Shown here piece by piece: positions 1 to 64,000 of a DNA stretch of 64,000 nt. The DNA lies in assembly GCF_963921235.1 (NCBI RefSeq), contig NC_086101.1, forward strand, positions 28,892,001 to 28,956,000. Reading direction: 5' to 3'. This DNA is from Mobula hypostoma. Lineage: Eukaryota. The notes below the pieces were generated by a model. That model saw only the letters and a program-made list of their open reading frames with translations, had not been told where the DNA came from and did no database searches. The position numbers were made by a program, and so were the translations under genes. Every line of letters starts with the position of its first letter. Position 1 is the stretch's first letter.

Positions 1-170
1 TCCAACTTTCAAATCCCTTACTCACTCTTCCTTCAGTTTGTCCTGACGAAGGGTCTCGGCCTGAAACGTCGACTGCACCTCTTCCTACAGATGCTGCTTG
101 GCCTGCTGTGTTCACCAGCAACTTTGATGTATGTTACTTGAATTTCCAGCATCTGCAGAATTCCTGTTGT
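1..170 (+). mobile_element. Penelope-like element 3' tail fragment
   Basis: Near-identical to the tail following the GIY-YIG ORF at 62880-63270 (- strand). Confidence 0.7.
40..75 (+). ncRNA. Minimal type I hammerhead ribozyme in a Penelope-like element 3' region
   Basis: GUC-CUGACGA-AGG(GUCUCGG)CCU-GAAAC-GUC/GAC: intact core CUGANGA...GAAA, 3-bp stem II, palindromic ACGU stem III, GUC cleavage triplet at 68-70, stem I GUC/GAC. Confidence 0.7.
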
Positions 171-2028
171 TTAGGGAACATAAAAACTGACTGTAAAAGC
201 TTTTATAGATATGTAAAAAGGAAAAGACTGGTAAAGAAAAATGTAGGTCCCCTACAGACAGAAACAGGTGAATTGATTCTGGGGAGCAAGGACGTGGCAG
301 ACCAATTGAATAATTACTTTGGTGCTGTCTTCACTAAGGAGGACATAAATAATCTTCCAGAAATAGTAGGGGACAGAGGGTCCAGTGAGATGGAGGAACT
401 GAGGGAAATTCATGTTAGTAGGGAAGTGGTGTTAGGTAAATTGAAGGATATGGTCTGCATCCCAGAGTGCTTAAGGAAGTAGCCCAAGAAATAGTGGATG
501 CATTAGTGATAATTTTTCAAAACTCGTTAGATTATGGACTAGTTCCTGAGGATTGGAGGGTGGTTAATGTAACCCCATTTTTTAAAAAAGGAGGGAGAGA
601 GAAACCAGGAATTATAGACCAGTTAGCCTAACATCAGTGGTGGGGAAACTGCTAGAGTCAGTTATCAAAGATGTGATAACAGCACATTTTGAAAGCGGTG
701 AAATCATCGAACAAAGTCAGCATGGATTTGTGAAAGGAAAATCATGTCTGACGAATCTCATAGAATTTTTTGAGGATGTAACTAGTAGAGTGGATGGGGA
801 GAACCAGTGGATGTGGTATATTTGGATTTTCAAAAGGCTTTTGATAAAGTCCCGCACAGGAGATCAGTGTGCAAACTTAAAGCACACAGTATTGGGGGTA
901 AGGTATTGATGTGGATAGAGAATTGGTTGGCAGGCAGGAAGCAAAGAGTTGGAATAAACGGGACCTTTTCAGAATGGCAGGCAGTGACTAGTAGGGTACC
1001 GCAAGGCTCAGTGCTGGGACCCCAGTTGTTTACAATATATATTAATGACTTGGATGAGGGAATTAAATGCAGCATCTCCAAGTCTGCGGATGACACGAAG
1101 CTGGGCGGCAGTGTTAGCTGTGAGGAGGATGCTAAGAGGATGCAGGGTGACTTGGATAGGTTAGGTGAGTGGGCAAATTCATGGAAGATGCAATTTAATG
1201 TGGATAAATGTGAAGTTATCCACTTTGGTGGCAAAAACAGGAAAACAGATTATTATCTGAATGGTGGCCGATTAGGAAAAGGAGAGGTGCAACAAGACCT
1301 GGGTGTCATTATACACCAGTCATTGAAAATGAGCATGTAGGTACAGCAGGCGGTGCAAAAGGCGAATGGTATGCTGGCATTTATAGCGAGAGGATTTGAG
1401 TACAGGAGCAGGGAGGTACTACTGCAGTTGTACAAGGCCTTGGTGAGACCACACCTGGAGTATTGTGTGCAGTTTTGGTCCCCTAATCTGAGGAAAGACA
1501 TTCTTGCCATTGAGGGAGTACAAAGAAGGTTCACCAGATTGATTCCTGGAATGGCAGGACTTTCATATGATGAAAGACTGGATGAACTAGGCTTATACTC
1601 GTTGGAATTTAGAAGATTGAGGGGGAATCTGATTGAAATGTATAACATGCTAAAGGGATTGGACAGGCTAGATGCAGGAAGATTGTTCCCGATGTTGGGG
1701 AAGTCCAGAACAAGGGGTCACAGTTTGAGGATAAAGGGGAAGCCTTTTAGGACCGAGATGAGGAAAAACTTCTTCACATAGAGAGTGGTGAATCTGTGGA
1801 ATTCTCTGCCACAGGAAACAGTTGAGGCCAGTTCATTGGCTATATTTAAGACGGAGTTAGATATGGCCCTGGTGGCTAAAGGGATCAGGGGGTATGGAGG
1901 GAAGGCTGGTGCAGGGTTCTGAGTTGGATGATCAGCCATGATCATACTGAATGGTGGTGCAGGCTCGAAGGGCCAAATGGCCTACTCCTGCACTTATTTT
2001 CAATGTTTCTATGTTTTCTATGTTTCTA
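171..2028 (+). mobile_element. 5'-truncated CR1 LINE (RT and 3' end), frameshifted
   Basis: ORFs 637-909, 807-1340 and 1353-1781 carry CR1 RT motifs ([40 protein letters not shown]). (tttctatg)n tail at about 2004-2028. Confidence 0.92.
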
Positions 2029-2258
2029 TGACATCCTTATCTATTCCCACTCTCATCAGGACCACATCCAGCATGTCCAGAGAGTATTCAGATGCCTTCT
2101 TGAAAACGACCTGTATGCCAAGCCTGAAAAATGTGAATTCCATAAAGACCAGGTGTCATTTTTAGGCTATATACTTACCCCATCCAGTGTTCAAATGGAC
2201 CCTAGTAAAGTTCAGGCTGTTGCAGAATGGCCCAAACCGTCTACAGTCAAACAGGTAC
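2029..2258 (+). mobile_element. Isolated Ty3/Gypsy reverse transcriptase fragment
   Basis: DILIYSHSHQDHIQHVQRVF..LYAKPEKCEFHKDQVSFLGY..MDPSKVQAVAEWPKP, typical Gypsy RT C-terminal region. Confidence 0.8.
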
Positions 2259-2259
2259 A

Positions 2260-2810
2260 GCCAACAGAAATGCAAGCACAGCTGAGAGCCATACAATTGC
2301 CCATGCTACACCTTTTTCTTGAAGGGAGGAGCCGAAGGAGAAGTTATTGAGAGTGAGGAACAGTTTCACTAGGTGGAGGAGAGTGGTGATGGAGGGGAGC
2401 TGGTTGGGTCTGGTGTCCAGAAAGAAATAGAGAAGTTGAGGCCATTCTAGTGGGATGTGGAGGTGTATAGGGTTGGACATCCATAGTGAAAATAAGATGA
2501 TCAGGTCCCGTGAACTTGAAATTATTGAAAAGATCAAGAGGGTGTGAAGTGTCAAGGATGTAAGTGGTTAGGGACTGAATGGGGGGTTGGGGTGGGGGGG
2601 ATAAAACTGAGTAGAGGACTGCAGATATACGTTCAGTGGAGCAGGAACTAGCAGAAACAATAGGTCTACCTGGACAGGCAGGGTTGTGGATCTTGGGCAG
2701 TTGGTAGAAATGGGTTGTACGGGTGCAGGAACTATGAGGTTGGTGGCAGTGGATGGGAGATCCCCAAAGTTAATAAGGTCGGTGATGGTGTGGGAGACTG
2801 TTGACAATCT
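2260..2810 (-). mobile_element. Degenerate Penelope-like RT fragments
   Basis: Minus-strand translation fragments such as LVKLFLTLNNFSF..MGYS and DLLFLLVPA resemble Penelope RT. Confidence 0.5.
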
Positions 2811-3019
2811 TCTGAGACTCTGGAGTGGGGGACTCTACTACAATAATTGATGGGCTCTCTCAGTGTACCTGGACACTCCCTGTCCAGTAGCAGAAGAACC
2901 CTATTCTGTGATCATTCCCTAACCAGCCCTGTTTCATGAAGTATGACTGAATCAACGGGTCAGGCCACAGCTGTGGAGGGATCTGGACAGTGGATGTTTT
3001 GTGTCAACACTGCATTTCA

Positions 3020-6000
3020 TAGGAAAAAAACCATAGAAAATCGGTACAGAAGTCGGTCATTCAGCCCTTCGAGCCTGCACCGCCATTCAGTATAATCATG
3101 GCTGATCATCCAGGTCAGAAACCTGCACCTGCTTTCTCTCCATACCCCCGATCCCTTTAGCCACAAGGGCCATATCTAACTCCCTCTTAAATATAGCCAA
3201 TGAACGGGCCTCAACTGTTTACTGTGGCAGAGAATTCCACAGATTCACCACTCTCTGCGTGAAGAAGTTTTTCCTAATCTCGATCCTAAAAGGCGTCCCC
3301 TTGATCCTTAAACTGTGACCCCTCATTCTGGACTTCCCCAACATCGGGAACAATCTTCCTGCATCGAGCCTGTCCAATACCTTTAGAATTTTATACATTT
3401 CAATCAGATCCCCCCTCAATCTTCTAAATTCCAGCGAGTATAAGCCTAGTCAATCCAGTCTTTCTTCTTATGAAAGTCCTGCCATCCCAGGAATCAACCT
3501 GGTGAACCTTCTTTTTACTCCCTCTATGGCAAGAATGTCTTTCCTCAGATTAGGGGACCAAAACTGCACACAATACTCCAGGTGTGGTGTCACCAAGGCC
3601 TTGTACAACTGCAGTAGAACCTCCCTGCTCCTGTAGTCGAATCCTCTTGCTATGAATGCCAACATACCATTCGCCTTTTTCACCACCTGCTGTACCTGCA
3701 TGCCCACTTTCAATGACTGGTGTACAATGACACCCAGGTCTCGTTGCACCTCCCCTTTTCCTAATCGGCCACCATTCAGATAATAATCTGTTTTCCTGTT
3801 TTTGCCACCAAAGTGGATAACCTCACATTTATCCACATTATATTGCATCTTCCATGAACTTGCCCACTCACCTAACCTATCCAAGTCACCCTGCATCTTC
3901 TTTGCATCCTCCTCACAGCTAACACTGCTGCCCAGCTTCGTGTCATCCGCAAACTTGAAGATGCTGCACTTAATTCCCTCATCTACATCATCAATATATA
4001 TTGTAAACAACTGGGGTCCCAGCACTGAGCCTTGCGGTACCCCACTAGTCACTGCCTGCCATTCTGAAAAGGTCCTGTTTATTCCCACTCTTTGCTTCCT
4101 GTCTGCCAACCAATTCTCTAACCACATCAATACCATACTCCCAATACAATGTGCTTTAAGTCTGCACACTAATCTAATGTGTGGGATCTTGTCAAAAGCC
4201 TTTTGAAAATCCAAATATACCACATCCACTGGTTCTCCCCTATCCACTCTACTAGTTACATCCTCAAAAAATTCTATAAGATTCGTCAGACACGATATTC
4301 CTTTCACAAATCCATGCTGACTTTGTTCGATGATTTCACCGCTTTCAAAATGTGCTGTTATCACATCTTTGATAACTGACTCTAGCAGTTTCCCCACCAC
4401 CAATTTTAGGCTAACTGGTCTATAATTCCCCGGTTTCTCTCTCCCTCCTTTTTTAAAAAGTGGGGTTACATTAGCCACCCTCCAATCCTCAGGAACTAGT
4501 CCAGAATCTAAAGAGTTTTGAAAAATTATCACTAATGCATACACTATTTCTTGGGCTACTTCCTTAAGCACTCTGGGATGCCTTCAATTTACCTAACACC
4601 ACTTCCCTACTAACATGTATTTCCCTCAGTTCCTCCATCTCACTGGACCCTCAGTCCCCCACAATTTCTGGAAGATTATTTATGTCCTCATTAGTGAAGA
4701 CAGAAGGAGAGTAGTTATTCAATTGGTCTGCCATGTCCTTGTTCCCATGATCAATTCACCTGTTTCTGACTGTAAGGGACCTACATTTGTCTTAACCAAT
4801 CTTTTTCTTTTCACATATCAATAAAAGCTTTTACAGTCAGTTTTTATGTTCCCTGCCAGCTTTCTCTCATAATCCTTTTTCCATTTCCTAATTAAGCCCT
4901 TTGTCCACCTCTGCTGGACTCTGAATTTCTCCCAGTCCTCAGGTGAGCCGCTTTCTCTGGCTAATTTGTACGTTTCTTCTTTGGATTTGATACTATCCCT
5001 AATTTCCTTTGTCAGCCACGGGTGCACTACCTTGCCTGGTTTATTCTTTTGCCAAACTGTGATGAACAATTGTTGTAGTTCATCCATGTGATCTTTAAAT
5101 GCTTGCCATTGCATATCCACCGTCAACCCTTTAAGTATCATTTGCCAGTCCATCTTAGCTAATACACATCTCATGCCTTCAAAGTTACCCTTCTTTAAGT
5201 TCAGAACCTTTGTTTCTGAATTAACTATGTCACTCTCTATCTTAATGAAGAATTCTACCATACTATGGTCACTCTTAACCAAGGGGCCTCGCACGACAGG
5301 GTTGCTAACTAACCCTTCCTCATTGCTCAATACCCAGTCTAGAATGACCTGCCCTCTAGTTGGTTCCTCAACACGTTGGTTCAGAAAACCATCCCGCATG
5401 CATTCCAAGAAATCCTCTTCCTCAGCAACCTTACCAATTTGGTTCACCCCAATCTATATGTAGATTGAAGTCACCCATTATTACTTCTGTTCCTTTATTG
5501 CATGCATTTCTAATTCCCTGTTTAATGCCATCCCCAACCTCACTACTACTGTTAGGTAGCCTGTACACAACTCCCACCAGCGTTTTCTGCCCCTTAGTGT
5601 TATGCAGCTCTACCCATATCCATTTTGCATCCTCCAGGCTAATGTCCTTCCTTTCTATTGCGTTAATCTTCTCTCTAACCAGCAATGGTAGCCCACCTCC
5701 TTTTCTTTCAAGTCTATCCTTCCTGAACACTGAATATCCCTGGATGTTGAACTCCCATCCTTGGTCACCCTGGAGCCATGCCTCTGTGATCCCAACTATA
5801 TCATATTCATTAATAACTATCTGCACATTCAATTCATCCACCTTGTTACGAATGCTCCTTGCATTGACACACAAAGCCTTCAGGCTTGCTTTTACAACAC
5901 TCATAGCCCTTATACAATTATGTTGAAAAGTGGCCCTTTTTGATTTTTGCCCTGGATTTGTCTGCCTGCCACTTTTACTTTTCACCTTACTACTTTTTGC

Positions 6001-6360
6001 TTCTACCGTCATTTTACACCCCTCTGTCTCACTGCACTTGTTCCCACCCCCCTGCCACATTAATTTAAATCCTCCTGAACAACAGTAGCAAAACACTCCC
6101 CCAGGACATGGGTTCCAGCCCAGTCCAGGTGCAGACCGTCCTGTTTGTACCGGTCCCACCTCCCCCAGAGCTGGTTCCAATGCCCCAGAAATTTGAATCC
6201 CTCCCCCTTGCACCATTTTCAAGCCACGTATTCATCTGATATATCCTCCTATTTCTACTCTGACTAGCACGTGGCACTGGTAGTAATCCAGAGATTATTA
6301 CCTTTGTGGTCCCACTTTTTAGTTTATCTCCTGACTCCCTAAATTCACCTTGTAGGACCC
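3020..6360 (-). mobile_element. CR1 LINE: ORF1 esterase remnant, endonuclease, RT and 3' tail, with several frameshifts
   Basis: ORFs 6065-6466, 5431-6222, 4818-5447, 3468-4571 and 3219-3419. Motifs include MGDFN, SDH and FADDTKL. Confidence 0.93.
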
Positions 6361-6689
6361 CAGCGGAGCAGGCGACGTTGTAGCGGGCAACGGAGTAGAG
6401 GGAGACAGAGTAGGAAGGCTTTGTCTCGAGAGGCTTCAACGAGCAGAGGCTGAGGATGAGCTTCACTCCAAGTGAGGTAAGCCCAGGTAAGTTCCTTTAA
6501 AGGGAGAACGGTCTGCAGCAGTATTTTATTTGAAGTAAGGAAGGTGGTGAGGCTATAGCTCATTGGTGAGCCTAGCTAAGTGAGCTAGGGCAGTAGCAAT
6601 AGTTGTTTTAAGAACTCCAAGGGAAAGAGTGGCACCACTGCGCAGACACGTGATGTCAGCCGGGTGAGCGCCGAGCGTTTTGAAAAAGA

Positions 6690-8010
6690 GGGCCTCCCTA
6701 TCCTCCTCTACTGGAAAGATAAAGCCACACTCAGGTTGGAGGAACAACACCTTATATTCCATCTGGGTAGCCTCCAATCTGAGGGCATGAAGATTGACTT
6801 CTCAAACTTCCACTAATGCCCCACCTCCCCCTCGTACCCCATCTGTTATTTATTTATATACACACATTCTTTCTCTCTCTCTCCTTTTTGTTCCTTTGCC
6901 TATACCCCTTGCCCATCCTCTGGGTTTTTTCCCTCTCCCCCTTTTCCATCTCCCCGGGCCCCCTGTCCCATGATCCTCTCATATCCCTTTTGCCAATCAA
7001 CTGTCCCGCTAACACTCACAACACGCTGGAGGAACTCAGCAGGTCGGGCAGCATCCGTGGAAAAGATCAGTTCACGTTTCAGGCCGGAACTCTTCGTCAG
7101 GACTGTTTGGGGAAGGGGCAGAGGCCCTATAAAGAAGGTGGGGGGAGGGTGGGAAGGAGAAGGCTGGTAGGTTCCAGGTGAAAAACCAGTAAGGGGAAAG
7201 ATAAAGGGGTGGGGGAAGGGAGGCAGGAAGGTGATAGGCAGGAAAGGTGAAGAAAGAATAGGGGAAAACACAATAGGTAGTAGAAGGAAGTGGAACCATG
7301 AGGGAGGTGGTAGGCAGCTGGGGGAGGGGGCAGAGTGACATAGGGATAGGGGAAGGGAGGGGGAGGGAACTACCGGAAGTTGGCGAATTCTATGTTCATA
7401 CCAAGGGGCTGGAGACTACCTAAACAGTATATAAGGTGTTGCTCCTCCAACCTGAGTTTAGCCTCATCATGGCAGTAGAGAAGGCCATGTATGGACATAT
7501 CTGAATGGGAGTGGGAAGCAGAGTTGCAGTTGGTGGCTGTTGGGAGATCCTGTCTGTTTTGTGGGAAGGAGCAGAGGTGCTCGACGAAGCGGTCCCCAAA
7601 TCTGCGTTGGGTTTCACTGATGTAGAGGAGGCCGCACCGGGAGAAGCAGATGCAATAGATGACCCCAACATACTCATAAGTGAAGTGTTGTCTCACTTGG
7701 AAGTACTGTTTGGGGCCCTGAATGGTGGCAAGTGAGGAGGTGTAGGGACAGGTGTAGCACTTGCACTTACAGGTCCAGCTCTTGGCTCCACCCCTCACCC
7801 TCCTGTCTTCTCCTATCATTTTGGATCTCCCCCTCCCCCTGCCACTTTCAAATCTCCTACTAGCTCTTCCTTCAGTTAGTCCTGACAAAGGGTCTCGGCC
7901 TGAAACGTCGACTGTATCTCTTCCTAGAGATGCTGCCTGGCCTGCTGCGTTCAGCAGCAACTCTGATGTGTGTTGCTTGAATTCCAGCATCTGCAGGATT
8001 CCTCGTGTTT
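6690..8010. mobile_element. Cluster of Penelope-like fragments in alternating orientation (+ 6690-7010, - 7012-7765 with GIY-YIG, + 7767-8010)
   Basis: GVIYCICFSRCGLLYISETQRRFGDRFVEHL in ORF 7370-8155 (-). The flanking tail copies are on the + strand. Confidence 0.8.
7878..7914 (+). ncRNA. Degenerate hammerhead copy (core CUGACAA instead of CUGACGA), probably inactive
   Basis: Same Penelope tail sequence as 40-75, with a G-to-A change in the conserved core. Confidence 0.5.
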
Positions 8011-8019
8011 GCGACCTCC

Positions 8020-8545
8020 CTATCCAGCGGGCAGCGGAGTGAGTGATATCAGAGTGAAAGGGATTTGGCTGATGTGAGCAGACGCTGAGGAGGAGCTTGC
8101 TCCCAGTGAGGCCCATACCACTCCCGAGGCAGTCGGCAATGTTCCACGTCCACATTTCAAAAGTTGAGGCAACGTAATGGGTAGGTCATGGCAGCTGTGA
8201 TCGGCCCCGTGGTTGTTAATCCTGCAGCATGTGGGAAATCAGGGATACCTCCAGTGTCCCTGATGACTATGTGTGCAGGAAATGTGTCCAGCTGCAGCTT
8301 CTGGCAAACCGCATTGAGCGGCTGGAGCTGTGATTGGATTCATACCGGAGCATCCGCGATGCTGAGACAGTCGTGAATAGCACGTTCAGTGAGCTGGCCA
8401 CACCGCAGGTAAAGGCTACACAGGCAGAAAGGGAATGGGTGGCCACTAGACAGCGTAGCAGTAGGCAGGTAGTGCAGAAGTCCCCTTGGGTCATCTCCCT
8501 CCTAAACAGAAACAGTATACTGTTTTGGATATTGTTGGGGGAGAT
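8020..8545 (+). mobile_element. CR1 5' UTR and ORF1 N-terminal (zinc-finger / coiled-coil) fragment
   Basis: DDYVCRKCVQLQLL..IERLEL and DSYRSIRDAETVVNSTFSELATPQV (ORF 8334-8642) match CR1 ORF1p. Confidence 0.7.
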
Positions 8546-8639
8546 GTCTCATGACCTTCATTTCCCTTCACATCTGCTGCCTGGCCCGCCCAGTTCTTCC
8601 AGAAGTTTTGTTTTACCCAGTGACTGGAGAAGGTTGTTC

Positions 8640-9300
8640 TGAGCAGCTTCCCACGGGCTATTGGGAGGTTCCTGAAATTTACACTCGCCGAATTTGATGC
8701 AACACGACTGGAAGTGGTTTGGCTCCGCTCCCTCCCGCGATCTGCTGACACTCCACTCCCCCCGCAGTCCATTTCTGTCGAAGGATTTTCAGTTACTGGC
8801 TGCACCTGCACCGACTGGCCGCGTCTGTGAATCTAACTCCACCCTCAGCACTTCACTGACTAACGATCAGGGTTCAGTCGATGCGAGGAGTTGTCGCAAT
8901 GGAGAGCTGGACCGGACCGGTATCGCTCCTTGTCACCGCGTTATCTCTCTGCTCTGTCGCGGGAGGCCAGGCAGGTGAGGCGAGGGTATGTGACGGCGAT
9001 GGTCGGGGTTTGTGTCGGGAAATTCACCTTTAAATCTTTTGGACTTTCTGGCTGTCGCTCCATTAGACGGGAAGACGACCTCACCGCACTCCTGTGTTCT
9101 CATTTCACTCCTGTGAAATTTCTGGAGTCGATAAACTCGGGGCAAAATGATACTTGAATAGGTTTCACAGGTGGATAGGAATTGTCGCCAATTCCCAGAG
9201 GAAAGTCCCACAATCTTAACAGAGGCATCACATTAAAGCAATTAATCTGAGTTTAACTATCCTGTAACTGCCACGTTACGTCAGTCTGTTTCACAATACC
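8640..9300 (+). promoter_or_regulatory. CpG island / putative promoter around exon 1, with a perfect NF-kB site (GGAAAGTCCC, 9200-9209) and a CRE-like TTACGTCA (9276-9283)
   Basis: About 30 or more CpGs in 8641-9140 by manual count, against CpG-depleted old repeats nearby. GGAAAGTCCC is the reverse complement of the canonical kB site GGGACTTTCC. ATTGG at 8660. Confidence 0.55.
8899..8974 (+). CDS. Exon 1, signal peptide (25 aa) of the MHC class I-like gene
   Basis: ATG at 8899, hydrophobic core [12 protein letters not shown], small residues before cleavage (GGQA), strong donor CAG|GTGAGG at 8975. The phase-1 G joins AC of exon 2 to give D-SHSL, the typical class I mature N-terminus. Lies in a CpG-rich non-repeat island. 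Confidence 0.78.
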
Positions 9301-12300
9301 AGAGAAATACTCCTGTTCTACCCATTCCTCTAGGGTCTGCACACACATAGCGGTCCGAGTGGCCTCTTTCTGTGCCTTATGTGTGAATGACTTCTCTGCT
9401 ACCAAAAACTAACTTGATTTCTCTCATTCCAAGTTCTGACTCAGGCTCCCGAATCTGAAACATTCATTCTTTGTCTCTCGGCAGATGCTACCCGAACTGT
9501 TCCAAGATTTCCATCTTGGTCATTAAACATTAGCCCTGTTTCTCTGTCCTTGCATGCTATCGGAACTTTCCGTCTTTAACTTGAGACATTAACAGTTCCT
9601 CTTTTCTCCAGATACTGCCTGGCCTGTTGACTATTGTCAGAACTTTTTCTTTCTATTTTCAAAGTGCATCAAGAGTTGGCTCTAAGTTTTGGTGATTAAT
9701 GTGGTAATAGACTGGCAGAACATTGATGCATGTTATGTACAAGGACTTCTGGGAGGTTTTGTAAAATCGCCAGGTTAACACCGCTCATGCCAAATGATGC
9801 AGCGGGAAGTGGAAGCAGTTGCCAGTGGACATGAGTGGCGAGTTCATCAAAGCTCTAGTGTTGGGGTGGTTGGTCAGTATGTTTACACATGGCAGACTAT
9901 GGAAGAGTCTGCACTGGCTGCTTACAGAAAATACAATGAAAAAGGAAGCAGAAGAAATAGAAGCAATAAATCACAAAGAGCAATATTGCTCAGTTTCAGT
10001 TAATTTTGGTAGCCGGGAATTTAGGACGCTCAGGGAGATTTTAGGTACGTTCAGTCCAATTCATCGTTACATGCATAAGAATGTTTTTTTTTCTCTCAGT
10101 GCGATACTCTGCCAGAGCCTCGGCGACCACTTTTTCAAGTGGTTGTCTTTGGAGGAAAGATTCTATGAGTGGTCCCCCAAGTCCTTCTCACAGCGCAGTG
10201 TTTTTTTACGAGGCCGAGTTGCGTACGCGACACTCAACCCGGCACGGATGGAAAGATCGAATGGCTCCGGAGTCCGGCGCCGATGTCACTGCGCCACCAG
10301 CCGGCCGATAAGAATGGTTAGATACAGATAAAATGAAAATCTCGCTTGCAGCAGCATTACAAGCAGGCATTTTCAGGGAACACACAGAATGACAGTTACG
10401 CAAAGCTTATGCAAGTCAATGAACAAAAACAGCGGCCGATTGAGACATCAGAGCTAAAAAAAAACACACAATCAGAGATGGCCGGCTGCAAAAGTACACG
10501 GGGAAGCAACAGCGGTTGTGCCTCTGGCACTGAGTCTGGCCCTGTGGCTCAGAAGGGTAGGCAACTTAAGAGGATGGCCCCAGTAATAGGAGATTCTGTA
10601 GGCAGGGGGACAGATGGGTGATTCTGTAGAAGCAGAAAGGAAACACACGTAGGGTTCTCAGCAATACTAGATGGACTATTAATTATTAATTGCTTATTAC
10701 CAAAATGGCTTCTCGTACTGTTAACTGCTGAGGCAGGGGTTCTCTGTAACCACATGTTTTGCTTAGTGAAAATGGAAATTGTATTCATTTGCTAGCCAAT
10801 GGAAGTCATGTTATGTTATTTTGTATGTGTGTGCTGAGTTGAGGAGCGCGGGCTTTTTCGGGAGGCGAGCAGAGAGGACGGACGTGCGGGGAACGGACAG
10901 CGGTTCCAGGGCAGCAGATACCGGACCTTGGGGGTTCGGATGGTGGCCGGAGTCTCGGAAGGAAGTTGTGGATGGAATCGGAGGCGTGAGCTCCAACGTA
11001 TTAAAATATGTGCACAAGACTGACGAGTTACTTATGTGGCGCCTTTTCTTTTAGTTGTTGCTACTAACCCACCACCAAAACTTGCTATAAAGTATAATTC
11101 GTTCCTCGCACTCGGTATATTGTTTGATATTTGTGTCGTGGCTGATCATTGGGTGCCTCACACCGCATCCGCACCAAAGCATTTGCACTGTTTGGCGGGG
11201 TCGACGCCTACTGACCCTAGGCGACGGGACTCAGTTGGGGCAAAGGCCGTTACATTGTGGGGGCTCGAGCCGCGGATTTCAATTCTGTCGGATACGGTGT
11301 AAATCGCCAGAGTTAAATAGAAGAGATGGATGCGTATAAGATTGAACCTTGGTGTGAGATCTTGGATGTCCCGGTTAATCATGCCTGGGTATTAAGTGGG
11401 GTGGATATACATTTCCCGGACGATGCGTTAATTCGATGTTTGAATACGGTCAGAGCTATCGGTAAGGTTGAGATTGTAAGCAGAAAGATTGGTAAAACGG
11501 GAGACTCCGCCTTTGTGCTGATACAGACTGGTGTTGACGTCAAGGAACTGGGACTGCCCCAGTCTATCGGTGAGGTGGGTGAGGCGGGACCGTGGGCGTG
11601 CACACTGTCACGGAGGAAGGGTTTGAAGAGACACCAGAGAAGTTGCCCGAGGCTACAGGCGGAGATTTTAGAGAGCGGGTCCATTCGTTTCTGAAGGATG
11701 AAGAAAGGGGGTGGTCGGATTTGGAGAATGTAATTAGTTCTCATCCCTCAGGGAAGGCGGAGGGCTCTGAGTTGGCCTCAGCCATTAACTCTTCGGTGAA
11801 CCGGGTGGTGGGTCCGCGACCGAAGTTAAGAATTTTCTCAGGGAAGACCCCCATCCCCGACGGGGAAGAGGATTATGAATCCTGGGTAGAACATACCTCT
11901 CAGCTGCTGGGTGAGTGGCAGTGTTCTGAGGAGGAGAAGCGACAAAGATTGGGGGACAGTTTGAGAGGGGCGGCAGCTGAGGTGGTAAAAGGGGTGAGAG
12001 TTAACCAGCCCCTGGCTTCTTGGAAAGAGTGTCCAGCCGCCCTAGAGGAGGCGTTTGGGCTGACGGGAAGCACGGTGGAGCTTTTCGGGGGGGGGGGCGG
12101 AATTCAGAATTTGCTTCAGGAGAAAGGGGAAAAGCTTTCTGAGCATCTTCTCCGACTAGAGCGTAGGCTAAATTGCTTGAGGCGCCGGGGGGTCATTTGG
12201 GGAATGAGGTGGATCGGATAAGTACCGATCAGGTAGCCAAAGGCGCGCAGAGATATGATGCGATGGCTACGAGTCTCCGGCAGTCCCGTAGAGCGCGTCC

Positions 12301-15300
12301 CCACCTCCCCACGCCCCCCGCCCCCCGCCCCCCGCCCCGCTTTGGTTCAGTTGCTCAGAGAGGTAAGGGAGGAGGAGGACGAATTGGAAGCGGAACTGGG
12401 ATCCGTTAACAAGGTACAAACCTCGGTAGCAGCTCCTTGTGGTGAAATGGCCGGGGCCAGCTCTACGCGGGAGATACAAAAGGGGGTGGCGGCAGGTGGG
12501 GTTCCTCCGCAGGAGGGGACTAGCGGAGAAGGCCCCTCCCTGAAGGGACGCACGGCGCTGAGGCCAGGCGAAGGCCGGGGTCCCGCGAGGCGAGGCGTGT
12601 GCTATAACTGCGCGGAAGAGGGGCACTTCAGGCGGGAATGTGAACGGCAGGGAGCCCCAAGGAAGGAGAGCCCCCGGGTGTCCTAGCAGGAAGAGGGGTC
12701 GGGAAACTTAGAAGAGACTCAGTGAGGGAACGGACTGGAGTCTCTGGAAAAATACGTTCCCAACAATGTGCAGCGGGACCATCGCAAGGAAAAGACCTTA
12801 TCCCATAGAACATAGAATAGTACAGCACAGTACAGGCCCTTCGGCCCACAATGTTGTGCCGACCCTCAAACCCTGCCTCCCATATAAGCCCCTATCTTCA
12901 ACTCCTCCATATACCTGTCTGGTAGTCTCTTAAACTTCACTAGTGTATCTGCCTCCACCACTGACTCAGGCAGTGCATTCCACGCACCAACCACTCTCTG
13001 AGTAAAAAACCTTCCTCTAATATCACCCTTGAACTTCCCACCCCTTACCTTAAAGCCATGTCCTCTTGTATTGAGCAGTGGTGCCCTAGGGAAGAGGCGC
13101 TGGCTATCCACTCTATCTATTCCTCTTATTATCTTGTACACCTCTATCATGTCTCCTCTCATCCTCCTTCTCTCCAAAGAGTAAAGCCCTAACTCCCTTA
13201 ATCTCTGATCATAATGCATACTCTCTAAACCAGGCAGCATCCTGGTAAATCTCTTCTGTACCATCTCCAATGCTCCCACATCCTTCCTATAGTGAGGCAA
13301 CCAGAACTGGACACAGTACTCCAAGTGTGGCCTAACTAGAGTTTTATAGAGCTGCATCATTACATTGCGACTCTTAAACTCTATCCCTCGACTTATGAAA
13401 GCTAACACCCCATAAGCTTTCTTAACTAACCTATCCACCTGTGAGGCAACTTTCAGGGATTAGTGAAACAATTAGTGAAATTTATGATGTTGTAGCAATT
13501 AGTGAAACTTGGCTACAGGAGGGGCAGGACTGGCAGCTTAATATTCCAGGGTTCCGATGTTTCAGATGTGATCGAGGCAGAGGAATGAAAGGTGGGGGAG
13601 TAGCATTGCTTGTTAGGGAAAATATTACAGCAGTGCTCAGGCAGGACAGATTAGAGGGCTTGTCTACTGATTCCTTATGGGTGGAGCTGAGAAACAGGAA
13701 AGGTACGGCCACATTAATGGGATTGTATTACAGACCACCCAATAGTCAATGAGACTTGGAAGAGCAAATCTGCAGAGAGATAGCAGGCAACTGCAGGAAA
13801 CATAAAGTTGTGGTGGTAGGAGATTTTAATTTTCCATACATTGATTGGGACTCCCATACTGTTAGGGGTCTAGATGGTTTAGAGTTTGTAAAATGTGTTC
13901 AGGAAAGTTTTCTATATAGAGGGACCAACTAGAGGGGATGCAATATTGGATCTCCTGTTAGGTAACGAATTAGGGCAAGTGACGGAAGTCTGGGTAGGGG
14001 AGCACTTTGGTTCCAGTGATCATAACACCACTAGTTTCAATTTGATCATGGACAAGGATAGATCTGGTCCTAGGGTTGAGGTTCTGAACTGGAAGAAGGC
14101 CAAATTTGAAGAAATGAGAAAGGATCTAAAAAGCGTGGATTGGGACAGGTTGTTCTCTGGCAAAGATGTGATTGGTAGGTGGGAAGCCTTCAAAGGGGAA
14201 AATTTGAGAGTGCAGAGTTTGTATGTTCCTGTCAGGATTAAAGGCAAATTGAATAGGAATAAGGAACCCTGGTTCTCAAGGGATATTGCAACTCTGATAA
14301 AGAAGAAGAGGGAGTTGTATGAAATGTATAGGAAACAGGGGGTAAATCAGGTGCTTGAGGAGTATAAGAAGTGCAAGAAAATACTTTAGAAAGAAATCAG
14401 GAGGGCTAAAAGAAGACATGAGGTTGCCTTGGCAGTCAAAGTGAAGGATAATCCAAAGAGCTTTTACAAGTATATTAAGAGCAAAAGGATTGTAAGGGAT
14501 AAAATTGGTCCTCTCGAAGATCAGAGTGGTCGGCTTTGTGCAGAACCAAAGGAAATGGGGGAGATCTTAAATAGGTTTTTGCATCTGTATTTACTAAGGA
14601 AGCCGGATTGAAATCTATGGAATTGAGGGAATCAAGTAGTGAGACCATGGAAAGTGTACAGATTAAAAAGGAGGAGGTGCTTGCTGTCTTGAGGAAAATT
14701 AAAGTGGATAAATCCCCAGCACCTGACAAAGTGTTCCCTCGGACCTTGAAGGAGACTAGTGTTGAAATTGCGGGGGCCCTGGCAGAAATATTTAAAATGT
14801 CGCTGTCTACGGGTGAAGTGCCGGAGGATTGGAGAGTGGCTCATGTTGTTCCGTTGTTTAAAAAAGGATCGAAAAGTAATCGGGGAAATTATAGGCCGGT
14901 GAGTTTAACGTCAGTAGTAGGTAAGTTATTGGAGGGAGTACTAAGAGACAGAATCTACAAGCATTTGGATAGACAGGGGCTTATTAGGGAGAGTCAACAT
15001 GGCTTTGTGCGTGGTAGGTCATGTTTGACCAATCTGTTGGAGTTTTTCGAGGAGGTTACCAGGAAAGTGGATGAAGGGAAGGCAGTGGATATTGTCTACG
15101 TGGATTTCAGTAAGGCCTTTGACAAGGTCCCACATGGGACGTTAGCTCAGAAAATTTAGTCGCTAGGTATACATGGAGAGGTGGTAAATTGGATTTGACA
15201 TTGGCTCAATGGAAGAAGCCAGAGAGTGGTGGTAGAGAACTGCTTCTCTGAGTGGAGGCCTGTGACTAGTGGTGTCACAGGGATCACAGGGATCAGTGCT

Positions 15301-18300
15301 GGGTCCATTGTTATTTGTCATCTATATCAATGATCTGGATGATAATGTGGTAAATTGGATCAGCAAGTTTGCTGATGATACAAAAATTGGAGGTGTAGTA
15401 GACAGTGAGGAAGGTTTTCAGAGCCTGCAGAGGGACTTGGACCAGTTGGAAAAATGGGCTGATAAATGGCAGATGGAGTTTAATACTGACAAGTGAGAGG
15501 TATTGCACGTTGGAAGGACAAACCAGCGTAGAACATATAGGGTTAATGGTAAGGCACTGAGGAGTGCAGTGGAACAGAGGGATCTGGGAATACAGATACA
15601 AAATTCCCTAAAAGTGTCATCACAGGTAGATAGGGTTGTAAAGAGAGCTTTTGGTACATTGGCCTTTATTAATCGAAGTATTGAGTATAAGAGCTGGAAT
15701 GTTATGATGAGTTTGTATAAGGCATTGGTGAGGCCGAATCTGGAGTATTGTGTTCAGTTTTGGTCACCAAATTACAGGAAGGATATAAATAAGGTTGAAA
15801 GAGTGCAGAGAAGGTTTACAAGGATGTTGCCGGGACTTGAGAAACTCAGTTACAGAGAAAGGTTGAATAGGTTAGGACTGTATTCCCTGGAGCATAGAAG
15901 AATGAGGGGAGATTTGATAGAGGTATATAAAATTATGATGGGTATAGATAGAGTGAATGCAAGCAGGCTTTTTCCACTGAGGCAAGGGGAGAAAAAAACC
16001 AGAGGACATGGGTTAAGGGTGAGGGGGGAAAAGTTTAAAGGGAACATTAGTGGGGGCTTCTTCACACAGAGAGTGGTGGGAGTATGGAATGAGCTGCCAG
16101 ACGAGGTGGTAAGTGCGGGTTCCTTTTTAACATTTAAGAATAAATTGGACAGATACATGGATGGGAGGTGTATGGAGGGATATGGTCCGTGTGCAGGTCA
16201 GTGGGACTAGGCAGAAAATGGATCGGCACAGCCAAGAAGGGCCAAAAGGCCTGTTTCTGTGCTGTAGTTTCTATGGTTTCTATGGATCTGTGTACATGTA
16301 CCCCCAGATCCCTCTGCTCCTCCATACTACCAAGTATCCTGCCATTTACTTTGTACTTTGCCTTGGAGTTTGTCCTCCTAAATTGTACCACCTTACACTT
16401 CTCTGGGTTGAACTCCATCAGCCACTTCTCAGCCCACTTCTGTATCCTATCAATGTCTCTCTGCAATCTTTGACAATCCTCTACACTATCTACAACACCA
16501 CCAACCTTAGTGTCATCTGCAAACTTGCCAACCCACCCTTCTACTTCCATATCCAGGTCGTTAATAAAAATCATGAAAAGTAGAGGCCCAGAACAGATCC
16601 TTGTGGGATACCACAAGTCACAATCCTCAAATCTGAATGTACTCCCTCCACCATGACCCTCTGCCTTCTGCAGGCAAGCCAATTCTGAATCCACCTGGCC
16701 AAACTTCCCTGGATCCCATGCCTTCTGACTTTCTGTATAAGCCTACCCTGTGGAACCTTGTCAAATGCCTTACAAAAATCGACATAGATCACATCCACTG
16801 CACTACCCTCACCTATATGCCTGGTCACCTCCTCAAAGAACTCTATCAGGCTTGTTAGACATGATCTACCCTTCACAAAGCCATGCTGACTGTCCCTGAT
16901 CAGACCATGATTCTCGAAATGCCCAGAGATCCTATCTCTAAGAATCTTTTCCAACAGCTTTCCTACCACAAACATAAGGCTCACTGGTCTATAATTACCC
17001 GGACTATCCCTACTACCTTTTCTGAACAAGGGGACAACATTCGCCTCCCTCCAATCCTCCGGTACCATTCCCGTGGACAATGAGAACATAAAAATCTTAG
17101 CCAGAGGCTCAGTGATCTATTCCCTCGCCTCCTGAAGCAGCCTGGGGAATATTCCGTCAGGCCCCGGGGACTTATCCGTCCTAATGTATTTTAACAACTC
17201 CAACACCTCCTCTCCCTTAATATCAACATGCTCCAGAACATCAACCCCACTCATATTGTCCTCACCATCAAGTTCCTTCTCATTGGTGAATACCGAAGAG
17301 AAGTATTCATTGAGGACCTCGCTCAGTTCCACAGCCTCCAGGCACATCTTCCCACCTTTATCTCTAATCAGTCCTACCTTCACTCCTGTCATCCTTTTTT
17401 TCTTCACATAATTGAAGAATGCCTTGGGGTCTTTCTTTACCCTACTTGCCAAGGCCTCCTCATGCCCCCTTCTTGCTCTTCTCAACCCCTTCTTAAGCTC
17501 CTTTCTTGCTTCCCGAGATTCCTCAATAGACCCATCTGATCCCTGCTTCCTAACCCTCATGTATGCTGCCTTCTTCCACCTGACTAGATTTTCCACCTCG
17601 CCTGACACCCATGGTTCCTTCACCCTACCATTCTTTATCTTCCTCACTGAGACAAATTTATCCCTAACATCCTGCAAGAGATCTCTAAACATCGACCACA
17701 TGTCCATAGTATATTTCCCTGCAAAAACATCATCCCAATTCACACCCGCAAGTTCTAGCCTTATAGCCTCATAATTTGCCCTTCCCCAATTGAAAATTTT
17801 CCTGTCCTCTCTGATTCTATCCTTTTCCATCATAATGCTAAAGGCCATGGAGTGGTGGTCACTGTCCCCCAGATGCTCACCCACTGAGAGATTTGTGAGC
17901 TGCCCCGTTTCATCACCTAGTACTAGATCTAGTGTGGCATTCCCCCTAGTCGGCTTGTCCACATACTGTGACAGGAATCTGTCCTGGACACTTTTGACAA
18001 TCACTGCCCCATCTAAACCCTTGGAACTAATCAAGTGTCAATCAATATTAGGGAAGTTAAAGTCACCCACGATAACAACCCTGTTATTTTTGCATCTTTC
18101 CAAAATCTTCCTCCCAATCTGCTCCTCTGTATCTCTGCTGCTACCAGGGGGCCTATAGAATACCCCCAATAGAGTAACTGCTCCCTTCCTGTTCCTGACT
18201 TCCACCCAAACTGACTCAAAAGAGGATCCTGCTACATTACCCACCCTTTCTGTAGCTGTAATAGTATCCCGGACCAGTAATGCCACCCCTCCTCCCCTTT

Positions 18301-21300
18301 TTCCACACTCTCTATCCCTTTTAAAGCACTGAAATCCAGGAATATTGAGAATCCATTCCTTCCCGGAAGGTTTGGTGGGACCCCGATCCAGTGTGTCGAT
18401 CCGGATAGAAGGGATAGGTGCAAAAGCCATACTCGACACCAGGTCACAGGTCACATTACTGTACCGTCGTTCTACAATCAGTATCTGGCGCATTTACCCC
18501 TGACACCTTTCAGTGCACTGGAAATTTGGGGTATCCGTAATGGTGATTACCCGTACGATGGCTATTTGTGTGTGAAATTGGAGTTCCTGGAAGCTGAGCT
18601 GGGGTGTCTGAGGCTCATGAGGCCCTGGTACTGGTTTGCCCAAACCCCAGTGAGATGCTGGGGGGGTGAGGGGGGGCTGTCAATTCTGGTGGGGACCAAC
18701 AGCCCTATTGTGCGGAGACTCCTGGGAGCCTAGAAGGAGAAGGTGGGTGAAGACTTTTTGGAGACCCTGTCGATGCACCCAGTGTTCTGAGCTGCTTTTG
18801 AGGAAGTGTGGGGTCACCCTGGGTGGGACACAGCGTGTGAATGAGGCACTGTGTGGTGTGCCCAGTCGAAGACCAGGGTGGTACAGCCGGGTGAAGTAGC
18901 AAGAGTGATGGGGATCCCTCGATTCCTGGGAGTGCTTGAGGGTGAAGCCCTTTTAGTGGACACCCTGGAAGATCTCAAGGGGGAGTCGAGATTCCCTGCT
19001 GGGGTTCTGTTGAGACACGAGTTGCAGAAGCTCTCGGTGGTACAGACTAGTGTGATCATCAGGAACACTACGGCATGGGAGGTCACCTTCAAGCGAGGAA
19101 TGCCTCTGGCGCATTTGTTCCAGGTTACGGTGATGCACAACGCCCCCGTGAGGCCAGTTGGGGGAGAGCTGTCGGGAAAAAGGCGCAAGTTGACCGCTGA
19201 AGCTTTGAACTTTGGGGCATCACCTGTGCTGGAGGCTTGGAAGCGGAGGCTGTTGGAGAAGATGTTGACGATGGCAGATGTTATTTCCCTTGAAGAGTTT
19301 GATGTGGGTTGATCCAGGAGCACTCGCCACACCATACGGGTGACTGAGGATAGTCCGTTTAGGGAACGATCACGGCGCCTGGCCCCTGCAGACGTGGAAG
19401 ATGTGCGGCAGTATTTGGGTAAATTGAAGGAGGCTGGGATCATCACGGATTCCTGAAGCCCTTATGCATCTCCTATCGTAGTGGCCCGAAAGAAGAATGG
19501 GAAGGTTCGTGTGTGTGTGGACTATGGAACACTGAACAGGCACACGGTCCCTGATCAGTACACGGTCAATAGACAATAGACAATAGGTGCAGGTGTAGGC
19601 CATTCAGCCCTTTGAGCCAGCACCACCATTCACTGTGATCATGGCTGATCATCCAGAATCAGTACCCTTTTCCTGCCTTCTCCCCATATCCCTTCACTCC
19701 GTTATCTTTGAGAGCTCTATCTAACTCTTTTTTGAAAAAATCCAGAGAATTGGCCTCCACTGACTTCTGAGGCAAAGCATTCCACAGAACCACAACCCTC
19801 TGTGTGAAAAAGTTTTTCCTCTATTCCGTTCTAAATTGTCTGCCCCTTATTCTTAAACTGTGGCCTCTGGTTCTGGACTCCCCCAACATTGGGAACATGT
19901 TTCCTGCCTCTAACTTACAAATCTTATATGTTTCAATCAGATCCCCTCTCATCCTTCTAAATTCCAGTGTATACAACCCCATTCGCTCCAATCTTTGGTC
20001 CCACGGGCTGAAGATGCACTGGCCTGTCTGAGTGGGGCGAAGTGGTTTAGCATGTTGGACTTGAGGAGTGGGTATTTCCAGATCCTGATGAGTGAGGCCG
20101 ATAAGGAGAAGACAGCCTTTATATGCCCTCTGGGATTTTACCAGTTTGAAAGGATACCCCAGGGCATATTGGGGGCCCCTGCCACTTTCCAGAAGGGTTA
20201 CGGAGAAGACAGTTGGGGATATGCACTAACTCAAAGTGCTGGTATATTTGGATGACCTCATAGTATTTGGATCCACCTTGGAAGAACACGAAGCGAGACT
20301 GATGAAGGTGCTCAACTGGCTGAAGCAGGAAGGGTTAAAACTTTCCCTGGACAAGTACCAGTTCTGCCAGACATCTGTTGGCTATGTTGGACACATCGTC
20401 TCGCAGATTTGGAGTAGCTGCAGACCCGGCTAAGAGAAAAGCGGTGACCTCCTGGTCGAGGCCCCAGACCATGAGTGCTCTGTGCTCGTTCCTGAGGTTC
20501 TGTGGGTACTATCGGAGGTTCGTGAAGGGCTATGCCAAGGTAAGTTATGTCTTGAATCAACTTCTGCGTGGCTACCCGCCCCCCCCCCACCCGGGATAGA
20601 GGGGGAAAGGGAGGAAAGGACGGGAGTTTGGAGAATATTTCAACCAGTCAGATTCCTTCAGACAGAGGTGGAATGGCCAATGTGAAGCGGCTTTCCAGTC
20701 ACTGAAGGAGATGCTGACTCAGGCGCCGGTACTGCCTTCTGCAGACCCACGACTGCCCTACGTGCTACACACTGACACCAGCCATGAGGGGTTAGGGGCC
20801 GTTTTATACCAGGATCAGGGAGCTGGCCTGAGGTCTGTGGCTTTTGTCGGCCGGAGTTTGTCACCCTGGGAGAGAAACTATCCCACTCATAACTTGGAGT
20901 TCCTGGCGTTGAAATGGGCCGTGGTGGATAAGCTGAGTGACTATCTCTACGCGGCCAAGTTTGAGATGAGGATAGACAACAACCCACTCACCTGCATCCT
21001 GACCTTGGCGAAACAGGATGCCACAGGCCGCCACAGGCCATCGGTGGCCGGCTGCTTTGTCTGTGGATGGTTTCAGCCTGAAGTACCGGCCGGGGAGCCG
21101 GAATGTCGCCGCAGATGCGCTGTCCCGACGGGGCCATGAGGAGCCGGGGAGGGACGAGGAGTGGGAGAGTGTCGCTGCATCCGGGGTGAAGGCAATGTAC
21201 CAGTTTGCTATCACTGTGCAGGCTGAGGAGAAGGAGAGGCCGGATCGAGCAGTGGACTCATTGGGGGCATCTGATGACACCCTGCCCCAAGATTACTGTG

Positions 21301-24300
21301 ACCTGACTGCTCTGAAGACCACGCAGCTGCCGGGGTTGAGCCCTGGGGGAGTGGCTGCTGCTCAGCGAGATGACCCGGACATTGGCCCTGTCTGGCATGC
21401 CGTGGAAGAGGGGGATGTGACACGGGCGGAGAAGGCTAAGCACGTCTCAGGGTCTCTGTTACTGAGAGAATGGCTTCCGCTGAGGTTGAAGAACCAAATG
21501 TTATACTGTACCGGGTAACGTCACCCCCAGATCGACCTCGTTGTTGGCAGCTGGTCCTGCCGGAGAAGTATCGGAAGGTTGTGTTGAAGTCATTCCATTA
21601 TGACTCTGGACGTTGGGGGTGGAAAAAACCTATGGTTTGCTCAAGGATCGGTTTTACTGGCCCCAGATGAGGACGGAGGTTGAAGAGTACTGCAAGTCCT
21701 GCATTCGTTGCAAACGGCGGGAAGACGCTGCCCGGGCAGCTGCCCCTTTGTCCCACTTGCAGAGTGTGGGGCCTTTGGACCTGGTGTGTATGGATTTCCT
21801 GGCCATAGAACCCGATGCCAGCAACACGGAGAATGTCTTGGTCATCACGGGCCACTACAGCAGGTATGCTCAAGCTTTTCCTACCAAGGATCAGAGGGCG
21901 ATCACAGTGGCGAAAGTGCTCTGGGAGAAGTATTTTGTGCATTATGGCCTTCCTCGGCAGATACATAGTGATCAGGGACGAGACTTTCAGAGTAAGCTCA
22001 TCTATGAGTTACTGGGCATGCTGGGGGTTGAGAAATCGAGGACACGACCTATCATCTGCAGGGCGATCCCCAGCCGGAAAGATTCAATTGGCGGCTGCTA
22101 GACATGCTCGGGACTCTGGAGATCAGCAAAAAGAATCGTTGGAGTCGACATATTGGGCATCTAGTTCACTGTTACAACTGTACACGCAATGAAGCTACTG
22201 GTTACTCTCCCTATTGTCTTATGTTTGGGCGTGAGGCAAGGTTGCCCATTGACCTTTGTTTCGGGACTGATGCGGATGAGGTATCGCCGAAGCCTTACCT
22301 GAAGTTTGAGTCTGATATGAGGAAAGAGCGGGAAAGAGTTTACGAGTTGGCCAGGGAGGCGGCCGCCCGGCAGAATCGGGGAAATAAGAGGAGGTATGAC
22401 CAGAAAGTAAAATTCTTTCAACTTCTACCGGGAGACCGAGTCCTCATCAGGAATCTGGGATTACCGGGAAAACACAAACTGTCTGATCACTGGGCAGCCA
22501 CGCCCTATGTGGTGCAGAGTCAGATGCCAAACCTGCCGGTTGTTCGGGTGCGGCCCAAGGATGGAAAAGGGCCTGTCAGGATCCTTCATGGGAATCACCT
22601 GTTGCCCTTGGGGCAAATTTACAGGTAGAGCGAGAGCCTGACGGGGCGGCTGCACCCAATACCAGGACTCTGCATCCCCTCAGGTTGGAGGACGTGCCTA
22701 CCCCGGGAGAGACGGGCCTGAGCCCAGCCCCTTTGAGGGATACCGATTCGGAGGATGATGACTGGGATGGTTGGTACATTCTGCCGTTCGCTGATGCTCC
22801 TGTGATGGAGGCAGAGACTCCTGACCTTTCCCCCACTGGGTTAGACGGGGCTAATGTGGGGCAGTCCGTGGTACCGCAGGGCGCTGAAGCAGAGACAGAG
22901 GGTTCCGAGGTGCAGAGGGGCCTGGGTGACCGCGCGGGGGAGGATTCGCCTCGTAGTTTTAAAGGGTCCCCTGTAGTGCCCGAAGCGGAAGGGTTAGAAG
23001 ATGGGGTACGTAGGTCTCAGAGAAGTCGGAAACCCCCAGAGAGGTTGGCCTAGGTAGCACCCAGGGAACAAGGTGTGATCTCTACCATTTTGGGGAGTCA
23101 GATCACTGCTTTCTGCACGTGGATTGGATTGTGTGTTCTGCAGGAAGGGATGGCGAATTATCTGAGCGTCATGGGGCATGAAATAATTCGGTGGGGGGGA
23201 GAAAGTAGGGTTCTCAGTAATACTAGACGGACAGTTAACTGTTAATTGCTTACTACCAAAGTGGCTTCTCTGAAGTGTTATACTAAAATGGCTTCTCGTA
23301 CTGCTAACTGCTGAGCCGGGGGTTCTGTGTAACCGCATGTTTAGGTTATACTTAGTGATAATGGAAATGGTATTCATTTGTTAGCCAATGGAAGTCATGT
23401 TATGTTATCTTGTATGTGTGTGCTGAGTTGAGGAGCGCGGGCTTTTTCGGAAGGCGAGCAGAGAGGACAGACGTGCGGGGAACGGACAGCGGTTCCAGGA
23501 CGGCAGATACCGGACCTCGTGGGTTCGGATGGTGGCCGGAGTCTCGTAAGGAAGTTGTGGATGGAACCGGAGGCGTGAGCTCCAACGTATTAAAACATTA
23601 TATGCACTAGACATAGAAGCATAGAAACATAGAAAATAGCTGCAGGAGTAGGCCATTCGGCCCTTCGAGCCTGCACCGCCATTTAATATGATCATGGCTG
23701 ATCATCCAACTCAGAACCCTGCCCCAGCCTTCCCTCCATACCCCCTGATCCCCGTAGCCACAAGGGCCATATCTAAATCCCTCTTAAGTATAGCCAATGA
23801 ACTGGCCTCAACTGTTTCCTGTGGCAGAGAATTCCACAGATTCACCACTCTGTGTGAAGAAGTTTTTCCTAATCTTGGTGCTAAAAGGCTTCCCCTTTAT
23901 ACTCAAACTGTGACCCCTCGTTCTGGACTCCCCCAACATCGGGAACAATCTTCCTGCATCGAGCCTGTCCAATCCCCTTAGGATTTTATACGTTTCAATC
24001 AGATCCCCCCTCAATCTTCTAAATTCCAACGAGTACAAGCCCAGTTCATCCAGTCTTTCTTCATAATAAAGTCCTGCCATTCCAGGAATCAATCTGGTGA
24101 ACCTTCTTTGTACTCCCTCTATGGCAAGGATGTCTTTCCTCAGATTAGGGGGCCAAAACTGCACACAATACTACAGGTGTGGTCTCACCAAGGCCTTGTA
24201 CAACTGCAGTAGTACCTCCCTGCTCCTGTACTCGAATCCTTTTGCTCTGAATGCCAGCATACCATTCGCCTTTTTCACCGCCTGCTGTACCTGCATGCCC

Positions 24301-27300
24301 ACTTTCAATGATTGGTGTATAATGACAGCCAGGTCTCGTTGCACCTCCCCTTTTCCTAATCGGCCACCATTCAGATAATAATCTGTTTTCCTATTTTTGC
24401 CACCAAAGTGGATAACTTCACATTTATCCGCATTAAATTGCATCTGCCATGAATTTGCCCACTCACCCAACCTATCCAAGTCACTCTGCATCCTCTTAGC
24501 ATCCTCCTCACAGCTAACACTGCCACCCAGCTTCGTGTCATCCGCAAACTTGGAGATGCTGCATTTAATTCCCTCATCCAAGTCATTAATATATATTGTA
24601 AACAACTGGGGTCCCAGCACTGAGCCTTGCGGTACCCCACTAGTCACCGCCTGCCATTCTGAAAGGTCCCGTTTATTCCCACTCTTTGCTTCCTGTCTGC
24701 TAACCAATTCTCTATCCACATCAATACCTTACCCCCGATACCATGTGCTTTAAGTTTGCACACTAATCTCCTGTGTGGGACCTTGTCAAAAGCCTTTTGA
24801 AAATCTAAATATACCACATCCACTGGCTCTCCCCTATCCACTCTACTAGTTACATCCTCAAAAAATTCTATGAGATTCGTCAGACATGATTTTCCTTTCA
24901 CAAATCCATGCTGACTTTGTCCGATGATTTCACTGCTTTCCAAATGTGCTGTTATCACATCTTTGATAACTGACTCCAGCAGTTTCCCCACCACCGATGT
25001 TAGGCTAACCGGTCTATAAATCCCTGGTTTCTCTCTCCCTCCTTTTTTAAAAAGTGGGGTTACATTAGCTACCCTCCAATCCTCAGGAACTAGTCCAGAA
25101 TCTAACGAGTTTTGAAAAATTATCACTAATGCATCCACTATTTCTTGGGCTACTTCCTTAAGCACTCTGGGATGCAGACCATCTGGCCCTGGGGATTTAT
25201 CTGCCTTCAATCCCTTCAATTTACCTAACACCACTTCCCTACTAACATGTATTTCACTCAGTTCCTCCATCTCACTGGACCCTCTGTCCCCTACTATTTC
25301 CAGAAGATTATTTATGTCCTCCTTAGTGAAGACAGAACCAAAGTAATTATTCAATTGGTCTGCCTTGTCCTTGCTCCCCATAATCAATTCACCTGTTTCT
25401 GTCTGTAGGGGACCTACATTTGTCTTTACCAGTCTTTTCCTTTTTACATATCTATAAAAGCTTTTACAGTCAGTTTTTATGTTTCCTGCCAGTTTTCTCT
25501 CATAATCTTTTTTCCCCTTCCTAATTGAGCCCTTTGTCCTCCTCTGCTGAACTCTGAATTTCTCCCAGTCCTCAGGTGAGCCACTTTTTCTGGCTAATTT
25601 GTATGCTTCTTCTTTGGAATTGATACTATCCCTAATTTCTCTTGTCAGCCACGGGTGCACTACCTTCCTTGATTTATTCTTTTGCCAAACTGGGATGAAC
25701 AATTGTTGTAGTTCATCCATGCAACCTTTAAATGCTTGCCATTGCATATCCACCGTCAATCCTTTAAGTGTCATTTGCCAGTCTATCTTAGCTAATTCAC
25801 GTCTCATACCTTCAAAGTTACCCCCCTTTAAGTTCAGAACCTTTGTTTCTGAATTAACTATGTCACTCTCCATCTTAATGAAGAATTCCACCATATTATG
25901 GTCACTCTTACGCAAGGGGCCTCTCACGACAAGATTGCTAATTATCCCTTCCTCATTGCTCAAAACCAAGTCCAGAATACCCTGCTCTCTAGTTTGTTCC
26001 TTGACATGTTGGTTCAAAAAACCATCCTGCATACATTCCAAGAAATCCTCTTCCTCAGCACCTTTACCAACTTGGTTCACCCAATCTACACATAGATTGA
26101 AGTCACCCATTATAACTGCTGTTCCTTTATTGCACACATTTCTAATTTCCTGTTTAATACCATCTCTGACCTCACTACTACTGTTAGGTGGCCTGTACAC
26201 AACTCCCACCAGCGTTTTCTGCCCCTTAGTGTTACACAGCTCTACCCATATCGATTCCACATCTTCCCGGCTTATGTCCTTCCTTTCTATTGCATTAATC
26301 TCCTCTCTAACCAGCAACGCCACCCCACCTCCTTTTCTTTCATGACTGGTGTTAGACTGATAAGTTACTTATGTGGCGCCTTTTCTTTCAGTTGTTGCTA
26401 CTAACCCATCACCAAAACTTGCTATGAAGCATAGTTCTTTACTCGCACTTGATATATTGTTTGATATTTGTGTCGTGGCTGATCATTGGGTGCCTCACAC
26501 CGTATCCGCACCAAAGCATTTGCACTGTATGGCGGGGTCGATGGTTATTCACCCTAGGCAACGGGAGTCAGTTGGGGCAAAGGCCGTTATACACAGATGG
26601 CTCCCAGCTGCCAGGGTCTGAGATGTTTCTGGACGCGTCCACAATATCCTGAAAAGGGAGGGTGAACAGAGAGAAGCCGTGGTACATATTGGTGTCAATG
26701 ATTTAGGAAGGAAAAGGGACGAAGTCCTGAGAAAAGAATACAGGAGTTAGGAAGGAAGCTGAGGAGCAGGACCTCAGGAGTAGTAAAATCTCAGGATTGC
26801 GCCTGTTCCACGTGACAGTGAGGATGGGAATAGAATGAGGAGGGCTCCGGTGACGTCATCGTTCAGAATGGCAGCTCAGATCAACAGCTCCTCCGGAAAA
26901 ACGGATATTTTGCCCCGTTAATGCATCAAATCTAAGATCTTTCGAACATATCTGAATTGATAAGCGGGCGGAGGGGGGCAAGAATGGGGAGAAAGAATGG
27001 ACATTAAAGAAAGCCCCACTGTGGAGCCTATGGAAGAGAGAGGTACAGGCGAAGCGGCAAATATGATGAAGATTCTGGAAGAGATAAGTGGAGTCCAAAA
27101 TGATATAAAGCAGCAACTCAATGATATGAAGTCAGAGCTCGCCAACGTCAATCTGAAAATAGCGATGACAGAGACTCGAATTGAGAAGGTGGAAGATCGC
27201 GTGCAAAACGTGGAACAGATACGAAGTAAGACGATAAAAATATTAACTCAACAGGAAAGTAAATTGCTTGACCAGCAGGGAAGATCGCGACGGAAAAATA

Positions 27301-30300
27301 TCAGGATTTATAATGTTCCCGAAGGAGCAGAGGGATTGTTGATGATGGACTGTGTAGATAAACTGCTGCGGGAAGCGCTGGAGATTCCCCCGCATATGGA
27401 GATGAAATAGAAAGGGCGCATCGTTCTCTCGTCCAGCGGCCTGCCGGAGACAAAGCAAACCGCGATCCATTGTACTTAAATTTCTCCGAATCAAGAGCAA
27501 GGCGGAGATTCTACGAAGGGCCTGGGGTAAGAAGAGGGTTTTCTGGAACGGGAAGTTAATATACTTCGATCATGATTACCCCCCGGTGGTCCTATAGAAA
27601 CGGAAGGAGTATTCCGAAGGGAAGCGAATATTAAAGGACAAAAAGATTAAGTTTCAAACCCCGTACCCTACTAAACTGAGAGTATTTTACCAAGAAGGGA
27701 TACGACTGTAGCAGACGGTGGAAGAGGCGTCTACAGACGTGAACAACCGAGGACTGTCTATTAGCGTGGTCAAACCAAGGGAAAGTCTGACTGAGCAGTT
27801 GTCCCGAACTGCTTGGGAAATAGTAAGAGAACCGAGAAAGCAGGGGACAGGAACAGGACGAGAGAAGGATATTATATAGAGACTGTGAGTTCTCGGAAGA
27901 CAACCCTCACCTCCTTCAGAATAGCCATAAGATTTGGCTAACATTAAAAGTGCTGATAAACTAAACAGAAGCAAAAATAGACGGTGATATACCTATCTCG
28001 AGAAATACGTGTTATGATGTGGTTTTTATATTACTCAATTTAAAAAAAAATCAGTTATTCATTCCTTTTTCCCCACCTAAATGAGAATATATACACGGGA
28101 GGAATACACAGGGAAATCATTTCTGCGTAATAGACGTAGTTTTTTTTAACTTACTTTTATAGGTACTGCAGCGGGGGCCCTCAACCCACAGGTAGGAGGG
28201 ACTATACCCCACGGCTAGACTTTTCTTCTAGCCCAACCCAGGGTCATCTAGAGACCCCAGCCTTGGAATCACACCTTCGTTACCTTTTTTTTATTATTCG
28301 CGTTTCTTGGCTCTTATTTGTTCAGGGAGTAGATCGATTAAGTTATATTCTGCAAATTTCAATTATATACTAACAGATAAATACACATGGCTAAGGGCAA
28401 AGTAAAATTCATTTCTTTTAATGTCAATGGGCCGTTGAATCCAGTCAAGTGCAGTAAAATTCTATCAAAAATGAAAAAAGAACAAGCCCATGTAGTATAT
28501 TTACAGGAAATTCACTTAAGTGATAATGAGCATGGAAAATTAAAGAGAATGGGCTTCACTAATTTGTTTTTTTCCTCATATAAATCAGGACATAGAATAG
28601 GAGTTGCTATTCTCATCTCAAGTAAGCTAAATTTTGAAGAAGTATTCAAAATGGGAGAAAAGGAGGGCAGATATATTCTGGGAAGGGGAATATAGGAGGA
28701 AATCCAGTTACTTTATTGAATATATACGCACCCCCAGGAAGTGATACTAGTTTCTTCCAGAAAATTACTAATATTATGGTAACGGAAACAGAAGGTTTCT
28801 TGATATGTGGGGGAGACTTAAATTTACAATTACAACCAAAGCTAGACTCTTCCAATAGGAAAACTTATGAAACAAAGTCCTTACATAAGAAAGTGAACAC
28901 TCTTTTTGAGGATGTTGAACTAATTGATATATGGAAGGACCTTTTCGCCGACAGAAGGGATTACACTCATTATTCTGCCCCCCATTCCATATATACAAGA
29001 ATAGACTATTTCATAACATTTGGAAAAGACAGAGACAAAATAATCACCTGTGGAATTGCGACAATAGATGTAAGTGACCATGCACCTATATATTTATCTG
29101 TTGATTTTGACCTACAACCAAAGAATACTATTTGGAAACTAAATTCAAGTCTACTCAGTGATCCCTATTTTAAGGAACAAATTAAAAAAGAAATTGGTCT
29201 TTACTTAGAATTCAATGATAATGGAGAGGTTTCACCTCCCATTCTATGGGATACTCTGAAGGCTGTCTTAAGAGGGAAAATTATAGCGATATCTTCATAT
29301 AAGAAAAAAAAAGGAATAGAACATTAGAGGAATTACAAAATAAGCTGAAGGAACTAGAAAAAAACACAAACTGAGTTTGGCACAGGATATACTAGAGGCA
29401 ATTAAAAATTAGGAATGAAATTAATAGTTTGGCTACACAAGAAATTAGAAAAAAATTTAATGTTTCTGAAACAGAAACACTACGAAAGTGGATCTAAATC
29501 TATGAAAATACTGGCGTGGAAACTGAAAAAATTAGGGATCCAAGAACAAAAGTGATAAAAAGAATAAGCTAAGTGAAATTCATGAAGCTTTTGAAATGTT
29601 TTACAAAACTCTATATTCCAAAGTTACAGGGGGAAACTTAACCCAAATTGACACCTTCCTGAATTCTTTAGAGTTACCCACTTTAAGCAAAGAACAAAAT
29701 AGAACGATGACTGCTGACATAACTGAAGCTGAACTAAAAACTGCATTTAGTAGGCTTAAATTAAGCAAGTCACCAGGATCAGATGGATATACGGCAGAGT
29801 GGTATGAAGAGTTTAGAAGTGAGTTAATCCCTGTTTTACTCCCCACACGGAACTGGGCCCTGAGAAAAGCACAAATGCCACCCAGCTGAAAGTAGGGGAT
29901 AGACTCAGCTATATGGAAAGAAGGCAAGGATAAAATGGAATGTGGGTCATTTAGACCAATACCTGTTCTTAATGTGGATTATAGAATATTTACCTCCATC
30001 ACGGCCAAACGATTAGAAGAGTTTCTACCCACACTGATACAAAATGATCAGACAGGTTTCATACAACAACGCCAAACACAAGACAATATACGAAGGACAC
30101 TTCACATTATGGATCATGCAAAAAAAATGAAATTGAAGCAATACTGATAAGCGTGGACGCTGAAAAGTCAATTGATTTAGTTAATTGGAATTTTCTCTAT
30201 AGAGTTTCACATAGATTTGGTCTACATGACACAATTATTAAAACTATACAAGCACTATACGACAATCCTACTGCCAGGATTAAAATCGATGGATATTTAT

Positions 30301-33300
30301 CTAATAGTCTTACCCTAGAAAAGGGCACGAGACAGGGTTGTGAATAGTCACCGCTACTCTTTGCATTATATCTGGAATCATTCGCTCAATACATCAGACA
30401 AAATGAAGATAACAGGGGAATTACTATTAAAGGGACAGAGCATAAATTGGCCTGTTACATGCGTAACCCCCCCCCCCAGACAACCTCAGGGTCGCTCAGC
30501 TCGCTGTCGTCTAGGGAAACAGCCCTCGGCCCCGCCAAACTGGGTAATTAGTTTGTGTGGATGTTGTGTGATGTACCCCACCCCACCCAAATAACAGACA
30601 AATATACCAGATACAATTAAATGATTTACAGTTTATAGATATTACCGGAACTATATAATTAATAGAGAATAAAATGTAAAAGAAAAATAAAAGGCGCCAC
30701 ACTTATCAAAGTTCAATCTCTTCGTACACAAACAGTTGGAGCTCAGGACCCTTCTTCTTCACCCTGCAACCCCTCGGACCACCTTGACCGGCCGCCTGGG
30801 ACCAACAATGGTGGTCAACCAGATGCTCCACACGAGTCCGTCTGGGTCTCCTCTCCTCTCTGAACGCCCCACTCGGGGTCTGACCCCGTTAGCGGACATC
30901 ACAGCACCTGGTCCGTCCTCTGTCTCTCTCTCTCTCTCCCGCCTTCTCCCTCCAAAACCCTGCGCATACAAATCTTACAGATACCAAAAGCCTAACAACT
31001 ATCCCAATGGGTTCGTAACATCTTCTTATCACAATCTAACCCAAAACAAGCTGATAGTGCAAGAACTTGCTCAGCATTTAACATAACAAAGAAGCATTCC
31101 CAAGTATAACATAACAAAGAAGCCATTTTAATTAGCCTACACAGTAACATAAAAGATGAAACCTCCTTACACGTGGATGACATTTTGATCTATCTTGGGC
31201 AACCAACAGTCTCTTTACCTAAATTGATGCAATCCTTTGAACAATATGGCCAATTATCAGGATACAAGATCAACATAGATAAAACCGAACTACTTTCATA
31301 TAACTATACTCCACCAAGAGAAATTGAAAGTAGATATACTTGGGCATGGCAAACAGAGTCCGTCAATGGAAGTGTACCAGTTCACAGAAATGGAGGGAGT
31401 TCCAGTGGAAAAACTTGATAAGATATTTTATTACACCCTCACAGAAATCCCATTATGATAACAACCCCCCTGTTTGCTGCAGAAATTGTGGAAATCAAAA
31501 TGCAAACGATTATCACATTTTCTGGGAATGCCCCGTTATCAAAGACTACTGGAGTAGGATTAATAATGTCCTACAAGACATCTTTAAATGTGAAATACCC
31601 TTAGAGAGTAAGACCATATACTTTGGGTATATACCTCAAGAATGGTTGAAAAGAGATAAATATTTAATGAATGTACCAGGTGCTAATGAATTACCAGGTG
31701 GCTGGTAAAAAGACTTTTCCGGGGAAAAGATTATCACAGGACAGCCCAACTCTAAATGTATGGATGGAAATTACAATGGACATTTACAAAATAGAGAAGG
31801 TAACAGCATCTGTTAATCATAAGTTGGAGCAATTTTATTCATGCTGGAAAAATTGGTTTAACTACATAACACCTCATAGGCCTGATTTTATTCTCACAAG
31901 TCAATGAATATGTTGTAAAAAAAAAAGATCACTCCCTACTCTGTACATAGTTTTCTTCTTTCGATTATTCTTTCTTTCCTCTCTTTTCTGTAAGTGTATA
32001 CCTCAGATAAATATTATGTGGAGATTTGTGACAAATATGATTATATGATATATATGTACAGTATATGAAATACAACATAGAAATGTTTGATGATGAAATT
32101 CAATAAAAAATAAATTACAAAAGAAAGGAATAGAATGAGGAGACAGGTAAAGGTGTGGCTGAAGAATTGGAGCAGGGGAGAAGGATTCAGATTTCTGGAT
32201 AACTGGGCCCTCGTCTGGGGCAGGTGAGACCTGTACAAAAAGGTCATGTTGCACTTGAATCAAAGGGGGACCAATATTCTTGCGGGCAAATTTACTGGAG
32301 CTGTTGGGAGTGGTTTAAATGAATACTTTATACTTTATTGTCGCCAAACAATTGGTACTAGAACGTACAATCATCACAGCGATATTTGATTCTACGCTTC
32401 ATGCTCCCTGGATTACAAATATAAAATATTATAAATCTTAAAATAGTTAAATTTAGTAAATATTAAAATTTAAATTATATATCATAAATAGAAAAATGGG
32501 AAATAAGGTAGTGCAAAAAAACTGAGAGGCAGGTCCAGATTTTTGGAGGGTACGGCCCAGATCAGTCAGGATCCGTTCAGCAATCTTATCACAGTTGGAA
32601 AGAAGCTGTTCCCAAATCTGGCCATACAAGTCTTCAAGCTCCCGAACCTTCTCCCAGAGGGAAGAGGGACGAAAAGTGTGTTGGCTGGGTGGGTCGTGTC
32701 CTTGATTATCCTGGTAGCACTGCTTCGACAGCATGCAGTGCAAAGTGAGCCCACAGACGGAAGATTGGTCTGTGTGATGTGCTGCGCTGTGTTCACAGTC
32801 CTCTGCAGCTTCTTTCGGTCTTGGACAGGACAACTTCCATACCAGGTTGTGATGCACCCTGCTTTCTAAGGTGCATCTATAAAAATTAGTGAGGGTTTTA
32901 GGGGACAGGCCAAATTTCTTTAGTTTTCTCAGGAAGTAAAGGCACTGGTGGGCCTTCTTGGCAGTGAACTCTGCTTGGTTGGACCAAGTCAAGTCATTTG
33001 TGATATTGACCCCGAGGAACTTAAAGCTTTGGACCTGTTCCACTTGCGCACCACCGATGTAAATTGGGTCGTGCGGTCTGCTACTCCTTCTGAAGTCAAC
33101 AACCAATTCCTTCGACTTGCTGACGTTGAGGGATAGGTTATTGTCTTCGCACCATGTCACCAGGTTCTTAATTTCCTCTCTGTACCCAAACTCATCATTA
33201 CCCGAGATATGGCCTACAATTGTTGTGTCATCAGCAAACTTATATATTGAGTTTGATGGAAACTTGGCTACACAATCATGGGTGTACAGTGAGTACAGCA

Positions 33301-36300
33301 GGGGGCTGAGTACACAGCCTTGTGGGGCACCGGTGCTCAGAGTGATTGTAGAGGAGAGCTTGTCCCCTATTTTTACAGCCTGGGTCCTGTTTGTGAGGAA
33401 GTTGAAAATCCAGCTGCAGATCTGAGTGCTAAGGCCCAGGTTCCGGAGATTAGGAATCAGTTTATTTGGAATGATGGTATTAAAGGCAGAGCTGTAGTCA
33501 ATGAAAAGGTGCCTTACGTATGCATCTTTATTCTCCAGGTGTTCTAAGGAGGAATGTAGGGCCAGAGAGATGGCATCTGCCGTTGACCTGTTGCTTCGGT
33601 AGGCGAATTGCAAAGCGTCGAGGTTGACCGGTAGGCTGTGGTTGATGTGTGCCATAACCAATCTCTCGAAGCATTTCATAGCAATTGATGTCAGAGCCAC
33701 AGGTCAATAGTCATTCAGGCATGCCACCTTGCTCTTCTTCAGCACTGGGATTATCGTTGCCTTCTTAAAACACGAGGGGATCTTAGACTGAAGCAAGGAG
33801 CAGTTGAAGATGTCAGCAAACACTCCAGCTAGCTCGCTTGCACAGGCCCGGAGAACCCGTCCTGGGACACCATCTGGGCCCGTCGCCTTCCTTGGATTTA
33901 TCTTCAGGAAGGCACTTCTAACGTCCTCCTCGGTGACAATGAATCTCAATACCACCAGGTCCGGTTCATCCGGAGGGAGTGGGACGCTCCTCTTCTGTTC
34001 GAATCTTGTGTAGAATACGTTAAGTTCGTCAGGAAGAGAAGTACCACTGTTATTGATGTTCCCAGCCTTTTCTTTGCGCTCAGTGATCTCATTTAGACCC
34101 TGCCATAGTCTACCGGCACCCCTCTGGTTAGCCTTGGCTTCCAACTTGGCTCGATATTGCCTCTTGGCGCCCTTAATTGCTTTCCGGAGTTCACGCCTGG
34201 ATTCCGTGTAGTGACTGGTATCCCCGGACCTAAAAGCCGCAGCTCTAGCCTTTAAAAGGGATTTGACCTCATAATTCATCCGCAGGGAGAATGGGAACCA
34301 GGATGACAGAGCTGAGGATGAGCCTGCAGGTTTACAAGAAGATGATGGGTGTAACATGGATGTAAGGAAGGACAAGCCAATGATTGAGCACAATTGCAGA
34401 CAGAGCAATGAGTTAAATTGTACCACAGAGGCAAAATTCAAAACGGCGGAGAATGGAGAACTGAAGGTGCTGTATTTGGAATAAGGTGGATGAACTCATG
34501 GTGCAGTTAAAGATTGGTCTGTATGGCATTGTGGGGATCACAAAGCTGTGGCTGAAGAAAGTCCAAAGCCGGGAGCTTCACATCAAGGTTGTTGTAGATT
34601 GAATTGAATTGAATTGACTATTAGTTACATCCTTCATAATCTTTAAGTTACATCTCCATGTAAGTGTGCAATGTGTAATTTATAGTAATTTATAATAAAT
34701 ATTATGTACAACAGGATAGACAATATTATCATAGAAATTCAGTTGTGTCAGCATGAATTAAGCAGTCTGATGGCCGAGTGCAAGAAGCTGTCCCTCTTGG
34801 TCCTGGCTTTTATGTTATGGTACTGTTTCCCAAATGGTAGCAGCTGGAACATTTTGTGGTTGGGGTGACTCAGGTCCCTAATGATCCTTCGGGCCATTTT
34901 TACACACCTGTCTTTGTAAATGTCCTGAATAGTGGGAAGTTCACATCTACCGATATGCTTTAATAACCCAGATCTTATTAGGGAGCTGAACATAAAGGAT
35001 TCCTTAGGAGTCAGTGATCAAAATATGATTGAATTCATTCTGCAATTTGAGAGGGAGAAGCATAACTCACATGTATCAGTATCACAATGGAATAAAGGGA
35101 ATGACAGAGGCATGAGAGAGGAGCTTGCCCAGGTGGATTGAAGTGGGGATGACAGCAGAGCTGAAGTTTCTGGAATAGTTCACAAGGCGCAGGATAGATA
35201 TGCACCAAAGAGTAAGATGTTCTCAAATGGCAGAAGTAGGCAACTGTGGCTGACAAAGAAAGTTAAGGATTGCATAAATGTCAAGGAAACAGCATATAAG
35301 GTAACAAAAGTGAGTGGGAAGTTGGATGATTGGGAAGCTTTTAAAATCCAACAAAAAGTAACTGAAAAGACTATAAGAAGGGAAAAGATGAAATATGAGG
35401 GCTGACTAGCTAATAATATGAAGCAGGACACCAAAAGTTTTTTCAGTTATATAAAGAGTAAAAGGGAAGTGAGAGTTGATATTAGACTACTAGAATATGA
35501 TGCTGGTGAGGTAGTAATGCGGGACAAAGAATTGGCAAAGGACCCTAATGGGTACTTTGCATCTGTCTTCACTGTGGAAGACACTAGCAGTGTGCCAGAG
35601 GTCCGTGAGTGTCAGAGAGCAGGAGTGGGTGCTTTGCTGTTACAAAGGAAAAAGTGCTAACCAACTTCAAAGGTCTTAAAGTGGATAAGTCACCTGAGCC
35701 AGATGGACTATGTCTCAGAGTCTTGAGAGAGGTTGCTGAAGAGATAACAGATGCATTGGACATGCTCTTTGAAGAAAAGCCAGGAAATAATAATAAGACA
35801 CTAATCAAGCCACACTTAAAGCATTGTGAACAGTTTTGAGCCCCATATCTCAGAAAGGACGTGTTATCATCGGAGATAGTACAGAGGAGGTTCAGGAGGA
35901 TGATTCTGGGAATGAAGGGGTTAATGTATGAGGAGTGTTTGGCAACTTAGAACCTGTAACTATATAACCATATAACAATTATAGCACGGAAACAGGCTAT
36001 CTCGGCCCTTCTAGTCCGTGCCGAACTCCGACACTCACCTAGTCCCACCGACCTGCACTCGGTCCATAACCCTCCATTTCCTTCCTGTCCATATATCTAT
36101 CCAATTTAACTTTAAACATCAACATCGTACCTGCCTCAACCACTTCTGCTGGAAGCTCATTCCACACAGCTACCACTCTCTGAGTAAAGAAGTTCCCCCT
36201 CATGTTACCCCTAAACTTTTGCCCTTTAACTCTCAACTCATGTCCTCTTGTTTGAATCTCCCCCACTCTCAATGGAAAAACCCTATCCACATCAACTCTA

Positions 36301-39300
36301 TCAATCCCCCTCATAATTTTAAACACCTCTATCAAGTCCCCTCTCAGCCTTCTATGCTCCAAAGAATAAAGACCTAACTTGTTCAACCTTTCTCTGTAAC
36401 TTAGGAGATGAAACCCAGGCAACATTTCAGTAAACCTCCTCTGTACTCTCTCAGTTTTATGGACAACTTTCCTATAATTCGGTGACAGAACTGCACACAA
36501 TACTCCAAATTTGGCCTTACTAATGCCTTATACAATTTTAACATTACATCCCAACTCCTATACTGAATGCTCTGATTAATAAAGGCCAGCATACAAAAAG
36601 CTTTCTTCACCACCCTATCCACATGAGATCCCACCTTCAGGGAACTATGCACCATTATTCCTAGATCCCTCTGTTCTACAGCATTCTTCAATGCCCTACC
36701 ATTTACCATATATGTCCTATTTTGATTAGTCCTACCAAAATGTAGCACCTCACATTTTTCAGTATTAAACTCCATCTGCCATCTTTCAGTCCACTCTTCT
36801 AACTGGCCTAAATCTCTCTGCAAGCTTTGAAAACCTACTTCATTATCCACAACGCCACCTATCTTAGTATCATCTGCATACTTACTAATTCAATTTACCA
36901 CCCCATCATCCAGATCATTAGTATAAGTATATATGACAAACAACACTGGACGCAGTACAGATCCCTGATGCACACCACTACACACTGTCCTCCAATCTGA
37001 CACACAGTTATCCACCACTACTCTCTGGCGTCTCCCATCTAGCCACTGCTGAATCCATTTTACTACTTCGATATTAATTCCTAACGATTGAACCTTCCTA
37101 ACTAACCTTCCGTGTGGATCCTTATCAAATGCCTTACTGAAGTCCATATAGACAACATCCACCGCCTTACCCTCGTCAACTTTCCTAGTAACGTCATCAG
37201 AAAATTCAATAAGATTTGTCAAACATGACTTTCCACACGCAAATCCATTTTGACTGTTCTTAATCAGACCCTGTCTGTCCAGATAATTATATATACCATC
37301 TCTAAGAATGCTTTCCATCAATTTACCCACCACTGATGTCAAACTCACAGGCCGATAATTGCTAGGTTTACTCTTAGAACCCTTTTTAAACAATGGAGCC
37401 ACATGAGCAATACGCCAATCCTCCGGCACCATCCCTGTTTCTAATGACATTTGAAATATTTCTGTCAGAGCCCCTGCTATTTCCACACTAACTTCCCTCA
37501 AGGTCCTACGGAATATCCTGTCAGGACCCAGAGACTTATCCACTTTTATATTCCTTAAAAGCACCAGTACTTCCCCTTCTTTAATCATCATACTTTCCAT
37601 AACTACCTTTCTTGTTTCGTTTACCTTACACAATTCAATATCCTTCTCCTTAGTGAATACCGAAGAAAAGAAATTGTTCAAAATCTCCCCCATCTCTTTT
37701 GACTCCGTACATAGCTATCCACTCTGATTCTCTAAGGGAATTTTATCCCTCACTATCCTTTTGCTATTTATATAACTGTAGAAACCCTTAGGATTTATTC
37801 TCACCTTACTTGCTAAAGCTGCCTCATATCTTCTTTTAGCTTTTCTAATTTCTTTCTTAAGATTCTTTTTACAATCTTTATATTCCTCGAGCACCTCATT
37901 AACTCCAAGCTGCCTATATTTATTGTAAATCCCTCTCTTTTTCCATACCAAGTTTCCTATATCCCTTGAAAACCATGGCTCTCTCAAACTTTTAACCTTT
38001 CCTTTCATCCTAACAGGAGCATAAAGATCCTGTACCCTCAAAGTTTCACCTTTAAATGACCTCCATTCCTCTATTACATACTTCCCATAAAACAAATTGT
38101 CCCAATCCACTCCTTCTAAATCCCTTCACATCTCCTCAAAGTAGCCTTTCTCCAATCAAAAATCTCAACTCTGGGTCAGGAACTATCCTTCTCCATAATT
38201 ATATTGAAACTAATGGTATTGTGATCACTGGACCCGAAGTGCTCCCCAACACATACCTCCGTCACCTGCCCTATCTCATTCCCTAACAGGACATCCAACA
38301 CTGCCCCTTCTCTAGTTGGTACCTCTATGTATTGCTGCAAAAAACTATCTTGCACACATTTGACAAACTCCAAACCATCCAGCCCTTTTACAGAATGGGC
38401 TTCCCAGTCTACGTGTGGAAAATTAAAATCTCCCACAATCACAACCTTGTGCTTACTACAAATATCTGCTATCTCCTTACAAATTTGCTCCTCCAGTTCT
38501 CGGACCCCATTAGGTGGTCTCTAATACACCCCTATAAGCATCACTACACCTTTCCCATTCCTCAATTCCACCCAAATAGCCTCCCTGGATGAGTCCACTA
38601 ATCTATCCTGCCAGAGGACCGCTGTTATATTTTCTCTGACAAGCAATGCAACACCTCCCCCTCTTGCCCCTCCTATTCTATCACACCTGAAGCAACGAAA
38701 TCCTGGAATATTTAGTTGCCAATCACACCCCTCCTGCAACCACGTTTCACTAATAGCTACAACATCGTATTTCCAGGTATCAATCCATGCTCTACGCTCA
38801 CCCACCTTTCTTACAATACTCCAAGCATTAAAATAGATGCATTTAAGAAACTCTCCACCTCCTACTCTCTTTTTACGCTTAATGGAGCAAACAAATTTGT
38901 TTTCTTTTTCTTCCCTGTCCCCTACATCTTTGGTCTGAGTGCTCCTGATCTCTGTCCCCTGCCTATCCTCCCTCACACACTGTCTACTAGGTTTCTCTAT
39001 TTGTGAACTAACCTCCTCTCTCCTAGTCTCTTTAATTTGATTCCTACCCCCCGCCCATTCTAGTTTAAAGTCAACTCATAGCCCTCGCAAATCTCCCCGC
39101 CAGGATATTGGTCCCCCTAGGATTCAGGTGTAACCCGTCCTTTTTGTACAGGTCGCACCTGCGCCAAAAGAGGTCCCAATGATCCAAAAACTTGAATCCC
39201 TGCCCCTTGCTCCAATCCCTCAGCCACACATTTATCCTCCACCTCTTTGCATTCCTACTCTCACTGTCGTATAGCAGAGGCAGTAATCCCGAGATTACTC

Positions 39301-42300
39301 TCTTTGTGGTCCTTTTTCTCAACTCCCTATATTCTCCTTTCAGGACCTCTCCCCTTTTCCTACCTATATCATTGGTACCTATATGTACCACGACCTCTGG
39401 CTCACTGGAGTTTAAAAAAATGTGGAGTGATCTCATTAAAACCTACTGAATGTTGAAAGGACTTGTTGGGGTGGATGTGGAGAGGATGTTTCCAATGGTG
39501 GAATATCCAGAACTAGAGAGCACAGCCTCAAAATTGAGCGGTGGCCCTTCAGAACAGAGGTAAGGAGGAATTTTTTTTAGCCAGAGAGCATTAAATCTGT
39601 AGAATGCTCTGCCACAGACTGCCAAGTCTGTGCATATATTTAACGCTGAAGTTGGTCATTTCCTGATTGGTCAGATATGACAAGAATGCAGGTGTATGGG
39701 GTTGAGTGGGATCTGGATTCAGCCATGATGGAATGTGGAAAGGACTTGACAGGCTGAATAGCCTAAAACTGCCCCTATGTCTTATGGTCTGAAAGGTGCA
39801 AGAGGCAGTCTGTAGTGTTTCATTGCTGTTGCAGGGTTAGGATTGTGCAGGTTGGTTCAAGAACTGATGTCTGTAGGAAAGTAGCTGTTGCTGAACCTGA
39901 TGTTGTGGGATGTCAGTTTTCTGTGCCTCCTGCCCGACAGTAGCAGCAAGAAGACTACATGATGCGAATGATGGGAATTCTTGATGGTAGATGCTGCCTT
40001 CCTGAGGCAGTACCTCCTGTAGATACTGCTAGTGTTGGAGTAGGGTGTGCCCATGGTGGATCAGGCTGTGTCCACCATTCTCTGAGCTCTTGTATTCCTG
40101 TCTATTGTAGATTCTGTCCCAGGTTTTGATGCAGCTAGTCAGTAATGTCAAGATTTTAAAGAAAGTGATTCTCCTGCAGAGTCAGTACTGTCCTCCTGGG
40201 TCCGTCAACTACCCATTTACACTCATCTAATCTTATTCTTCCCTCATTCACATCAACACCTTCCCAGATACCACCACTCACACACACCTCAGGGGTGATT
40301 TACAGCAGCCAATTAGCCCACTAATCCACCCAACTCTGGGGTGTGTGAGGAAATCAGAGCAACCAGGGGAATCCTATGATATCTTTCTCTGAGATGACAA
40401 CACCAGGCAGTGCAGAACTGGGATATGCCCTTCAGCCCAAGATGTGTCAAATTAATTAAACCGGTAACTAAATGCCTAACTAATCTAAACCCTTCTGCCA
40501 ATGTCCATATCCTTCCATTCTCTGCAATTCATGAGCGTTTCTAAGTGTTTCGTAAGTACCTCTATTGTATTTGCCTCCACCACCAGCCCTCACAGCGGAT
40601 TCCAGACACTGACCACTCTGCAGAATAAACATTGGCCGACAAATATCCTCTGAACTTATTCCCTTTCACTTGAAATATATGCCCTCTACTGTTAGTTATT
40701 TTGACCCTGGGATGCTCTTGTAATCTTATAAACGTCTATCAGATCTTCCCTCAGTCTCTGTCACTCCAGAGAACAACTCCTCCTCTGCATACACATCACC
40801 AAGGATCTCAAATGGTCTGAACATACCAGCTGTGTGGTGAAAAAGGCACAACAGCATCTCCTTCACCTCAGACGGTTGAAGAAGATTGGTATGGCCCCCC
40901 TCCAAATTCTAAGAACTTTCTACAGGGGCACGAATGAGAGCATCATGACTGGCTGTATCACTGCCTGGTACAGGAACCGTACCTCCCTTAATCACAGGAC
41001 TCGGCAGAGAGTGATGACAACAGCCCTGCTCATCTGGAGATGTGATCATCCCACTATTCAGGATATTTACAAGGACAGGTGTGTAAAAAGGGTCTGAAGG
41101 ATCATTGGAGACCCGAGTCAACCCAGCCACAAACTGTTCCAGCTGCTGTCATCTGGGAAATGGTACCGTAGCATGAGAGCCAGGACCAACAGGCTCCAGG
41201 ACTGCTTCTTCCATCAGAGTGCTTAGTTCATGCTAATGCAATTGTATTTCTATGTTATATTGACTATCCTGTTGTACATAATATTTATTATAAATTACTA
41301 CAATTCTATATTGCACACTTAAACAGAGACATAACGTAAAGATTTTTACTCCTCTTGTATATGAACGATGTAAGTAATAAAGTCAATTCAACTCAATTCA
41401 GTTCAATTCTTATGTTCTCTAATCCAGGAAGCATTCTGGAAAATCTCTTCTGCACTTGGATACCTGGAACAGTCTTGTTACCATAAGACCATAAGATATA
41501 GGAGCAGAATTAGGCCATTTGGCCTATCAAGTCTGCTCTGCCATTTCATCCAATTTTACTCTCAGCTCCAATCTGTTGCCTTTTCCCTGTATCCCTCCAT
41601 GTCCTGACCAGTCAAGAATCTCTCAACCTCTGCCGTAAATATACATAACGGCTTGACCTCCACTGCTGCTAAGTTGCCTGTGGCAAAGGATCCCACAGAT
41701 TCACCATTCTCTGGCTAAAAAAAAATTCCTCCTCATCTCTGTTCTAAAAGGACACCCCTCTATTCTGAAACTGTGTCCTCTGGTCTTCGACTCTCCCACC
41801 ATAGAAAACATCCTCTCCACATTCACTCTATAAAGGGCTTTCACAATTTGACAGGTTTCAAATAGGTCTTCTGAATTCTAGTAAATACAGACCCAGAATC
41901 AACAAATGCTCTTTATGTGACAAGCCTTTCAATCCAGGAATCATTTCCATGAACCTTCTTTGAATCCTGTCCAGTTTCAGCACATCTTTCCTAAGGGGCC
42001 CAGAATTGCTCACAATACTCCACATGAGGCCTCACCAGTGCTTCATGAAATCTGAACATTACACATTTGCTTTTATATTCTAGTCCTCTTGAAGTGACTG
42101 CTAACTTTCAATCCCACTTGGGCTACATCACTCAGCTTCTTTCCTTTGACATTGATCACTGCATTGGTGCTGCTCCCCACATTCAGACAGAACTGGAAAT
42201 TATTATTTTCCTTGCTCCCAATTCTTAGCCTATTCTCCTCCTCACACAAGGCATATCTAAGTCTTCCCTACCCTCACTACATTCACAAATGTCCTTTCAA

Positions 42301-45300
42301 CCAACAGACTCCAACAACTATCTTTACTTTTCATCCTCCCACTCTGCCTCTTGTGGGACTCCACTACCTCTTTTCTGTGCTCTTTCTCTGTCACCTTTGC
42401 TGCGATGATGAGAATTTCTACACTGGTGCCCCGGAAATGTCTTCTGCTTCTCCTTGAACCTTGGTTTCCTCTCTATCATGGTGGACTTATGTTCCAGTAT
42501 GTTTGCCTCTGACTTAGAAGCAACTCTATAGTGGGAGTTGGTGCTCCTGTTTCCCTGCTGCCCTTGACCTCCTTTGTGCTGGGGTTTGGGTTGTTTTGTT
42601 GGATTGGCTTCAGTGAGTATCTGCTTAGGATTTTGTAAATGGCCAGAGCAGTGAAGCAAGTTTTCATAGTGTTGGTTGCTCGTGTTTGGGGAGCTAATAA
42701 AGGGGGGTGGGAGTGCTGCCTGATCCAGTAGGATGTCTGTTTGGATGTGTATTAATCCATTCAAGTGGCGAGTATACCATCAAACTCCCGAGTTGTGCGT
42801 TATAAATTGTGAGCATCCTTTGTTGTGTTCTGACACTCCTCTCTCTCTGTCCTTTTACTCAGACTCACACAGCTTGATGTATTACTACTTCCAATCCATC
42901 AACATTCCTGAAATGCCAGCTTTCTTCAGGATTGGGATGCTCGATGACTTGCAGATAGACTACTACGACAGCACACTCCGTGAAGTAGAAGTCAAGCACC
43001 AGTTGATCGCAGATGGCTTATCGACCAACTACCGGAAAGAACAGAAAGAAATAACCGACCAGTTTTATAATTTCATCTTGACAAATCTGAAGCAATTTGC
43101 CTTATTCATTAGTGAGTGTCTTTGATCTCCACTACCCTTTGAGTATCACAGTGACTTGCATATTGCCAATACTTTGATGTTCTATTAGATCTGATTATGT
43201 TGTATCCAGTTTGAAGTCCTTCACTCTTTCAAATCTCTCAAATCTCCATTCTGCTCTCTACCTTTCTTAACTCCAATTACAAGAATTCTATCCTAATCAT
43301 CTGGGTAAGTTCTGACCCTTCAAAATAAACTGATTATCCAGTCCTCATTCCCCACGGACCTCTTCAGAGAAACAGTGAAAATCAAACCCACTGTCCATAC
43401 AGGGTTTGCCTGGCTCAAACCCTAATCCTAAGCCTACTCCCCAACTCCAGACTTGGGGATGCTTCAGTCCAGGATGGTTGGAACTAAGTCGTCTATGGTT
43501 CTTATCTAGTCACCTGCCACAATGACGCTTTCCAGATCGAATTCGGTGCGGGGACTCCGTGCATTAGAACATAGAATGCTACAACACAGGAACAGGCCCT
43601 TTGGCCCAAAATGTTCTGCTGAACTAATTATATTAATAATCAAATGTCAAACTAATCTCATCCTTTCTGCCTACACAATGTCCATGTCCTGCTCGCCTAA
43701 GCTTCTTGAACACCCTCTTTGTATCTGCTACTACCACAACCCCTGGAAGCACAACTTAGGAACATGCCATTCTGTAATAGTCTTACCCTGCACATCTCCA
43801 TTGAACATACCCCCTTTTCCATGCCCTCTTGTATTAGACATTTCAACTGAGGGAAAAATAATACCAGCTGTCAACTTTAAAACAGAGAAAACAGCCCAAA
43901 TTGGTCAAATCACTTGTTATAGCATATGCCATCCAATCCAGGCAGCATCTGGTAAGCATCTTCTGCACCTACTCCAAAGCCTCACCGTCACAGAGTGACC
44001 AGAACTGCTGTGTGGCACACTCTGTGCTTATTGACACTGAATACAAACATGTTGCTTTCACAATTCTCCGCTGTAACTCTCTGCAGTGGACATGGTTCAG
44101 CGCAGACTGTACAGTGCAGTCTCTCACTGTGAGCCCCTGCTCTGACCCACATGTTGACAGAGTCCTTCAATGTTCCCCCTGCTTTGTATGTACAGTACTA
44201 TGCACTGCACAGTGTTTCAACGTGATCTCTGTACTGTGCACTCTGCATAATTCAAGCTCGAGTTTATTTCTGATCGTAGGCTGACATACACAGGGTACAA
44301 ATGCCATAAAATCACTGTTTTACAGCAGCATCATGGTATATTACAGGACATGTTAGCATGGAGTCAATTTTAAATAAATATGCACAACCAGCACATGTGC
44401 AAAGTAGTAGTAGTCGTAGTTGTAGTAGTAGTAATCATACTTTATTGATCCTGGGGGAAATTGGTTAATTGGAAATTGGAAAAAGGTATACAACAAAATT
44501 AATTTAACAATATTTGTGCAAGATTAAGAGCCAAGAATATAATCTAGGGTCTCGTTAAGGCTTTTCTGGTTGGTTAAAGAACCTGGTGGTATTGGGCATG
44601 GAGCTCTTGTTGGAGCCTGAGGTGTTAGTCCTTTGGCCTCTGTCCCTCCTTCCTAGTGGTAGCATCAAGAAGAGAGTATGTCCTGGATGATAGGGAGGGT
44701 GTGGCTCCTGATGATGGATGTTGTCTTCCTGGGACATTGTCTTTCGCAGATGTCCTCAACGATGGGGAGAGCTGTGCCTGTGATGGGCCTGGTTGAGCCC
44801 AGCACCCCCAGAGCCTTTTGTCTTTCAGGGCTTTGGAGTTTACCTACCTCCAAAGCTGTGATGTAACCAATCCAAATGCTTTTCACTGCACGTTTGAAAA
44901 CATTGCCATTCGTTAATGACAAATTGAATCTCTTTAAACTTTCCCCTCCCACCTTGCCGTGTAGACAGTTGCTCACATTGATTACTGATTCCACCAGACC
45001 CCGGTGATCTGTGCCACACCCTGACAAATGTTCTATATAGGACACTTCACCCCATGCTCTCGGCCTTAACTGTACACAGTCGCTGACCGTGACCCACTAC
45101 TTGGTGCACCTCTTAGTCACGTAGCATTTACGTATTTAGCAGACCATTATCTAGTATTGGAAGCTTCAGCCATTAATGTTAATTAATCTGTTGATAATTT
45201 ACAGGCTTCAGCTACATACAGGCACTCTGGGGCTGCACACAATCTGGAGATACGGTCAACGCGATTCTAAAAATCAACTTCCTGGATATCGGAGAGGTCA

Positions 45301-48300
45301 GCTGTGATATCAACACAGGGAAATGCACTGGCACCGGTTTCCTAGCAATGTTCAATGATCAATTGAGCCAATTCAGTTTCACTGACATGACTGCATTGAA
45401 GAGTAACTGCACTTGGTATTTGCAAAGGGCTGTTCAGCTTGGAAGAGAAGCATTGGAAAGGCAAGGCAAGTGGAACATCCTGCGATGGTGAGGGAACTCC
45501 CAATTCAGCAACATAAAGGATACCTCAGTCTGAGACGATTATGGGGCTCTGAGACCGAGATGGTGTGGGCTGTTATGATTCAGGATACTGAAGGATTTGA
45601 TGATCTAACAAATTGATGGTGTTCCCAATCTGGGACAGAGAGGGATCTCCTGATCTGGACAGTAAGGAAGCTTCCAATCAGAGATGCAGAGGGATCTCCT
45701 CATACGGGAAAGAGAGGGAGCTCCCAAAACAAAATGGTTAGGGGGTTTCTCAATCTGCAGTAATGAGGGATCTCCTAATTTGAAACAGTGAGTTGGTTGG
45801 AGTGTATGGGCTGCAGGCCTGGAGGTGGACTGTAAGCCCACGATTGGCTCCATTGCTTCTCTCTGACTGAGGCGTTGAGCAAGTTTGAAGTGGATGAGGC
45901 CAAGTGCGGAGGCCAGGCTGGTGTTTGGCGCCATCTGCTGTGTTTGGCTGGTATTCCTCTCCCTTTTACTAGCTGCTGTTGGAGGAAAGTGCAGGAGGCT
46001 TGGGTTCCACATTGCAGGGATTGATCGGTGAGGCTCGTGGTTGTGACTCTTTTTGGGGGACTTTAGGGTTCATGTATTTCTGGATTCTGGTTACCCTTTG
46101 TTTCCTGTTTCTAAGTGGTTTGATCAGGGTGCATCAGTGCGCACTGGGCGCTTCAGCGAAGACTGAACCTGCGGCCTGCATTTGGCTAGTGGCAAAGCAC
46201 TGAACTAAACTGAGTACACCTAGACTTGATAAAACCGTAAGATATAGAAGCAGAATGGGGCCATTTGGCGCATCGAGTCTGCTCTGCCATTTCATCATGC
46301 TGGTCCATTATCCCTCACAGCTCCAATGTCCTGCCTTCTCCCCATATCGCTTCATGTCGTGACTATAAAGAATCTATCAATCTCTGCTTTAAATATACTA
46401 AAGATGTGGCCTCCACAGTTGCCAAGTTGCCTGTAACAACGAATTCCACAGATGTACTGCTCTCCGGCTAAAGAAATATTTCCTGATCTCCATTTTAAAA
46501 GGATGCCCCTCTACTCTGAGTGTCACAGAAATTTACTATTGCTGATTAAACAAGGGCACAGACCCCAGTATTCAGTTTAATTACTTACTTACATGACCAT
46601 GGAGAGCCCACTAAAAGACTCTGCTAAAGTGAGCACAAGCATGGTCTTTTATTCCTTAAAATACATGCAATTCAGCAGTTCTCAGGAGTCAAGAGTTCCT
46701 GCATAGACCTTATTGACAAGATTCAGGATGCTTCCATACCTTACACAAACTTAGATACACTACACTCAGCCCCCTTCTTCCAGATCGTTAATGTATATCG
46801 TAAACAGTTGCAGGCCCAGCACAGACCCCAGCGATACACCACTCACCACTGACTGCCAACCGGAGAAACACCCAGGCATCCCAACTCTCTTCTTGCTATT
46901 AGTCAACCAATCTTCTATCCATGCTAATACATTAGCCCCAACTCTATTGTTCTATTTTGGTAAATTATCACCAAAACCTCTACTATAACTTCTGCCATTT
47001 CTTTCAGTACCCTAGGACTTATCTATCTTCCAGTCCACACGATTGCTCAGCACTACCTCTTTAGTGATAGCTAACTCCATCCATTTATGCTATGCCACCA
47101 TCCCTTTTTTTAAAATTTTTTATTTTTATTTGGATAAGGAATTCACAAGTATCATGTACTTTTTTCACATGTATAACCTTTTCCATTTTTTTATATGTAT
47201 AAAACTATAATTATTTATACATTCCTAAGTACACATTAAGATGATATAAAAAGAAATTGGACACTTAAATAGATAATTATGTGCAGTTGAAATTCTAATC
47301 TATTAGGCTAAGTAATGGTATTAGTTGTTAAGAAAAATAGTAATAATAGTGGATTAATAATAGTTTCCATATATCTCTTCTGGACCACTTCTTCTGGTCC
47401 AAAATGTTGTATGTAAGTCTATGTAACAACCATTGTAGGTGTTTATATCCTAACTTGTTCATGCTTGCTCCTGCCCCCAAACATAATTATCCAATCCCTA
47501 TGTACTTACTTACTTAATTTTATCATTTTTTATCCCTTTCCCAAATCTTTTCCTTTACTTGTGTTAATTCTCTATTTTCCAAAAAAAAAACAAAAACAGT
47601 AAACATTTAGACTAGGGGTGCTTACGTTAGCAATATTACTGTGTTGATGAGAAGAGCAGTATAAATCATTAGGAGAGTCATCTAAAGTCTGCTTGCTTTG
47701 GGGTTATATATTCCAGATTTGATAAAATTTTTCTTTTTGAATTCTCAGGGAGTAAGTCATCTTTTCCATTTTAAATATTTCCAAGATAATTTCATGCCAA
47801 TCTTCTAATGTAAGTGGTATCGGATTTAGCCACTTTCTAGTGATTGATTTCTTACTTGCCGCTAAAAGGGCCTGCGGCAACTTTATATCTTTCTTCTGTT
47901 CAAGAAACAATACATACCCCAAATACTGCGTCTCAAAATTCAGAGGTATCTGGGTCCTAAGTACCTTAACTAATGTTCTGTGAATACCTTTCCAATATAA
48001 ACTTAAGTTAGGGCAATCCCAGAAAATATGGAAATGATTTGCCTCCTTGGAGCTGCACCTTCTCCAACACGTCACGTTTGTGTCTTTATATTTTTCCTGG
48101 TATGGCGTCTTGAAGTATCTTATAATATTTTTACAACAATGTTCTCTCCAAGTCAAAGAATTAGTCGAAGATCACTGAAAGCTGCATATTTTCCCCCAAG
48201 CCTCCTCTGAAAGTACCAACCCGCTTCTTTCTGCCACTTCTCTTTAATATACAATGTGTTTACATTTTTAGCATGGGAGAGTGCATTATATAATCGAGAA

Positions 48301-51300
48301 ACTGATTTACTAGGTATTGAACTGCAAGTCGAATTCAGAATCTTGAAAAATTCTAATTCCACTGTTGATAGGTTTGTATATCTACAACTCTGGTTAACAT
48401 AGTGTCGTACTTGAAGGTACCTAAAAAAGTCGTTGTCTTCTAGGCCATGTTTGTCCTGCAGGATTTGGAAACTTTGTAATACTCTTTTATGTATAAATGA
48501 GAGGTAGGTTGTAAGACCTTCCTTTATCCATAGTTCAAATCTTTTATCTCCTCTGTTGGGAAGGAATTCGGTATCATATGCACACCATCTGAAAAGTTTT
48601 AACATGTTATTGATTCCACATGAATTAACCACCTTCTGCCATACGTTTACTGTAAGATTTATCCAACTGTTTTTAAACTTTTCCAATTGGGCCATCAATC
48701 CTTTGTCAGCTATTGAGGCCTGTAGAGGAAAACTGTCAACCAGTCCAAATTCTATTTCTTTCCATCTAGCCTTGTATTTCCCATTACACCAATGGAACAG
48801 AGGGGTTATCTGTGAGGCATAAAAATAATTTCTCAAGCAAGGAAGAACCATACCTCCTCCTTCCTTTCCTAACTGTAAGGTGTTATATCGAATTCTAGGT
48901 TTCTTTCCTTGCCAAATAAAGCAGGAAATCCATTTGTCCCATTCCCTAAATTGATTATCATCCACCTCCACAGGTAAAGGATGGAAAAGATACAGTAACC
49001 GACGGAGAATATTCATTTTTATAGTATTTATCCTTGAATTTAAACTTAAAAAGGGGATACGATTCCATCTATGCATATCTGCTATTATCTCTGAGATTAA
49101 TGGCCCATAATTTACCTGTGACAGCTTTGAAAGATCCTTCGGCAGGGTTATTCCTAAATATTTTAATGATTTGACTTCCCACTTAAGATCATATGTATCC
49201 TGCAATTTTTTGGATGGTGTATAATTTAGGGACATAACCTGCGTTTTCTTTACATTTATTTTATAACCTGATATTTTCCCAAAGTCATCCAACAGTGTAA
49301 ACAATCCTATAAATGATTTTTCTGGTTCACTCAGATAGACTAAAACATCATTTGCGAATAACGCCACTTTCTGTTCAATCCCTGCCACCTTGATACCTTT
49401 TACGATTTCGCTCTGTCTTATTAGTTGGGCAAGTGGTTCAATATACAGCACAAAAAGGAGAGGAGAAATTGGACATCCCTGTCTAGTGCTTCTCTCTAAA
49501 ATAAAGGAGTCAGAGAGGTCCCCATTTATCTTAATTCAAGCTGTAGGGCTGTCATATAGAGTCTGAATTACTTTAATAAACTTTTCTTGAAAGCCGAATC
49601 TTCCTAACACTCTGTATAGGAATGCCCAACTAACCGAATCAAAAGCTTTCTCAGCGTCTAGTCCTACTACCATTGTCTCTGTCTCGTTCTTATTAACTTG
49701 TTCTAATATGTGTAGAGTTCTCCTTACGTTGTCCTGTGTTTGTCTTTGTCGAATAAATCCAGTCTGGTCTAAATGGATTAGGCCAGGTAAAAGCTTTTCC
49801 AATCTGCGCGCTAATATAGATGTAAATAGTTTGTAATCTAAATTAAGAACACTAATTGGCCAATAATTGCCACATTCTAGTTTATCTTTACCCCCTTTAG
49901 GAATAACTGAAATAATTGCTTCTCTCCAGGAAGGTGGAGTTTCTCCTCTCTGCAAGATCCAATTAAAGGTGTTAAGTAGTAATGGGGCTAACTGTGACTT
50001 CAGCGATTTGTACCACTCTGAGGTAAACCCATCAGGACCTGGAGACTTTCCAGCCTTTAATCTAGAGATGGCCACATTCAGTTCTTTGGCAGTTACTGGT
50101 TCTAATAGGCTTTCATTTTGTAAATCTGTAAGTTTAGGTAGATCTAAAGAATTCAATACCCTGTCTATATAGGGCTCATTGGAGGCCCGGGTTTGGGAGT
50201 ACAGCTCTCGATAATATGTTTCAAAACTCTCTTGAATTTTCCCTATTGTATTCTCCACAAGCTTTGTCTTTGGATTCTTTATTTTATGAATTGTATTGTC
50301 TGCTTGTTGTTTTTGTAATTTATATGCTAATAATCTAGCTGATTTACCTCCTACTTCATAATTCTTTTGTCTCAGGTAAAGAAAATTTCTTTGAGTTTCC
50401 AATGTATAAATATCATCAATTTCACTTTGCAATTTTCTAATTTCCTGTTTTAAATTAGAATTACTTTTGTTGCTATCTACAACTTGAGTTGTTTTAGTTT
50501 TCCTTGAAGGTCTGCTACTTTTTGTGCATTGATTTTTTTCATGTGAGTGGTAATGGAAATAATTTTCCCTCTCAGTATAGCTTTCAGTGTATCCCATAAG
50601 ATCACTGGTGATGTTTCTCCCGTGTCATTAAGGTCTAGGTATTCTTTGATTTCTCCCATTAATCTCTCCATTACTTTCAGGTTATTGAGTATATGTGAAT
50701 TTAACCTCCACAGTGTTTTCCTCATTTTCCTTTCCAGGATTAGAGACATAGAGACTGGGCTATGATCCGACAGATCAATTGTTGCAATATTACAGTTTTT
50801 TATCCTGAGTCTATCTGTATTAAAGATAAAGAAATAGTCTGTCCTTGAATAGGCTGAATGAGGGAAAGAGTAATGTGTATAATCTTTACTAGTGGGGTGT
50901 AATTCCCTCCACACATCTATAATTCCCAACTCCTCCATCAATAAATTCATTTTCCGAGTCAGAGGTTTATTCTGAGTAACTATTCTTGAAGAATCTAATG
51001 CAGGATTTAACCTAATATTAAAGTCCCCTCCAGAGATTACTACCCCTTGATAACTGACCATTAGGTCAAAAATGTGTCTATAAAATGACCATTCACAACC
51101 TGGTGGAATATAAACATTCAGCACTGTTATTTCTGTACCTTCTATTCTTCCTGTAATTTTTACAAATCGTCCATCTTTGTCTTTAATCTCTGAAATATGT
51201 TCATAATTAAGAGTACTTGATACTAAAGTAGCTACCCCTCTTTTGTGGCTCAATTTATATGATGAATAAAATACATGCTTAAAGCCCATTCTTTTCAATT

Positions 51301-54300
51301 TTCCATGTTCGGATTGGCTCATATGTGTTTCCTGGAGTAAAGCTATTTGTGCCCTCTCTTTTTTCAATTTAGACATAATCTTATTTCTTTTAATTGGATT
51401 CAAAACCCCATTAACATTATAGGAAATTATTTTTACCAATTCAATTTGCATTTTTCTCTAGTAGAAAAAAAACACTCTCCTTTTCTAACGAAACAGTAAG
51501 CAATCCCTTCTCAACAGTAAACCAAAATATATAACCACACCCTAGACATTTTTGAATGTATAACATTTGAAAAATTTTCCCGACTTTGCACAGTGAGGCC
51601 TGAGCACCGACCCGCCTCAGTTCAGAGGGATAACCTCTATCTTCACCCTGTGTTAGAGGGCCCTCAGCAGTTTGAATAATCATAGAGAATTTTCTCCTAT
51701 TTATGTCTCGACCATATTGCTATCATTCAAGTTATTCCGTCTAGTTTATTTTCAGTTATCAGCTTTCATTTTACCTTTAAGTCTGATTTACTCTTTTCAG
51801 TCATTTCTCTTAATTAATCTGTATTCTCTGTACATTCGCGTCTGAATATTTGCAGCTTTTCCTTGTAGTTTGACACTCTGGTTCGTGTGGAGCATCCTCG
51901 CCACACTGGCTGCCTTGACTTCTGCGGAATCCCCTCCAGTAGCGACTCCGGTTGGGTGATAACTTTAATAGGTAGTCCCCAGTCCGCCAAGTCCAACATT
52001 GCCTCCTCCGCTGTAGCGTAAGTTTTTGTCCCTTCGTCGTAAAAGAGTCTCAGCCGAGCTGGATACAGGGTCTGAGATCTGATGTTGTTTTCCTTCAGGA
52101 CCCTCCGTGTTTCCGCATATTCTTTCCGTCTGGCAAGGATCCCCGGTGCGTAATCGTGGTCTAAACTGATTTTACAGTTGCTCCACATGAAACCTTTCTT
52201 TTGCCATGCACCTCTTCCTTCGTTCTGTAACTGAGAAATCTGACCAGAATCGATCTGGGCTGGGCGCCTGCTGGAGGCTGTGGTGCCAACGCACAGTGAG
52301 CCCTTTCTATCTGTAGGTCTTTTGTGTCCGGTATATCAAGGTTCTCTCTAAGCAGCTTCTCCACGAAGGGAATCATCAATCCGGGTTTACCTTCAGTTCC
52401 TTCGGGAACTCCGTAGATCCTCACATTTTCCCTTCTCGAGCGGCCTTCTTGGTCTCTTAGCTTCCACTGGAGCTGCTCTTGTAACTTTAGCATTTCTGCT
52501 ATCGCTTCCTCTGCGTTTCGTAGCTTCTCCTCAATTCCTACAATCCTCACTTCGGCTTCATCTATCCTCGAATTACTTTTTACTATTTCACCTTTAATAT
52601 CTTCCAGCTGTTTGTTGTTATCTTGTCGGAACTCGCGAATCTCTTCGAGAATCAAAGACAGATTCACCGATTCCTCCTCATTATCTCCATCCTGGCTAGC
52701 GGTGGGGGAACTAGGCCCGTCGCCTTGCTGCGTCTCTTTATATTTATCAGCCTTCGGAGCGGACTTTTTAATCTTGTTATTAGACATCATCCTTGCCCCT
52801 TTTATTAATATAGTTATACAATATTAAGAATTTGTCTAATTTCAATTTTGGGGCAGTTTACCCTCTTTTTTGTCGAGAGACCTTTTCCTTACGCCGCCAT
52901 TCCCTTGATGACCCCGCTACCATCCCTTTCAGTGTTATTTTAAATCAATTTTGGCCAGCTCCTCTCTCATGCCTCTGTAATTCTCTTTACTCCACTGTAA
53001 TCCTGATACATCTGACTTTAGCTCTCCTTCTCAAATTGCACGGTGAATTCTATTATATTATGATCACTTACCCCTAAGAGTACCTTTACCTTAAGCTCTC
53101 TAAACAATTCTGGTTCATTGCACAACACTCAATCCAGAATAGCTGATACCCCAGTGGACTCAACCATGAGCTGCTTTAAAAAGCCATCCGGCAAGCATTC
53201 TAGAAATTCCACTTCTTGGGATCCAGCACAAAACTGATTTTCCCAATCTACCTGCATATTGAAATTCCCCATGACTATTGTAACATTGCCCATTTGGCAT
53301 GCATTTTCTATCTCCCATTGTAATTTGTAGACCATATCCTTACTACAGTTTAGGGGTCTGTATATATCTCTCATCAGGGTCTTTTTACCCTTGAAGTTCC
53401 TTAGCTCTACCCACAATGATTCAATATCTTCTGACCCTACATCACCTTTCTAATGATTTGATTTTATTTTTTACCAACAGAGCAATGCCTCCACATCTGC
53501 CTACCCTTTTGATACAATGTGTATCCTTGAATGCTATTGCACACAAAATCATACATGCCAATCTGTAACTGTGCTACAAGTTCATCAACCTTATTCCAGA
53601 AGAGAACCCCTGCCCTCTCCACTAATTCCTTGGCCACACATACACCTGCCAAATCATACTATTCTTACCCTCACTGGCACGTGGCATGGGCAGAAATCCA
53701 GTGAGTACTACCCTGGAGGTCCTGTTTTACAGCTTTCTACACAGCTCCCTCAAATCTCTCTTCAGAACCTCCTCAACTTATCGACCCATGTCATTGGTGC
53801 CAAGATGCACCAAGATTTCTGGCTGCTCACCCTCCCTCCTGAAAATGCAATGGACCTGATCCGAGACATCCATGATCCAGGCAACTGGGAGGCAACATAC
53901 CACCTGGGTGTCACCATCGTGCCCACAGAATCTTGTCTCTGTTCTTCTGCCTGTGGAATTTCCCATCAACACTGCAGTCTTCTTCACCTCTCTGCTCTTC
54001 TGAGCCACAGCACCAGATTCAGTGCCAGAGAGGAGGTCACTATGGTTACACCCAGTAGGTTGTCCCCTTCAACAGTATCTAAAGTGGTACATTTATATTG
54101 AGGGGTATGACCACAGGTGTACTCTGCACTGGCTGAGCATTTCCCCTCCTTCTCCTGACAGTCACTTGTCTACCAATCTCCTACAACCAAGGGTGATTAC
54201 CTCCCTGTAGCTCCTATCTATCACTTCCTCTTTCTCCCATATGAAGCTAAGGTCAGTGAGCTGCAGCTCCAGTTCCTTAACACATTCTCCGAGGAGCCGC

Positions 54301-57300
54301 AGCTTGACGCACCTGGTGCAGATGTGTTTATCCGAGAGACTGGATGTCTCCCAGAATACTCACATCTCACACACAGTATGAGACACTGCCCCTGGAGTCA
54401 TTCTCACTACACTATGATGCCCTAACAGATAAGGAATGGACAATTAAGAACAAAAATACCCCTAATTGGATGTTTGATATCCTCTGTGTTGCTAGCTCAC
54501 TTTTTGCTGTTTGTGCAATCTGTTCTCTCTCTGCATGTTGGGTGTTTGATGTTTTCTTTGAACGGGTTCCTTGGTGCCTCTTTGTTCCTTTGCTGCATCA
54601 GAGGATAAACCTCAGAGTTGTATTCTGTATAAACACTTTGGTAATTAATCTACTTTGAATCTTTGAGTGAGGGCACTCCCAAAGGAGACATTGACTGATC
54701 TCCCGGTCTGGGGCAGTGAGGGACCTTCTGATCAATACTGCTGTGCTGAGGGCATTCTCCATCTTGCAGTTTGAGGATGATCTGAATTTGGGATATTGCA
54801 CGACAGCTGGACTGGGAACAGTGCCTGTGACCTTGATCTGGACCTATCCGATGAATGAACATAATCTCTGTCTGTAGTCTGCATGAGCTTGAGCTGGGGA
54901 GGCTGATTTCAGATTAGATGGTGAGTGTAATAGTGAGGCAGATCAGGTTCTGAGGCCGTGAAGGATGTGAGAGTAATCCCAACATTGAACACTGTAACTT
55001 CAGTCTGTAACGGTAAGGTAACATCAGCCTGTGTTGAGGTGGTGACATAATTTTTGATTCTTCCCCAGTTGCTCCAAAGACTCAGGTGTTGACAAGGAGG
55101 CCGACAGCTACTGAAGGCGAGAGTCTGTCGTGCATCATCACTCCCTTCTACCCCCGTGCTATCAATGCCACTTGGCTGAAGAATGGGCAGGTTGTCTCTG
55201 AGGGCTACAACGTGACTGTGCTACCAAACTACAATGATACATACTGGATGGAACTAGTCATTGAGCTGCAGGGCAACGACCCGAACATCTATACTTGTCA
55301 TGTCGTGCACAGCAGCCTGCCAAAGGCCCTGATGGTGAAGGGAGGTAGGTCATTGTATGGTACAGAATTTGCTTCATTCTGCCTGTGGTGGCTCATGGAC
55401 TCATGCAGCAGAGAAGGAGGCTCTTCAGCCTATCTGATTCATGCAAACCCGATTCATGCAAACCCTCTAGTTCTCAAAAACGCTTGGCCCGTCCCCTTCT
55501 TTAACTTGATGATTCAACTGCTCATCTAGATACGTCTTGAAAATTATGAAGGTCTCTGCCTCCACCATCTCCTCAGGCAGTCCATTCCCAAATCCAACAC
55601 CCCCTTGATGAAAGTATTCTTCTGTAAATTCCCTATAAACCTCTTAGTCATTATCTTAAACCTACCTCGAGTTATAGGCACCTTTACTACGGGGAAGGGT
55701 TTACTACTGTTCAAGTAAACACATGAAGTGGAAGCATAAACTGCAGCAAGTTAAACCTGTAGCATTCTTCAGAATCAGAATCAGGTTTATTGTTGCTGGC
55801 ATCTGTTGTGAAATTTGTTAACTTAGCAGCAGCAGAACAATGCAATGCATGATAATGTAGAAAAAATATAAAACAAGTAAATCAACTACAGTAATTATAT
55901 ATATGTATATTGAGCAGATCTTAAAATAGTGCAAAAACAGAAATAATATATATTTTAAAAAATTCTTCCAACATTTTCTATGTATTTCCTATCTACACCC
56001 CTAATAATTCTGTATAACTCCATCAAGTCCACCCTCAGTCTCCTCCCATCTAAGGAAAACAAAACCAGCATATCTATTCTCTCTTCCCATTCCATCTGAG
56101 CCACATTCCGGTGAATCTCCTCCGCACTCTGTCCAATGCAATCACATCTCTCCTCTGCTCTGGTGACCAGAACTGTAAACAATACTCAGAATGTAGCCTC
56201 ACCGGTGTTTTATAAAGCTGTACCATAATTCCCATGCCCTTGTATTCTATGCACTGATAACTGGTATCTCATACACTTCCTTCACCACCCTATTTACCTC
56301 TTTAAAAGACCTAATCAAGCATCTCCACCATAAAGCTGCACCATAAGTTCCCTTCTCTTGAATTCTATGCCCTGATCAGTGAAATCCAGCATCCTGTAGG
56401 CTATCTTCACAACCTTGTCCTCGACTTTGAACGACTTGCTCAAGTAGCCCCACTCCTTCTCTGAAAATTTCTTAATTCCAAGAACGTATCCCATTTCAAT
56501 TTTGGAAGTTATTATTTACTGTGCTCTTTTATCACTCAAATTAAATCTGTTCCTTCTGCTCACCAGATGTTACAGAAGCAGTTGAGCTGTTGGTCAAAGA
56601 AATATAATAAGAACTCAACAGAAATAACAACTAAGAAGCAATTGGGACTGTGGGCAGACCTGACTGTCAAGTCGTCACTGCCTGGCTGTTGGGTGTTTGA
56701 TTGTCATAGATTCATAGAATTCTGCAGCAGAGAAACAGACCCTTCAGTCCAACACGCCTTTGTCAATCAAGATTTCCATTCAAAGAAGTCCCATTTATCC
56801 TGGCCCATATCTCCCTAAACCCTTTAGATTCATGTACTGGTGGATGTATCTTGTAAAAGATGTTAACTTGTCTGCCTCAACCACTTCTTCTGGCACCCAT
56901 AAATTGACCATCATGTTGCCACTCAGGTTCCTGTTACATCTTTTCTCTCTTAACTTAAACCTATACCATCAGGAGCCCTGAAAAATTATTGTGCACTCTC
57001 TCTATGCCCCTCAAAATTTTATATACTTCTCTCTATAGCTCAGCCCCCTACACTCCAGGGAAAATAATCCCAGCCTATCTTGTCTCTCATTATTTCTCAA
57101 GCATTCCATTCCTGGCACCATCCTTGTGAATCTCCTCTGCATCCTTTCCATCCTAATGACATCCTTCCTTCCTCAAAGCACCTTCCATTCTCCTATCCTC
57201 CAATGTATAAGATACTACCCACCCAGGACTACCCTCCCCCACACACACCCCCGCCCCCGCTTCTCCCAGCTCCCATCAGGCACAGATACAAAAGCCTGAC

Positions 57301-57700
57301 AGAATGTACTACTATGATCAATGAACACTTCTGTCTTTCTCCTGTGAGAAAATTGAGTGGACCCAAACATAGTAAGATAGGCATCTGACCTCACAATCTA
57401 ACTTTTAATGGTCTTGCATCCTATTGCCAGCTAGCACCACATATCCTCTGTAAAAGTAATACATTACTCTGCATTCTGTTATTGTTTTCCCTTGTACAAC
57501 CTTAATATCCTGATGTAATGATCTGTATGGACAGAATGCAAACCATGTATTTCCACTGTACCTGGTAACTGGTGACAATAATAAAATAATTTATACATTT
57601 ACCGATCTTTACTTGGTGGACAGGAGTTGGTGAGCCCCATGCTGCAGGTCCTATGTTGGGGCTGATGACTGTGTTTGCGATCATCTTTGGAGTGATGTAG
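8899..57700 (+). CDS. Divergent non-classical MHC class I-like heavy chain, 5 coding exons: 8899-8974, 42863-43111, 45205-45465, 55069-55344, 57624-57700 (939 nt, 312 aa plus stop)
   Basis: Manual exon assembly. All four introns are phase 1 and the joined frame is open: leader [25 protein letters not shown] / alpha1 [23 protein letters not shown] / alpha2 [31 protein letters not shown] / alpha3 [29 protein letters not shown] / TM-like tail. The leader-to-alpha1 link across about 34 kb is the least certain junction. Confidence 0.88.
10648..11254 (+). repeat. 5' LTR of the Gypsy element
   Basis: Direct repeat of 23204-23613 plus 26352-26591. Termini cgtaggg...gttaca. Confidence 0.9.
11258..11267 (+). 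other. Primer binding site, tRNA-Pro type (TGGGGGCTCG)
   Basis: 3 nt after the 5' LTR. Identical to the first 10 nt of the MLV tRNA-Pro PBS TGGGGGCTCGTCCGGGAT. Confidence 0.8.
11326..12686 (+). pseudogene. Gypsy gag with PNMA-like N-terminal and capsid domains and a CCHC zinc knuckle, frameshifted
   Basis: [21 protein letters not shown]; [34 protein letters not shown]; [14 protein letters not shown]. Confidence 0.85.
12805..13440 (-). mobile_element. CR1 3' fragment nested in the Gypsy gag-pol junction
   Basis: (catagaa)n tail at 12804-12817; ORF 12866-13438 with [11 protein letters not shown]. Confidence 0.9.
13473..16284 (+). mobile_element. CR1 LINE (EN-RT-3' tail) nested inside a minus-strand CR1
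   Basis: ORFs 13441-13752, 13895-14389, 14608-15159, 15269-15496 and 15503-16210. Tail tttctatggtttctatgg at about 16268-16284. Confidence 0.9.
16285..18360 (-). mobile_element. CR1 LINE EN-RT portion
   Basis: ORFs 18038-18493, 17117-18034, 16571-17089 and 16134-16694. Confidence 0.9.
18361..22628 (+). pseudogene. Gypsy pol (protease, dUTPase-like insert, RT, RNase H, integrase), many frameshifts and stops
   Basis: AILDT(R)SQVTLLY at about 18420-18465; [24 protein letters not shown](T)[40 protein letters not shown]. Confidence 0.9.
19568..19996 (-). mobile_element. Short CR1 3' fragment inserted in the Gypsy RT
   Basis: (caataga)n tail. The Gypsy frame PDQYTV|PRAEDAL rejoins across it, with ggtc duplicated. 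Confidence 0.85.
23190..23203 (+). other. Polypurine tract
   Basis: ggtgggggggagaa immediately before the 3' LTR. Confidence 0.75.
23204..26591 (+). repeat. 3' LTR of the Gypsy element, split by a CR1 insertion (LTR parts about 23204-23613 and 26352-26591)
   Basis: Collinear with the 5' LTR on both sides of the CR1. Ends ggccgttata followed by the TSD CACA. Confidence 0.88.
23614..26345 (-). mobile_element. CR1 LINE (EN-RT-3' tail) inserted in the Gypsy 3' LTR
   Basis: 559-aa ORF 24644-26323, plus 24171-24719 and 23808-24164; (catagaa)n tail. Confidence 0.93.
26843..32126 (+). mobile_element. Full-length L1-clade LINE (ORF1 from 26997, ORF2 from 28387), degenerate; 16-bp TSD ggaatagaatgaggag
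   Basis: TSD at 26827-26842 and 32127-32142. Coiled-coil ORF1 with [15 protein letters not shown]; APE endonuclease ISFNVNG..LQE..SDH; RT; A-rich 3' end. Confidence 0.92.
30462..31171. mobile_element. Probable solo LTR (710 bp) inserted in the L1 RT
   Basis: Termini cgtaac...cttaca, flanked by catg/cgtg (consistent with a CpG-decayed cgcg TSD). L1 frame KLACY|ADDILIYL rejoins across it. Confidence 0.7.
32325..34288 (-). mobile_element. Rex1/Babar-type LINE, 5'-truncated
   Basis: ORFs 33704-34441 and 32453-33700: [50 protein letters not shown]. Confidence 0.88.
34560..34955 (-). mobile_element. Rex/Babar 3' fragment
   Basis: [31 protein letters not shown]; (caatt)n tail. Confidence 0.75.
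35960..39400 (-). mobile_element. CR1 LINE with ORF1 esterase, EN, RT and 3' tail; internal deletions
   Basis: ORFs 39071-39436 ([11 protein letters not shown]), 38521-38976, 38176-38442, 37715-38110, 36890-37693, 36401-36850 and 36039-36500. Confidence 0.9.
40780..41410 (+). mobile_element. Rex/Babar 3' fragment
   Basis: [26 protein letters not shown]; (aattc)n tail at about 41385-41410. Confidence 0.75.
41480..42110 (-). mobile_element. CR1 3' fragment
   Basis: (cataagac)n tail and homology to the other CR1 3' ends in the window. Confidence 0.7.
42863..43111 (+). CDS. Exon 2, MHC class I alpha1 domain (83 aa)
   Basis: Polypyrimidine acceptor ctctctctgtccttttactcag and donor A|GTGAGT. Translation [83 protein letters not shown] contains the class I SHSL-Y and G-x-x-DD-x-Q-x-x-Y-YDS motifs. 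Confidence 0.93.
45205..45465 (+). CDS. Exon 3, MHC class I alpha2 domain (87 aa)
   Basis: Not in the ORF track. Acceptor ttgataatttacag. Translation [87 protein letters not shown] has Q-x-x-x-GC and C-x-x-x-L-x-x-x-x-x-x-G-x-x-x-L-E-R, the canonical C101-C164 equivalents. Donor AAG|GCAAGT (GC-AG intron). Confidence 0.9.
45480..45790. repeat. Degenerate minisatellite with a period of about 25 bp (about 12 units, core GAGGGATCTCC)
   Basis: The core recurs at about 45490, 45640, 45689, 45714, 45740 and 45765, with more diverged units between. Confidence 0.6.
47108..52918 (-). mobile_element. Full-length L1-clade LINE, antisense in intron 3; 11-bp TSD accatcccttt
   Basis: TSD at 47097-47107 and 52919-52929. 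ORF1 52790-51814 (frameshift). ORF2 pieces 51451-50477 (EN), 50597-49536, 49451-48153 (FANDV at the YADD position) and 48156-47704. T-rich tail at 47108. Confidence 0.93.
52930..54400 (-). mobile_element. Decayed CR1 (ORF1 esterase and EN) that hosts the L1; continues at about 46775-47096
   Basis: [12 protein letters not shown] (53778-54008) and [14 protein letters not shown] (53129-53416). Confidence 0.75.
55069..55344 (+). CDS. Exon 4, alpha3 Ig C1-set domain (92 aa)
   Basis: Acceptor ttttgattcttccccag and donor GAG|GTAGGT. Translation [92 protein letters not shown] has C1-set motifs C..FYP..W..LPN..YTC-x-V-x-H-x-SL. Confidence 0.95.
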
Positions 57701-57736
57701 AGGTGCAGCAAGGAGAGAACCAAGACATCACTGGAG
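57624..57736 (+). CDS. Exon 5, connecting peptide plus hydrophobic segment, with in-frame TAG at 57698-57700
   Basis: Phase-1 frame reads [37 protein letters not shown]. An alternative in-frame acceptor lies at 57647. Donors GAG|GTGGGT (57737) or GTGG|GTAAAC (57741). Confidence 0.75.
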
Positions 57737-57826
57737 GTGGGTAAACGTACAGATGCCTTTGTTAAACCTGCTTGCTGTGACAGTATTAGACTGTACATTC
57801 AATCTCCTCTCTTTTCTGCTTTGCAG

Positions 57827-57925
57827 ATCAGCATTTGGCTCTAACTCAAGCACAGTTCTGAACACAGGGTGCAGCTTCAAACAGGTTTTTTTGATGAGTG
57901 ACCGCACACCTCAGCAAGCTTAGTC
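57827..57925 (+). other. Probable terminal exon (former cytoplasmic tail, now 3' UTR); 3' end undefined
   Basis: Strong acceptor tctcctctcttttctgctttgcag about 90 nt after the exon 5 donors. It is followed at about 57925 by the tail of an antisense Rex/Babar LINE. Confidence 0.5.
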
Positions 57926-58580
57926 AGAATAAGGATCAGATTTAATATCACTGGCATAGATCGTGAGATTTGTTAACTTTACGGCAGCAGTACAATGAAA
58001 TTGACAATAAATAAAAAACTGAGTTACACAAAGTATATATATGGCTGTTAAGTTAAAATAAGTAGTGCAAGATAACAGAAATAAAAAAAGTAGGAAGTAG
58101 TGTTCATGGGTTCAATGTCCATTGATAAATCGGCTGGCAGAGGGGAAGAAGCTGTGCCTTCAGGCTTCTGCGCCTCCTTCCTGATGGCTCCAGTGGGAAG
58201 AGGGCATGTCCTGGGTGGTGGTGGATGTAGCCTTCCTAAGGCATCGCTCCTTGAAGATATTTTGGATACTATGGAGGCTGGTACCCCGATAGATCTGACT
58301 AATTTTACAAGTTTCTGCAATTTATTTCAATCTTGTCTAGTTGTCCCTCATAACAGATGGTGATGCAGCGAGTCAGAATGCTCTCCATCGTATATTTGTA
58401 GAAGTTCTCGAGTGTTTTAGTTGACCTACAAAATCACCTCAACCTCCCAATGAAATACAGCTGCTGTCTTGGCTTCTTTATAACTGCATCCTCAGAGATG
58501 TTGACACCTAGGAACTTGAAATTGCTCATTCTCTCCACTTCTGATCCCTCTATGAAGATAGGTTTAGCGTTACAACCACT
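57925..58580 (-). mobile_element. Rex/Babar 3' fragment just downstream of the MHC-like gene
   Basis: MQKLVKLVRSI.GVPASIV.. (58048-58320); (cagaat)-type tail at about 57925. Confidence 0.65.
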
Positions 58581-60149
58581 GTGGGAACTTGCTGGCTGAA
58601 TCTTCTGCTGCTTTGACCAACTCCCGTTTAGCTATGTTTTAAATTTTTTCTTACATCTGAGAAAGATTTCAAGTTTCAGTCTTGCAGTGCACTGATGTTT
58701 GACACTCATTTGTAAGGTCCCTCTCCAGTCCTAATTCCACCACAAACGCCATATGTCAAATCATTGCTCTGAAGTATGAATGCCTGTTTTGAACACTGGA
58801 CAGCCAAGAGTAATTCTTTTCTTCACTGGAGATTGGCAGGGTCCAACATTTAGTTTATAATATGGGCAGAAACTCTGGGTTGCTGTGGCAATTTGGTGAA
58901 TGAGAGAGTACAAAATTTGAGGATTATACAATGGAATAAATATTGTTACTTTCCCTGTTGTATGGTTGGGCAAACTCGTATTGTTTTCTCTGGAGCATTA
59001 GAGGTTGAGGGCAGACCTGATAGAGATTTATATAATCCTGAGAGACATATAGAGATGGGATAGTCAGTTTCTTCCACAGATTAGAAATGTCAAATATTAA
59101 ATGCACCAATCACACTGTAAAAAAAACTTACTCCTGACATCCCTCTATAGTTTCTTCTAATTATCTTCAAATTATTCCCCCTCGTATTAGCCATTTCCAC
59201 CATGGGAAAACTCTGACTATCCACTCAATCTATTTTTCTTATGCCTCTTTATATCTCTGTCAAGTCACATCTCGTCTTTCTTTGCTCCAAAGAGAAAAGC
59301 CCTAGCTCACTGAACCTATCTTCATAAGACATACTCACTAATCCAGGCAGCATCCTGGTAAATCTCCACTGCACCCTATCTAAAGCTTCTGCATCCTTCC
59401 TGTAATGAAGTGGCCATAAATGAACACAATAATGAAATTATAATCCATGATCAGCACAGCCCCTCCAAAGATGTAGACATGCAATACCGTAACGTTTTCC
59501 CAAGACTGAGTCTCTAAACATGCGCTCTCCAGGGGCACAATGCTCCCATGCATTGCACCTTCGACACTATAGCAGCCCCTCAGCAATGGTCCTTCTTCAG
59601 ATAATCCACTTCTTAAAGTGAATCAGAACCTTAGTTACAACAGTGGAGACTGGCACAAACTCTCCAGTTGCACAGTGCTGCCTTTGCACTGTCTCTCAAC
59701 AGAACAGTTCTCCCTCAATATCTCTCTTTCAGTCCTTCCTTAAAATTAATCTTTCTGGTAGCAGAGTATCTCAGTATCTCCCTTTAACTGTCTCAGTGCA
59801 CACCTCTGCTGTTACAGCACTTCCTTGGAATGTCCTGTTACAGTGGAGCATTTGCTTAGCATTACTCTTTCAAATGGTACAATGTTTCCTCAGTCCTGTC
59901 CCCCTGACAGGGTAATATTGCCAGCTGACAATGCAACACTCCCTCAACACTGGCCTCCGTGTGCAGCATTCTTAGAACTGAGCCCAGCAGTGCAGCACTC
60001 CGGCTGTTCCCCTCTGTCCATACATTGATGACTCAGCACAGAAGGTGCTGCGTTCCATACTATTGTTCCTCCTATGTTGCACAGCTTCACGACAAAGATA
60101 CCACACGGATCATGAATGAATTCCATTCCTGAGAAGTGCACGTGAAGAG

Positions 60150-61790
60150 GGTCACAGACCTGCTGTGACAGCATTCATCAGGAAGTTGACCCTCAAGAGA
60201 GCATCCAGCCCCAATGGGGCACCTGGCCGAGTACTGAAAACCTCTGGTGATCATGTCACTGGAGTGTTCACTTAAAGCTTTATCCTCTCACTTCAGCAGT
60301 CTGAGGTACCCATCTGCTTCAAGCAGGCTTCAGTCACACCGGTGCCAAAGGAGAATGTGGTAACCTGCCCCAGTGACCATCATCCTGCAGCACCTACATC
60401 CACTGTGATGATGTATTTTGAGAGGTTACTGATGAAACATATCAACTCATGTCAGAGAAACATCTTGGATCCAGTCCAATTTGCACACCTTTACAACAGG
60501 TCCACAGCAGATGCCATTTCATTGGCTCTTCACTCAACCCTGGAACTTCAGGATGGCAAAGGTGCATACATCACAATACTCTTTATAGGCATTTAATAGT
60601 ATCAACCCCTCTAAAGTAATCAATAAGCTTCAAGAACTTGGCCTTAATATCTCCGTGTGCAATTGGATCCTCAGTTTCCTGGCATGTAAACACCAGTCAG
60701 TTCAGATTGCCAGCAACATGTCCATCAGCACAGATACACCACAAGGATATGTGCAGGGCACCCTGCTGTACTTGCTTTATAATTTTGACTGTGCGGCTAT
60801 GTACAGCTCCAATGCCATATGCAAGTTTGATGGTGACACACTTGTTGGCTGAATCAAAGGTGGTGATGAATTAGCATGTAGGAGGCAGATTGAAAATCTA
60901 GCAGAGTGGCACCACAACAACAATTTCTTACTCAATGTCAGCAAGATCAAGGGGCTGATTATTGACTTCGGGAGGAAGAAACCAGAGGTCTATGAGCAGG
61001 TCCTCATTGGGGGATAAGATGTAGAGAGGGTTAGAGACTTTAAATTCCTCGGTGCTATTATTTCAGATGATCTGTCCTGGGCCTAGCAGTAAATGCCATT
61101 ATGAAGAAAGCACAGCAGTGCTTCTACTTCCTTAATTTTGTGAAGATTTGGCATAAAATCTAAAACCTTGATGAACATTTACAGATGGATGGTGGAGAGT
61201 ACATTGACTGGCTGCATCGCAGCCTATTATGGAAACACTAATGCCCTTGAGTGGAAAATCCTACAAACAAATAGTGGATGCAGCGTAGTCCATCTTGGTT
61301 AAAGCCCTCTGTACCAGTGAGCACAACTACATGGTGAGCTGCTGCAGGAAAGCAGCATCCATCATCAAGGATGCCCACCACCCAGGCCTTGCTCTCTGCT
61401 CTCTGCTGCCATCAGCAAGAAGGTACAGGAGCCTCAGGGTTTTCACCACCAGGTTCAGAAACAGTCATTACCCCTCAACTATTTTGCTTTTGAACCAGAA
61501 GGGATATCTTCACTCACTCCATGACTGAACTGTTCACACAACCTATGAACTCACTTTCAAGGTCTCTTCATCTCATGTTCTCAACACTGTATTTGTTGAT
61601 CGCGTATTTATTTATTTAGTTACTTATTTAGTATTTTGCACAGTTTTTTTGTTTTTCCCTCCTGTTGAGTGCAGACTTTTGATGATTCTATTGTGTTTCT
61701 TGGATTTGCTGTGTACGTCCAATAGAAAACCAATCTCAGGGTTGTATATGGTAACATATACATACTTTGATAATAACATTACTTGGAACA
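60150..61790 (+). mobile_element. Degenerate Rex/Babar LINE
   Basis: [31 protein letters not shown]; CNWILSFL; RKAASIIKDAHHPG. Confidence 0.8.
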
Positions 61791-62879
61791 GAAGTGGGAA
61801 AGTGAGCACATTCTTGAAGAGCCTGCAAGCATGGTCAGGCTCTGACCACACTGGCTAAAGCCAGATCACTAGAGTTGGCTCACAAACTCAACTGTGAAGC
61901 TCAGCTCTAAAGTGAGGGAAGTTCGAAAATTGCTTTAAAATTGTTTTAAAATTATAGGAAACTTCCAGTCAAGTTGAAATTTCGTTAATAAGTTCATTTA
62001 TGTTTGTCGAAAAATTGGGTGTTCATACTCCAGGGAGGAGATATACAAGGTCGGAATTTGATTAATCTGATGTTTCAGCATCTGGGTCGCAGATAAGACT
62101 TCCCTTTCTCCCCGAACCTCACCGTTGCCTCAATTCCCATAGTTCGAGGTGACTCACTTGGGTCTCTACTTATGTGTTCCCTTCAAACTCTCTCCGTTAT
62201 TCTCTACTGAAATTGACAGGGTCCCCGGAACAGTACCGGAGTTCCCGTTCTCGGCCTCCCCAGAAACTTGTTAGTTTCCCGGATGCCAGGCTCCCTGGAA
62301 ATTGACCAGGCTCTTAATCCCGTGCACTCTTCCGGGGTCACGGGAACATTTATCATAACATTGCGTAAGATCTTTAAAAGAGTTGAATACGCATTGGGAT
62401 ATTACATTGGGTTACATTCAGTACTCGTGAAATTCTGATAGTCTGGTTCCTCTAAAGTCTTGAGCGCACTGGGATATCGGAGCTTCACAGGACTTAAATG
62501 CGGTCGAGATTCACCTGGGTCCCGGCCTGTGGAGTTCCTTCAGCACATTGCTTGTGCTGAGGCTGGAATTATTGGGGGTTCTTTCTTACGTTCGCGGAAC
62601 AGGCACTCCCCAGTTACAAACGCCCGACTTATGGACACTTATAAACACTCATGGAATCGTGCATTTGCCAGACCAAGGTGGATGGGAGCTTATACGGAGC
62701 TGCAGGCACCTTCTGAGGGGAGGGTACGGGGCATCTACCGTACCTGCTCTCTCCCCACCCAAAGTCACACTAATTGGGCTCTGTGTAGAGCTGAGCAGAC
62801 TCGCTCCATCTCTCACTGAGTCAACAAGGCCTGCTGGTGGGCGCACTTTATTGTTAAACGCAAACAACAGGAATTCTGC

Positions 62880-64000
62880 AGATTCTGGAAATTCAAGCAA
62901 CACACATCAAAGTTGCTGGTGAACGCAGCAGGCCATGCAGCATGTCTAGGAAGAGGTGCAGTCGACGTTTCAGGCCAAGACCCTTCGTCAGGACTAACCG
63001 AAGGAAGAGTTAGTAAGAGATTTGAAAGTTGGAGGGGGAGGGGGAGATCCAAAATGATAGAAGAAGACAGGAGGGGGAGGGATGGAGCCAAGAGCTGGAC
63101 AGGTGATAGGCAAAAGGGATACGAGAAGATCATGGGACAGGAGGTCCGGCAAGAAAGACAAGGAGGGGGGGACCCAGAGGATGGGCAAGGGACAGAGGGA
63201 GAAAAAGGAGAGTGAGAGAAAGAATGTGTGTATAAAAATAAGTAACAGATGGGGTACGAGGGGGAGGTGGGGCATTAGCAGAAGTTAGAGAAGTCGATGT
63301 TCATGCCATCAGGTTGGAGGCTACCCAGACGGAATATAAGGTGTAGTTCCTCCAACTTGAGTGTGGCTTCATCTTTACAGTAGAGGAGGCCGTGGATAGA
63401 CATGTCAAAATGGGAATGGGATGTGGAATTAAAATGTGTGGCCACTGGGAGATTCTGCTTTCTCTGGCGGACAGAGCGTAGGTGTTCAGCAAAGCGGTCT
63501 CCCAGTCTGCGTCGGGTCTCGCCAATGTATAAAAGGCCACATCGAGAGCACCGGACGCAGTATATCACCCCAGCCGACTCACAGGTGAAGTGTTGCCTTA
63601 CCTGGAAGGACTGTTTGGGGCCCTGAATGGTGGTAAGGGAGGAAGTGTAAGGGCATGTGTAGCACTTGTTCCGCTTACACGGATAATGCCAGGAGGGAGA
63701 TCAGTGTGGAGGGATGGGGGGGAGGGACGAATAGATAAGGGAGTCTCGTAGGGAGCGATCCCTGCGGAATGCAGAGAGGGGGGGGGGAGGGAAAGATGTG
63801 CTTAGTGGTGGGATCCCGTTGAATGTGGCGGAAATTGCGGAGAATAATATGTTGGACCCGGAGGCTGGTGGGGTGGTAGGTGAGGACCAGGGGAACCCTA
63901 TTCCTAGTGGGGTGGCGGGAGAATGGAGTGAGAGCAGATGTACGTGAAATGGGGGAGATGCGTTTAAGAGCAGAGTTGGTAGTGGAGGAAGGGAAGCCCC
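62880..64000 (-). mobile_element. Penelope-like element 3' part (GIY-YIG endonuclease and tail), running off the window
   Basis: ORF 63275-63568 IYCVRCSRCGLLYIGETRRRLGDRFAEH; tail with hammerhead motif. Confidence 0.9.
62959..62996 (-). ncRNA. Minimal type I hammerhead ribozyme in a Penelope-like element 3' region
   Basis: Minus strand reads UAGUC-CUGACGA-AGG(GUCUUGG)CCU-GAAAC-GUC/GACUG. All core nucleotides are intact and stem I has 5 bp. It lies downstream of the GIY-YIG ORF on the same strand. Confidence 0.75.

Follow-up and report, generated by a model that had tools for sequence, protein, structure and literature searches.

A RefSeq-annotated non-classical MHC class I gene of Mobula hypostoma and its grouping with the nurse-shark protein of PDB 8GM8

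The 64,000-nucleotide stretch of Mobula hypostoma DNA analysed here (the window) contains a genuine and intact gene that encodes a non-classical MHC class I heavy chain. The best explanation as a whole, to which we assign a probability of about 0.8, is a RefSeq-annotated, elasmobranch-specific class Ib heavy chain belonging to the lineage of PDB 8GM8. The spliced product is identical at 312/312 residues to RefSeq XP_062903553.1 (P0065, M. hypostoma), and the RefSeq gene for that protein spans 49,524 nt, in agreement with the span of the window gene; on these two matches the window is equated with the XP_062903553.1 locus. The gene call of an earlier note, made from the letters alone, is therefore correct in that a complete class I-type gene of a cartilaginous fish with one domain per exon is present, but it is not a new discovery, since the protein is already in RefSeq, and hence not 'hidden' as the note had it, and its lineage already has a solved structure. 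The reading of raw sequence without tools recovered a six-exon gene over 49 kb almost base-perfectly, while public annotation gains nothing from the gene itself.

Gene structure, domains and family

The features of the gene are as follows:

8881..8974, + strand: exon 1, start codon and signal peptide; ends in phase 1 with a GT donor
8975..42862, + strand: intron 1, 33.9 kb, with LINE fragments, mostly antisense
42863..43111, + strand: exon 2, alpha1, 83 codons, phase 1; Pfam MHC_I E=0.002, 8gm8_A E=5.3e-12
45205..45465, + strand: exon 3, alpha2, 87 codons; 8gm8_A E=1.4e-8; RNA joint, and a loose contig end to alpha3
45466..55068, + strand: intron 3, 9.6 kb, with a broken antisense LINE ORF2 at 48153-51451
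55069..55344, + strand: exon 4, alpha3 Ig C1-set, 92 codons; 8gm8_A E=1.6e-24; RNA joint 55344>57624
57624..57736, + strand: exon 5, connecting peptide, 16-residue hydrophobic C-terminus and 36 nt of 3'UTR; from translation and an RNA joint
57698..57700, + strand: stop codon TAG, right after ...FAIIFGVM and 36 nt 5' of the last exon junction
57737..57826, + strand: intron 5, 90 nt, GT..AG, inside the 3'UTR; RNA joint in 4/4 runs
57827..58030, + strand: exon 6, 3'UTR; RNA contigs extend to 57997, 3' end approximate

Exons of 76, 249, 261 and 276 nt joined in phase 1 yield an open frame of 312 codons, so that the ectodomain is free of stops and frameshifts, as had been noticed earlier, and the alpha2 exon is indeed absent from the listed open reading frames. 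AG/GT boundaries occur at all five proposed exon starts and at the first four exon ends. Each domain occupies its own exon (leader, alpha1, alpha2, alpha3 and anchor) and every junction is in phase 1. The RefSeq start is an in-frame ATG at 8881, upstream of the ATG at 8899 chosen at first reading. The first four of the five in-frame exons originally proposed are exact, whereas the fifth (57624-57925) resolves into two exons with the 90-nt intron between them: as the coding sequence ends at the TAG of 57698-57700 and an extra intron follows, there are six exons or more and 57701-57925 belongs to the 3'UTR. Nor is the fifth exon a 'TM' exon as labelled, since it encodes a tail-less hydrophobic C-terminus resembling a GPI signal and is followed by the further intron. 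The layout of exon 5 recurs in 7 other loci, and its 36 nt of 3'UTR read like a basic cytoplasmic tail (RCSKERTKTSLE). A motif scan places AATAAA signals at 58006 and 58080. Within the 64-kb window no second copy of any exon was found by tblastn, and no tRNA genes were found.

The exons are surrounded by decayed retroelements, as the note had stated, with broken LINE reverse-transcriptase and endonuclease ORFs in the introns: RVT_1 and endonuclease ORFs lie in intron 1 at 24644-26323, 32453-33700 and 36890-37693, and intron 3 holds three adjacent ORFs with RVT_1 and Exo_endo_phos matches. Intron 1 measures 33.9 kb in the window copy against 7.1 kb in the paralogue L001, from which ~26.8 kb are missing, and the intron 3 insertion at 47073-52901 is not present in L001, L002 or L004. 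The intron 1 insertions are common to the M. birostris loci L003 and L005, and these long-intron copies are also intact.

All three ectodomain units have 8gm8_A as their best match (alpha1, alpha2 and alpha3 at E=5e-12, 1.4e-8 and 1.6e-24), and the whole protein matches it with E=1.2e-59 over residues 33-291; the next match is 9ch4_A at 1e-26, with HLA, MR1 and CD1 chains among the PDB matches after 8gm8_A. The alpha3 unit falls in the C1-set of Ig domains (Pfam E=2.7e-14 and 3.8e-13), and its exon encodes three N-X-S/T sequons. The distance from classical class I claimed at the outset is confirmed by a Pfam MHC_I score of 20.5 bits, below the gathering cutoff of 28.3, and by ~26% identity to classical-type sequences. 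The WGC and SNC of alpha2 align with the classical cysteine pair (C101-C164 equivalents) and the C223/C278 equivalents of alpha3 are invariant; besides the canonical pair, alpha2 has a family-specific extra pair (SCD...GKC). In an alignment with the classical-type P0010, scored at eight peptide-terminus anchors (Y7, Y59, R/Y84, T143, K146, W147, Y159 and Y171), Y7 and Y59 are kept and 6/8 are lost: position 84 falls within a 6-residue deletion (84-86 site) and the five alpha2 anchor positions are replaced. The N86 glycosylation site is lost too. A classical transmembrane helix with cytoplasmic tail was looked for in the product and is absent, the stop coming right after the hydrophobic segment. 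An AlphaFold2 model built on the 25-sequence family alignment was poor, with a mean pLDDT of 63 and alpha1 strands below 50. The product runs from a signal peptide through alpha1, alpha2, a C1-set alpha3 and a short stalk to a hydrophobic end of 15-16 residues with no cytoplasmic residues, and it would pair with beta2-microglobulin.

The protein in PDB 8GM8 is the Ginglymostoma cirratum protein P0059 (UniRef A0ABF7PPZ1_GINCI). The earlier note could not place the gene; the protein groups at 99/99 with this nurse-shark protein in a monophyletic family, in which the ray clade is supported at 100/99 and the shark and ray clades follow the species tree. The family comprises at least 28 annotated members in at least 14 shark and ray species, with one copy in sharks and five or more in Mobula (mantas) and stingrays. 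The window protein carries the family signatures, namely the GMLDDLQ motif, the extra alpha2 cysteine pair, a short alpha1-alpha2 boundary and the tail-less hydrophobic C-terminus.

The C-terminus

The C-terminus is hydrophobic in all 24 full-length family members, and small residues that could serve as omega lie 22-27 residues before the end. In P0065 a G-V-G at residues 294-296 is followed by the spacer EPHAAGP, 15 hydrophobic residues and the stop; an equivalent G-V-G/S is found in 20/24 members, and the other four have G-A-G, G-L-S or G-G-S. The family C-termini agree with a rule-based description of GPI signals (a small omega/omega+2 pair, a polar spacer of 6-10 residues, a hydrophobic end of 12-20 residues and nothing after it). 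Judged by this rule and by conservation, the C-terminus would direct GPI attachment; the conserved G-V-G/S, which lies ~24 residues before the end, would supply omega, and the mature protein would then be lipid-anchored on the cell surface.

A tail-less true transmembrane anchor, making the product a type I membrane protein in which no GPI signal is cleaved, appears rather unlikely to us. The exon does occupy the place of the class I transmembrane exon, the uncharged run of 16-21 residues is of borderline membrane-spanning length, and the GPI signal is a rule-based assignment. Against this, stop-transfer and cytoplasmic residues are absent from every member, the hydrophobic core spans just 13-16 residues, and the 7-residue polar spacer together with the conserved G-V-G/S at omega distance is present in sharks and rays alike. 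The layout is also that of mouse Qa-2 and human ULBP1-3, which are GPI-linked class I-like proteins.

Six Mobula loci, Pristis and Amblyraja have the TAG at the equivalent position, and in these three genera it is conserved together with the basic fossil tail and the splice donor. As it is shared by mantas, sawfish and skate, the stop is ancient and not a pseudogenising mutation; since the shark proteins all end at the residue homologous to it, the stop goes back to the origin of the family. The idea that the TAG is read through in a programmed way, giving a tailed isoform, finds no support, as an open stretch of 12-14 codons past the stop is expected by chance. A wider proposal, which we advance only tentatively, is that the 8GM8-type (UFA/UGA-like) lineage has been GPI-anchored since before the shark-ray split and that its myliobatiform tandem array has alpha1 and alpha2 under positive selection.

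Expression and selection

RNA contigs from four runs contain the joints 43111>45205, 55344>57624 and 57736>57827, all GT..AG, and loose contig ends agree with the leader sequence and with the junction of alpha2 and alpha3. Of the four splices for which an RNA check had been suggested, 43111/45205 and 55344/57624 are therefore spanned, while 8974/42863 and 45465/55069 are reached by loose-end matches, in each case mainly through contigs of a paralogue. For the leader, the 30 loose letters that precede alpha1 differ from 8942-8971 at a single position, where they have the paralogue's allele. The RNA contigs come mostly from a paralogue 96-99.6% identical to the window: the dominant ones carry L001 (P0040) alleles at 14/18 listed variant sites, including 9/9 in alpha2, and such alleles are also seen at 55119, 55306, 57682, 57692 and in the leader (GAC, Asp). 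Because of these alleles, expression of the window copy rests on two short contig types. Contigs of 61 nt are identical to the window over 57652-57712, including a C at 57682 that occurs in none of five other sequenced loci, and make up ~18% of the depth in runs X1 and X2; a 59-nt contig from run X3 is identical to the window over alpha2 at 45209-45267. Transcription of the window copy itself is accordingly only hinted at. The TAG at 57698-57700 shows no variant in any RNA contig.

Comparison of the Mobula paralogues shows purifying selection on alpha3, with dN/dS of 0.23-0.52. The values for alpha1 and alpha2 taken together are 0.7-4.1, and between the window copy and L004 the nonsynonymous divergence of 0.100 exceeds the intron divergence of 0.043 (p=6e-6): the amino acids of alpha1 and alpha2 change fast among the paralogues. 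It may be that the tandem ray paralogues have diverged in ligand or receptor specificity. Selection, which the note had suggested, is thus upheld by the alpha3 ratios and by conservation across sharks and rays; the intactness of the window copy, taken alone, is mild evidence of constraint, and the 13 nonsynonymous and 2 synonymous changes since the window/L001 split are indistinguishable from neutral change.

It is accordingly conceivable, if improbable, that the window copy, though intact, is a duplicate that is silent or lost its activity recently, with the transcripts stemming from L001 (P0040, on the unplaced scaffold), its close paralogue or alternative haplotype, and from other members of the cluster. 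The L001 alleles in the RNA and the 13:2 changes suit such a history, as do the transposon-loaded 34-kb intron 1 of the window copy (7 kb in L001) and the words of the window alpha2, of which a share of at most 0.38 is present in any indexed RNA run. The window-identical contigs in X1, X2 and X3 speak for transcription, however, and minor variants get dropped from Logan contigs. Moreover, the window copy retains 954 nt without a stop, frameshift or splice-site defect, where neutrality, gauged from the intron divergence between it and L001, predicts ~2 indels relative to L001, and long-intron copies are kept intact in M. birostris (L003, L005).

That the gene is a pseudogene, its TAG being a disabling nonsense mutation in the transmembrane exon that removed the cytoplasmic tail, is very improbable and is rejected on the conserved position of the stop: codons past the TAG do resemble a stop-transfer tail of basic character, and splicing still uses the old donor, but the position is common to Mobula, Pristis and Amblyraja, shark proteins end there, alpha3 is under purifying selection, and the TAG, 36 nt before the last junction, lies in the zone of ~50-55 nt within which stops escape nonsense-mediated decay.

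Lineage and comparison with known systems

The reading of the gene as founder of a class I lineage that is new and unnamed has next to no probability and is refuted: the sub-threshold MHC_I score, the ~26% identity to classical-type sequences and the lack of a lineage-describing paper in the literature searched would suit it, but an identical protein is in RefSeq, the many annotated relatives span sharks and rays, the crystal structure of the nurse-shark member is deposited, a sawfish relative was already given as MHC-Ib in 2023 (Verissimo et al.), and lineages with such properties, UFA and UGA, are named in reviews (PMC10751288, PMC12562908). The protein nests in a lineage already described, as the note had allowed for, which removes the novelty and leaves the gene call standing.

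The lineage of PDB 8GM8 to which we assign the gene probably corresponds to UFA or UGA, which are called 'CD1-like'. The reviews describe these as CD1-like lineages that are linked to the MHC, occur in sharks as well as rays and have been studied by crystallography, and mention them only as unpublished data or personal communication (PMC10751288, PMC12562908). The literature searched contained no primary description of 8GM8, UFA/UGA, CD1-like elasmobranch proteins or GPI-linked shark class I, and the expectation of a poorly characterised cartilaginous-fish lineage has held. On chr34 of the sawfish, the members LOC127586135 and LOC127586042 are found at a distance of ~180 kb from B2M, so that MHC linkage, in the class Ib cluster beside B2M, holds for these two genes; in the supplement of Verissimo et al. 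2023 the former is labelled MHC-Ib, and the latter is unlabelled and lies between labelled genes. Membership in UDA or UEA was judged from reviews and abstracts, and UEA is ruled out because the family, with its one copy in sharks, also occurs in rays and is expanded there. Work by Almeida and colleagues of 2021 is reported to have found UEA in sharks and not in rays.

Comparative immunology has reason to be interested in the 8GM8 family, which ranks among the oldest lineages of non-classical class I and has been reported as CD1-like. Three of its features were not found described: the tail-less GPI-type C-terminus fixed in sharks and rays, the expansion from one copy in sharks to at least five in mantas and stingrays, and an alpha1/alpha2 dN/dS at or above 1 alongside conservation of alpha3 and the anchor; specifically, neither a GPI anchor nor a ray expansion of the 8GM8-type lineage is described in the literature searched. 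If confirmed, these features bear on the early origin and diversification of non-peptide antigen presentation. Were the lineage indeed GPI-anchored and expanded, rays would possess a CD1-like system of many genes, tethered to lipid rafts, in which ligands or receptors are specific to each paralogue.

Of the known systems the closest is the 8GM8 nurse-shark protein itself. The two share ~39% identity, the GMLDDLQI motif, the extra alpha2 cysteine pair, the shortened alpha1/alpha2 boundary and the alpha3 motifs; they differ in ~60% of their residues and in copy number, with one copy in sharks versus at least five in rays. The PDB construct lacks the C-terminus, so that a comparison of the anchors is impossible.

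With CD1 the window protein has in common that it is a non-classical heavy chain without the peptide-terminus anchors, and some family members are named 'CD1d-like' or 'CD1c-like' by NCBI. Pfam MHC_I_3 (PF16497) is touched by 4/25 family members and not by P0065, and CD1c is a distant PDB match (5e-23) behind MR1 and HLA; on both counts P0065 does not belong to CD1 proper. UFA and UGA are described as CD1-like lipid binders (PMC10751288, PMC12562908), and lipid binding by the CD1-like lineage may be surmised from the statement on UFA/UGA in PMC12562908; the window protein would, by extension, hold a hydrophobic, non-peptide ligand. It lacks the YXXphi endosomal sorting tail of CD1 because it has no tail at all.

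MR1 shares the class I fold, and MR1 chains are among the next PDB matches (7.5e-25). MR1 is also the name in the RefSeq product line, but as an automatic best-hit label only; 8GM8 is much closer, and the 8GM8 family is without MR1-specific similarity, whereas another elasmobranch lineage (P0062/9CH4) scores far higher against MR1.

Shark UEA and Xenopus XNC are MHC-linked class Ib genes that resemble the family in tandem expansion, fast alpha1/alpha2 and conserved alpha3, the MHC linkage of the 8GM8 family being seen in the sawfish; UEA differs in reportedly occurring in sharks and not in rays, while the 8GM8 family has one copy in sharks and has expanded in rays. Finally, Qa-2 and ULBP1-3 are alike in combining a class I ectodomain with a short hydrophobic end and a stop in the old transmembrane exon. 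They are unrelated lineages of independent origin, and in the 8GM8 family the trait, with GPI attachment predicted, is fixed across a whole family older than the shark-ray split.

Structure of the window gene and its identity in RefSeq

The flanks and sequences of all five proposed exons were read directly: each has an AG acceptor or ATG start, and a GT donor closes the first four. These four exons (76, 249, 261 and 276 nt) are joined in phase 1, with an open frame for the first 312 codons, and the coding frame terminates at a TAG at 57698-57700. Hence the exon boundaries and frame of the five-exon gene proposed in the earlier note hold, but its last exon does not, as 57624-57925 comprises two exons parted by a 90-nt intron (57737-57826):

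8881/8899-8974, forward strand: exon 1, leader
42863-43111, forward strand: alpha1
45205-45465, forward strand: alpha2
55069-55344, forward strand: alpha3
57624-57736, forward strand: exon 5, anchor
57701-57736, forward strand: 3'UTR in exon 5, the 36 nt after the TAG, reading RCSKERTKTSLE
57827 onward, forward strand: exon 6, wholly 3'UTR

RefSeq chooses an in-frame ATG 18 nt before the originally proposed start (8881-8898); either ATG (8881 or 8899) leaves a normal signal peptide. When the exon peptides were run by tblastn over the entire window, every exon came up once, with no second match, so the window contains neither another leader nor another gene. The introns bear broken LINE ORFs encoding reverse transcriptase and endonuclease, in keeping with the transposon debris previously described. 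One 415-aa LINE reverse-transcriptase ORF (32453-33700, reverse strand) also matches the Pfam model ALKBH8_N (PF09004, E=7e-10), a match that probably reflects a LINE-derived motif caught in the model rather than a genuine AlkB-related domain.

An exhaustive HMMER search with alpha1 returned just 35 matches, with a top identity of 75%, and a profile search built on the three best alpha1 matches yielded 30 proteins, all from sharks or rays, with automatic names such as 'MHC class I-related gene protein-like', 'CD1d-like', 'HFE homolog' and 'zinc-alpha-2-glycoprotein-like'. P0040, the product of a second locus (L001) of M. hypostoma, the lesser (Atlantic) devil ray, shares 95% identity with the spliced window protein, and within the 90% cluster of P0040 we found P0065 (XP_062903553.1, Mobula hypostoma 'isoform X1'), which matches the window protein at 312/312 residues and has six extra from the upstream ATG at 8881. 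Given this match and the fitting gene span (49,524 nt on a 199-Mb chromosome), the window gene is already annotated in RefSeq. The earlier call of a complete, divergent and selected cartilaginous-fish class I-like gene is supported; its claim of novelty falls, with the exact protein in RefSeq, a solved structure for the lineage and a place for it on a published MHC map.

Further RefSeq isoforms of the same gene, P0064 (X2, 288 aa) and P0063 (X3, 282 aa), begin at 'MDSHSL' or an internal alpha1 Met and are without a signal peptide; their probable source is alternative first exons or transcription starts within intron 1, which is rich in transposons, and a surface protein is an unlikely product of either isoform. 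Several family isoforms in Hemitrygon, Hypanus and Mobula hypostoma models (P0001, P0054, P0060) omit the alpha2 exon, so that leader and alpha1 are followed directly by alpha3, a skip that stays in frame because all exons are phase 1. These are RefSeq models and may be either real splice variants or annotation artefacts.

Transcripts and the paralogous loci

The alpha3 exon is present in four RNA runs from one organism, whose contigs were placed on 42300-46300 and 54700-58700. RNA joints were seen at 43111>45205, 55344>57624 and 57736>57827, all GT..AG and each in 4/4 runs, the first two being junctions predicted by the earlier note. Its other two, 8974/42863 and 45465/55069, are seen in part, as loose contig ends that match the expected neighbours: those before 42863 resemble the window leader with 1 mismatch in 30 letters, those after 45465 resemble alpha3, and those before 55069 resemble alpha2. 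A single 1135-nt contig extends from the leader across all three alpha domains and exon 5 as far as exon 6.

Compared with the window, the contigs carry 1 difference in alpha1, about 10 in alpha2, 2-3 each in alpha3 and exon 5, and 3 in exon 6, together with a 4-nt gap in the last. Of the 18 listed variant sites, 14 have the L001 base in the RNA, among them all nine in alpha2 and the one giving a leader Gly>Asp change. The dominant mRNA is therefore that of the L001 paralogue, whose 516-kb scaffold is unplaced in the same assembly, or of a highly divergent haplotype. What confirms the exon structure is thus a sister gene 96-99.6% identical, and expression of the exact window copy is only hinted at. 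Window-type RNA occurs in only two places: a 61-nt contig (57652-57712; about 18% of depth in runs X1 and X2), with a C at 57682 that is lacking in all five other sequenced loci, and a 59-nt contig (45209-45267) in run X3. In an index search with the variable part of window alpha2, no RNA run exceeded 0.38 of its words.

At 57649-57722, X1 and X2 each contain at least three exon-5 haplotypes (window-type, 57679A+57682A and 57682A+57692A), which implies transcription of at least two cluster loci in one animal. Separately, intronic and 3'-flanking patches (44310-44577, 46186-46300, 55772-55905, 58050-58183 and 58452-58585) reach RNA word depths in the thousands in 4/4 runs, 10-100x the exon depth, with numerous odd joints connecting 55.8-55.9 kb to 58.1 kb; they resemble copies of a short interspersed repeat that is highly expressed, and not portions of the window gene.

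Across exons and introns alike, the window is collinear with L001 and four M. birostris loci, at 90-97% nucleotide identity. A long transposon-filled intron 1 is shared by the window and the M. birostris loci L003 and L005, and L001, L002 and L004 have the short form. The long- and short-intron gene forms are thus older than the divergence of M. hypostoma and M. birostris. The large insertions in introns 1 and 3 (10648-39401 and 47073-52901) have the same distribution, being missing from L001, L002 and L004.

Predicted membrane anchor and selection

All 24 full-length members terminate within a hydrophobic stretch (mean Kyte-Doolittle hydropathy of the last 15 residues 1.9-2.8), none with a cytoplasmic residue. 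A small-residue triplet is conserved 22-27 residues from the end, as G-V-G in rays and G-V-S or G-V-G in most sharks, followed by a polar spacer of about 7 residues. This layout conforms to the standard geometry of a GPI-attachment signal, and the supposed TM exon is most likely a GPI signal (probability about 0.6). A tail-less transmembrane anchor is the less likely alternative. Readthrough of the TAG is unsupported, a 12-14-codon open frame being expected by chance.

In eight loci (six from Mobula, with Pristis and Amblyraja), the homologous place has the TAG together with a basic tail-like stretch and a splice donor, so the stop predates the batoid radiation and, judged by the shark protein ends, also the split of sharks and rays. 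Its position, 36 nt before the final exon junction, should not trigger nonsense-mediated decay. After the TAG, every ray locus (window 57701-57736 and homologous sites in L001-L007) keeps an open basic tail-like stretch up to the used splice donor, reading RCSKERTK.., GSSKEGAK.. or RRGAMRREAR.., which may be either a fossil of an ancestral cytoplasmic exon structure or conserved 3'UTR/splice-enhancer sequence.

Nei-Gojobori estimates for the window and five sequenced Mobula loci gave an alpha3 dN/dS of 0.23-0.52 in 14/15 pairs (the window-L001 pair is without synonymous change), and 0.72-4.1 for alpha1+alpha2 (dN 0.02-0.13; dS 0.02-0.085). Between the window and L004 nonsynonymous divergence is 0.100, against 0.025 at synonymous sites (Fisher p=0.008) and 0.043 in introns (p=6e-6); other locus pairs were not significant, the pairs being non-independent and gene conversion possible. 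Among the seven mobulid proteins, variable positions make up 73% of the alpha1-helix, 24% of alpha3 and 16% of the C-terminal signal. From these comparisons the family is clearly constrained in alpha3 and the anchor, and diversifying in the ligand-binding domains. The selection suggested by the earlier note finds its support in constraint on the family, and the evidence for the window copy alone is weaker: since the L001 split it has undergone 13 nonsynonymous and 2 synonymous changes, and with intron substitutions at 3.0% and indel events at 0.22% per site, zero disabling changes in 954 nt are only mildly improbable under neutrality. The remaining interest lies at the family level, in the GPI-type anchor, in the expansion of the family in rays and in the fast evolution of alpha1/alpha2.

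Groove residues and lineage placement

Pfam places alpha3 among the Ig C1-set domains (E=2.7e-14), gives alpha1 a weak MHC_I match (E=0.002) and has no match for alpha2. In alignment with the classical-type chondrichthyan sequence P0010, just Y7 and Y59 are kept of the eight peptide-terminus anchors, the position-84/N86 region falls inside a 6-residue deletion and the equivalents of T143/K146/W147/Y159/Y171 are all substituted. Because of these losses and an MHC_I score below threshold (20.5 bits versus a gathering score of 28.3), the window protein is not a classical-type peptide presenter. Its alpha2 has the canonical Cys pair and a second one (SCD...GKC) common to all members including 8GM8; the AlphaFold model (pLDDT 63) is too poor to judge lipid binding.

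A maximum-likelihood tree of 25 family members and three outgroups recovers the family with support 99/99, a shark clade in which each species has a single gene and which includes 8GM8, and a ray clade (100/99) with the skate basal. Within the latter are one old paralogue pair common to Mobula and Hemitrygon and separate expansions in dasyatids (six genes) and mobulids (seven genes), the window gene pairing with P0040 (100/100). The sawfish genes of P0046 and P0047 lie on chr34 at 13.25-13.29 Mb, about 180 kb from B2M, as placed from the P0046 location and the Verissimo et al. supplement, with P0047 tied to its gene by product name only; the supplement labels the former (LOC127586135) 'MHC-Ib' and leaves the latter (LOC127586042) unlabelled between labelled genes.

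The closest solved chain for all three domains is 8gm8_A, 'MHC class I protein' (alpha1 5.3e-12, alpha2 1.4e-8, alpha3 1.6e-24), whose sequence is the Ginglymostoma cirratum protein P0059. P0065 matches it over residues 33-291 (E=1.2e-59), followed by 9ch4_A (1e-26) and then MR1, HLA and CD1c. Since a different ray protein, Pristis P0062, has 9ch4_A as its best match (4.6e-64), there are two solved elasmobranch class Ib lineages, each in both sharks and rays. The UFA/UGA name for the window lineage is inferred, as a literature search found no paper citing 8GM8. The UFA/UGA statements of PMC10751288 and PMC12562908, which rest on unpublished data or personal communication, match this picture of two lineages.

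What the first reader, a model, noticed from the sequence alone, without database searches (positions are those of the whole stretch)
42863..45465. Groove lacks most peptide-anchoring residues and looks hydrophobic (CD1-like lipid-binder candidate)
By-eye alignment to HLA-A2: Y7 and Y59 are kept, but Y/R84, T143, K146, W147, Y159 and Y171 appear replaced (alpha2 helices read FLAMFNDQL and [16 protein letters not shown]). The floor strands ([30 protein letters not shown]) and the alpha1 helix ([20 protein letters not shown]) are rich in F/I/L/M. Some segments resemble CD1 ([16 protein letters not shown]). This points to non-peptide, possibly lipid, ligands.
Basis: inference. Interest (0 to 1): 0.75.

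Follow-up and report, generated by a model that had tools for sequence, protein, structure and literature searches.

The report
Devil-ray UFA gene, oily groove

Summary
The two stretches are the alpha1 and alpha2 exons of an intact five-exon MHC class I-like gene. Its spliced product is exactly RefSeq XP_062903553.1 of Mobula hypostoma (318 aa).

**Anchor residues.** In an alignment where 20 classical class I sequences all show the anchors Y7, Y59, R84, T143, K146, W147, Y159 and Y171, this protein keeps only Y7 and Y59. The other six read F, F, Q, L, A and A.

**Groove chemistry.** At 35 standard pocket positions it is 61% hydrophobic, against 42 ± 6% in classical molecules.

**Family.** It is not a new lineage. 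Its best solved relative, in sequence and in fold, is PDB 8GM8, "shark nonclassical MHC class I, UFA". In a tree it sits inside the UFA clade (100/100 support), in a devil-ray-specific cluster of duplicates.

**Ligand.** Published notes call UFA CD1-like and lipid-binding, from unpublished data and a personal communication.

**CD1.** It works like CD1 but does not test as a CD1 family member. It has no CD1-type Pfam match, no special fold closeness to CD1 and no cytoplasmic tail.

**Expression.** A 95%-identical copy is transcribed and spliced at the same alpha1-alpha2 joint. Expression of this exact copy is only hinted at.

This scan had already flagged and identified several other UFA copies in this genome.

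Verdict: new member of a known kind.

The parts
8881..8974 (+). Exon 1: start codon and signal peptide ([31 protein letters not shown]), phase-1 GTGAGG donor. It lies about 34 kb upstream of alpha1, across an intron full of transposable elements.
   Evidence: tblastn of family members; sequence; the spliced product equals P0055
42863..43111 (+). Exon 2: alpha1 domain (four floor strands plus one long, very hydrophobic helix [20 protein letters not shown]). Keeps Y7 and Y59.
   Evidence: RNA-type contigs start and end exactly at these edges
45205..45465 (+). Exon 3: alpha2 domain, 87 residues. Has the class I disulfide pair (C125/C183 in the precursor) and an extra cysteine pair (C148/C155, SCDINTGKC). 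T143, K146, W147, Y159 and Y171 are replaced. GC-AG intron donor (GCAAGT).
   Evidence: the splice joint 43111->45205 is seen in contigs
55069..55344 (+). Exon 4: alpha3 immunoglobulin C1-set domain with three N-glycosylation sequons (NAT, NVT, NDT).
   Evidence: Pfam C1-set E 3.6e-14; 8GM8 alpha3 E 7.8e-25
57624..57700 (+). Exon 5: short stalk and tail-less hydrophobic C-terminus ([25 protein letters not shown], then TAG). This is a GPI-signal-like ending with no cytoplasmic tail.
   Evidence: the same type of ending is present in the full-length ray and shark family members shown

Best explanation
The finding covers the alpha1 and alpha2 exons of an intact, RefSeq-annotated nonclassical MHC class I gene of the devil ray Mobula hypostoma. 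The gene belongs to the elasmobranch UFA lineage.

The protein has a signal peptide, an alpha1-alpha2 platform, a C1-set alpha3 domain and a tail-less, GPI-signal-like end. It folds as a class I molecule. Its groove has lost the hydrogen-bonding residues that clamp peptide ends and is lined mainly by F, L, I, A and W.

The most likely function (inferred) is to sit on the cell surface holding hydrophobic, non-peptide cargo, most probably lipid acyl chains as reported for nurse-shark UFA, and to display it to lymphocyte receptors. That makes it a functional analogue of CD1. With no cytoplasmic tail it has no tyrosine sorting motif, so loading would be in the secretory pathway or at the surface rather than by tail-directed endosomal recycling.

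Shown here: gene structure, intactness, family membership, loss of anchors, hydrophobic pocket positions and the class I fold.

Inferred: lipid binding by this copy, beta2-microglobulin pairing, the GPI anchor and recognition by T cells.
For: - **Gene model.** Five exons with AG acceptors and GT/GC donors. Their translation is identical to P0055 = XP_062903553.1.
- **Solved relatives.** The best solved relative for every domain and for the whole protein is 8GM8 (E 1.2e-59). UGA 9CH4 is next (1.3e-26), then MR1 and classical class I chains.
- **Fold.** The AF2 model has pLDDT 89.3. The Foldseek top hit is 8GM8, 'Crystal structure of shark nonclassical MHC CLASS I, UFA' (E 3.9e-26, TM 0.83), six orders of magnitude ahead of the next hit. 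For the alpha1-alpha2 platform alone, 8GM8 gives Z 20.4 and rmsd 2.4 A over 165 residues, UGA gives 19.1, and a plateau of other class I molecules lies at 17-18.
- **Tree.** The UFA clade has 100/100 support and is separate from classical class I. The window gene lies in a Mobula-only sub-clade.
- **Groove.** Anchors read YYFFQLAA against YYRTKWYY. Pocket positions are 61% hydrophobic against 42 +/- 6%. The crystallised nurse-shark UFA (P0063) scores 63% on the same positions.
- **Constraint.** Only one departure (W79L) from columns that are at least 90% conserved in the family, so there is no sign of decay.
- **Transcription.** Contigs in two runs join 43111 to 45205 exactly.
- **Literature.** PMC10751288 describes UFA as CD1-like in its binding region and located in the MHC-Ib cluster. 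PMC12562908 reports that crystal structure and mass spectrometry suggest CD1d-type lipids.
Against: - Lipid binding is documented only second-hand (unpublished data and a personal communication), and for shark UFA, which is only 39% identical over the ectodomain and 32-33% in alpha1 and alpha2.
- This copy has many more bulky aromatics in the platform (13 Phe against 6 in nurse-shark UFA; Phe at 7 of the 35 pocket positions). They could fill the groove rather than line it.
- No coordinates were available, so groove volume and openness were not measured.
- The spliced contigs seen carry the alpha2 variants of the 95%-identical copy P0040, not of this copy. For this copy there is only a hint: one putative RNA run holds 0.52 of its alpha2 words.
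- Two tryptophans usual in class I (W51 and W60 by the ruler) are L and R here.
Confidence: 0.62

Rival explanations
1. A ligand-free surface marker. The groove is filled by its own bulky hydrophobic side chains, and the molecule acts as a GPI-anchored ligand for an innate receptor, as ULBP/RAET1, MIC or HFE-type molecules do, not as a carrier of lipid.
For: Phe at 7 of the 35 pocket positions, plus W and Y residues. Tail-less GPI-type end. ULBP6 and ULBP3 platforms score Z 17.4-17.8, as high as peptide-binding class I molecules.
Against: The closest structure by a clear margin is UFA, which is reported to hold lipid (PMC12562908). Pocket hydrophobicity equals that of the crystallised UFA (0.61 against 0.63). 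A filled groove would not need hydrophobic character to be conserved across 28 family members (0.57 +/- 0.05).
Confidence: 0.15
2. A presenter of hydrophobic peptides or lipopeptides, as chicken YF1*7.1 presents N-myristoylated peptides, rather than of pure lipids.
For: Y7 and Y59, which belong to the pocket for the peptide N-terminus, are kept. YF1*7.1 structures rank 4-8 for the platform, at Z about 18.
Against: Y159 and Y171 (the other half of the N-terminal clamp) and the whole C-terminal clamp (84, 143, 146, 147) are lost. YF1*7.1 does not stand above the general class I plateau.
Confidence: 0.13
3. A recently duplicated, functionally redundant or silent copy on its way to becoming a pseudogene. 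The working gene would be the 95%-identical copy P0040 or the conserved P0036/P0002-type orthologue.
For: The gene is stretched to 49 kb by transposable-element insertions, including a 34-kb first intron. The laid spliced contigs carry P0040-type alpha2 variants. Earlier scan notes report truncated or decaying UFA copies nearby. W51 and W60 are lost.
Against: The 318-codon reading frame is open and all splice sites are intact. There is only one departure from family-conserved residues. One putative RNA run holds about half of this copy's own alpha2 words. RefSeq models the gene as coding.
Confidence: 0.1

Closest known systems
Elasmobranch UFA (nurse shark Ginglymostoma cirratum UFA, PDB 8GM8, released 2024-11-27)
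   Same: Best match in sequence for all three domains (E 1.2e-59) and in fold (Foldseek E 3.9e-26; platform Z 20.4). Same shortened end of alpha1, same extra cysteine pair in alpha2, same loss of six peptide anchors and same pocket hydrophobicity (0.61 against 0.63). The crystallised 8GM8 chain stops after alpha3, but the other full-length shark UFA sequences end in the same tail-less way. They share one clade with 100/100 support.
   Different: Only 39% identical over the ectodomain. This copy belongs to a ray-specific, multi-copy sub-lineage, whereas each shark species yielded one sequence in these searches. It is more aromatic (13 against 6 Phe in alpha1-alpha2), W51 and W60 are replaced, and an N-glycan sequon (NCT) sits next to the C164-equivalent cysteine.
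Elasmobranch UGA (PDB 9CH4, released 2026-03-18)
   Same: Second-best solved relative (E 1.3e-26; platform Z 19.1). Also a shark nonclassical class I molecule reported as CD1-like and lipid-binding.
   Different: Clearly more distant than UFA in sequence. Its alpha2 aligns with several gaps and lacks the SCD...C cysteine pair in the aligned segment.
CD1 (mammalian CD1a-e, chicken CD1-1/CD1-2)
   Same: Works alike as far as can be inferred: a class I-like heavy chain with a hydrophobic groove that lacks the peptide clamps. RefSeq's automatic names for some paralogues are 'CD1d-like' and 'CD1c-like'.
   Different: No hit to Pfam PF16497 (MHC_I_3), the model that matches CD1-type platform domains. 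Chicken CD1-1 is rank 35 at Z 17.3 and no mammalian CD1 is in the top 50 for the platform. There is no cytoplasmic tail, so no YXXZ endosomal sorting motif. Orthology with CD1 is not shown.
Classical MHC class I (e.g. nurse shark UAA, PDB 6LUP; HLA-A2)
   Same: Same exon-per-domain layout with phase-1 introns, same fold, same conserved disulfides, and Y7 and Y59.
   Different: 22-24% identity. Six of eight peptide-terminus anchors are replaced, about 6 residues are missing at the alpha1/alpha2 junction just after position 84, alpha2 is shorter, and there is no transmembrane-plus-tail region.

Membership tests
Elasmobranch UFA lineage | Groups with the named UFA protein (8GM8) to the exclusion of classical UAA and of UGA | tested here: met
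   phmmer E 1.2e-59 against 1.3e-26 (UGA) and 1e-18 or weaker for stand-alone classical class I heavy chains. ML tree: UFA clade 100/100. No UGA sequence was in the tree.
Elasmobranch UFA lineage | Class I architecture: leader, alpha1, alpha2 and C1-set alpha3, each on its own phase-1 exon | tested here: met
   Exon model and exact match to P0055; Pfam C1-set; AF2 class I fold
Elasmobranch UFA lineage | Family-specific platform features: short end of alpha1, extra Cys pair in alpha2, loss of anchors 84/143/146/147/159/171 | tested here: met
   Alignments; cysteines at 148/155
Elasmobranch UFA lineage | Platform fold closest to the UFA crystal structure | tested here: met
   Z 20.4, rmsd 2.4 A over 165 residues, top of 999 chains
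Elasmobranch UFA lineage | Location in the MHC class Ib cluster (with UDA/UEA) | not tested
   The window holds only this gene and transposable elements; no flanking marker genes were examined.
Elasmobranch UFA lineage | Binds lipid | not testable with these tools
   Only literature statements exist, and for shark UFA (PMC12562908, PMC10751288)
CD1 | Sequence membership (Pfam MHC_I_3, PF16497) | tested here: not met
   No PF16497 hit for P0055 at E <= 1. P0063 and P0002 score 21.6 and 25.1 bits, under the cut-off of 35.
CD1 | Platform fold closer to CD1 than to other class I molecules | tested here: not met
   Chicken CD1-1 rank 35, Z 17.3; no mammalian CD1 or EPCR in the top 50
CD1 | Hydrophobic groove without peptide clamps | tested here: met
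   61% hydrophobic pocket positions; 2 of 8 anchors kept. Groove depth and volume were not measured.
CD1 | Cytoplasmic tail with tyrosine sorting motif (CD1b, c, d) | tested here: not met
   The protein ends ...AIIFGVM* directly after the hydrophobic segment
Classical MHC class Ia | Eight conserved peptide-terminus anchors (Y7, Y59, Y/R84, T143, K146, W147, Y159, Y171) | tested here: not met
   YYFFQLAA against YYRTKWYY in 20 of 20 classical sequences

The most novel reading that the evidence does not exclude
Stingrays and devil rays may have multiplied UFA into a set of isoforms with different groove chemistry, much as mammals did with CD1a-e. These searches found one UFA sequence per shark species. 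On this reading, the window copy, with an unusually aromatic alpha1 helix, lost W51/W60 and differences from its 95%-identical twin at floor positions 116 and 123, would carry a different class of hydrophobic ligand or pair differently with beta2-microglobulin.
Probability: 0.2. Interest if true: 0.55.

Novelty: new member of a known kind. Interest (0 to 1): 0.3.

Why it matters
UFA and UGA are the evidence that lipid-type antigen presentation may be as old as the jawed vertebrates. This gene adds nothing categorically new to that. It does show that the hydrophobic, clamp-less groove is conserved from sharks to devil rays: 28 sequences, 0.57 +/- 0.05 hydrophobic at pocket positions. It also shows that myliobatiform rays hold five or six UFA copies rather than the 'single or low copy' number stated in a review. 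That makes rays a natural system for asking whether CD1-like isoform diversification arose independently. For the scan, it confirms that a tool-less reading of groove residues predicted the right functional class.

Tried and rejected
1. **Leader exon.** A leader close to alpha1 (34770-34836 or 42405-42480) was rejected. tblastn with family members places the true leader at 8881-8974, and the RefSeq product confirms it.
2. **Numbering ruler.** Nurse-shark UAA (P0102) as the ruler gave wrong positions because of indels relative to the mammalian numbering. It was replaced by a mammalian sequence whose landmarks check out.
3. **Groove variability among paralogues.** Pocket positions are not significantly more variable than other positions (permutation p 0.35 for 6 Mobula copies, 0.17 for 12 ray copies, 0.09 for sharks). 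Diversifying selection on the groove is therefore not claimed.
4. **Relaxed constraint.** Rejected: only one departure from family-conserved columns.
5. **Primary UFA paper.** Not found in the library ('8GM8', UFA/UGA/CD1/shark terms). Only two secondary mentions exist.
6. **ESM Atlas look-up of alpha2.** It gave only generic MHC class I/II fragment clusters, all under 0.9.
7. **Locus of the near-twin P0040.** Its DNA could not be fetched because the file is too large, so allele versus paralogue remains open.
8. **Pocket volume.** Not computed, because the tools give no model coordinates.
Full report
**What is there.** The finding's two blocks are exons.
- 42862-43107 (+) reads [10 protein letters not shown]...NLKQFALF.
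- 45207-45464 (+) reads [10 protein letters not shown]...GREALERQ.
- A C1-set immunoglobulin exon follows at 55069-55344.
- A last exon at 57624-57700 ends in a hydrophobic stretch directly followed by TAG.
- tblastn with family members places the signal-peptide exon at 8881-8974, about 34 kb upstream across an intron packed with LINE and retroelement reading frames.

Every internal exon has an AG acceptor. The donors are GT, except the alpha2 donor, which is GCAAGT. All four introns are phase 1. The spliced 318-codon product is identical, residue for residue, to P0055 = XP_062903553.1, 'major histocompatibility complex class I-related gene protein-like isoform X1' of Mobula hypostoma. The gene is therefore real, intact and already annotated.

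**Family.** Each domain on its own, and the whole protein, finds PDB 8GM8 chain A as its best solved relative.
- By domain: alpha1 E 3.8e-12, alpha2 1.4e-8, alpha3 7.8e-25. Whole protein: 1.2e-59.
- 9CH4 is second (1.3e-26). MR1 and classical class I chains follow.
- Foldseek titles these entries 'Crystal structure of shark nonclassical MHC CLASS I, UFA' (released 2024-11-27) and '...UGA' (2026-03-18).
- The 265-residue nurse-shark protein P0063 ('MHC class I protein', Ginglymostoma cirratum) has the length of the 8GM8 chain, and its sequence agrees with the 8GM8 residues printed in the alignments.

An AlphaFold2 model of the ectodomain (67-sequence alignment, mean pLDDT 89.3, pTM 0.77) has the class I fold. 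Its top hit is 8GM8 at E 3.9e-26 and TM 0.83, against 3e-20 for the next hit. The alpha1-alpha2 platform folded alone (pLDDT 88.9) matches 8GM8 at Z 20.4 with rmsd 2.4 A over 165 residues. UGA scores 19.1, and about fifty other class I, MR1, YF1*7.1 and ULBP chains lie on a plateau at 17-18.

A maximum-likelihood tree separates a UFA clade of 28 sequences (100/100 support) from classical class I (100/100).
- These searches found one sequence per shark species, and the shark branching roughly follows the species.
- Batoids form their own clade (100/98).
- Within stingrays and devil rays there is a conserved pair (P0036/P0002) plus genus-specific bursts of duplicates.
- The window gene sits in the Mobula burst, next to P0040 (95.4% identical; on a 516-kb unplaced scaffold of the same species).

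**The groove.** I numbered positions with a mammalian class I sequence (P0185) that carries Y7, Y59, Y84, C101, K146, Y159, C164 and Y171 at the expected numbers. I aligned it with 28 UFA and 20 classical sequences.
- As a check of the alignment, all 20 classical sequences, from chimaera to bird, read Y-Y-R-T-K-W-Y-Y at 7/59/84/143/146/147/159/171.
- The window protein reads Y-Y-F-F-Q-L-A-A. Nurse-shark UFA reads Y-Y-I-L-M-I-L-V.
- HMMER's alignment to MR1 shifts residues 143-147 by one or two places. It still restores none of the lost anchors and agrees on Y159 to A and Y171 to A.

At the 35 positions that form pockets A-F in HLA-A2 (textbook knowledge, after Saper and Matsumura), the figures are:

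| Protein set | Hydrophobic fraction | Mean Kyte-Doolittle | Charged residues |
|---|---|---|---|
| Window protein | 0.61 | +0.86 | 3 |
| UFA family (28) | 0.57 +/- 0.05 | +1.0 +/- 0.3 | 3.6 |
| Classical (20) | 0.42 +/- 0.06 | -0.14 +/- 0.32 | 5.4 |

Positions near 84 and 143-156 lie next to indels, so those single assignments are approximate.

**What is known about UFA.**
- Verissimo et al. [quoted passage not shown] They say it maps in the class Ib cluster with UDA and UEA, and that orthology with CD1 is hard to assess.
- I found no primary paper in the library.

**Works like CD1, but is not shown to be CD1.**
- Pfam's MHC_I_3 model (PF16497), which matches CD1-type platforms, does not hit this protein. 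It hits P0063 and P0002 only below threshold.
- Chicken CD1-1 is rank 35 for the platform, and no mammalian CD1 or EPCR is in the top 50.
- The protein has no cytoplasmic tail, so it lacks the tyrosine motif that sends CD1b, CD1c and CD1d through endosomes.

**Mechanism (inferred).** The signal peptide takes the chain into the ER. Pairing with beta2-microglobulin is likely, because the alpha3 domain is a typical C1-set domain, 52% identical to that of 8GM8. The tail-less end suggests exchange for a GPI anchor. The groove would hold acyl chains, with Y7, Y59 and a few polar residues near the groove mouth. A lymphocyte receptor would read the surface. None of these steps was tested here.

**Is this copy working?**
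- In favour: the reading frame and splice sites are intact. Only one residue departs from columns that are at least 90% conserved in the family, W79L, which is W51 by the ruler.
- Transcription: contigs of two runs (762 and 1135 letters) cover alpha1 and jump exactly from 43111 to 45205 (GT..AG, skipping 2093). They start their match exactly at 42863, with 261 and 109 more letters upstream, so they are spliced transcripts.
- However, their ten alpha2 differences include every P0040-specific change: 45237 A>G is T126A, 45273-4 is I138A, 45283 is L141Q, 45288 is I143F, 45295 is E145V, 45377 is S172R and 45387 is M176V. They therefore derive from the P0040 copy or allele.
- For the window copy itself there is only a hint: one putative RNA run holds 0.52 of its alpha2 words.

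**Extra analysis that gave nothing.** Among ray paralogues, pocket positions are not significantly more variable than the rest (p 0.17-0.35).

**Verdict.** The gene is a new, already annotated member of the known UFA lineage. This scan had already identified several other UFA copies in the same genome. I used those notes as leads and reached the identification independently through the PDB, fold and tree results.

Noticed in passing
window 45205-45465 compared with P0040: The window copy and its 95%-identical twin P0040 have an almost identical alpha1 (one change, I114V). They differ at 7 residues of alpha2, including floor positions 116 (I to A) and 123 (E to V) by the ruler. Of the 9 alpha2 nucleotide differences listed, 8 underlie these amino-acid changes. 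Whether the two are alleles or paralogues is open.
   Followed up: partly
window 45466-45471: The alpha2 exon uses a GC-AG intron (donor GCAAGT), a rare but standard splice type. The reading frame and the RefSeq product need this donor.
   Followed up: yes
window 8975-42862: Intron 1 is about 34 kb long and filled with LINE reverse-transcriptase reading frames and a Gypsy/retrovirus-like element with integrase and gag-like frames. The whole gene spans 49 kb, against 16.7 kb for the P0040 gene.
   Followed up: partly
P0053, P0054 (RefSeq isoforms X3 and X2 of this gene): Two annotated isoforms start at MDSHSL... or MYYYF... and lack the signal peptide. They would not enter the ER, and probably reflect alternative or spurious 5' exons inside the transposon-rich intron.
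   Followed up: no
window 45405-45413 (precursor N182, NCT): An N-glycosylation sequon sits on the alpha2 helix directly before the C164-equivalent cysteine (ruler position 163), on the face a receptor would see. Other family members carry N-S-T or N-T-S two residues earlier. Nurse-shark UFA has N-P-R, which is not a sequon.
   Followed up: partly
window 43003-43005 and 43030-43032 (precursor L79, R89): Two tryptophans that are near-universal in class I (W51 and W60 by the ruler) are Leu and Arg in this copy and in P0040, but are kept in the other Mobula paralogues.
   Followed up: partly
P0002, P0036-P0052 (ray proteins): Devil rays and stingrays carry five or six UFA-type genes each, in genus-specific clusters. 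These searches found one per shark species, and a review calls UFA 'single- or low-copy'. RefSeq's automatic names for these paralogues are inconsistent: MR1-like, CD1d-like, CD1c-like, HFE homolog, zinc-alpha-2-glycoprotein-like and even class II DQ beta-like.
   Followed up: partly
window 44435-44469: A 32-35-letter stretch inside the alpha1-alpha2 intron is held at very high depth by contigs of all four runs laid, with unrelated flanks. It is presumably part of a widespread repeat.
   Followed up: no

Follow-up and report, generated by a model that had tools for sequence, protein, structure and literature searches.

The window, that is, the whole 64,000-nucleotide stretch of Mobula hypostoma DNA analysed here (64 kb), was found to contain only a CD1-like gene and repeats. 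All features of the gene lie on the forward (+) strand. The leader (signal peptide) exon at 8881-8974 encodes 31 amino acids plus one carried G and is followed by a GT donor at 8975. It was located in a tblastn search for the leader of P0155, a protein of M. hypostoma, and is 97% identical to that leader; it is hydrophobic, and reading of the sequence together with the likeness to P0155 marks it as an N-terminal signal peptide. A leader ORF at 42405-42479 proved to be a decoy in the tblastn comparison. The alpha1 exon (42863-43111) runs from phase 1 to phase 1, has the donor GTGAGT and gave a weak match to Pfam MHC_I (E = 0.004), and the alpha2 exon (45205-45465) terminates in a GC donor (gcaagt). 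The 276-nt alpha3 exon (55069-55344) encodes an immunoglobulin C1-set domain (Pfam C1-set, E = 1.3e-13). An RNA contig, record 9 of run X10, had ...GAAAGGCAAG fused to TTGCTCC of alpha3, i.e. the alpha2-alpha3 joint, here a loose end. All five coding exons are open, and their product is an MHC class I-like protein of 318 aa.

The last coding exon is bounded by the acceptor cag/GAGTTGG at 57623/57624 and the donor GAG/GTGGGT at 57736/57737, and its frame starts with the phase-1 G brought over from the alpha3 exon. Its coding part (57624-57697) specifies a connecting peptide with G-V-G, the spacer EPHAAGP and a 15-residue hydrophobic end, together a putative GPI attachment signal. The original prediction had placed a TAG at 57698-57700, directly after the hydrophobic stretch, and the sequence reads as described. 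Behind the stop, 36 nt of the exon are 3′ untranslated (57701-57736) and hold the purine-rich motif GCAGCAAGGAGAGA at 57705-57718. They are followed by a 90-nt GT..AG intron in the 3′ untranslated region (57737-57826) and by the last, untranslated exon, which was traced as far as the contigs reach (57827-57997; record 14 of X10 is colinear with the genome). AATAAA signals occur at 58006-58015.

The joints 55344/57624 and 57736/57827, both of the GT..AG type, were present in RNA-type contigs of two runs (X10 and X11) and in no DNA contigs. Thus, the exon limits are real. The introns in runs X1, X10 and X11 diverge by 2-4% from the window, so these runs are independent of the assembly. In all three, the TAG was unchanged: in record 14 of X10 (depth 2133), whose two differences lie at 57682 and 57692, in record 19 of X11 (0 differences) and in the DNA record 8 of X1 (0 differences). 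In run X5 (organism B), no difference at the stop was among the differences listed, which is not strict proof. Whether the codon would read TAG or TGG in other data had been raised as a check on the original prediction, and it read TAG in the independent DNA and RNA contigs and in the orthologues described below. The last junction seen (57736/57827, in X10 record 14) lies 36 nt behind the stop. Of the predicted stop-to-junction distance of 36-40 nt, the 36-nt value (57736) was thus the one used in RNA, but the 40-nt alternative (57740) was unused. The donor candidates at 57740 and 57884 were both absent from the joints of the RNA contigs. With a joint at 36 nt, the stop falls inside 50-55 nt of the last exon junction, as had been proposed; the 50-55 nt decay rule derives from mammals.

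The window gene is intact and expressed, and it is a devil-ray (Mobula) representative of the elasmobranch CD1-like MHC class Ib family. It has the architecture of that family, namely a leader, alpha1, alpha2 and a C1-set alpha3 joined at phase-1 junctions. Its product is 95% identical to P0155 and, over 263 aa, 39% identical to the nurse-shark protein P0175, which is identical to chain A of the PDB entry 8GM8. When PDB was searched with P0155 as a 95%-identical proxy for the window product, 8GM8 was matched at E = 2.9e-59 and every other entry at 4e-28 or weaker. In the tree, which had tailed class I proteins as outgroups, the family was monophyletic (100/99 support), with the window gene inside a Mobula-specific clade. 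Homology and phylogeny place the gene in the same CD1-like class Ib family of elasmobranchs as the nurse-shark protein crystallised as 8GM8. Several family members bear the names 'CD1d-like' or 'CD1c-like' at NCBI. The 8GM8 family is probably the lineage called 'UFA', an equation made with PDB titles that carry no lineage names. Two CD1-like lineages, UFA and UGA, have been cited as unpublished work only and are described as CD1-like lipid binders (PMC10751288, PMC12562908); a location in the MHC class Ib cluster adjoining UDA and UEA would be expected of a member (PMC10751288). A second CD1-like lineage has been crystallised as 9CH4. In the literature that we searched, no primary paper on UFA or UGA turned up, the PDB entries were nowhere mentioned and nothing was said about the anchor. 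The tail-less ending was very likely already known to the discoverers of the lineage, and the result for the window gene is mostly confirmatory.

The protein ends at the same position in all of the 25 full-length family members, which came from seven ray or skate and seven shark sources. The C-terminal core of these 25 members has a mean Kyte-Doolittle hydropathy of 1.9-2.9 (2.44 in the window gene) and is followed by no tail. It comprises 13-15 residues after a conserved Pro; in skates, it comprises 16 residues and lacks that Pro. A rule-of-thumb scan found a small-x-small tripeptide 22-28 residues before the end in 25 of 25. At the nucleotide level, TAG occupies the same site in the genomes of Mobula, Pristis, Amblyraja, Heptranchias and Chiloscyllium and in the transcript of a second skate. 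The intron behind the stop has kept its position in five species, with lengths of 85-123 nt and stop-to-junction distances of 36, 36, 41, 41 and 42 nt, and splicing at this site is seen in the skate transcripts L004 and L005. As the same ending and the same TAG recur throughout sharks, skates and rays, the truncation is older than the shark-ray split and not a new substitution here. From these comparisons, the stop is an ancient family trait rather than a recent mutation, and a recent one-substitution cut in the window gene was not supported. Some members have a charged residue close to the end, which may be K (...MMIKVV), R (...LMRGMV) or E (...IIAGEV). Such a residue counts to some extent against a GPI signal, although signals of this type tolerate it. 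In Narcine, the hydrophobic stretch is missing from the end of one annotated isoform (P0166).

At the corresponding boundary, tailed class I relatives have Trp next to a cluster of basic residues (P0143, ...VFVW-RKRQQ; P0136, ...ICMW-RRKRR; P0112, ...LLRW-KKRRQ). For this reason, the origin of the stop through a TGG-to-TAG substitution is plausible, although it would not be a recent event in this gene. The hydrophobic stretch is 13-16 aa long in the family versus 22-25 aa for the membrane spans of the tailed relatives. This much shorter length means that more than one change separates the tail-less and the tailed forms. In the history that we propose, the last coding exon is homologous to the exon that encodes the transmembrane segment in other class I genes. 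Its amber stop was fixed before sharks and rays diverged, leaving a protein that ends directly after the 13-16 hydrophobic residues. All that would persist of the old cytoplasmic-tail start and the short intron is a 3′ untranslated region that is still spliced, with the junction held 36-42 nt after the stop, presumably too near to set off nonsense-mediated decay.

The peptide RCSKERTK, which can be read behind the stop, had been taken for an inherited frame. It is read there because a purine-rich, nucleotide-conserved motif encodes it; the frame itself was not kept, since Mobula and Pristis have a 5-nt deletion just after the TAG relative to the skate and the sharks, which shifts the frame. 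The motif (GCAGCAAGGAGAGA, 57705-57718) is conserved at the nucleotide level between sharks and rays, and the post-stop exonic part and the coding part had the same mean identity (0.61 each). The region is 76-80% identical between Mobula and Pristis, and we dropped strong constraint as an explanation of this figure, because even in the neutral intron upstream the two species are 68-70% identical. Only the shark-ray comparison is therefore informative, and its conservation signal was modest (0.58 versus about 0.5 for shuffles). The purine-rich motif is probably a remnant of the cytoplasmic-tail start that is now kept at the RNA level.

The end of the product has the architecture of a GPI-type signal, in agreement with the original prediction. 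The small G-V-G lies about 24 residues from the end and is followed by the spacer EPHAAGP, as located by a rule-of-thumb omega-site scan and not by a trained predictor. The hydrophobic end of 15 residues falls in the range of about 8-20, and it runs straight into the stop with nothing cytosolic behind, as it does in 25 of 25 members. Given these four features (signal peptide, G-V-G, polar spacer, and a short hydrophobic C-terminus without cytosolic residues), cleavage near G-V-G and transfer to GPI are the most likely fate of the product. The cleavage would take place in the ER, and the protein moved onto the GPI anchor would be a lipid-raft-resident, tail-less antigen-presenting molecule. For the tail-less end of the family as a whole, GPI attachment is likewise the most likely reading. 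A precedent is given by MICA*008, which shows that truncation within the transmembrane region can leave a class I-like protein with a GPI anchor (PMC10316631). Taken together, a CD1-like class Ib gene with an ancient amber stop, a spliced 3′ untranslated remnant and a predicted GPI anchor is the explanation that we hold to be probable, with moderate confidence.

The hydrophobic end might instead stay uncleaved and serve as a very short type I anchor without cytoplasmic residues. The uncharged run does extend to 16-21 residues when G, A and P are counted, and the exon shares its ancestry with the transmembrane exons of class I genes, with W and basic residues at the matching place in tailed relatives. 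However, the true hydrophobic core behind the conserved Pro has only 13-15 residues, against 22-25 in those relatives, and it lacks a flanking basic residue to fix its topology. In addition, all members have small-x-small sites at the distance typical of GPI signals. We regard such a membrane span as unlikely, although it deserves serious consideration. It is much less probable that the protein loses or fails to keep its hydrophobic end and is secreted as a soluble molecule. The Narcine isoform P0166 would fit a secreted protein, and MICA*008 is made first as a soluble truncated protein (PMC10316631), but a hydrophobic 15-mer conserved through elasmobranch history would then serve no purpose. 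Uncleaved hydrophobic ends normally lead to retention or degradation.

The UAG might also be recoded by occasional readthrough or by A-to-I editing (UAG to UGG), in which case a minor isoform that truly spans the membrane and carries a short basic tail would arise beside the main form. The stop is TAG in six out of six DNA or RNA sequences, never TAA or TGA, the post-stop frame is open to the end of the exon in each species (12-14 codons), and the post-stop part matches the coding part in conservation, as given above. However, the invariance of TAG is not significant with six related sequences. Because of the 5-nt indel and the differing junction phases, the hypothetical tails, 14-43 aa long, are unrelated to one another, which argues against a tail conserved across the family, and the post-stop codon changes between Mobula and Pristis are nearly all amino-acid changing. 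The RNA contigs read A at 57699 and no G, although contigs are blind to low-level editing. The consensus fold leaves the TAG unpaired, and the stability of the local fold does not exceed that of shuffles (z = -0.10). In four of five species a purine follows the TAG, which is not known as a leaky context. In the sequences compared, we found neither a conserved downstream frame nor an edited base or a conserved duplex at the stop. We therefore consider recoding very improbable. The same slight chance is all that we give to the wider proposal that the amber codon has been kept for occasional readthrough or editing to Trp, served by the purine-rich sequence and the intron, so that the GPI form of a lipid-presenting molecule would be accompanied by a minor form with a membrane span and a tail. 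If recoding occurs at all, it would be of a lineage-specific and low-level kind, as the data argue against a tail common to the family. That the window holds a pseudogene, a null allele or an assembly error is suggested by nothing but a stop within an exon of the transmembrane type. This reading is effectively ruled out by the independent DNA and RNA contigs that carry the stop, the openness of the other exons, the spliced and abundant transcript and the same stop in every relative examined.

Returning to the GPI-anchored reading, we compared the gene with known systems. Mammalian CD1b, CD1c and CD1d span the membrane and are directed to endosomes by a tyrosine motif in their cytoplasmic part. 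The elasmobranch family has no cytoplasmic residues at all, so this endosomal sorting route is unavailable to it. If the GPI anchor is true, a presumed lipid-binding, CD1-like lineage as old as the elasmobranchs would have been GPI-anchored throughout its history. It would function without a cytoplasmic sorting motif of the kind by which most mammalian CD1 molecules reach endosomes for lipid loading, and this would bear on where and how the earliest CD1-like molecules acquired their ligands.

Mouse Qa-2 (H2-Q7/Q9) has an early stop in the transmembrane exon, a short hydrophobic GPI signal and vestigial tail exons downstream. The window gene resembles it as a class Ib gene with an early stop in the transmembrane exon. 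However, Qa-2 has an independent and much younger origin and presents peptides without a CD1-like groove, and its GPI linkage is proven whereas that of the window gene is predicted. The NKG2D ligands ULBP1-3 and RAE-1 are class I-like proteins on a GPI anchor, but they lack an alpha3 domain and beta2-microglobulin, whereas the ray gene retains a canonical C1-set alpha3. Human MICA*008 is also class I-like and truncated inside the transmembrane region, and a GPI anchor restores its surface display (PMC10316631). It differs in being a frameshift allele of one species with a non-standard anchoring route, whereas the stop of the ray gene is fixed across a vertebrate subclass. The locus seems to be a clean case of ex-tail exon structure that has survived within a 3′ untranslated region, which is still spliced and keeps its junction 36-42 nt from the stop.

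The nurse-shark protein of 8GM8 belongs to the same family and clade, and its close shark relatives share the tail-less end. The crystallised construct stops after alpha3 (265 aa) and is hence silent on the anchor. While each shark species gave one match only, the window gene is part of an expansion specific to rays.

The window was re-read, and the sequence around the stop at 57698-57700 is exactly that on which the original prediction was based. The last coding exon begins at the acceptor cag|GAGTTGG (57623|57624), with a phase-1 G brought from the preceding exon. The TAG is followed by RCSKERTKTSLE and then by the donor GAG|GTGGGT (57736|57737). We placed contigs from four public runs on 55000-58400. 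The joints 55344|57624 and 57736|57827, both GT..AG, were found in X10 and X11 (RNA-type runs of organism A) and were absent from both DNA runs over this interval. This bears out the exon limits and places a 90-nt intron within the 3′ untranslated region. Its junction is 36 nt from the TAG; the alternative of 40 nt that had also been proposed was not used in the RNA contigs, nor was a donor at 57884. Downstream, the RNA contig was colinear with the genome (57827-57997) and had no more splicing.

The TAG was intact in X11 record 19, in the DNA contig X1 record 8 and in X10 record 14, a contig of depth 2133 whose two differences from the window fall outside the TAG. The runs carrying it diverged from the window by 2-4% in introns and had residues of the M. 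hypostoma type at 55119 (E to K) and 57692 (V to M), so they are independent of the assembly. X5, from organism B, showed no difference at the stop among the differences listed. AATAAA signals are present at 58006-58015, where a dispersed repeat keeps the contigs from defining the 3′ end of the transcript. Segments 57964-58400 and 55798-56025 had contig depths in the thousands in DNA and RNA runs alike and were connected by numerous contig joints; each is a copy of the same dispersed repeat.

A search of the whole library with the alpha3 exon revealed close relatives ending 25-27 residues past alpha3. Annotated proteins of 309-321 aa were recovered in two full-length searches; their sources were Mobula birostris, M. 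hypostoma, Hemitrygon, Hypanus, Pristis, Amblyraja, a second skate, Narcine and eight shark genera. The window product was 95% identical to the M. hypostoma protein P0155, 84-86% to four M. birostris paralogues, 62% to an older paralogue, P0151, and 38-43% to shark proteins. The nurse-shark protein P0175 is identical to chain A of PDB 8GM8, which was also the best PDB match of P0155 (E = 2.9e-59; second-best 9CH4, 4e-28). In a maximum-likelihood tree, the family formed a monophyletic group (support 100/99) apart from the tailed class I outgroups, and the window gene paired with P0155 within a Mobula-specific expansion. In the literature available, the CD1-like elasmobranch lineages UFA and UGA are cited only as unpublished work with crystal structures (PMC10751288, PMC12562908). 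We therefore use the name 8GM8 family, which is probably UFA. Stingrays and devil rays have expanded the family (at least six annotated copies in M. birostris and six in Hemitrygon) in species-group-specific clades, and each shark species gave one match. The pair P0151 and P0002 (ending ...MMIKVV) is older than the Mobula-Hemitrygon split.

All 25 full-length members stop at the homologous position and have zero cytoplasmic residues. The C-terminus reads ...GGVGEP(H/R)xAGP(M/L)LGLM...FGVM in rays, ...SG(V/I)xGxSExIxSGPVLGLL...GVI in sharks and ...GGVGGPHDAFGASYMLVLMATLVMIVGTL in skates. A simple scan of the 25 members found a hydrophobic core of 13-15 residues after a conserved Pro in every member except those of skates (16 residues, without the Pro). 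Mean hydropathy of the core was 1.9-2.9, and a small-x-small tripeptide lay 22-28 residues before every C-terminus. Class I proteins with a tail, which came up in the same search as the relatives, had spans of 22-25 residues, then W and a basic cluster at the end. Annotated isoforms of Hemitrygon and Hypanus (P0001, P0167; 231 aa) skip the alpha2 exon and keep the same hydrophobic end; a Narcine isoform (P0166) ends without a hydrophobic stretch.

The TAG was also found in DNA of Pristis, Amblyraja, Heptranchias and Chiloscyllium and in two spliced skate transcripts. In all five species, the stop is followed by a short intron whose GT donor and acceptor are both conserved, and the skate transcripts were spliced at the same site. 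The last coding exon is 113 nt in Mobula and Pristis, 127 nt in Amblyraja and Heptranchias and 128 nt in Chiloscyllium, with stop-to-junction distances of 36, 36, 41, 41 and 42 nt and 3′ UTR introns of 90, 85, 95, 123 and 108 nt, respectively. The common TAG and splice structure indicate that the truncation and its spliced untranslated remnant are older than the shark-ray split.

The observation behind the original prediction was confirmed: the product begins with a signal peptide and ends in a short hydrophobic stretch directly followed by an ancient, expressed and conserved stop, and the junction past that stop is decay-safe. Its interpretation was supported in part. GPI anchoring of the product is predicted: it would be cleaved near G-V-G and then receive GPI. 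Mouse Qa-2 is a parallel for cleavage and GPI attachment. Human MICA*008 is another (PMC10316631). The main rival is an uncleaved short membrane span without a tail. The proposed loss of the tail by a TGG-to-TAG change is plausible, albeit past proof, because tailed relatives have the W-plus-basic boundary; the shorter hydrophobic stretch means that it was not the sole change.

A post-stop fossil tail, as translated or protein-constrained sequence, was not supported by the five-species DNA comparison. A purine-rich motif (GCAGCAAGGAGAGA in Mobula, 57705-57718) was kept in all the relatives compared (L001, L002, L003, L006). The gap from the TAG to the motif is 9 nt in sharks and skate versus 4 nt in Mobula and Pristis, which share a 5-nt deletion directly past the TAG that is not in skate or sharks. 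This deletion puts the downstream sequence out of frame, and species differ in junction phase too, so hypothetical readthrough tails (14-43 aa) are unrelated. Nearly all codon differences between Mobula and Pristis past the stop change the amino acid. Mean identity was 0.61 for both the post-stop exonic piece and the coding piece (shuffles about 0.51), and intron sequence far upstream showed background identity between sharks and rays. We read the post-stop conservation as modest RNA-level constraint, which may reflect exon definition of a small exon amid introns of 2-34 kb. The TAG was unpaired in the consensus fold, and the local fold around it was no more stable than shuffles (z = -0.10). 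Given the unconserved frame, unpaired TAG and unremarkable fold, editing or readthrough at the TAG is unsupported, although contigs could miss rare events. The purine-rich motif and the polypyrimidine tract of the 90-nt intron were paired by RNAalifold, with weak covariation.

The window holds one MHC class I-like gene on the plus strand. Its leader exon (8881-8974), found by using the closest annotated protein's leader as query, sits 34 kb upstream of alpha1 (42863-43111), followed by alpha2 (45205-45465) and alpha3 (55069-55344; C1-set domain, Pfam E = 1.3e-13), also on the plus strand. Every exon junction is phase 1, all exons are open, and the spliced product has 318 aa. An ATG ORF at 42405-42479 is leader-like and has a phase-1 donor, but is a decoy. 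Intron 1 (8975-42862) is crowded with retroelement ORFs. Alpha2 ends at a GC donor (gcaagt, 45465|45466), and the intron to alpha3 spans 9.6 kb. The loose end of a high-depth RNA contig of 932 nt has ...GAAAGGCAAG joined to alpha3, so the GC-AG intron is real. At 55306, where all four public runs read A and every relative carries Glu, Lys or Gln, the window reads T (Val, CHVVHSS), either as a private variant or through a base error in the assembly. The alpha2-alpha3 intron contains a minus-strand LINE (48156-52790), which may be a young element. Its long ORFs include some of 324-460 aa that resemble endonuclease and reverse transcriptase and one of 209 aa that resembles ORF1.
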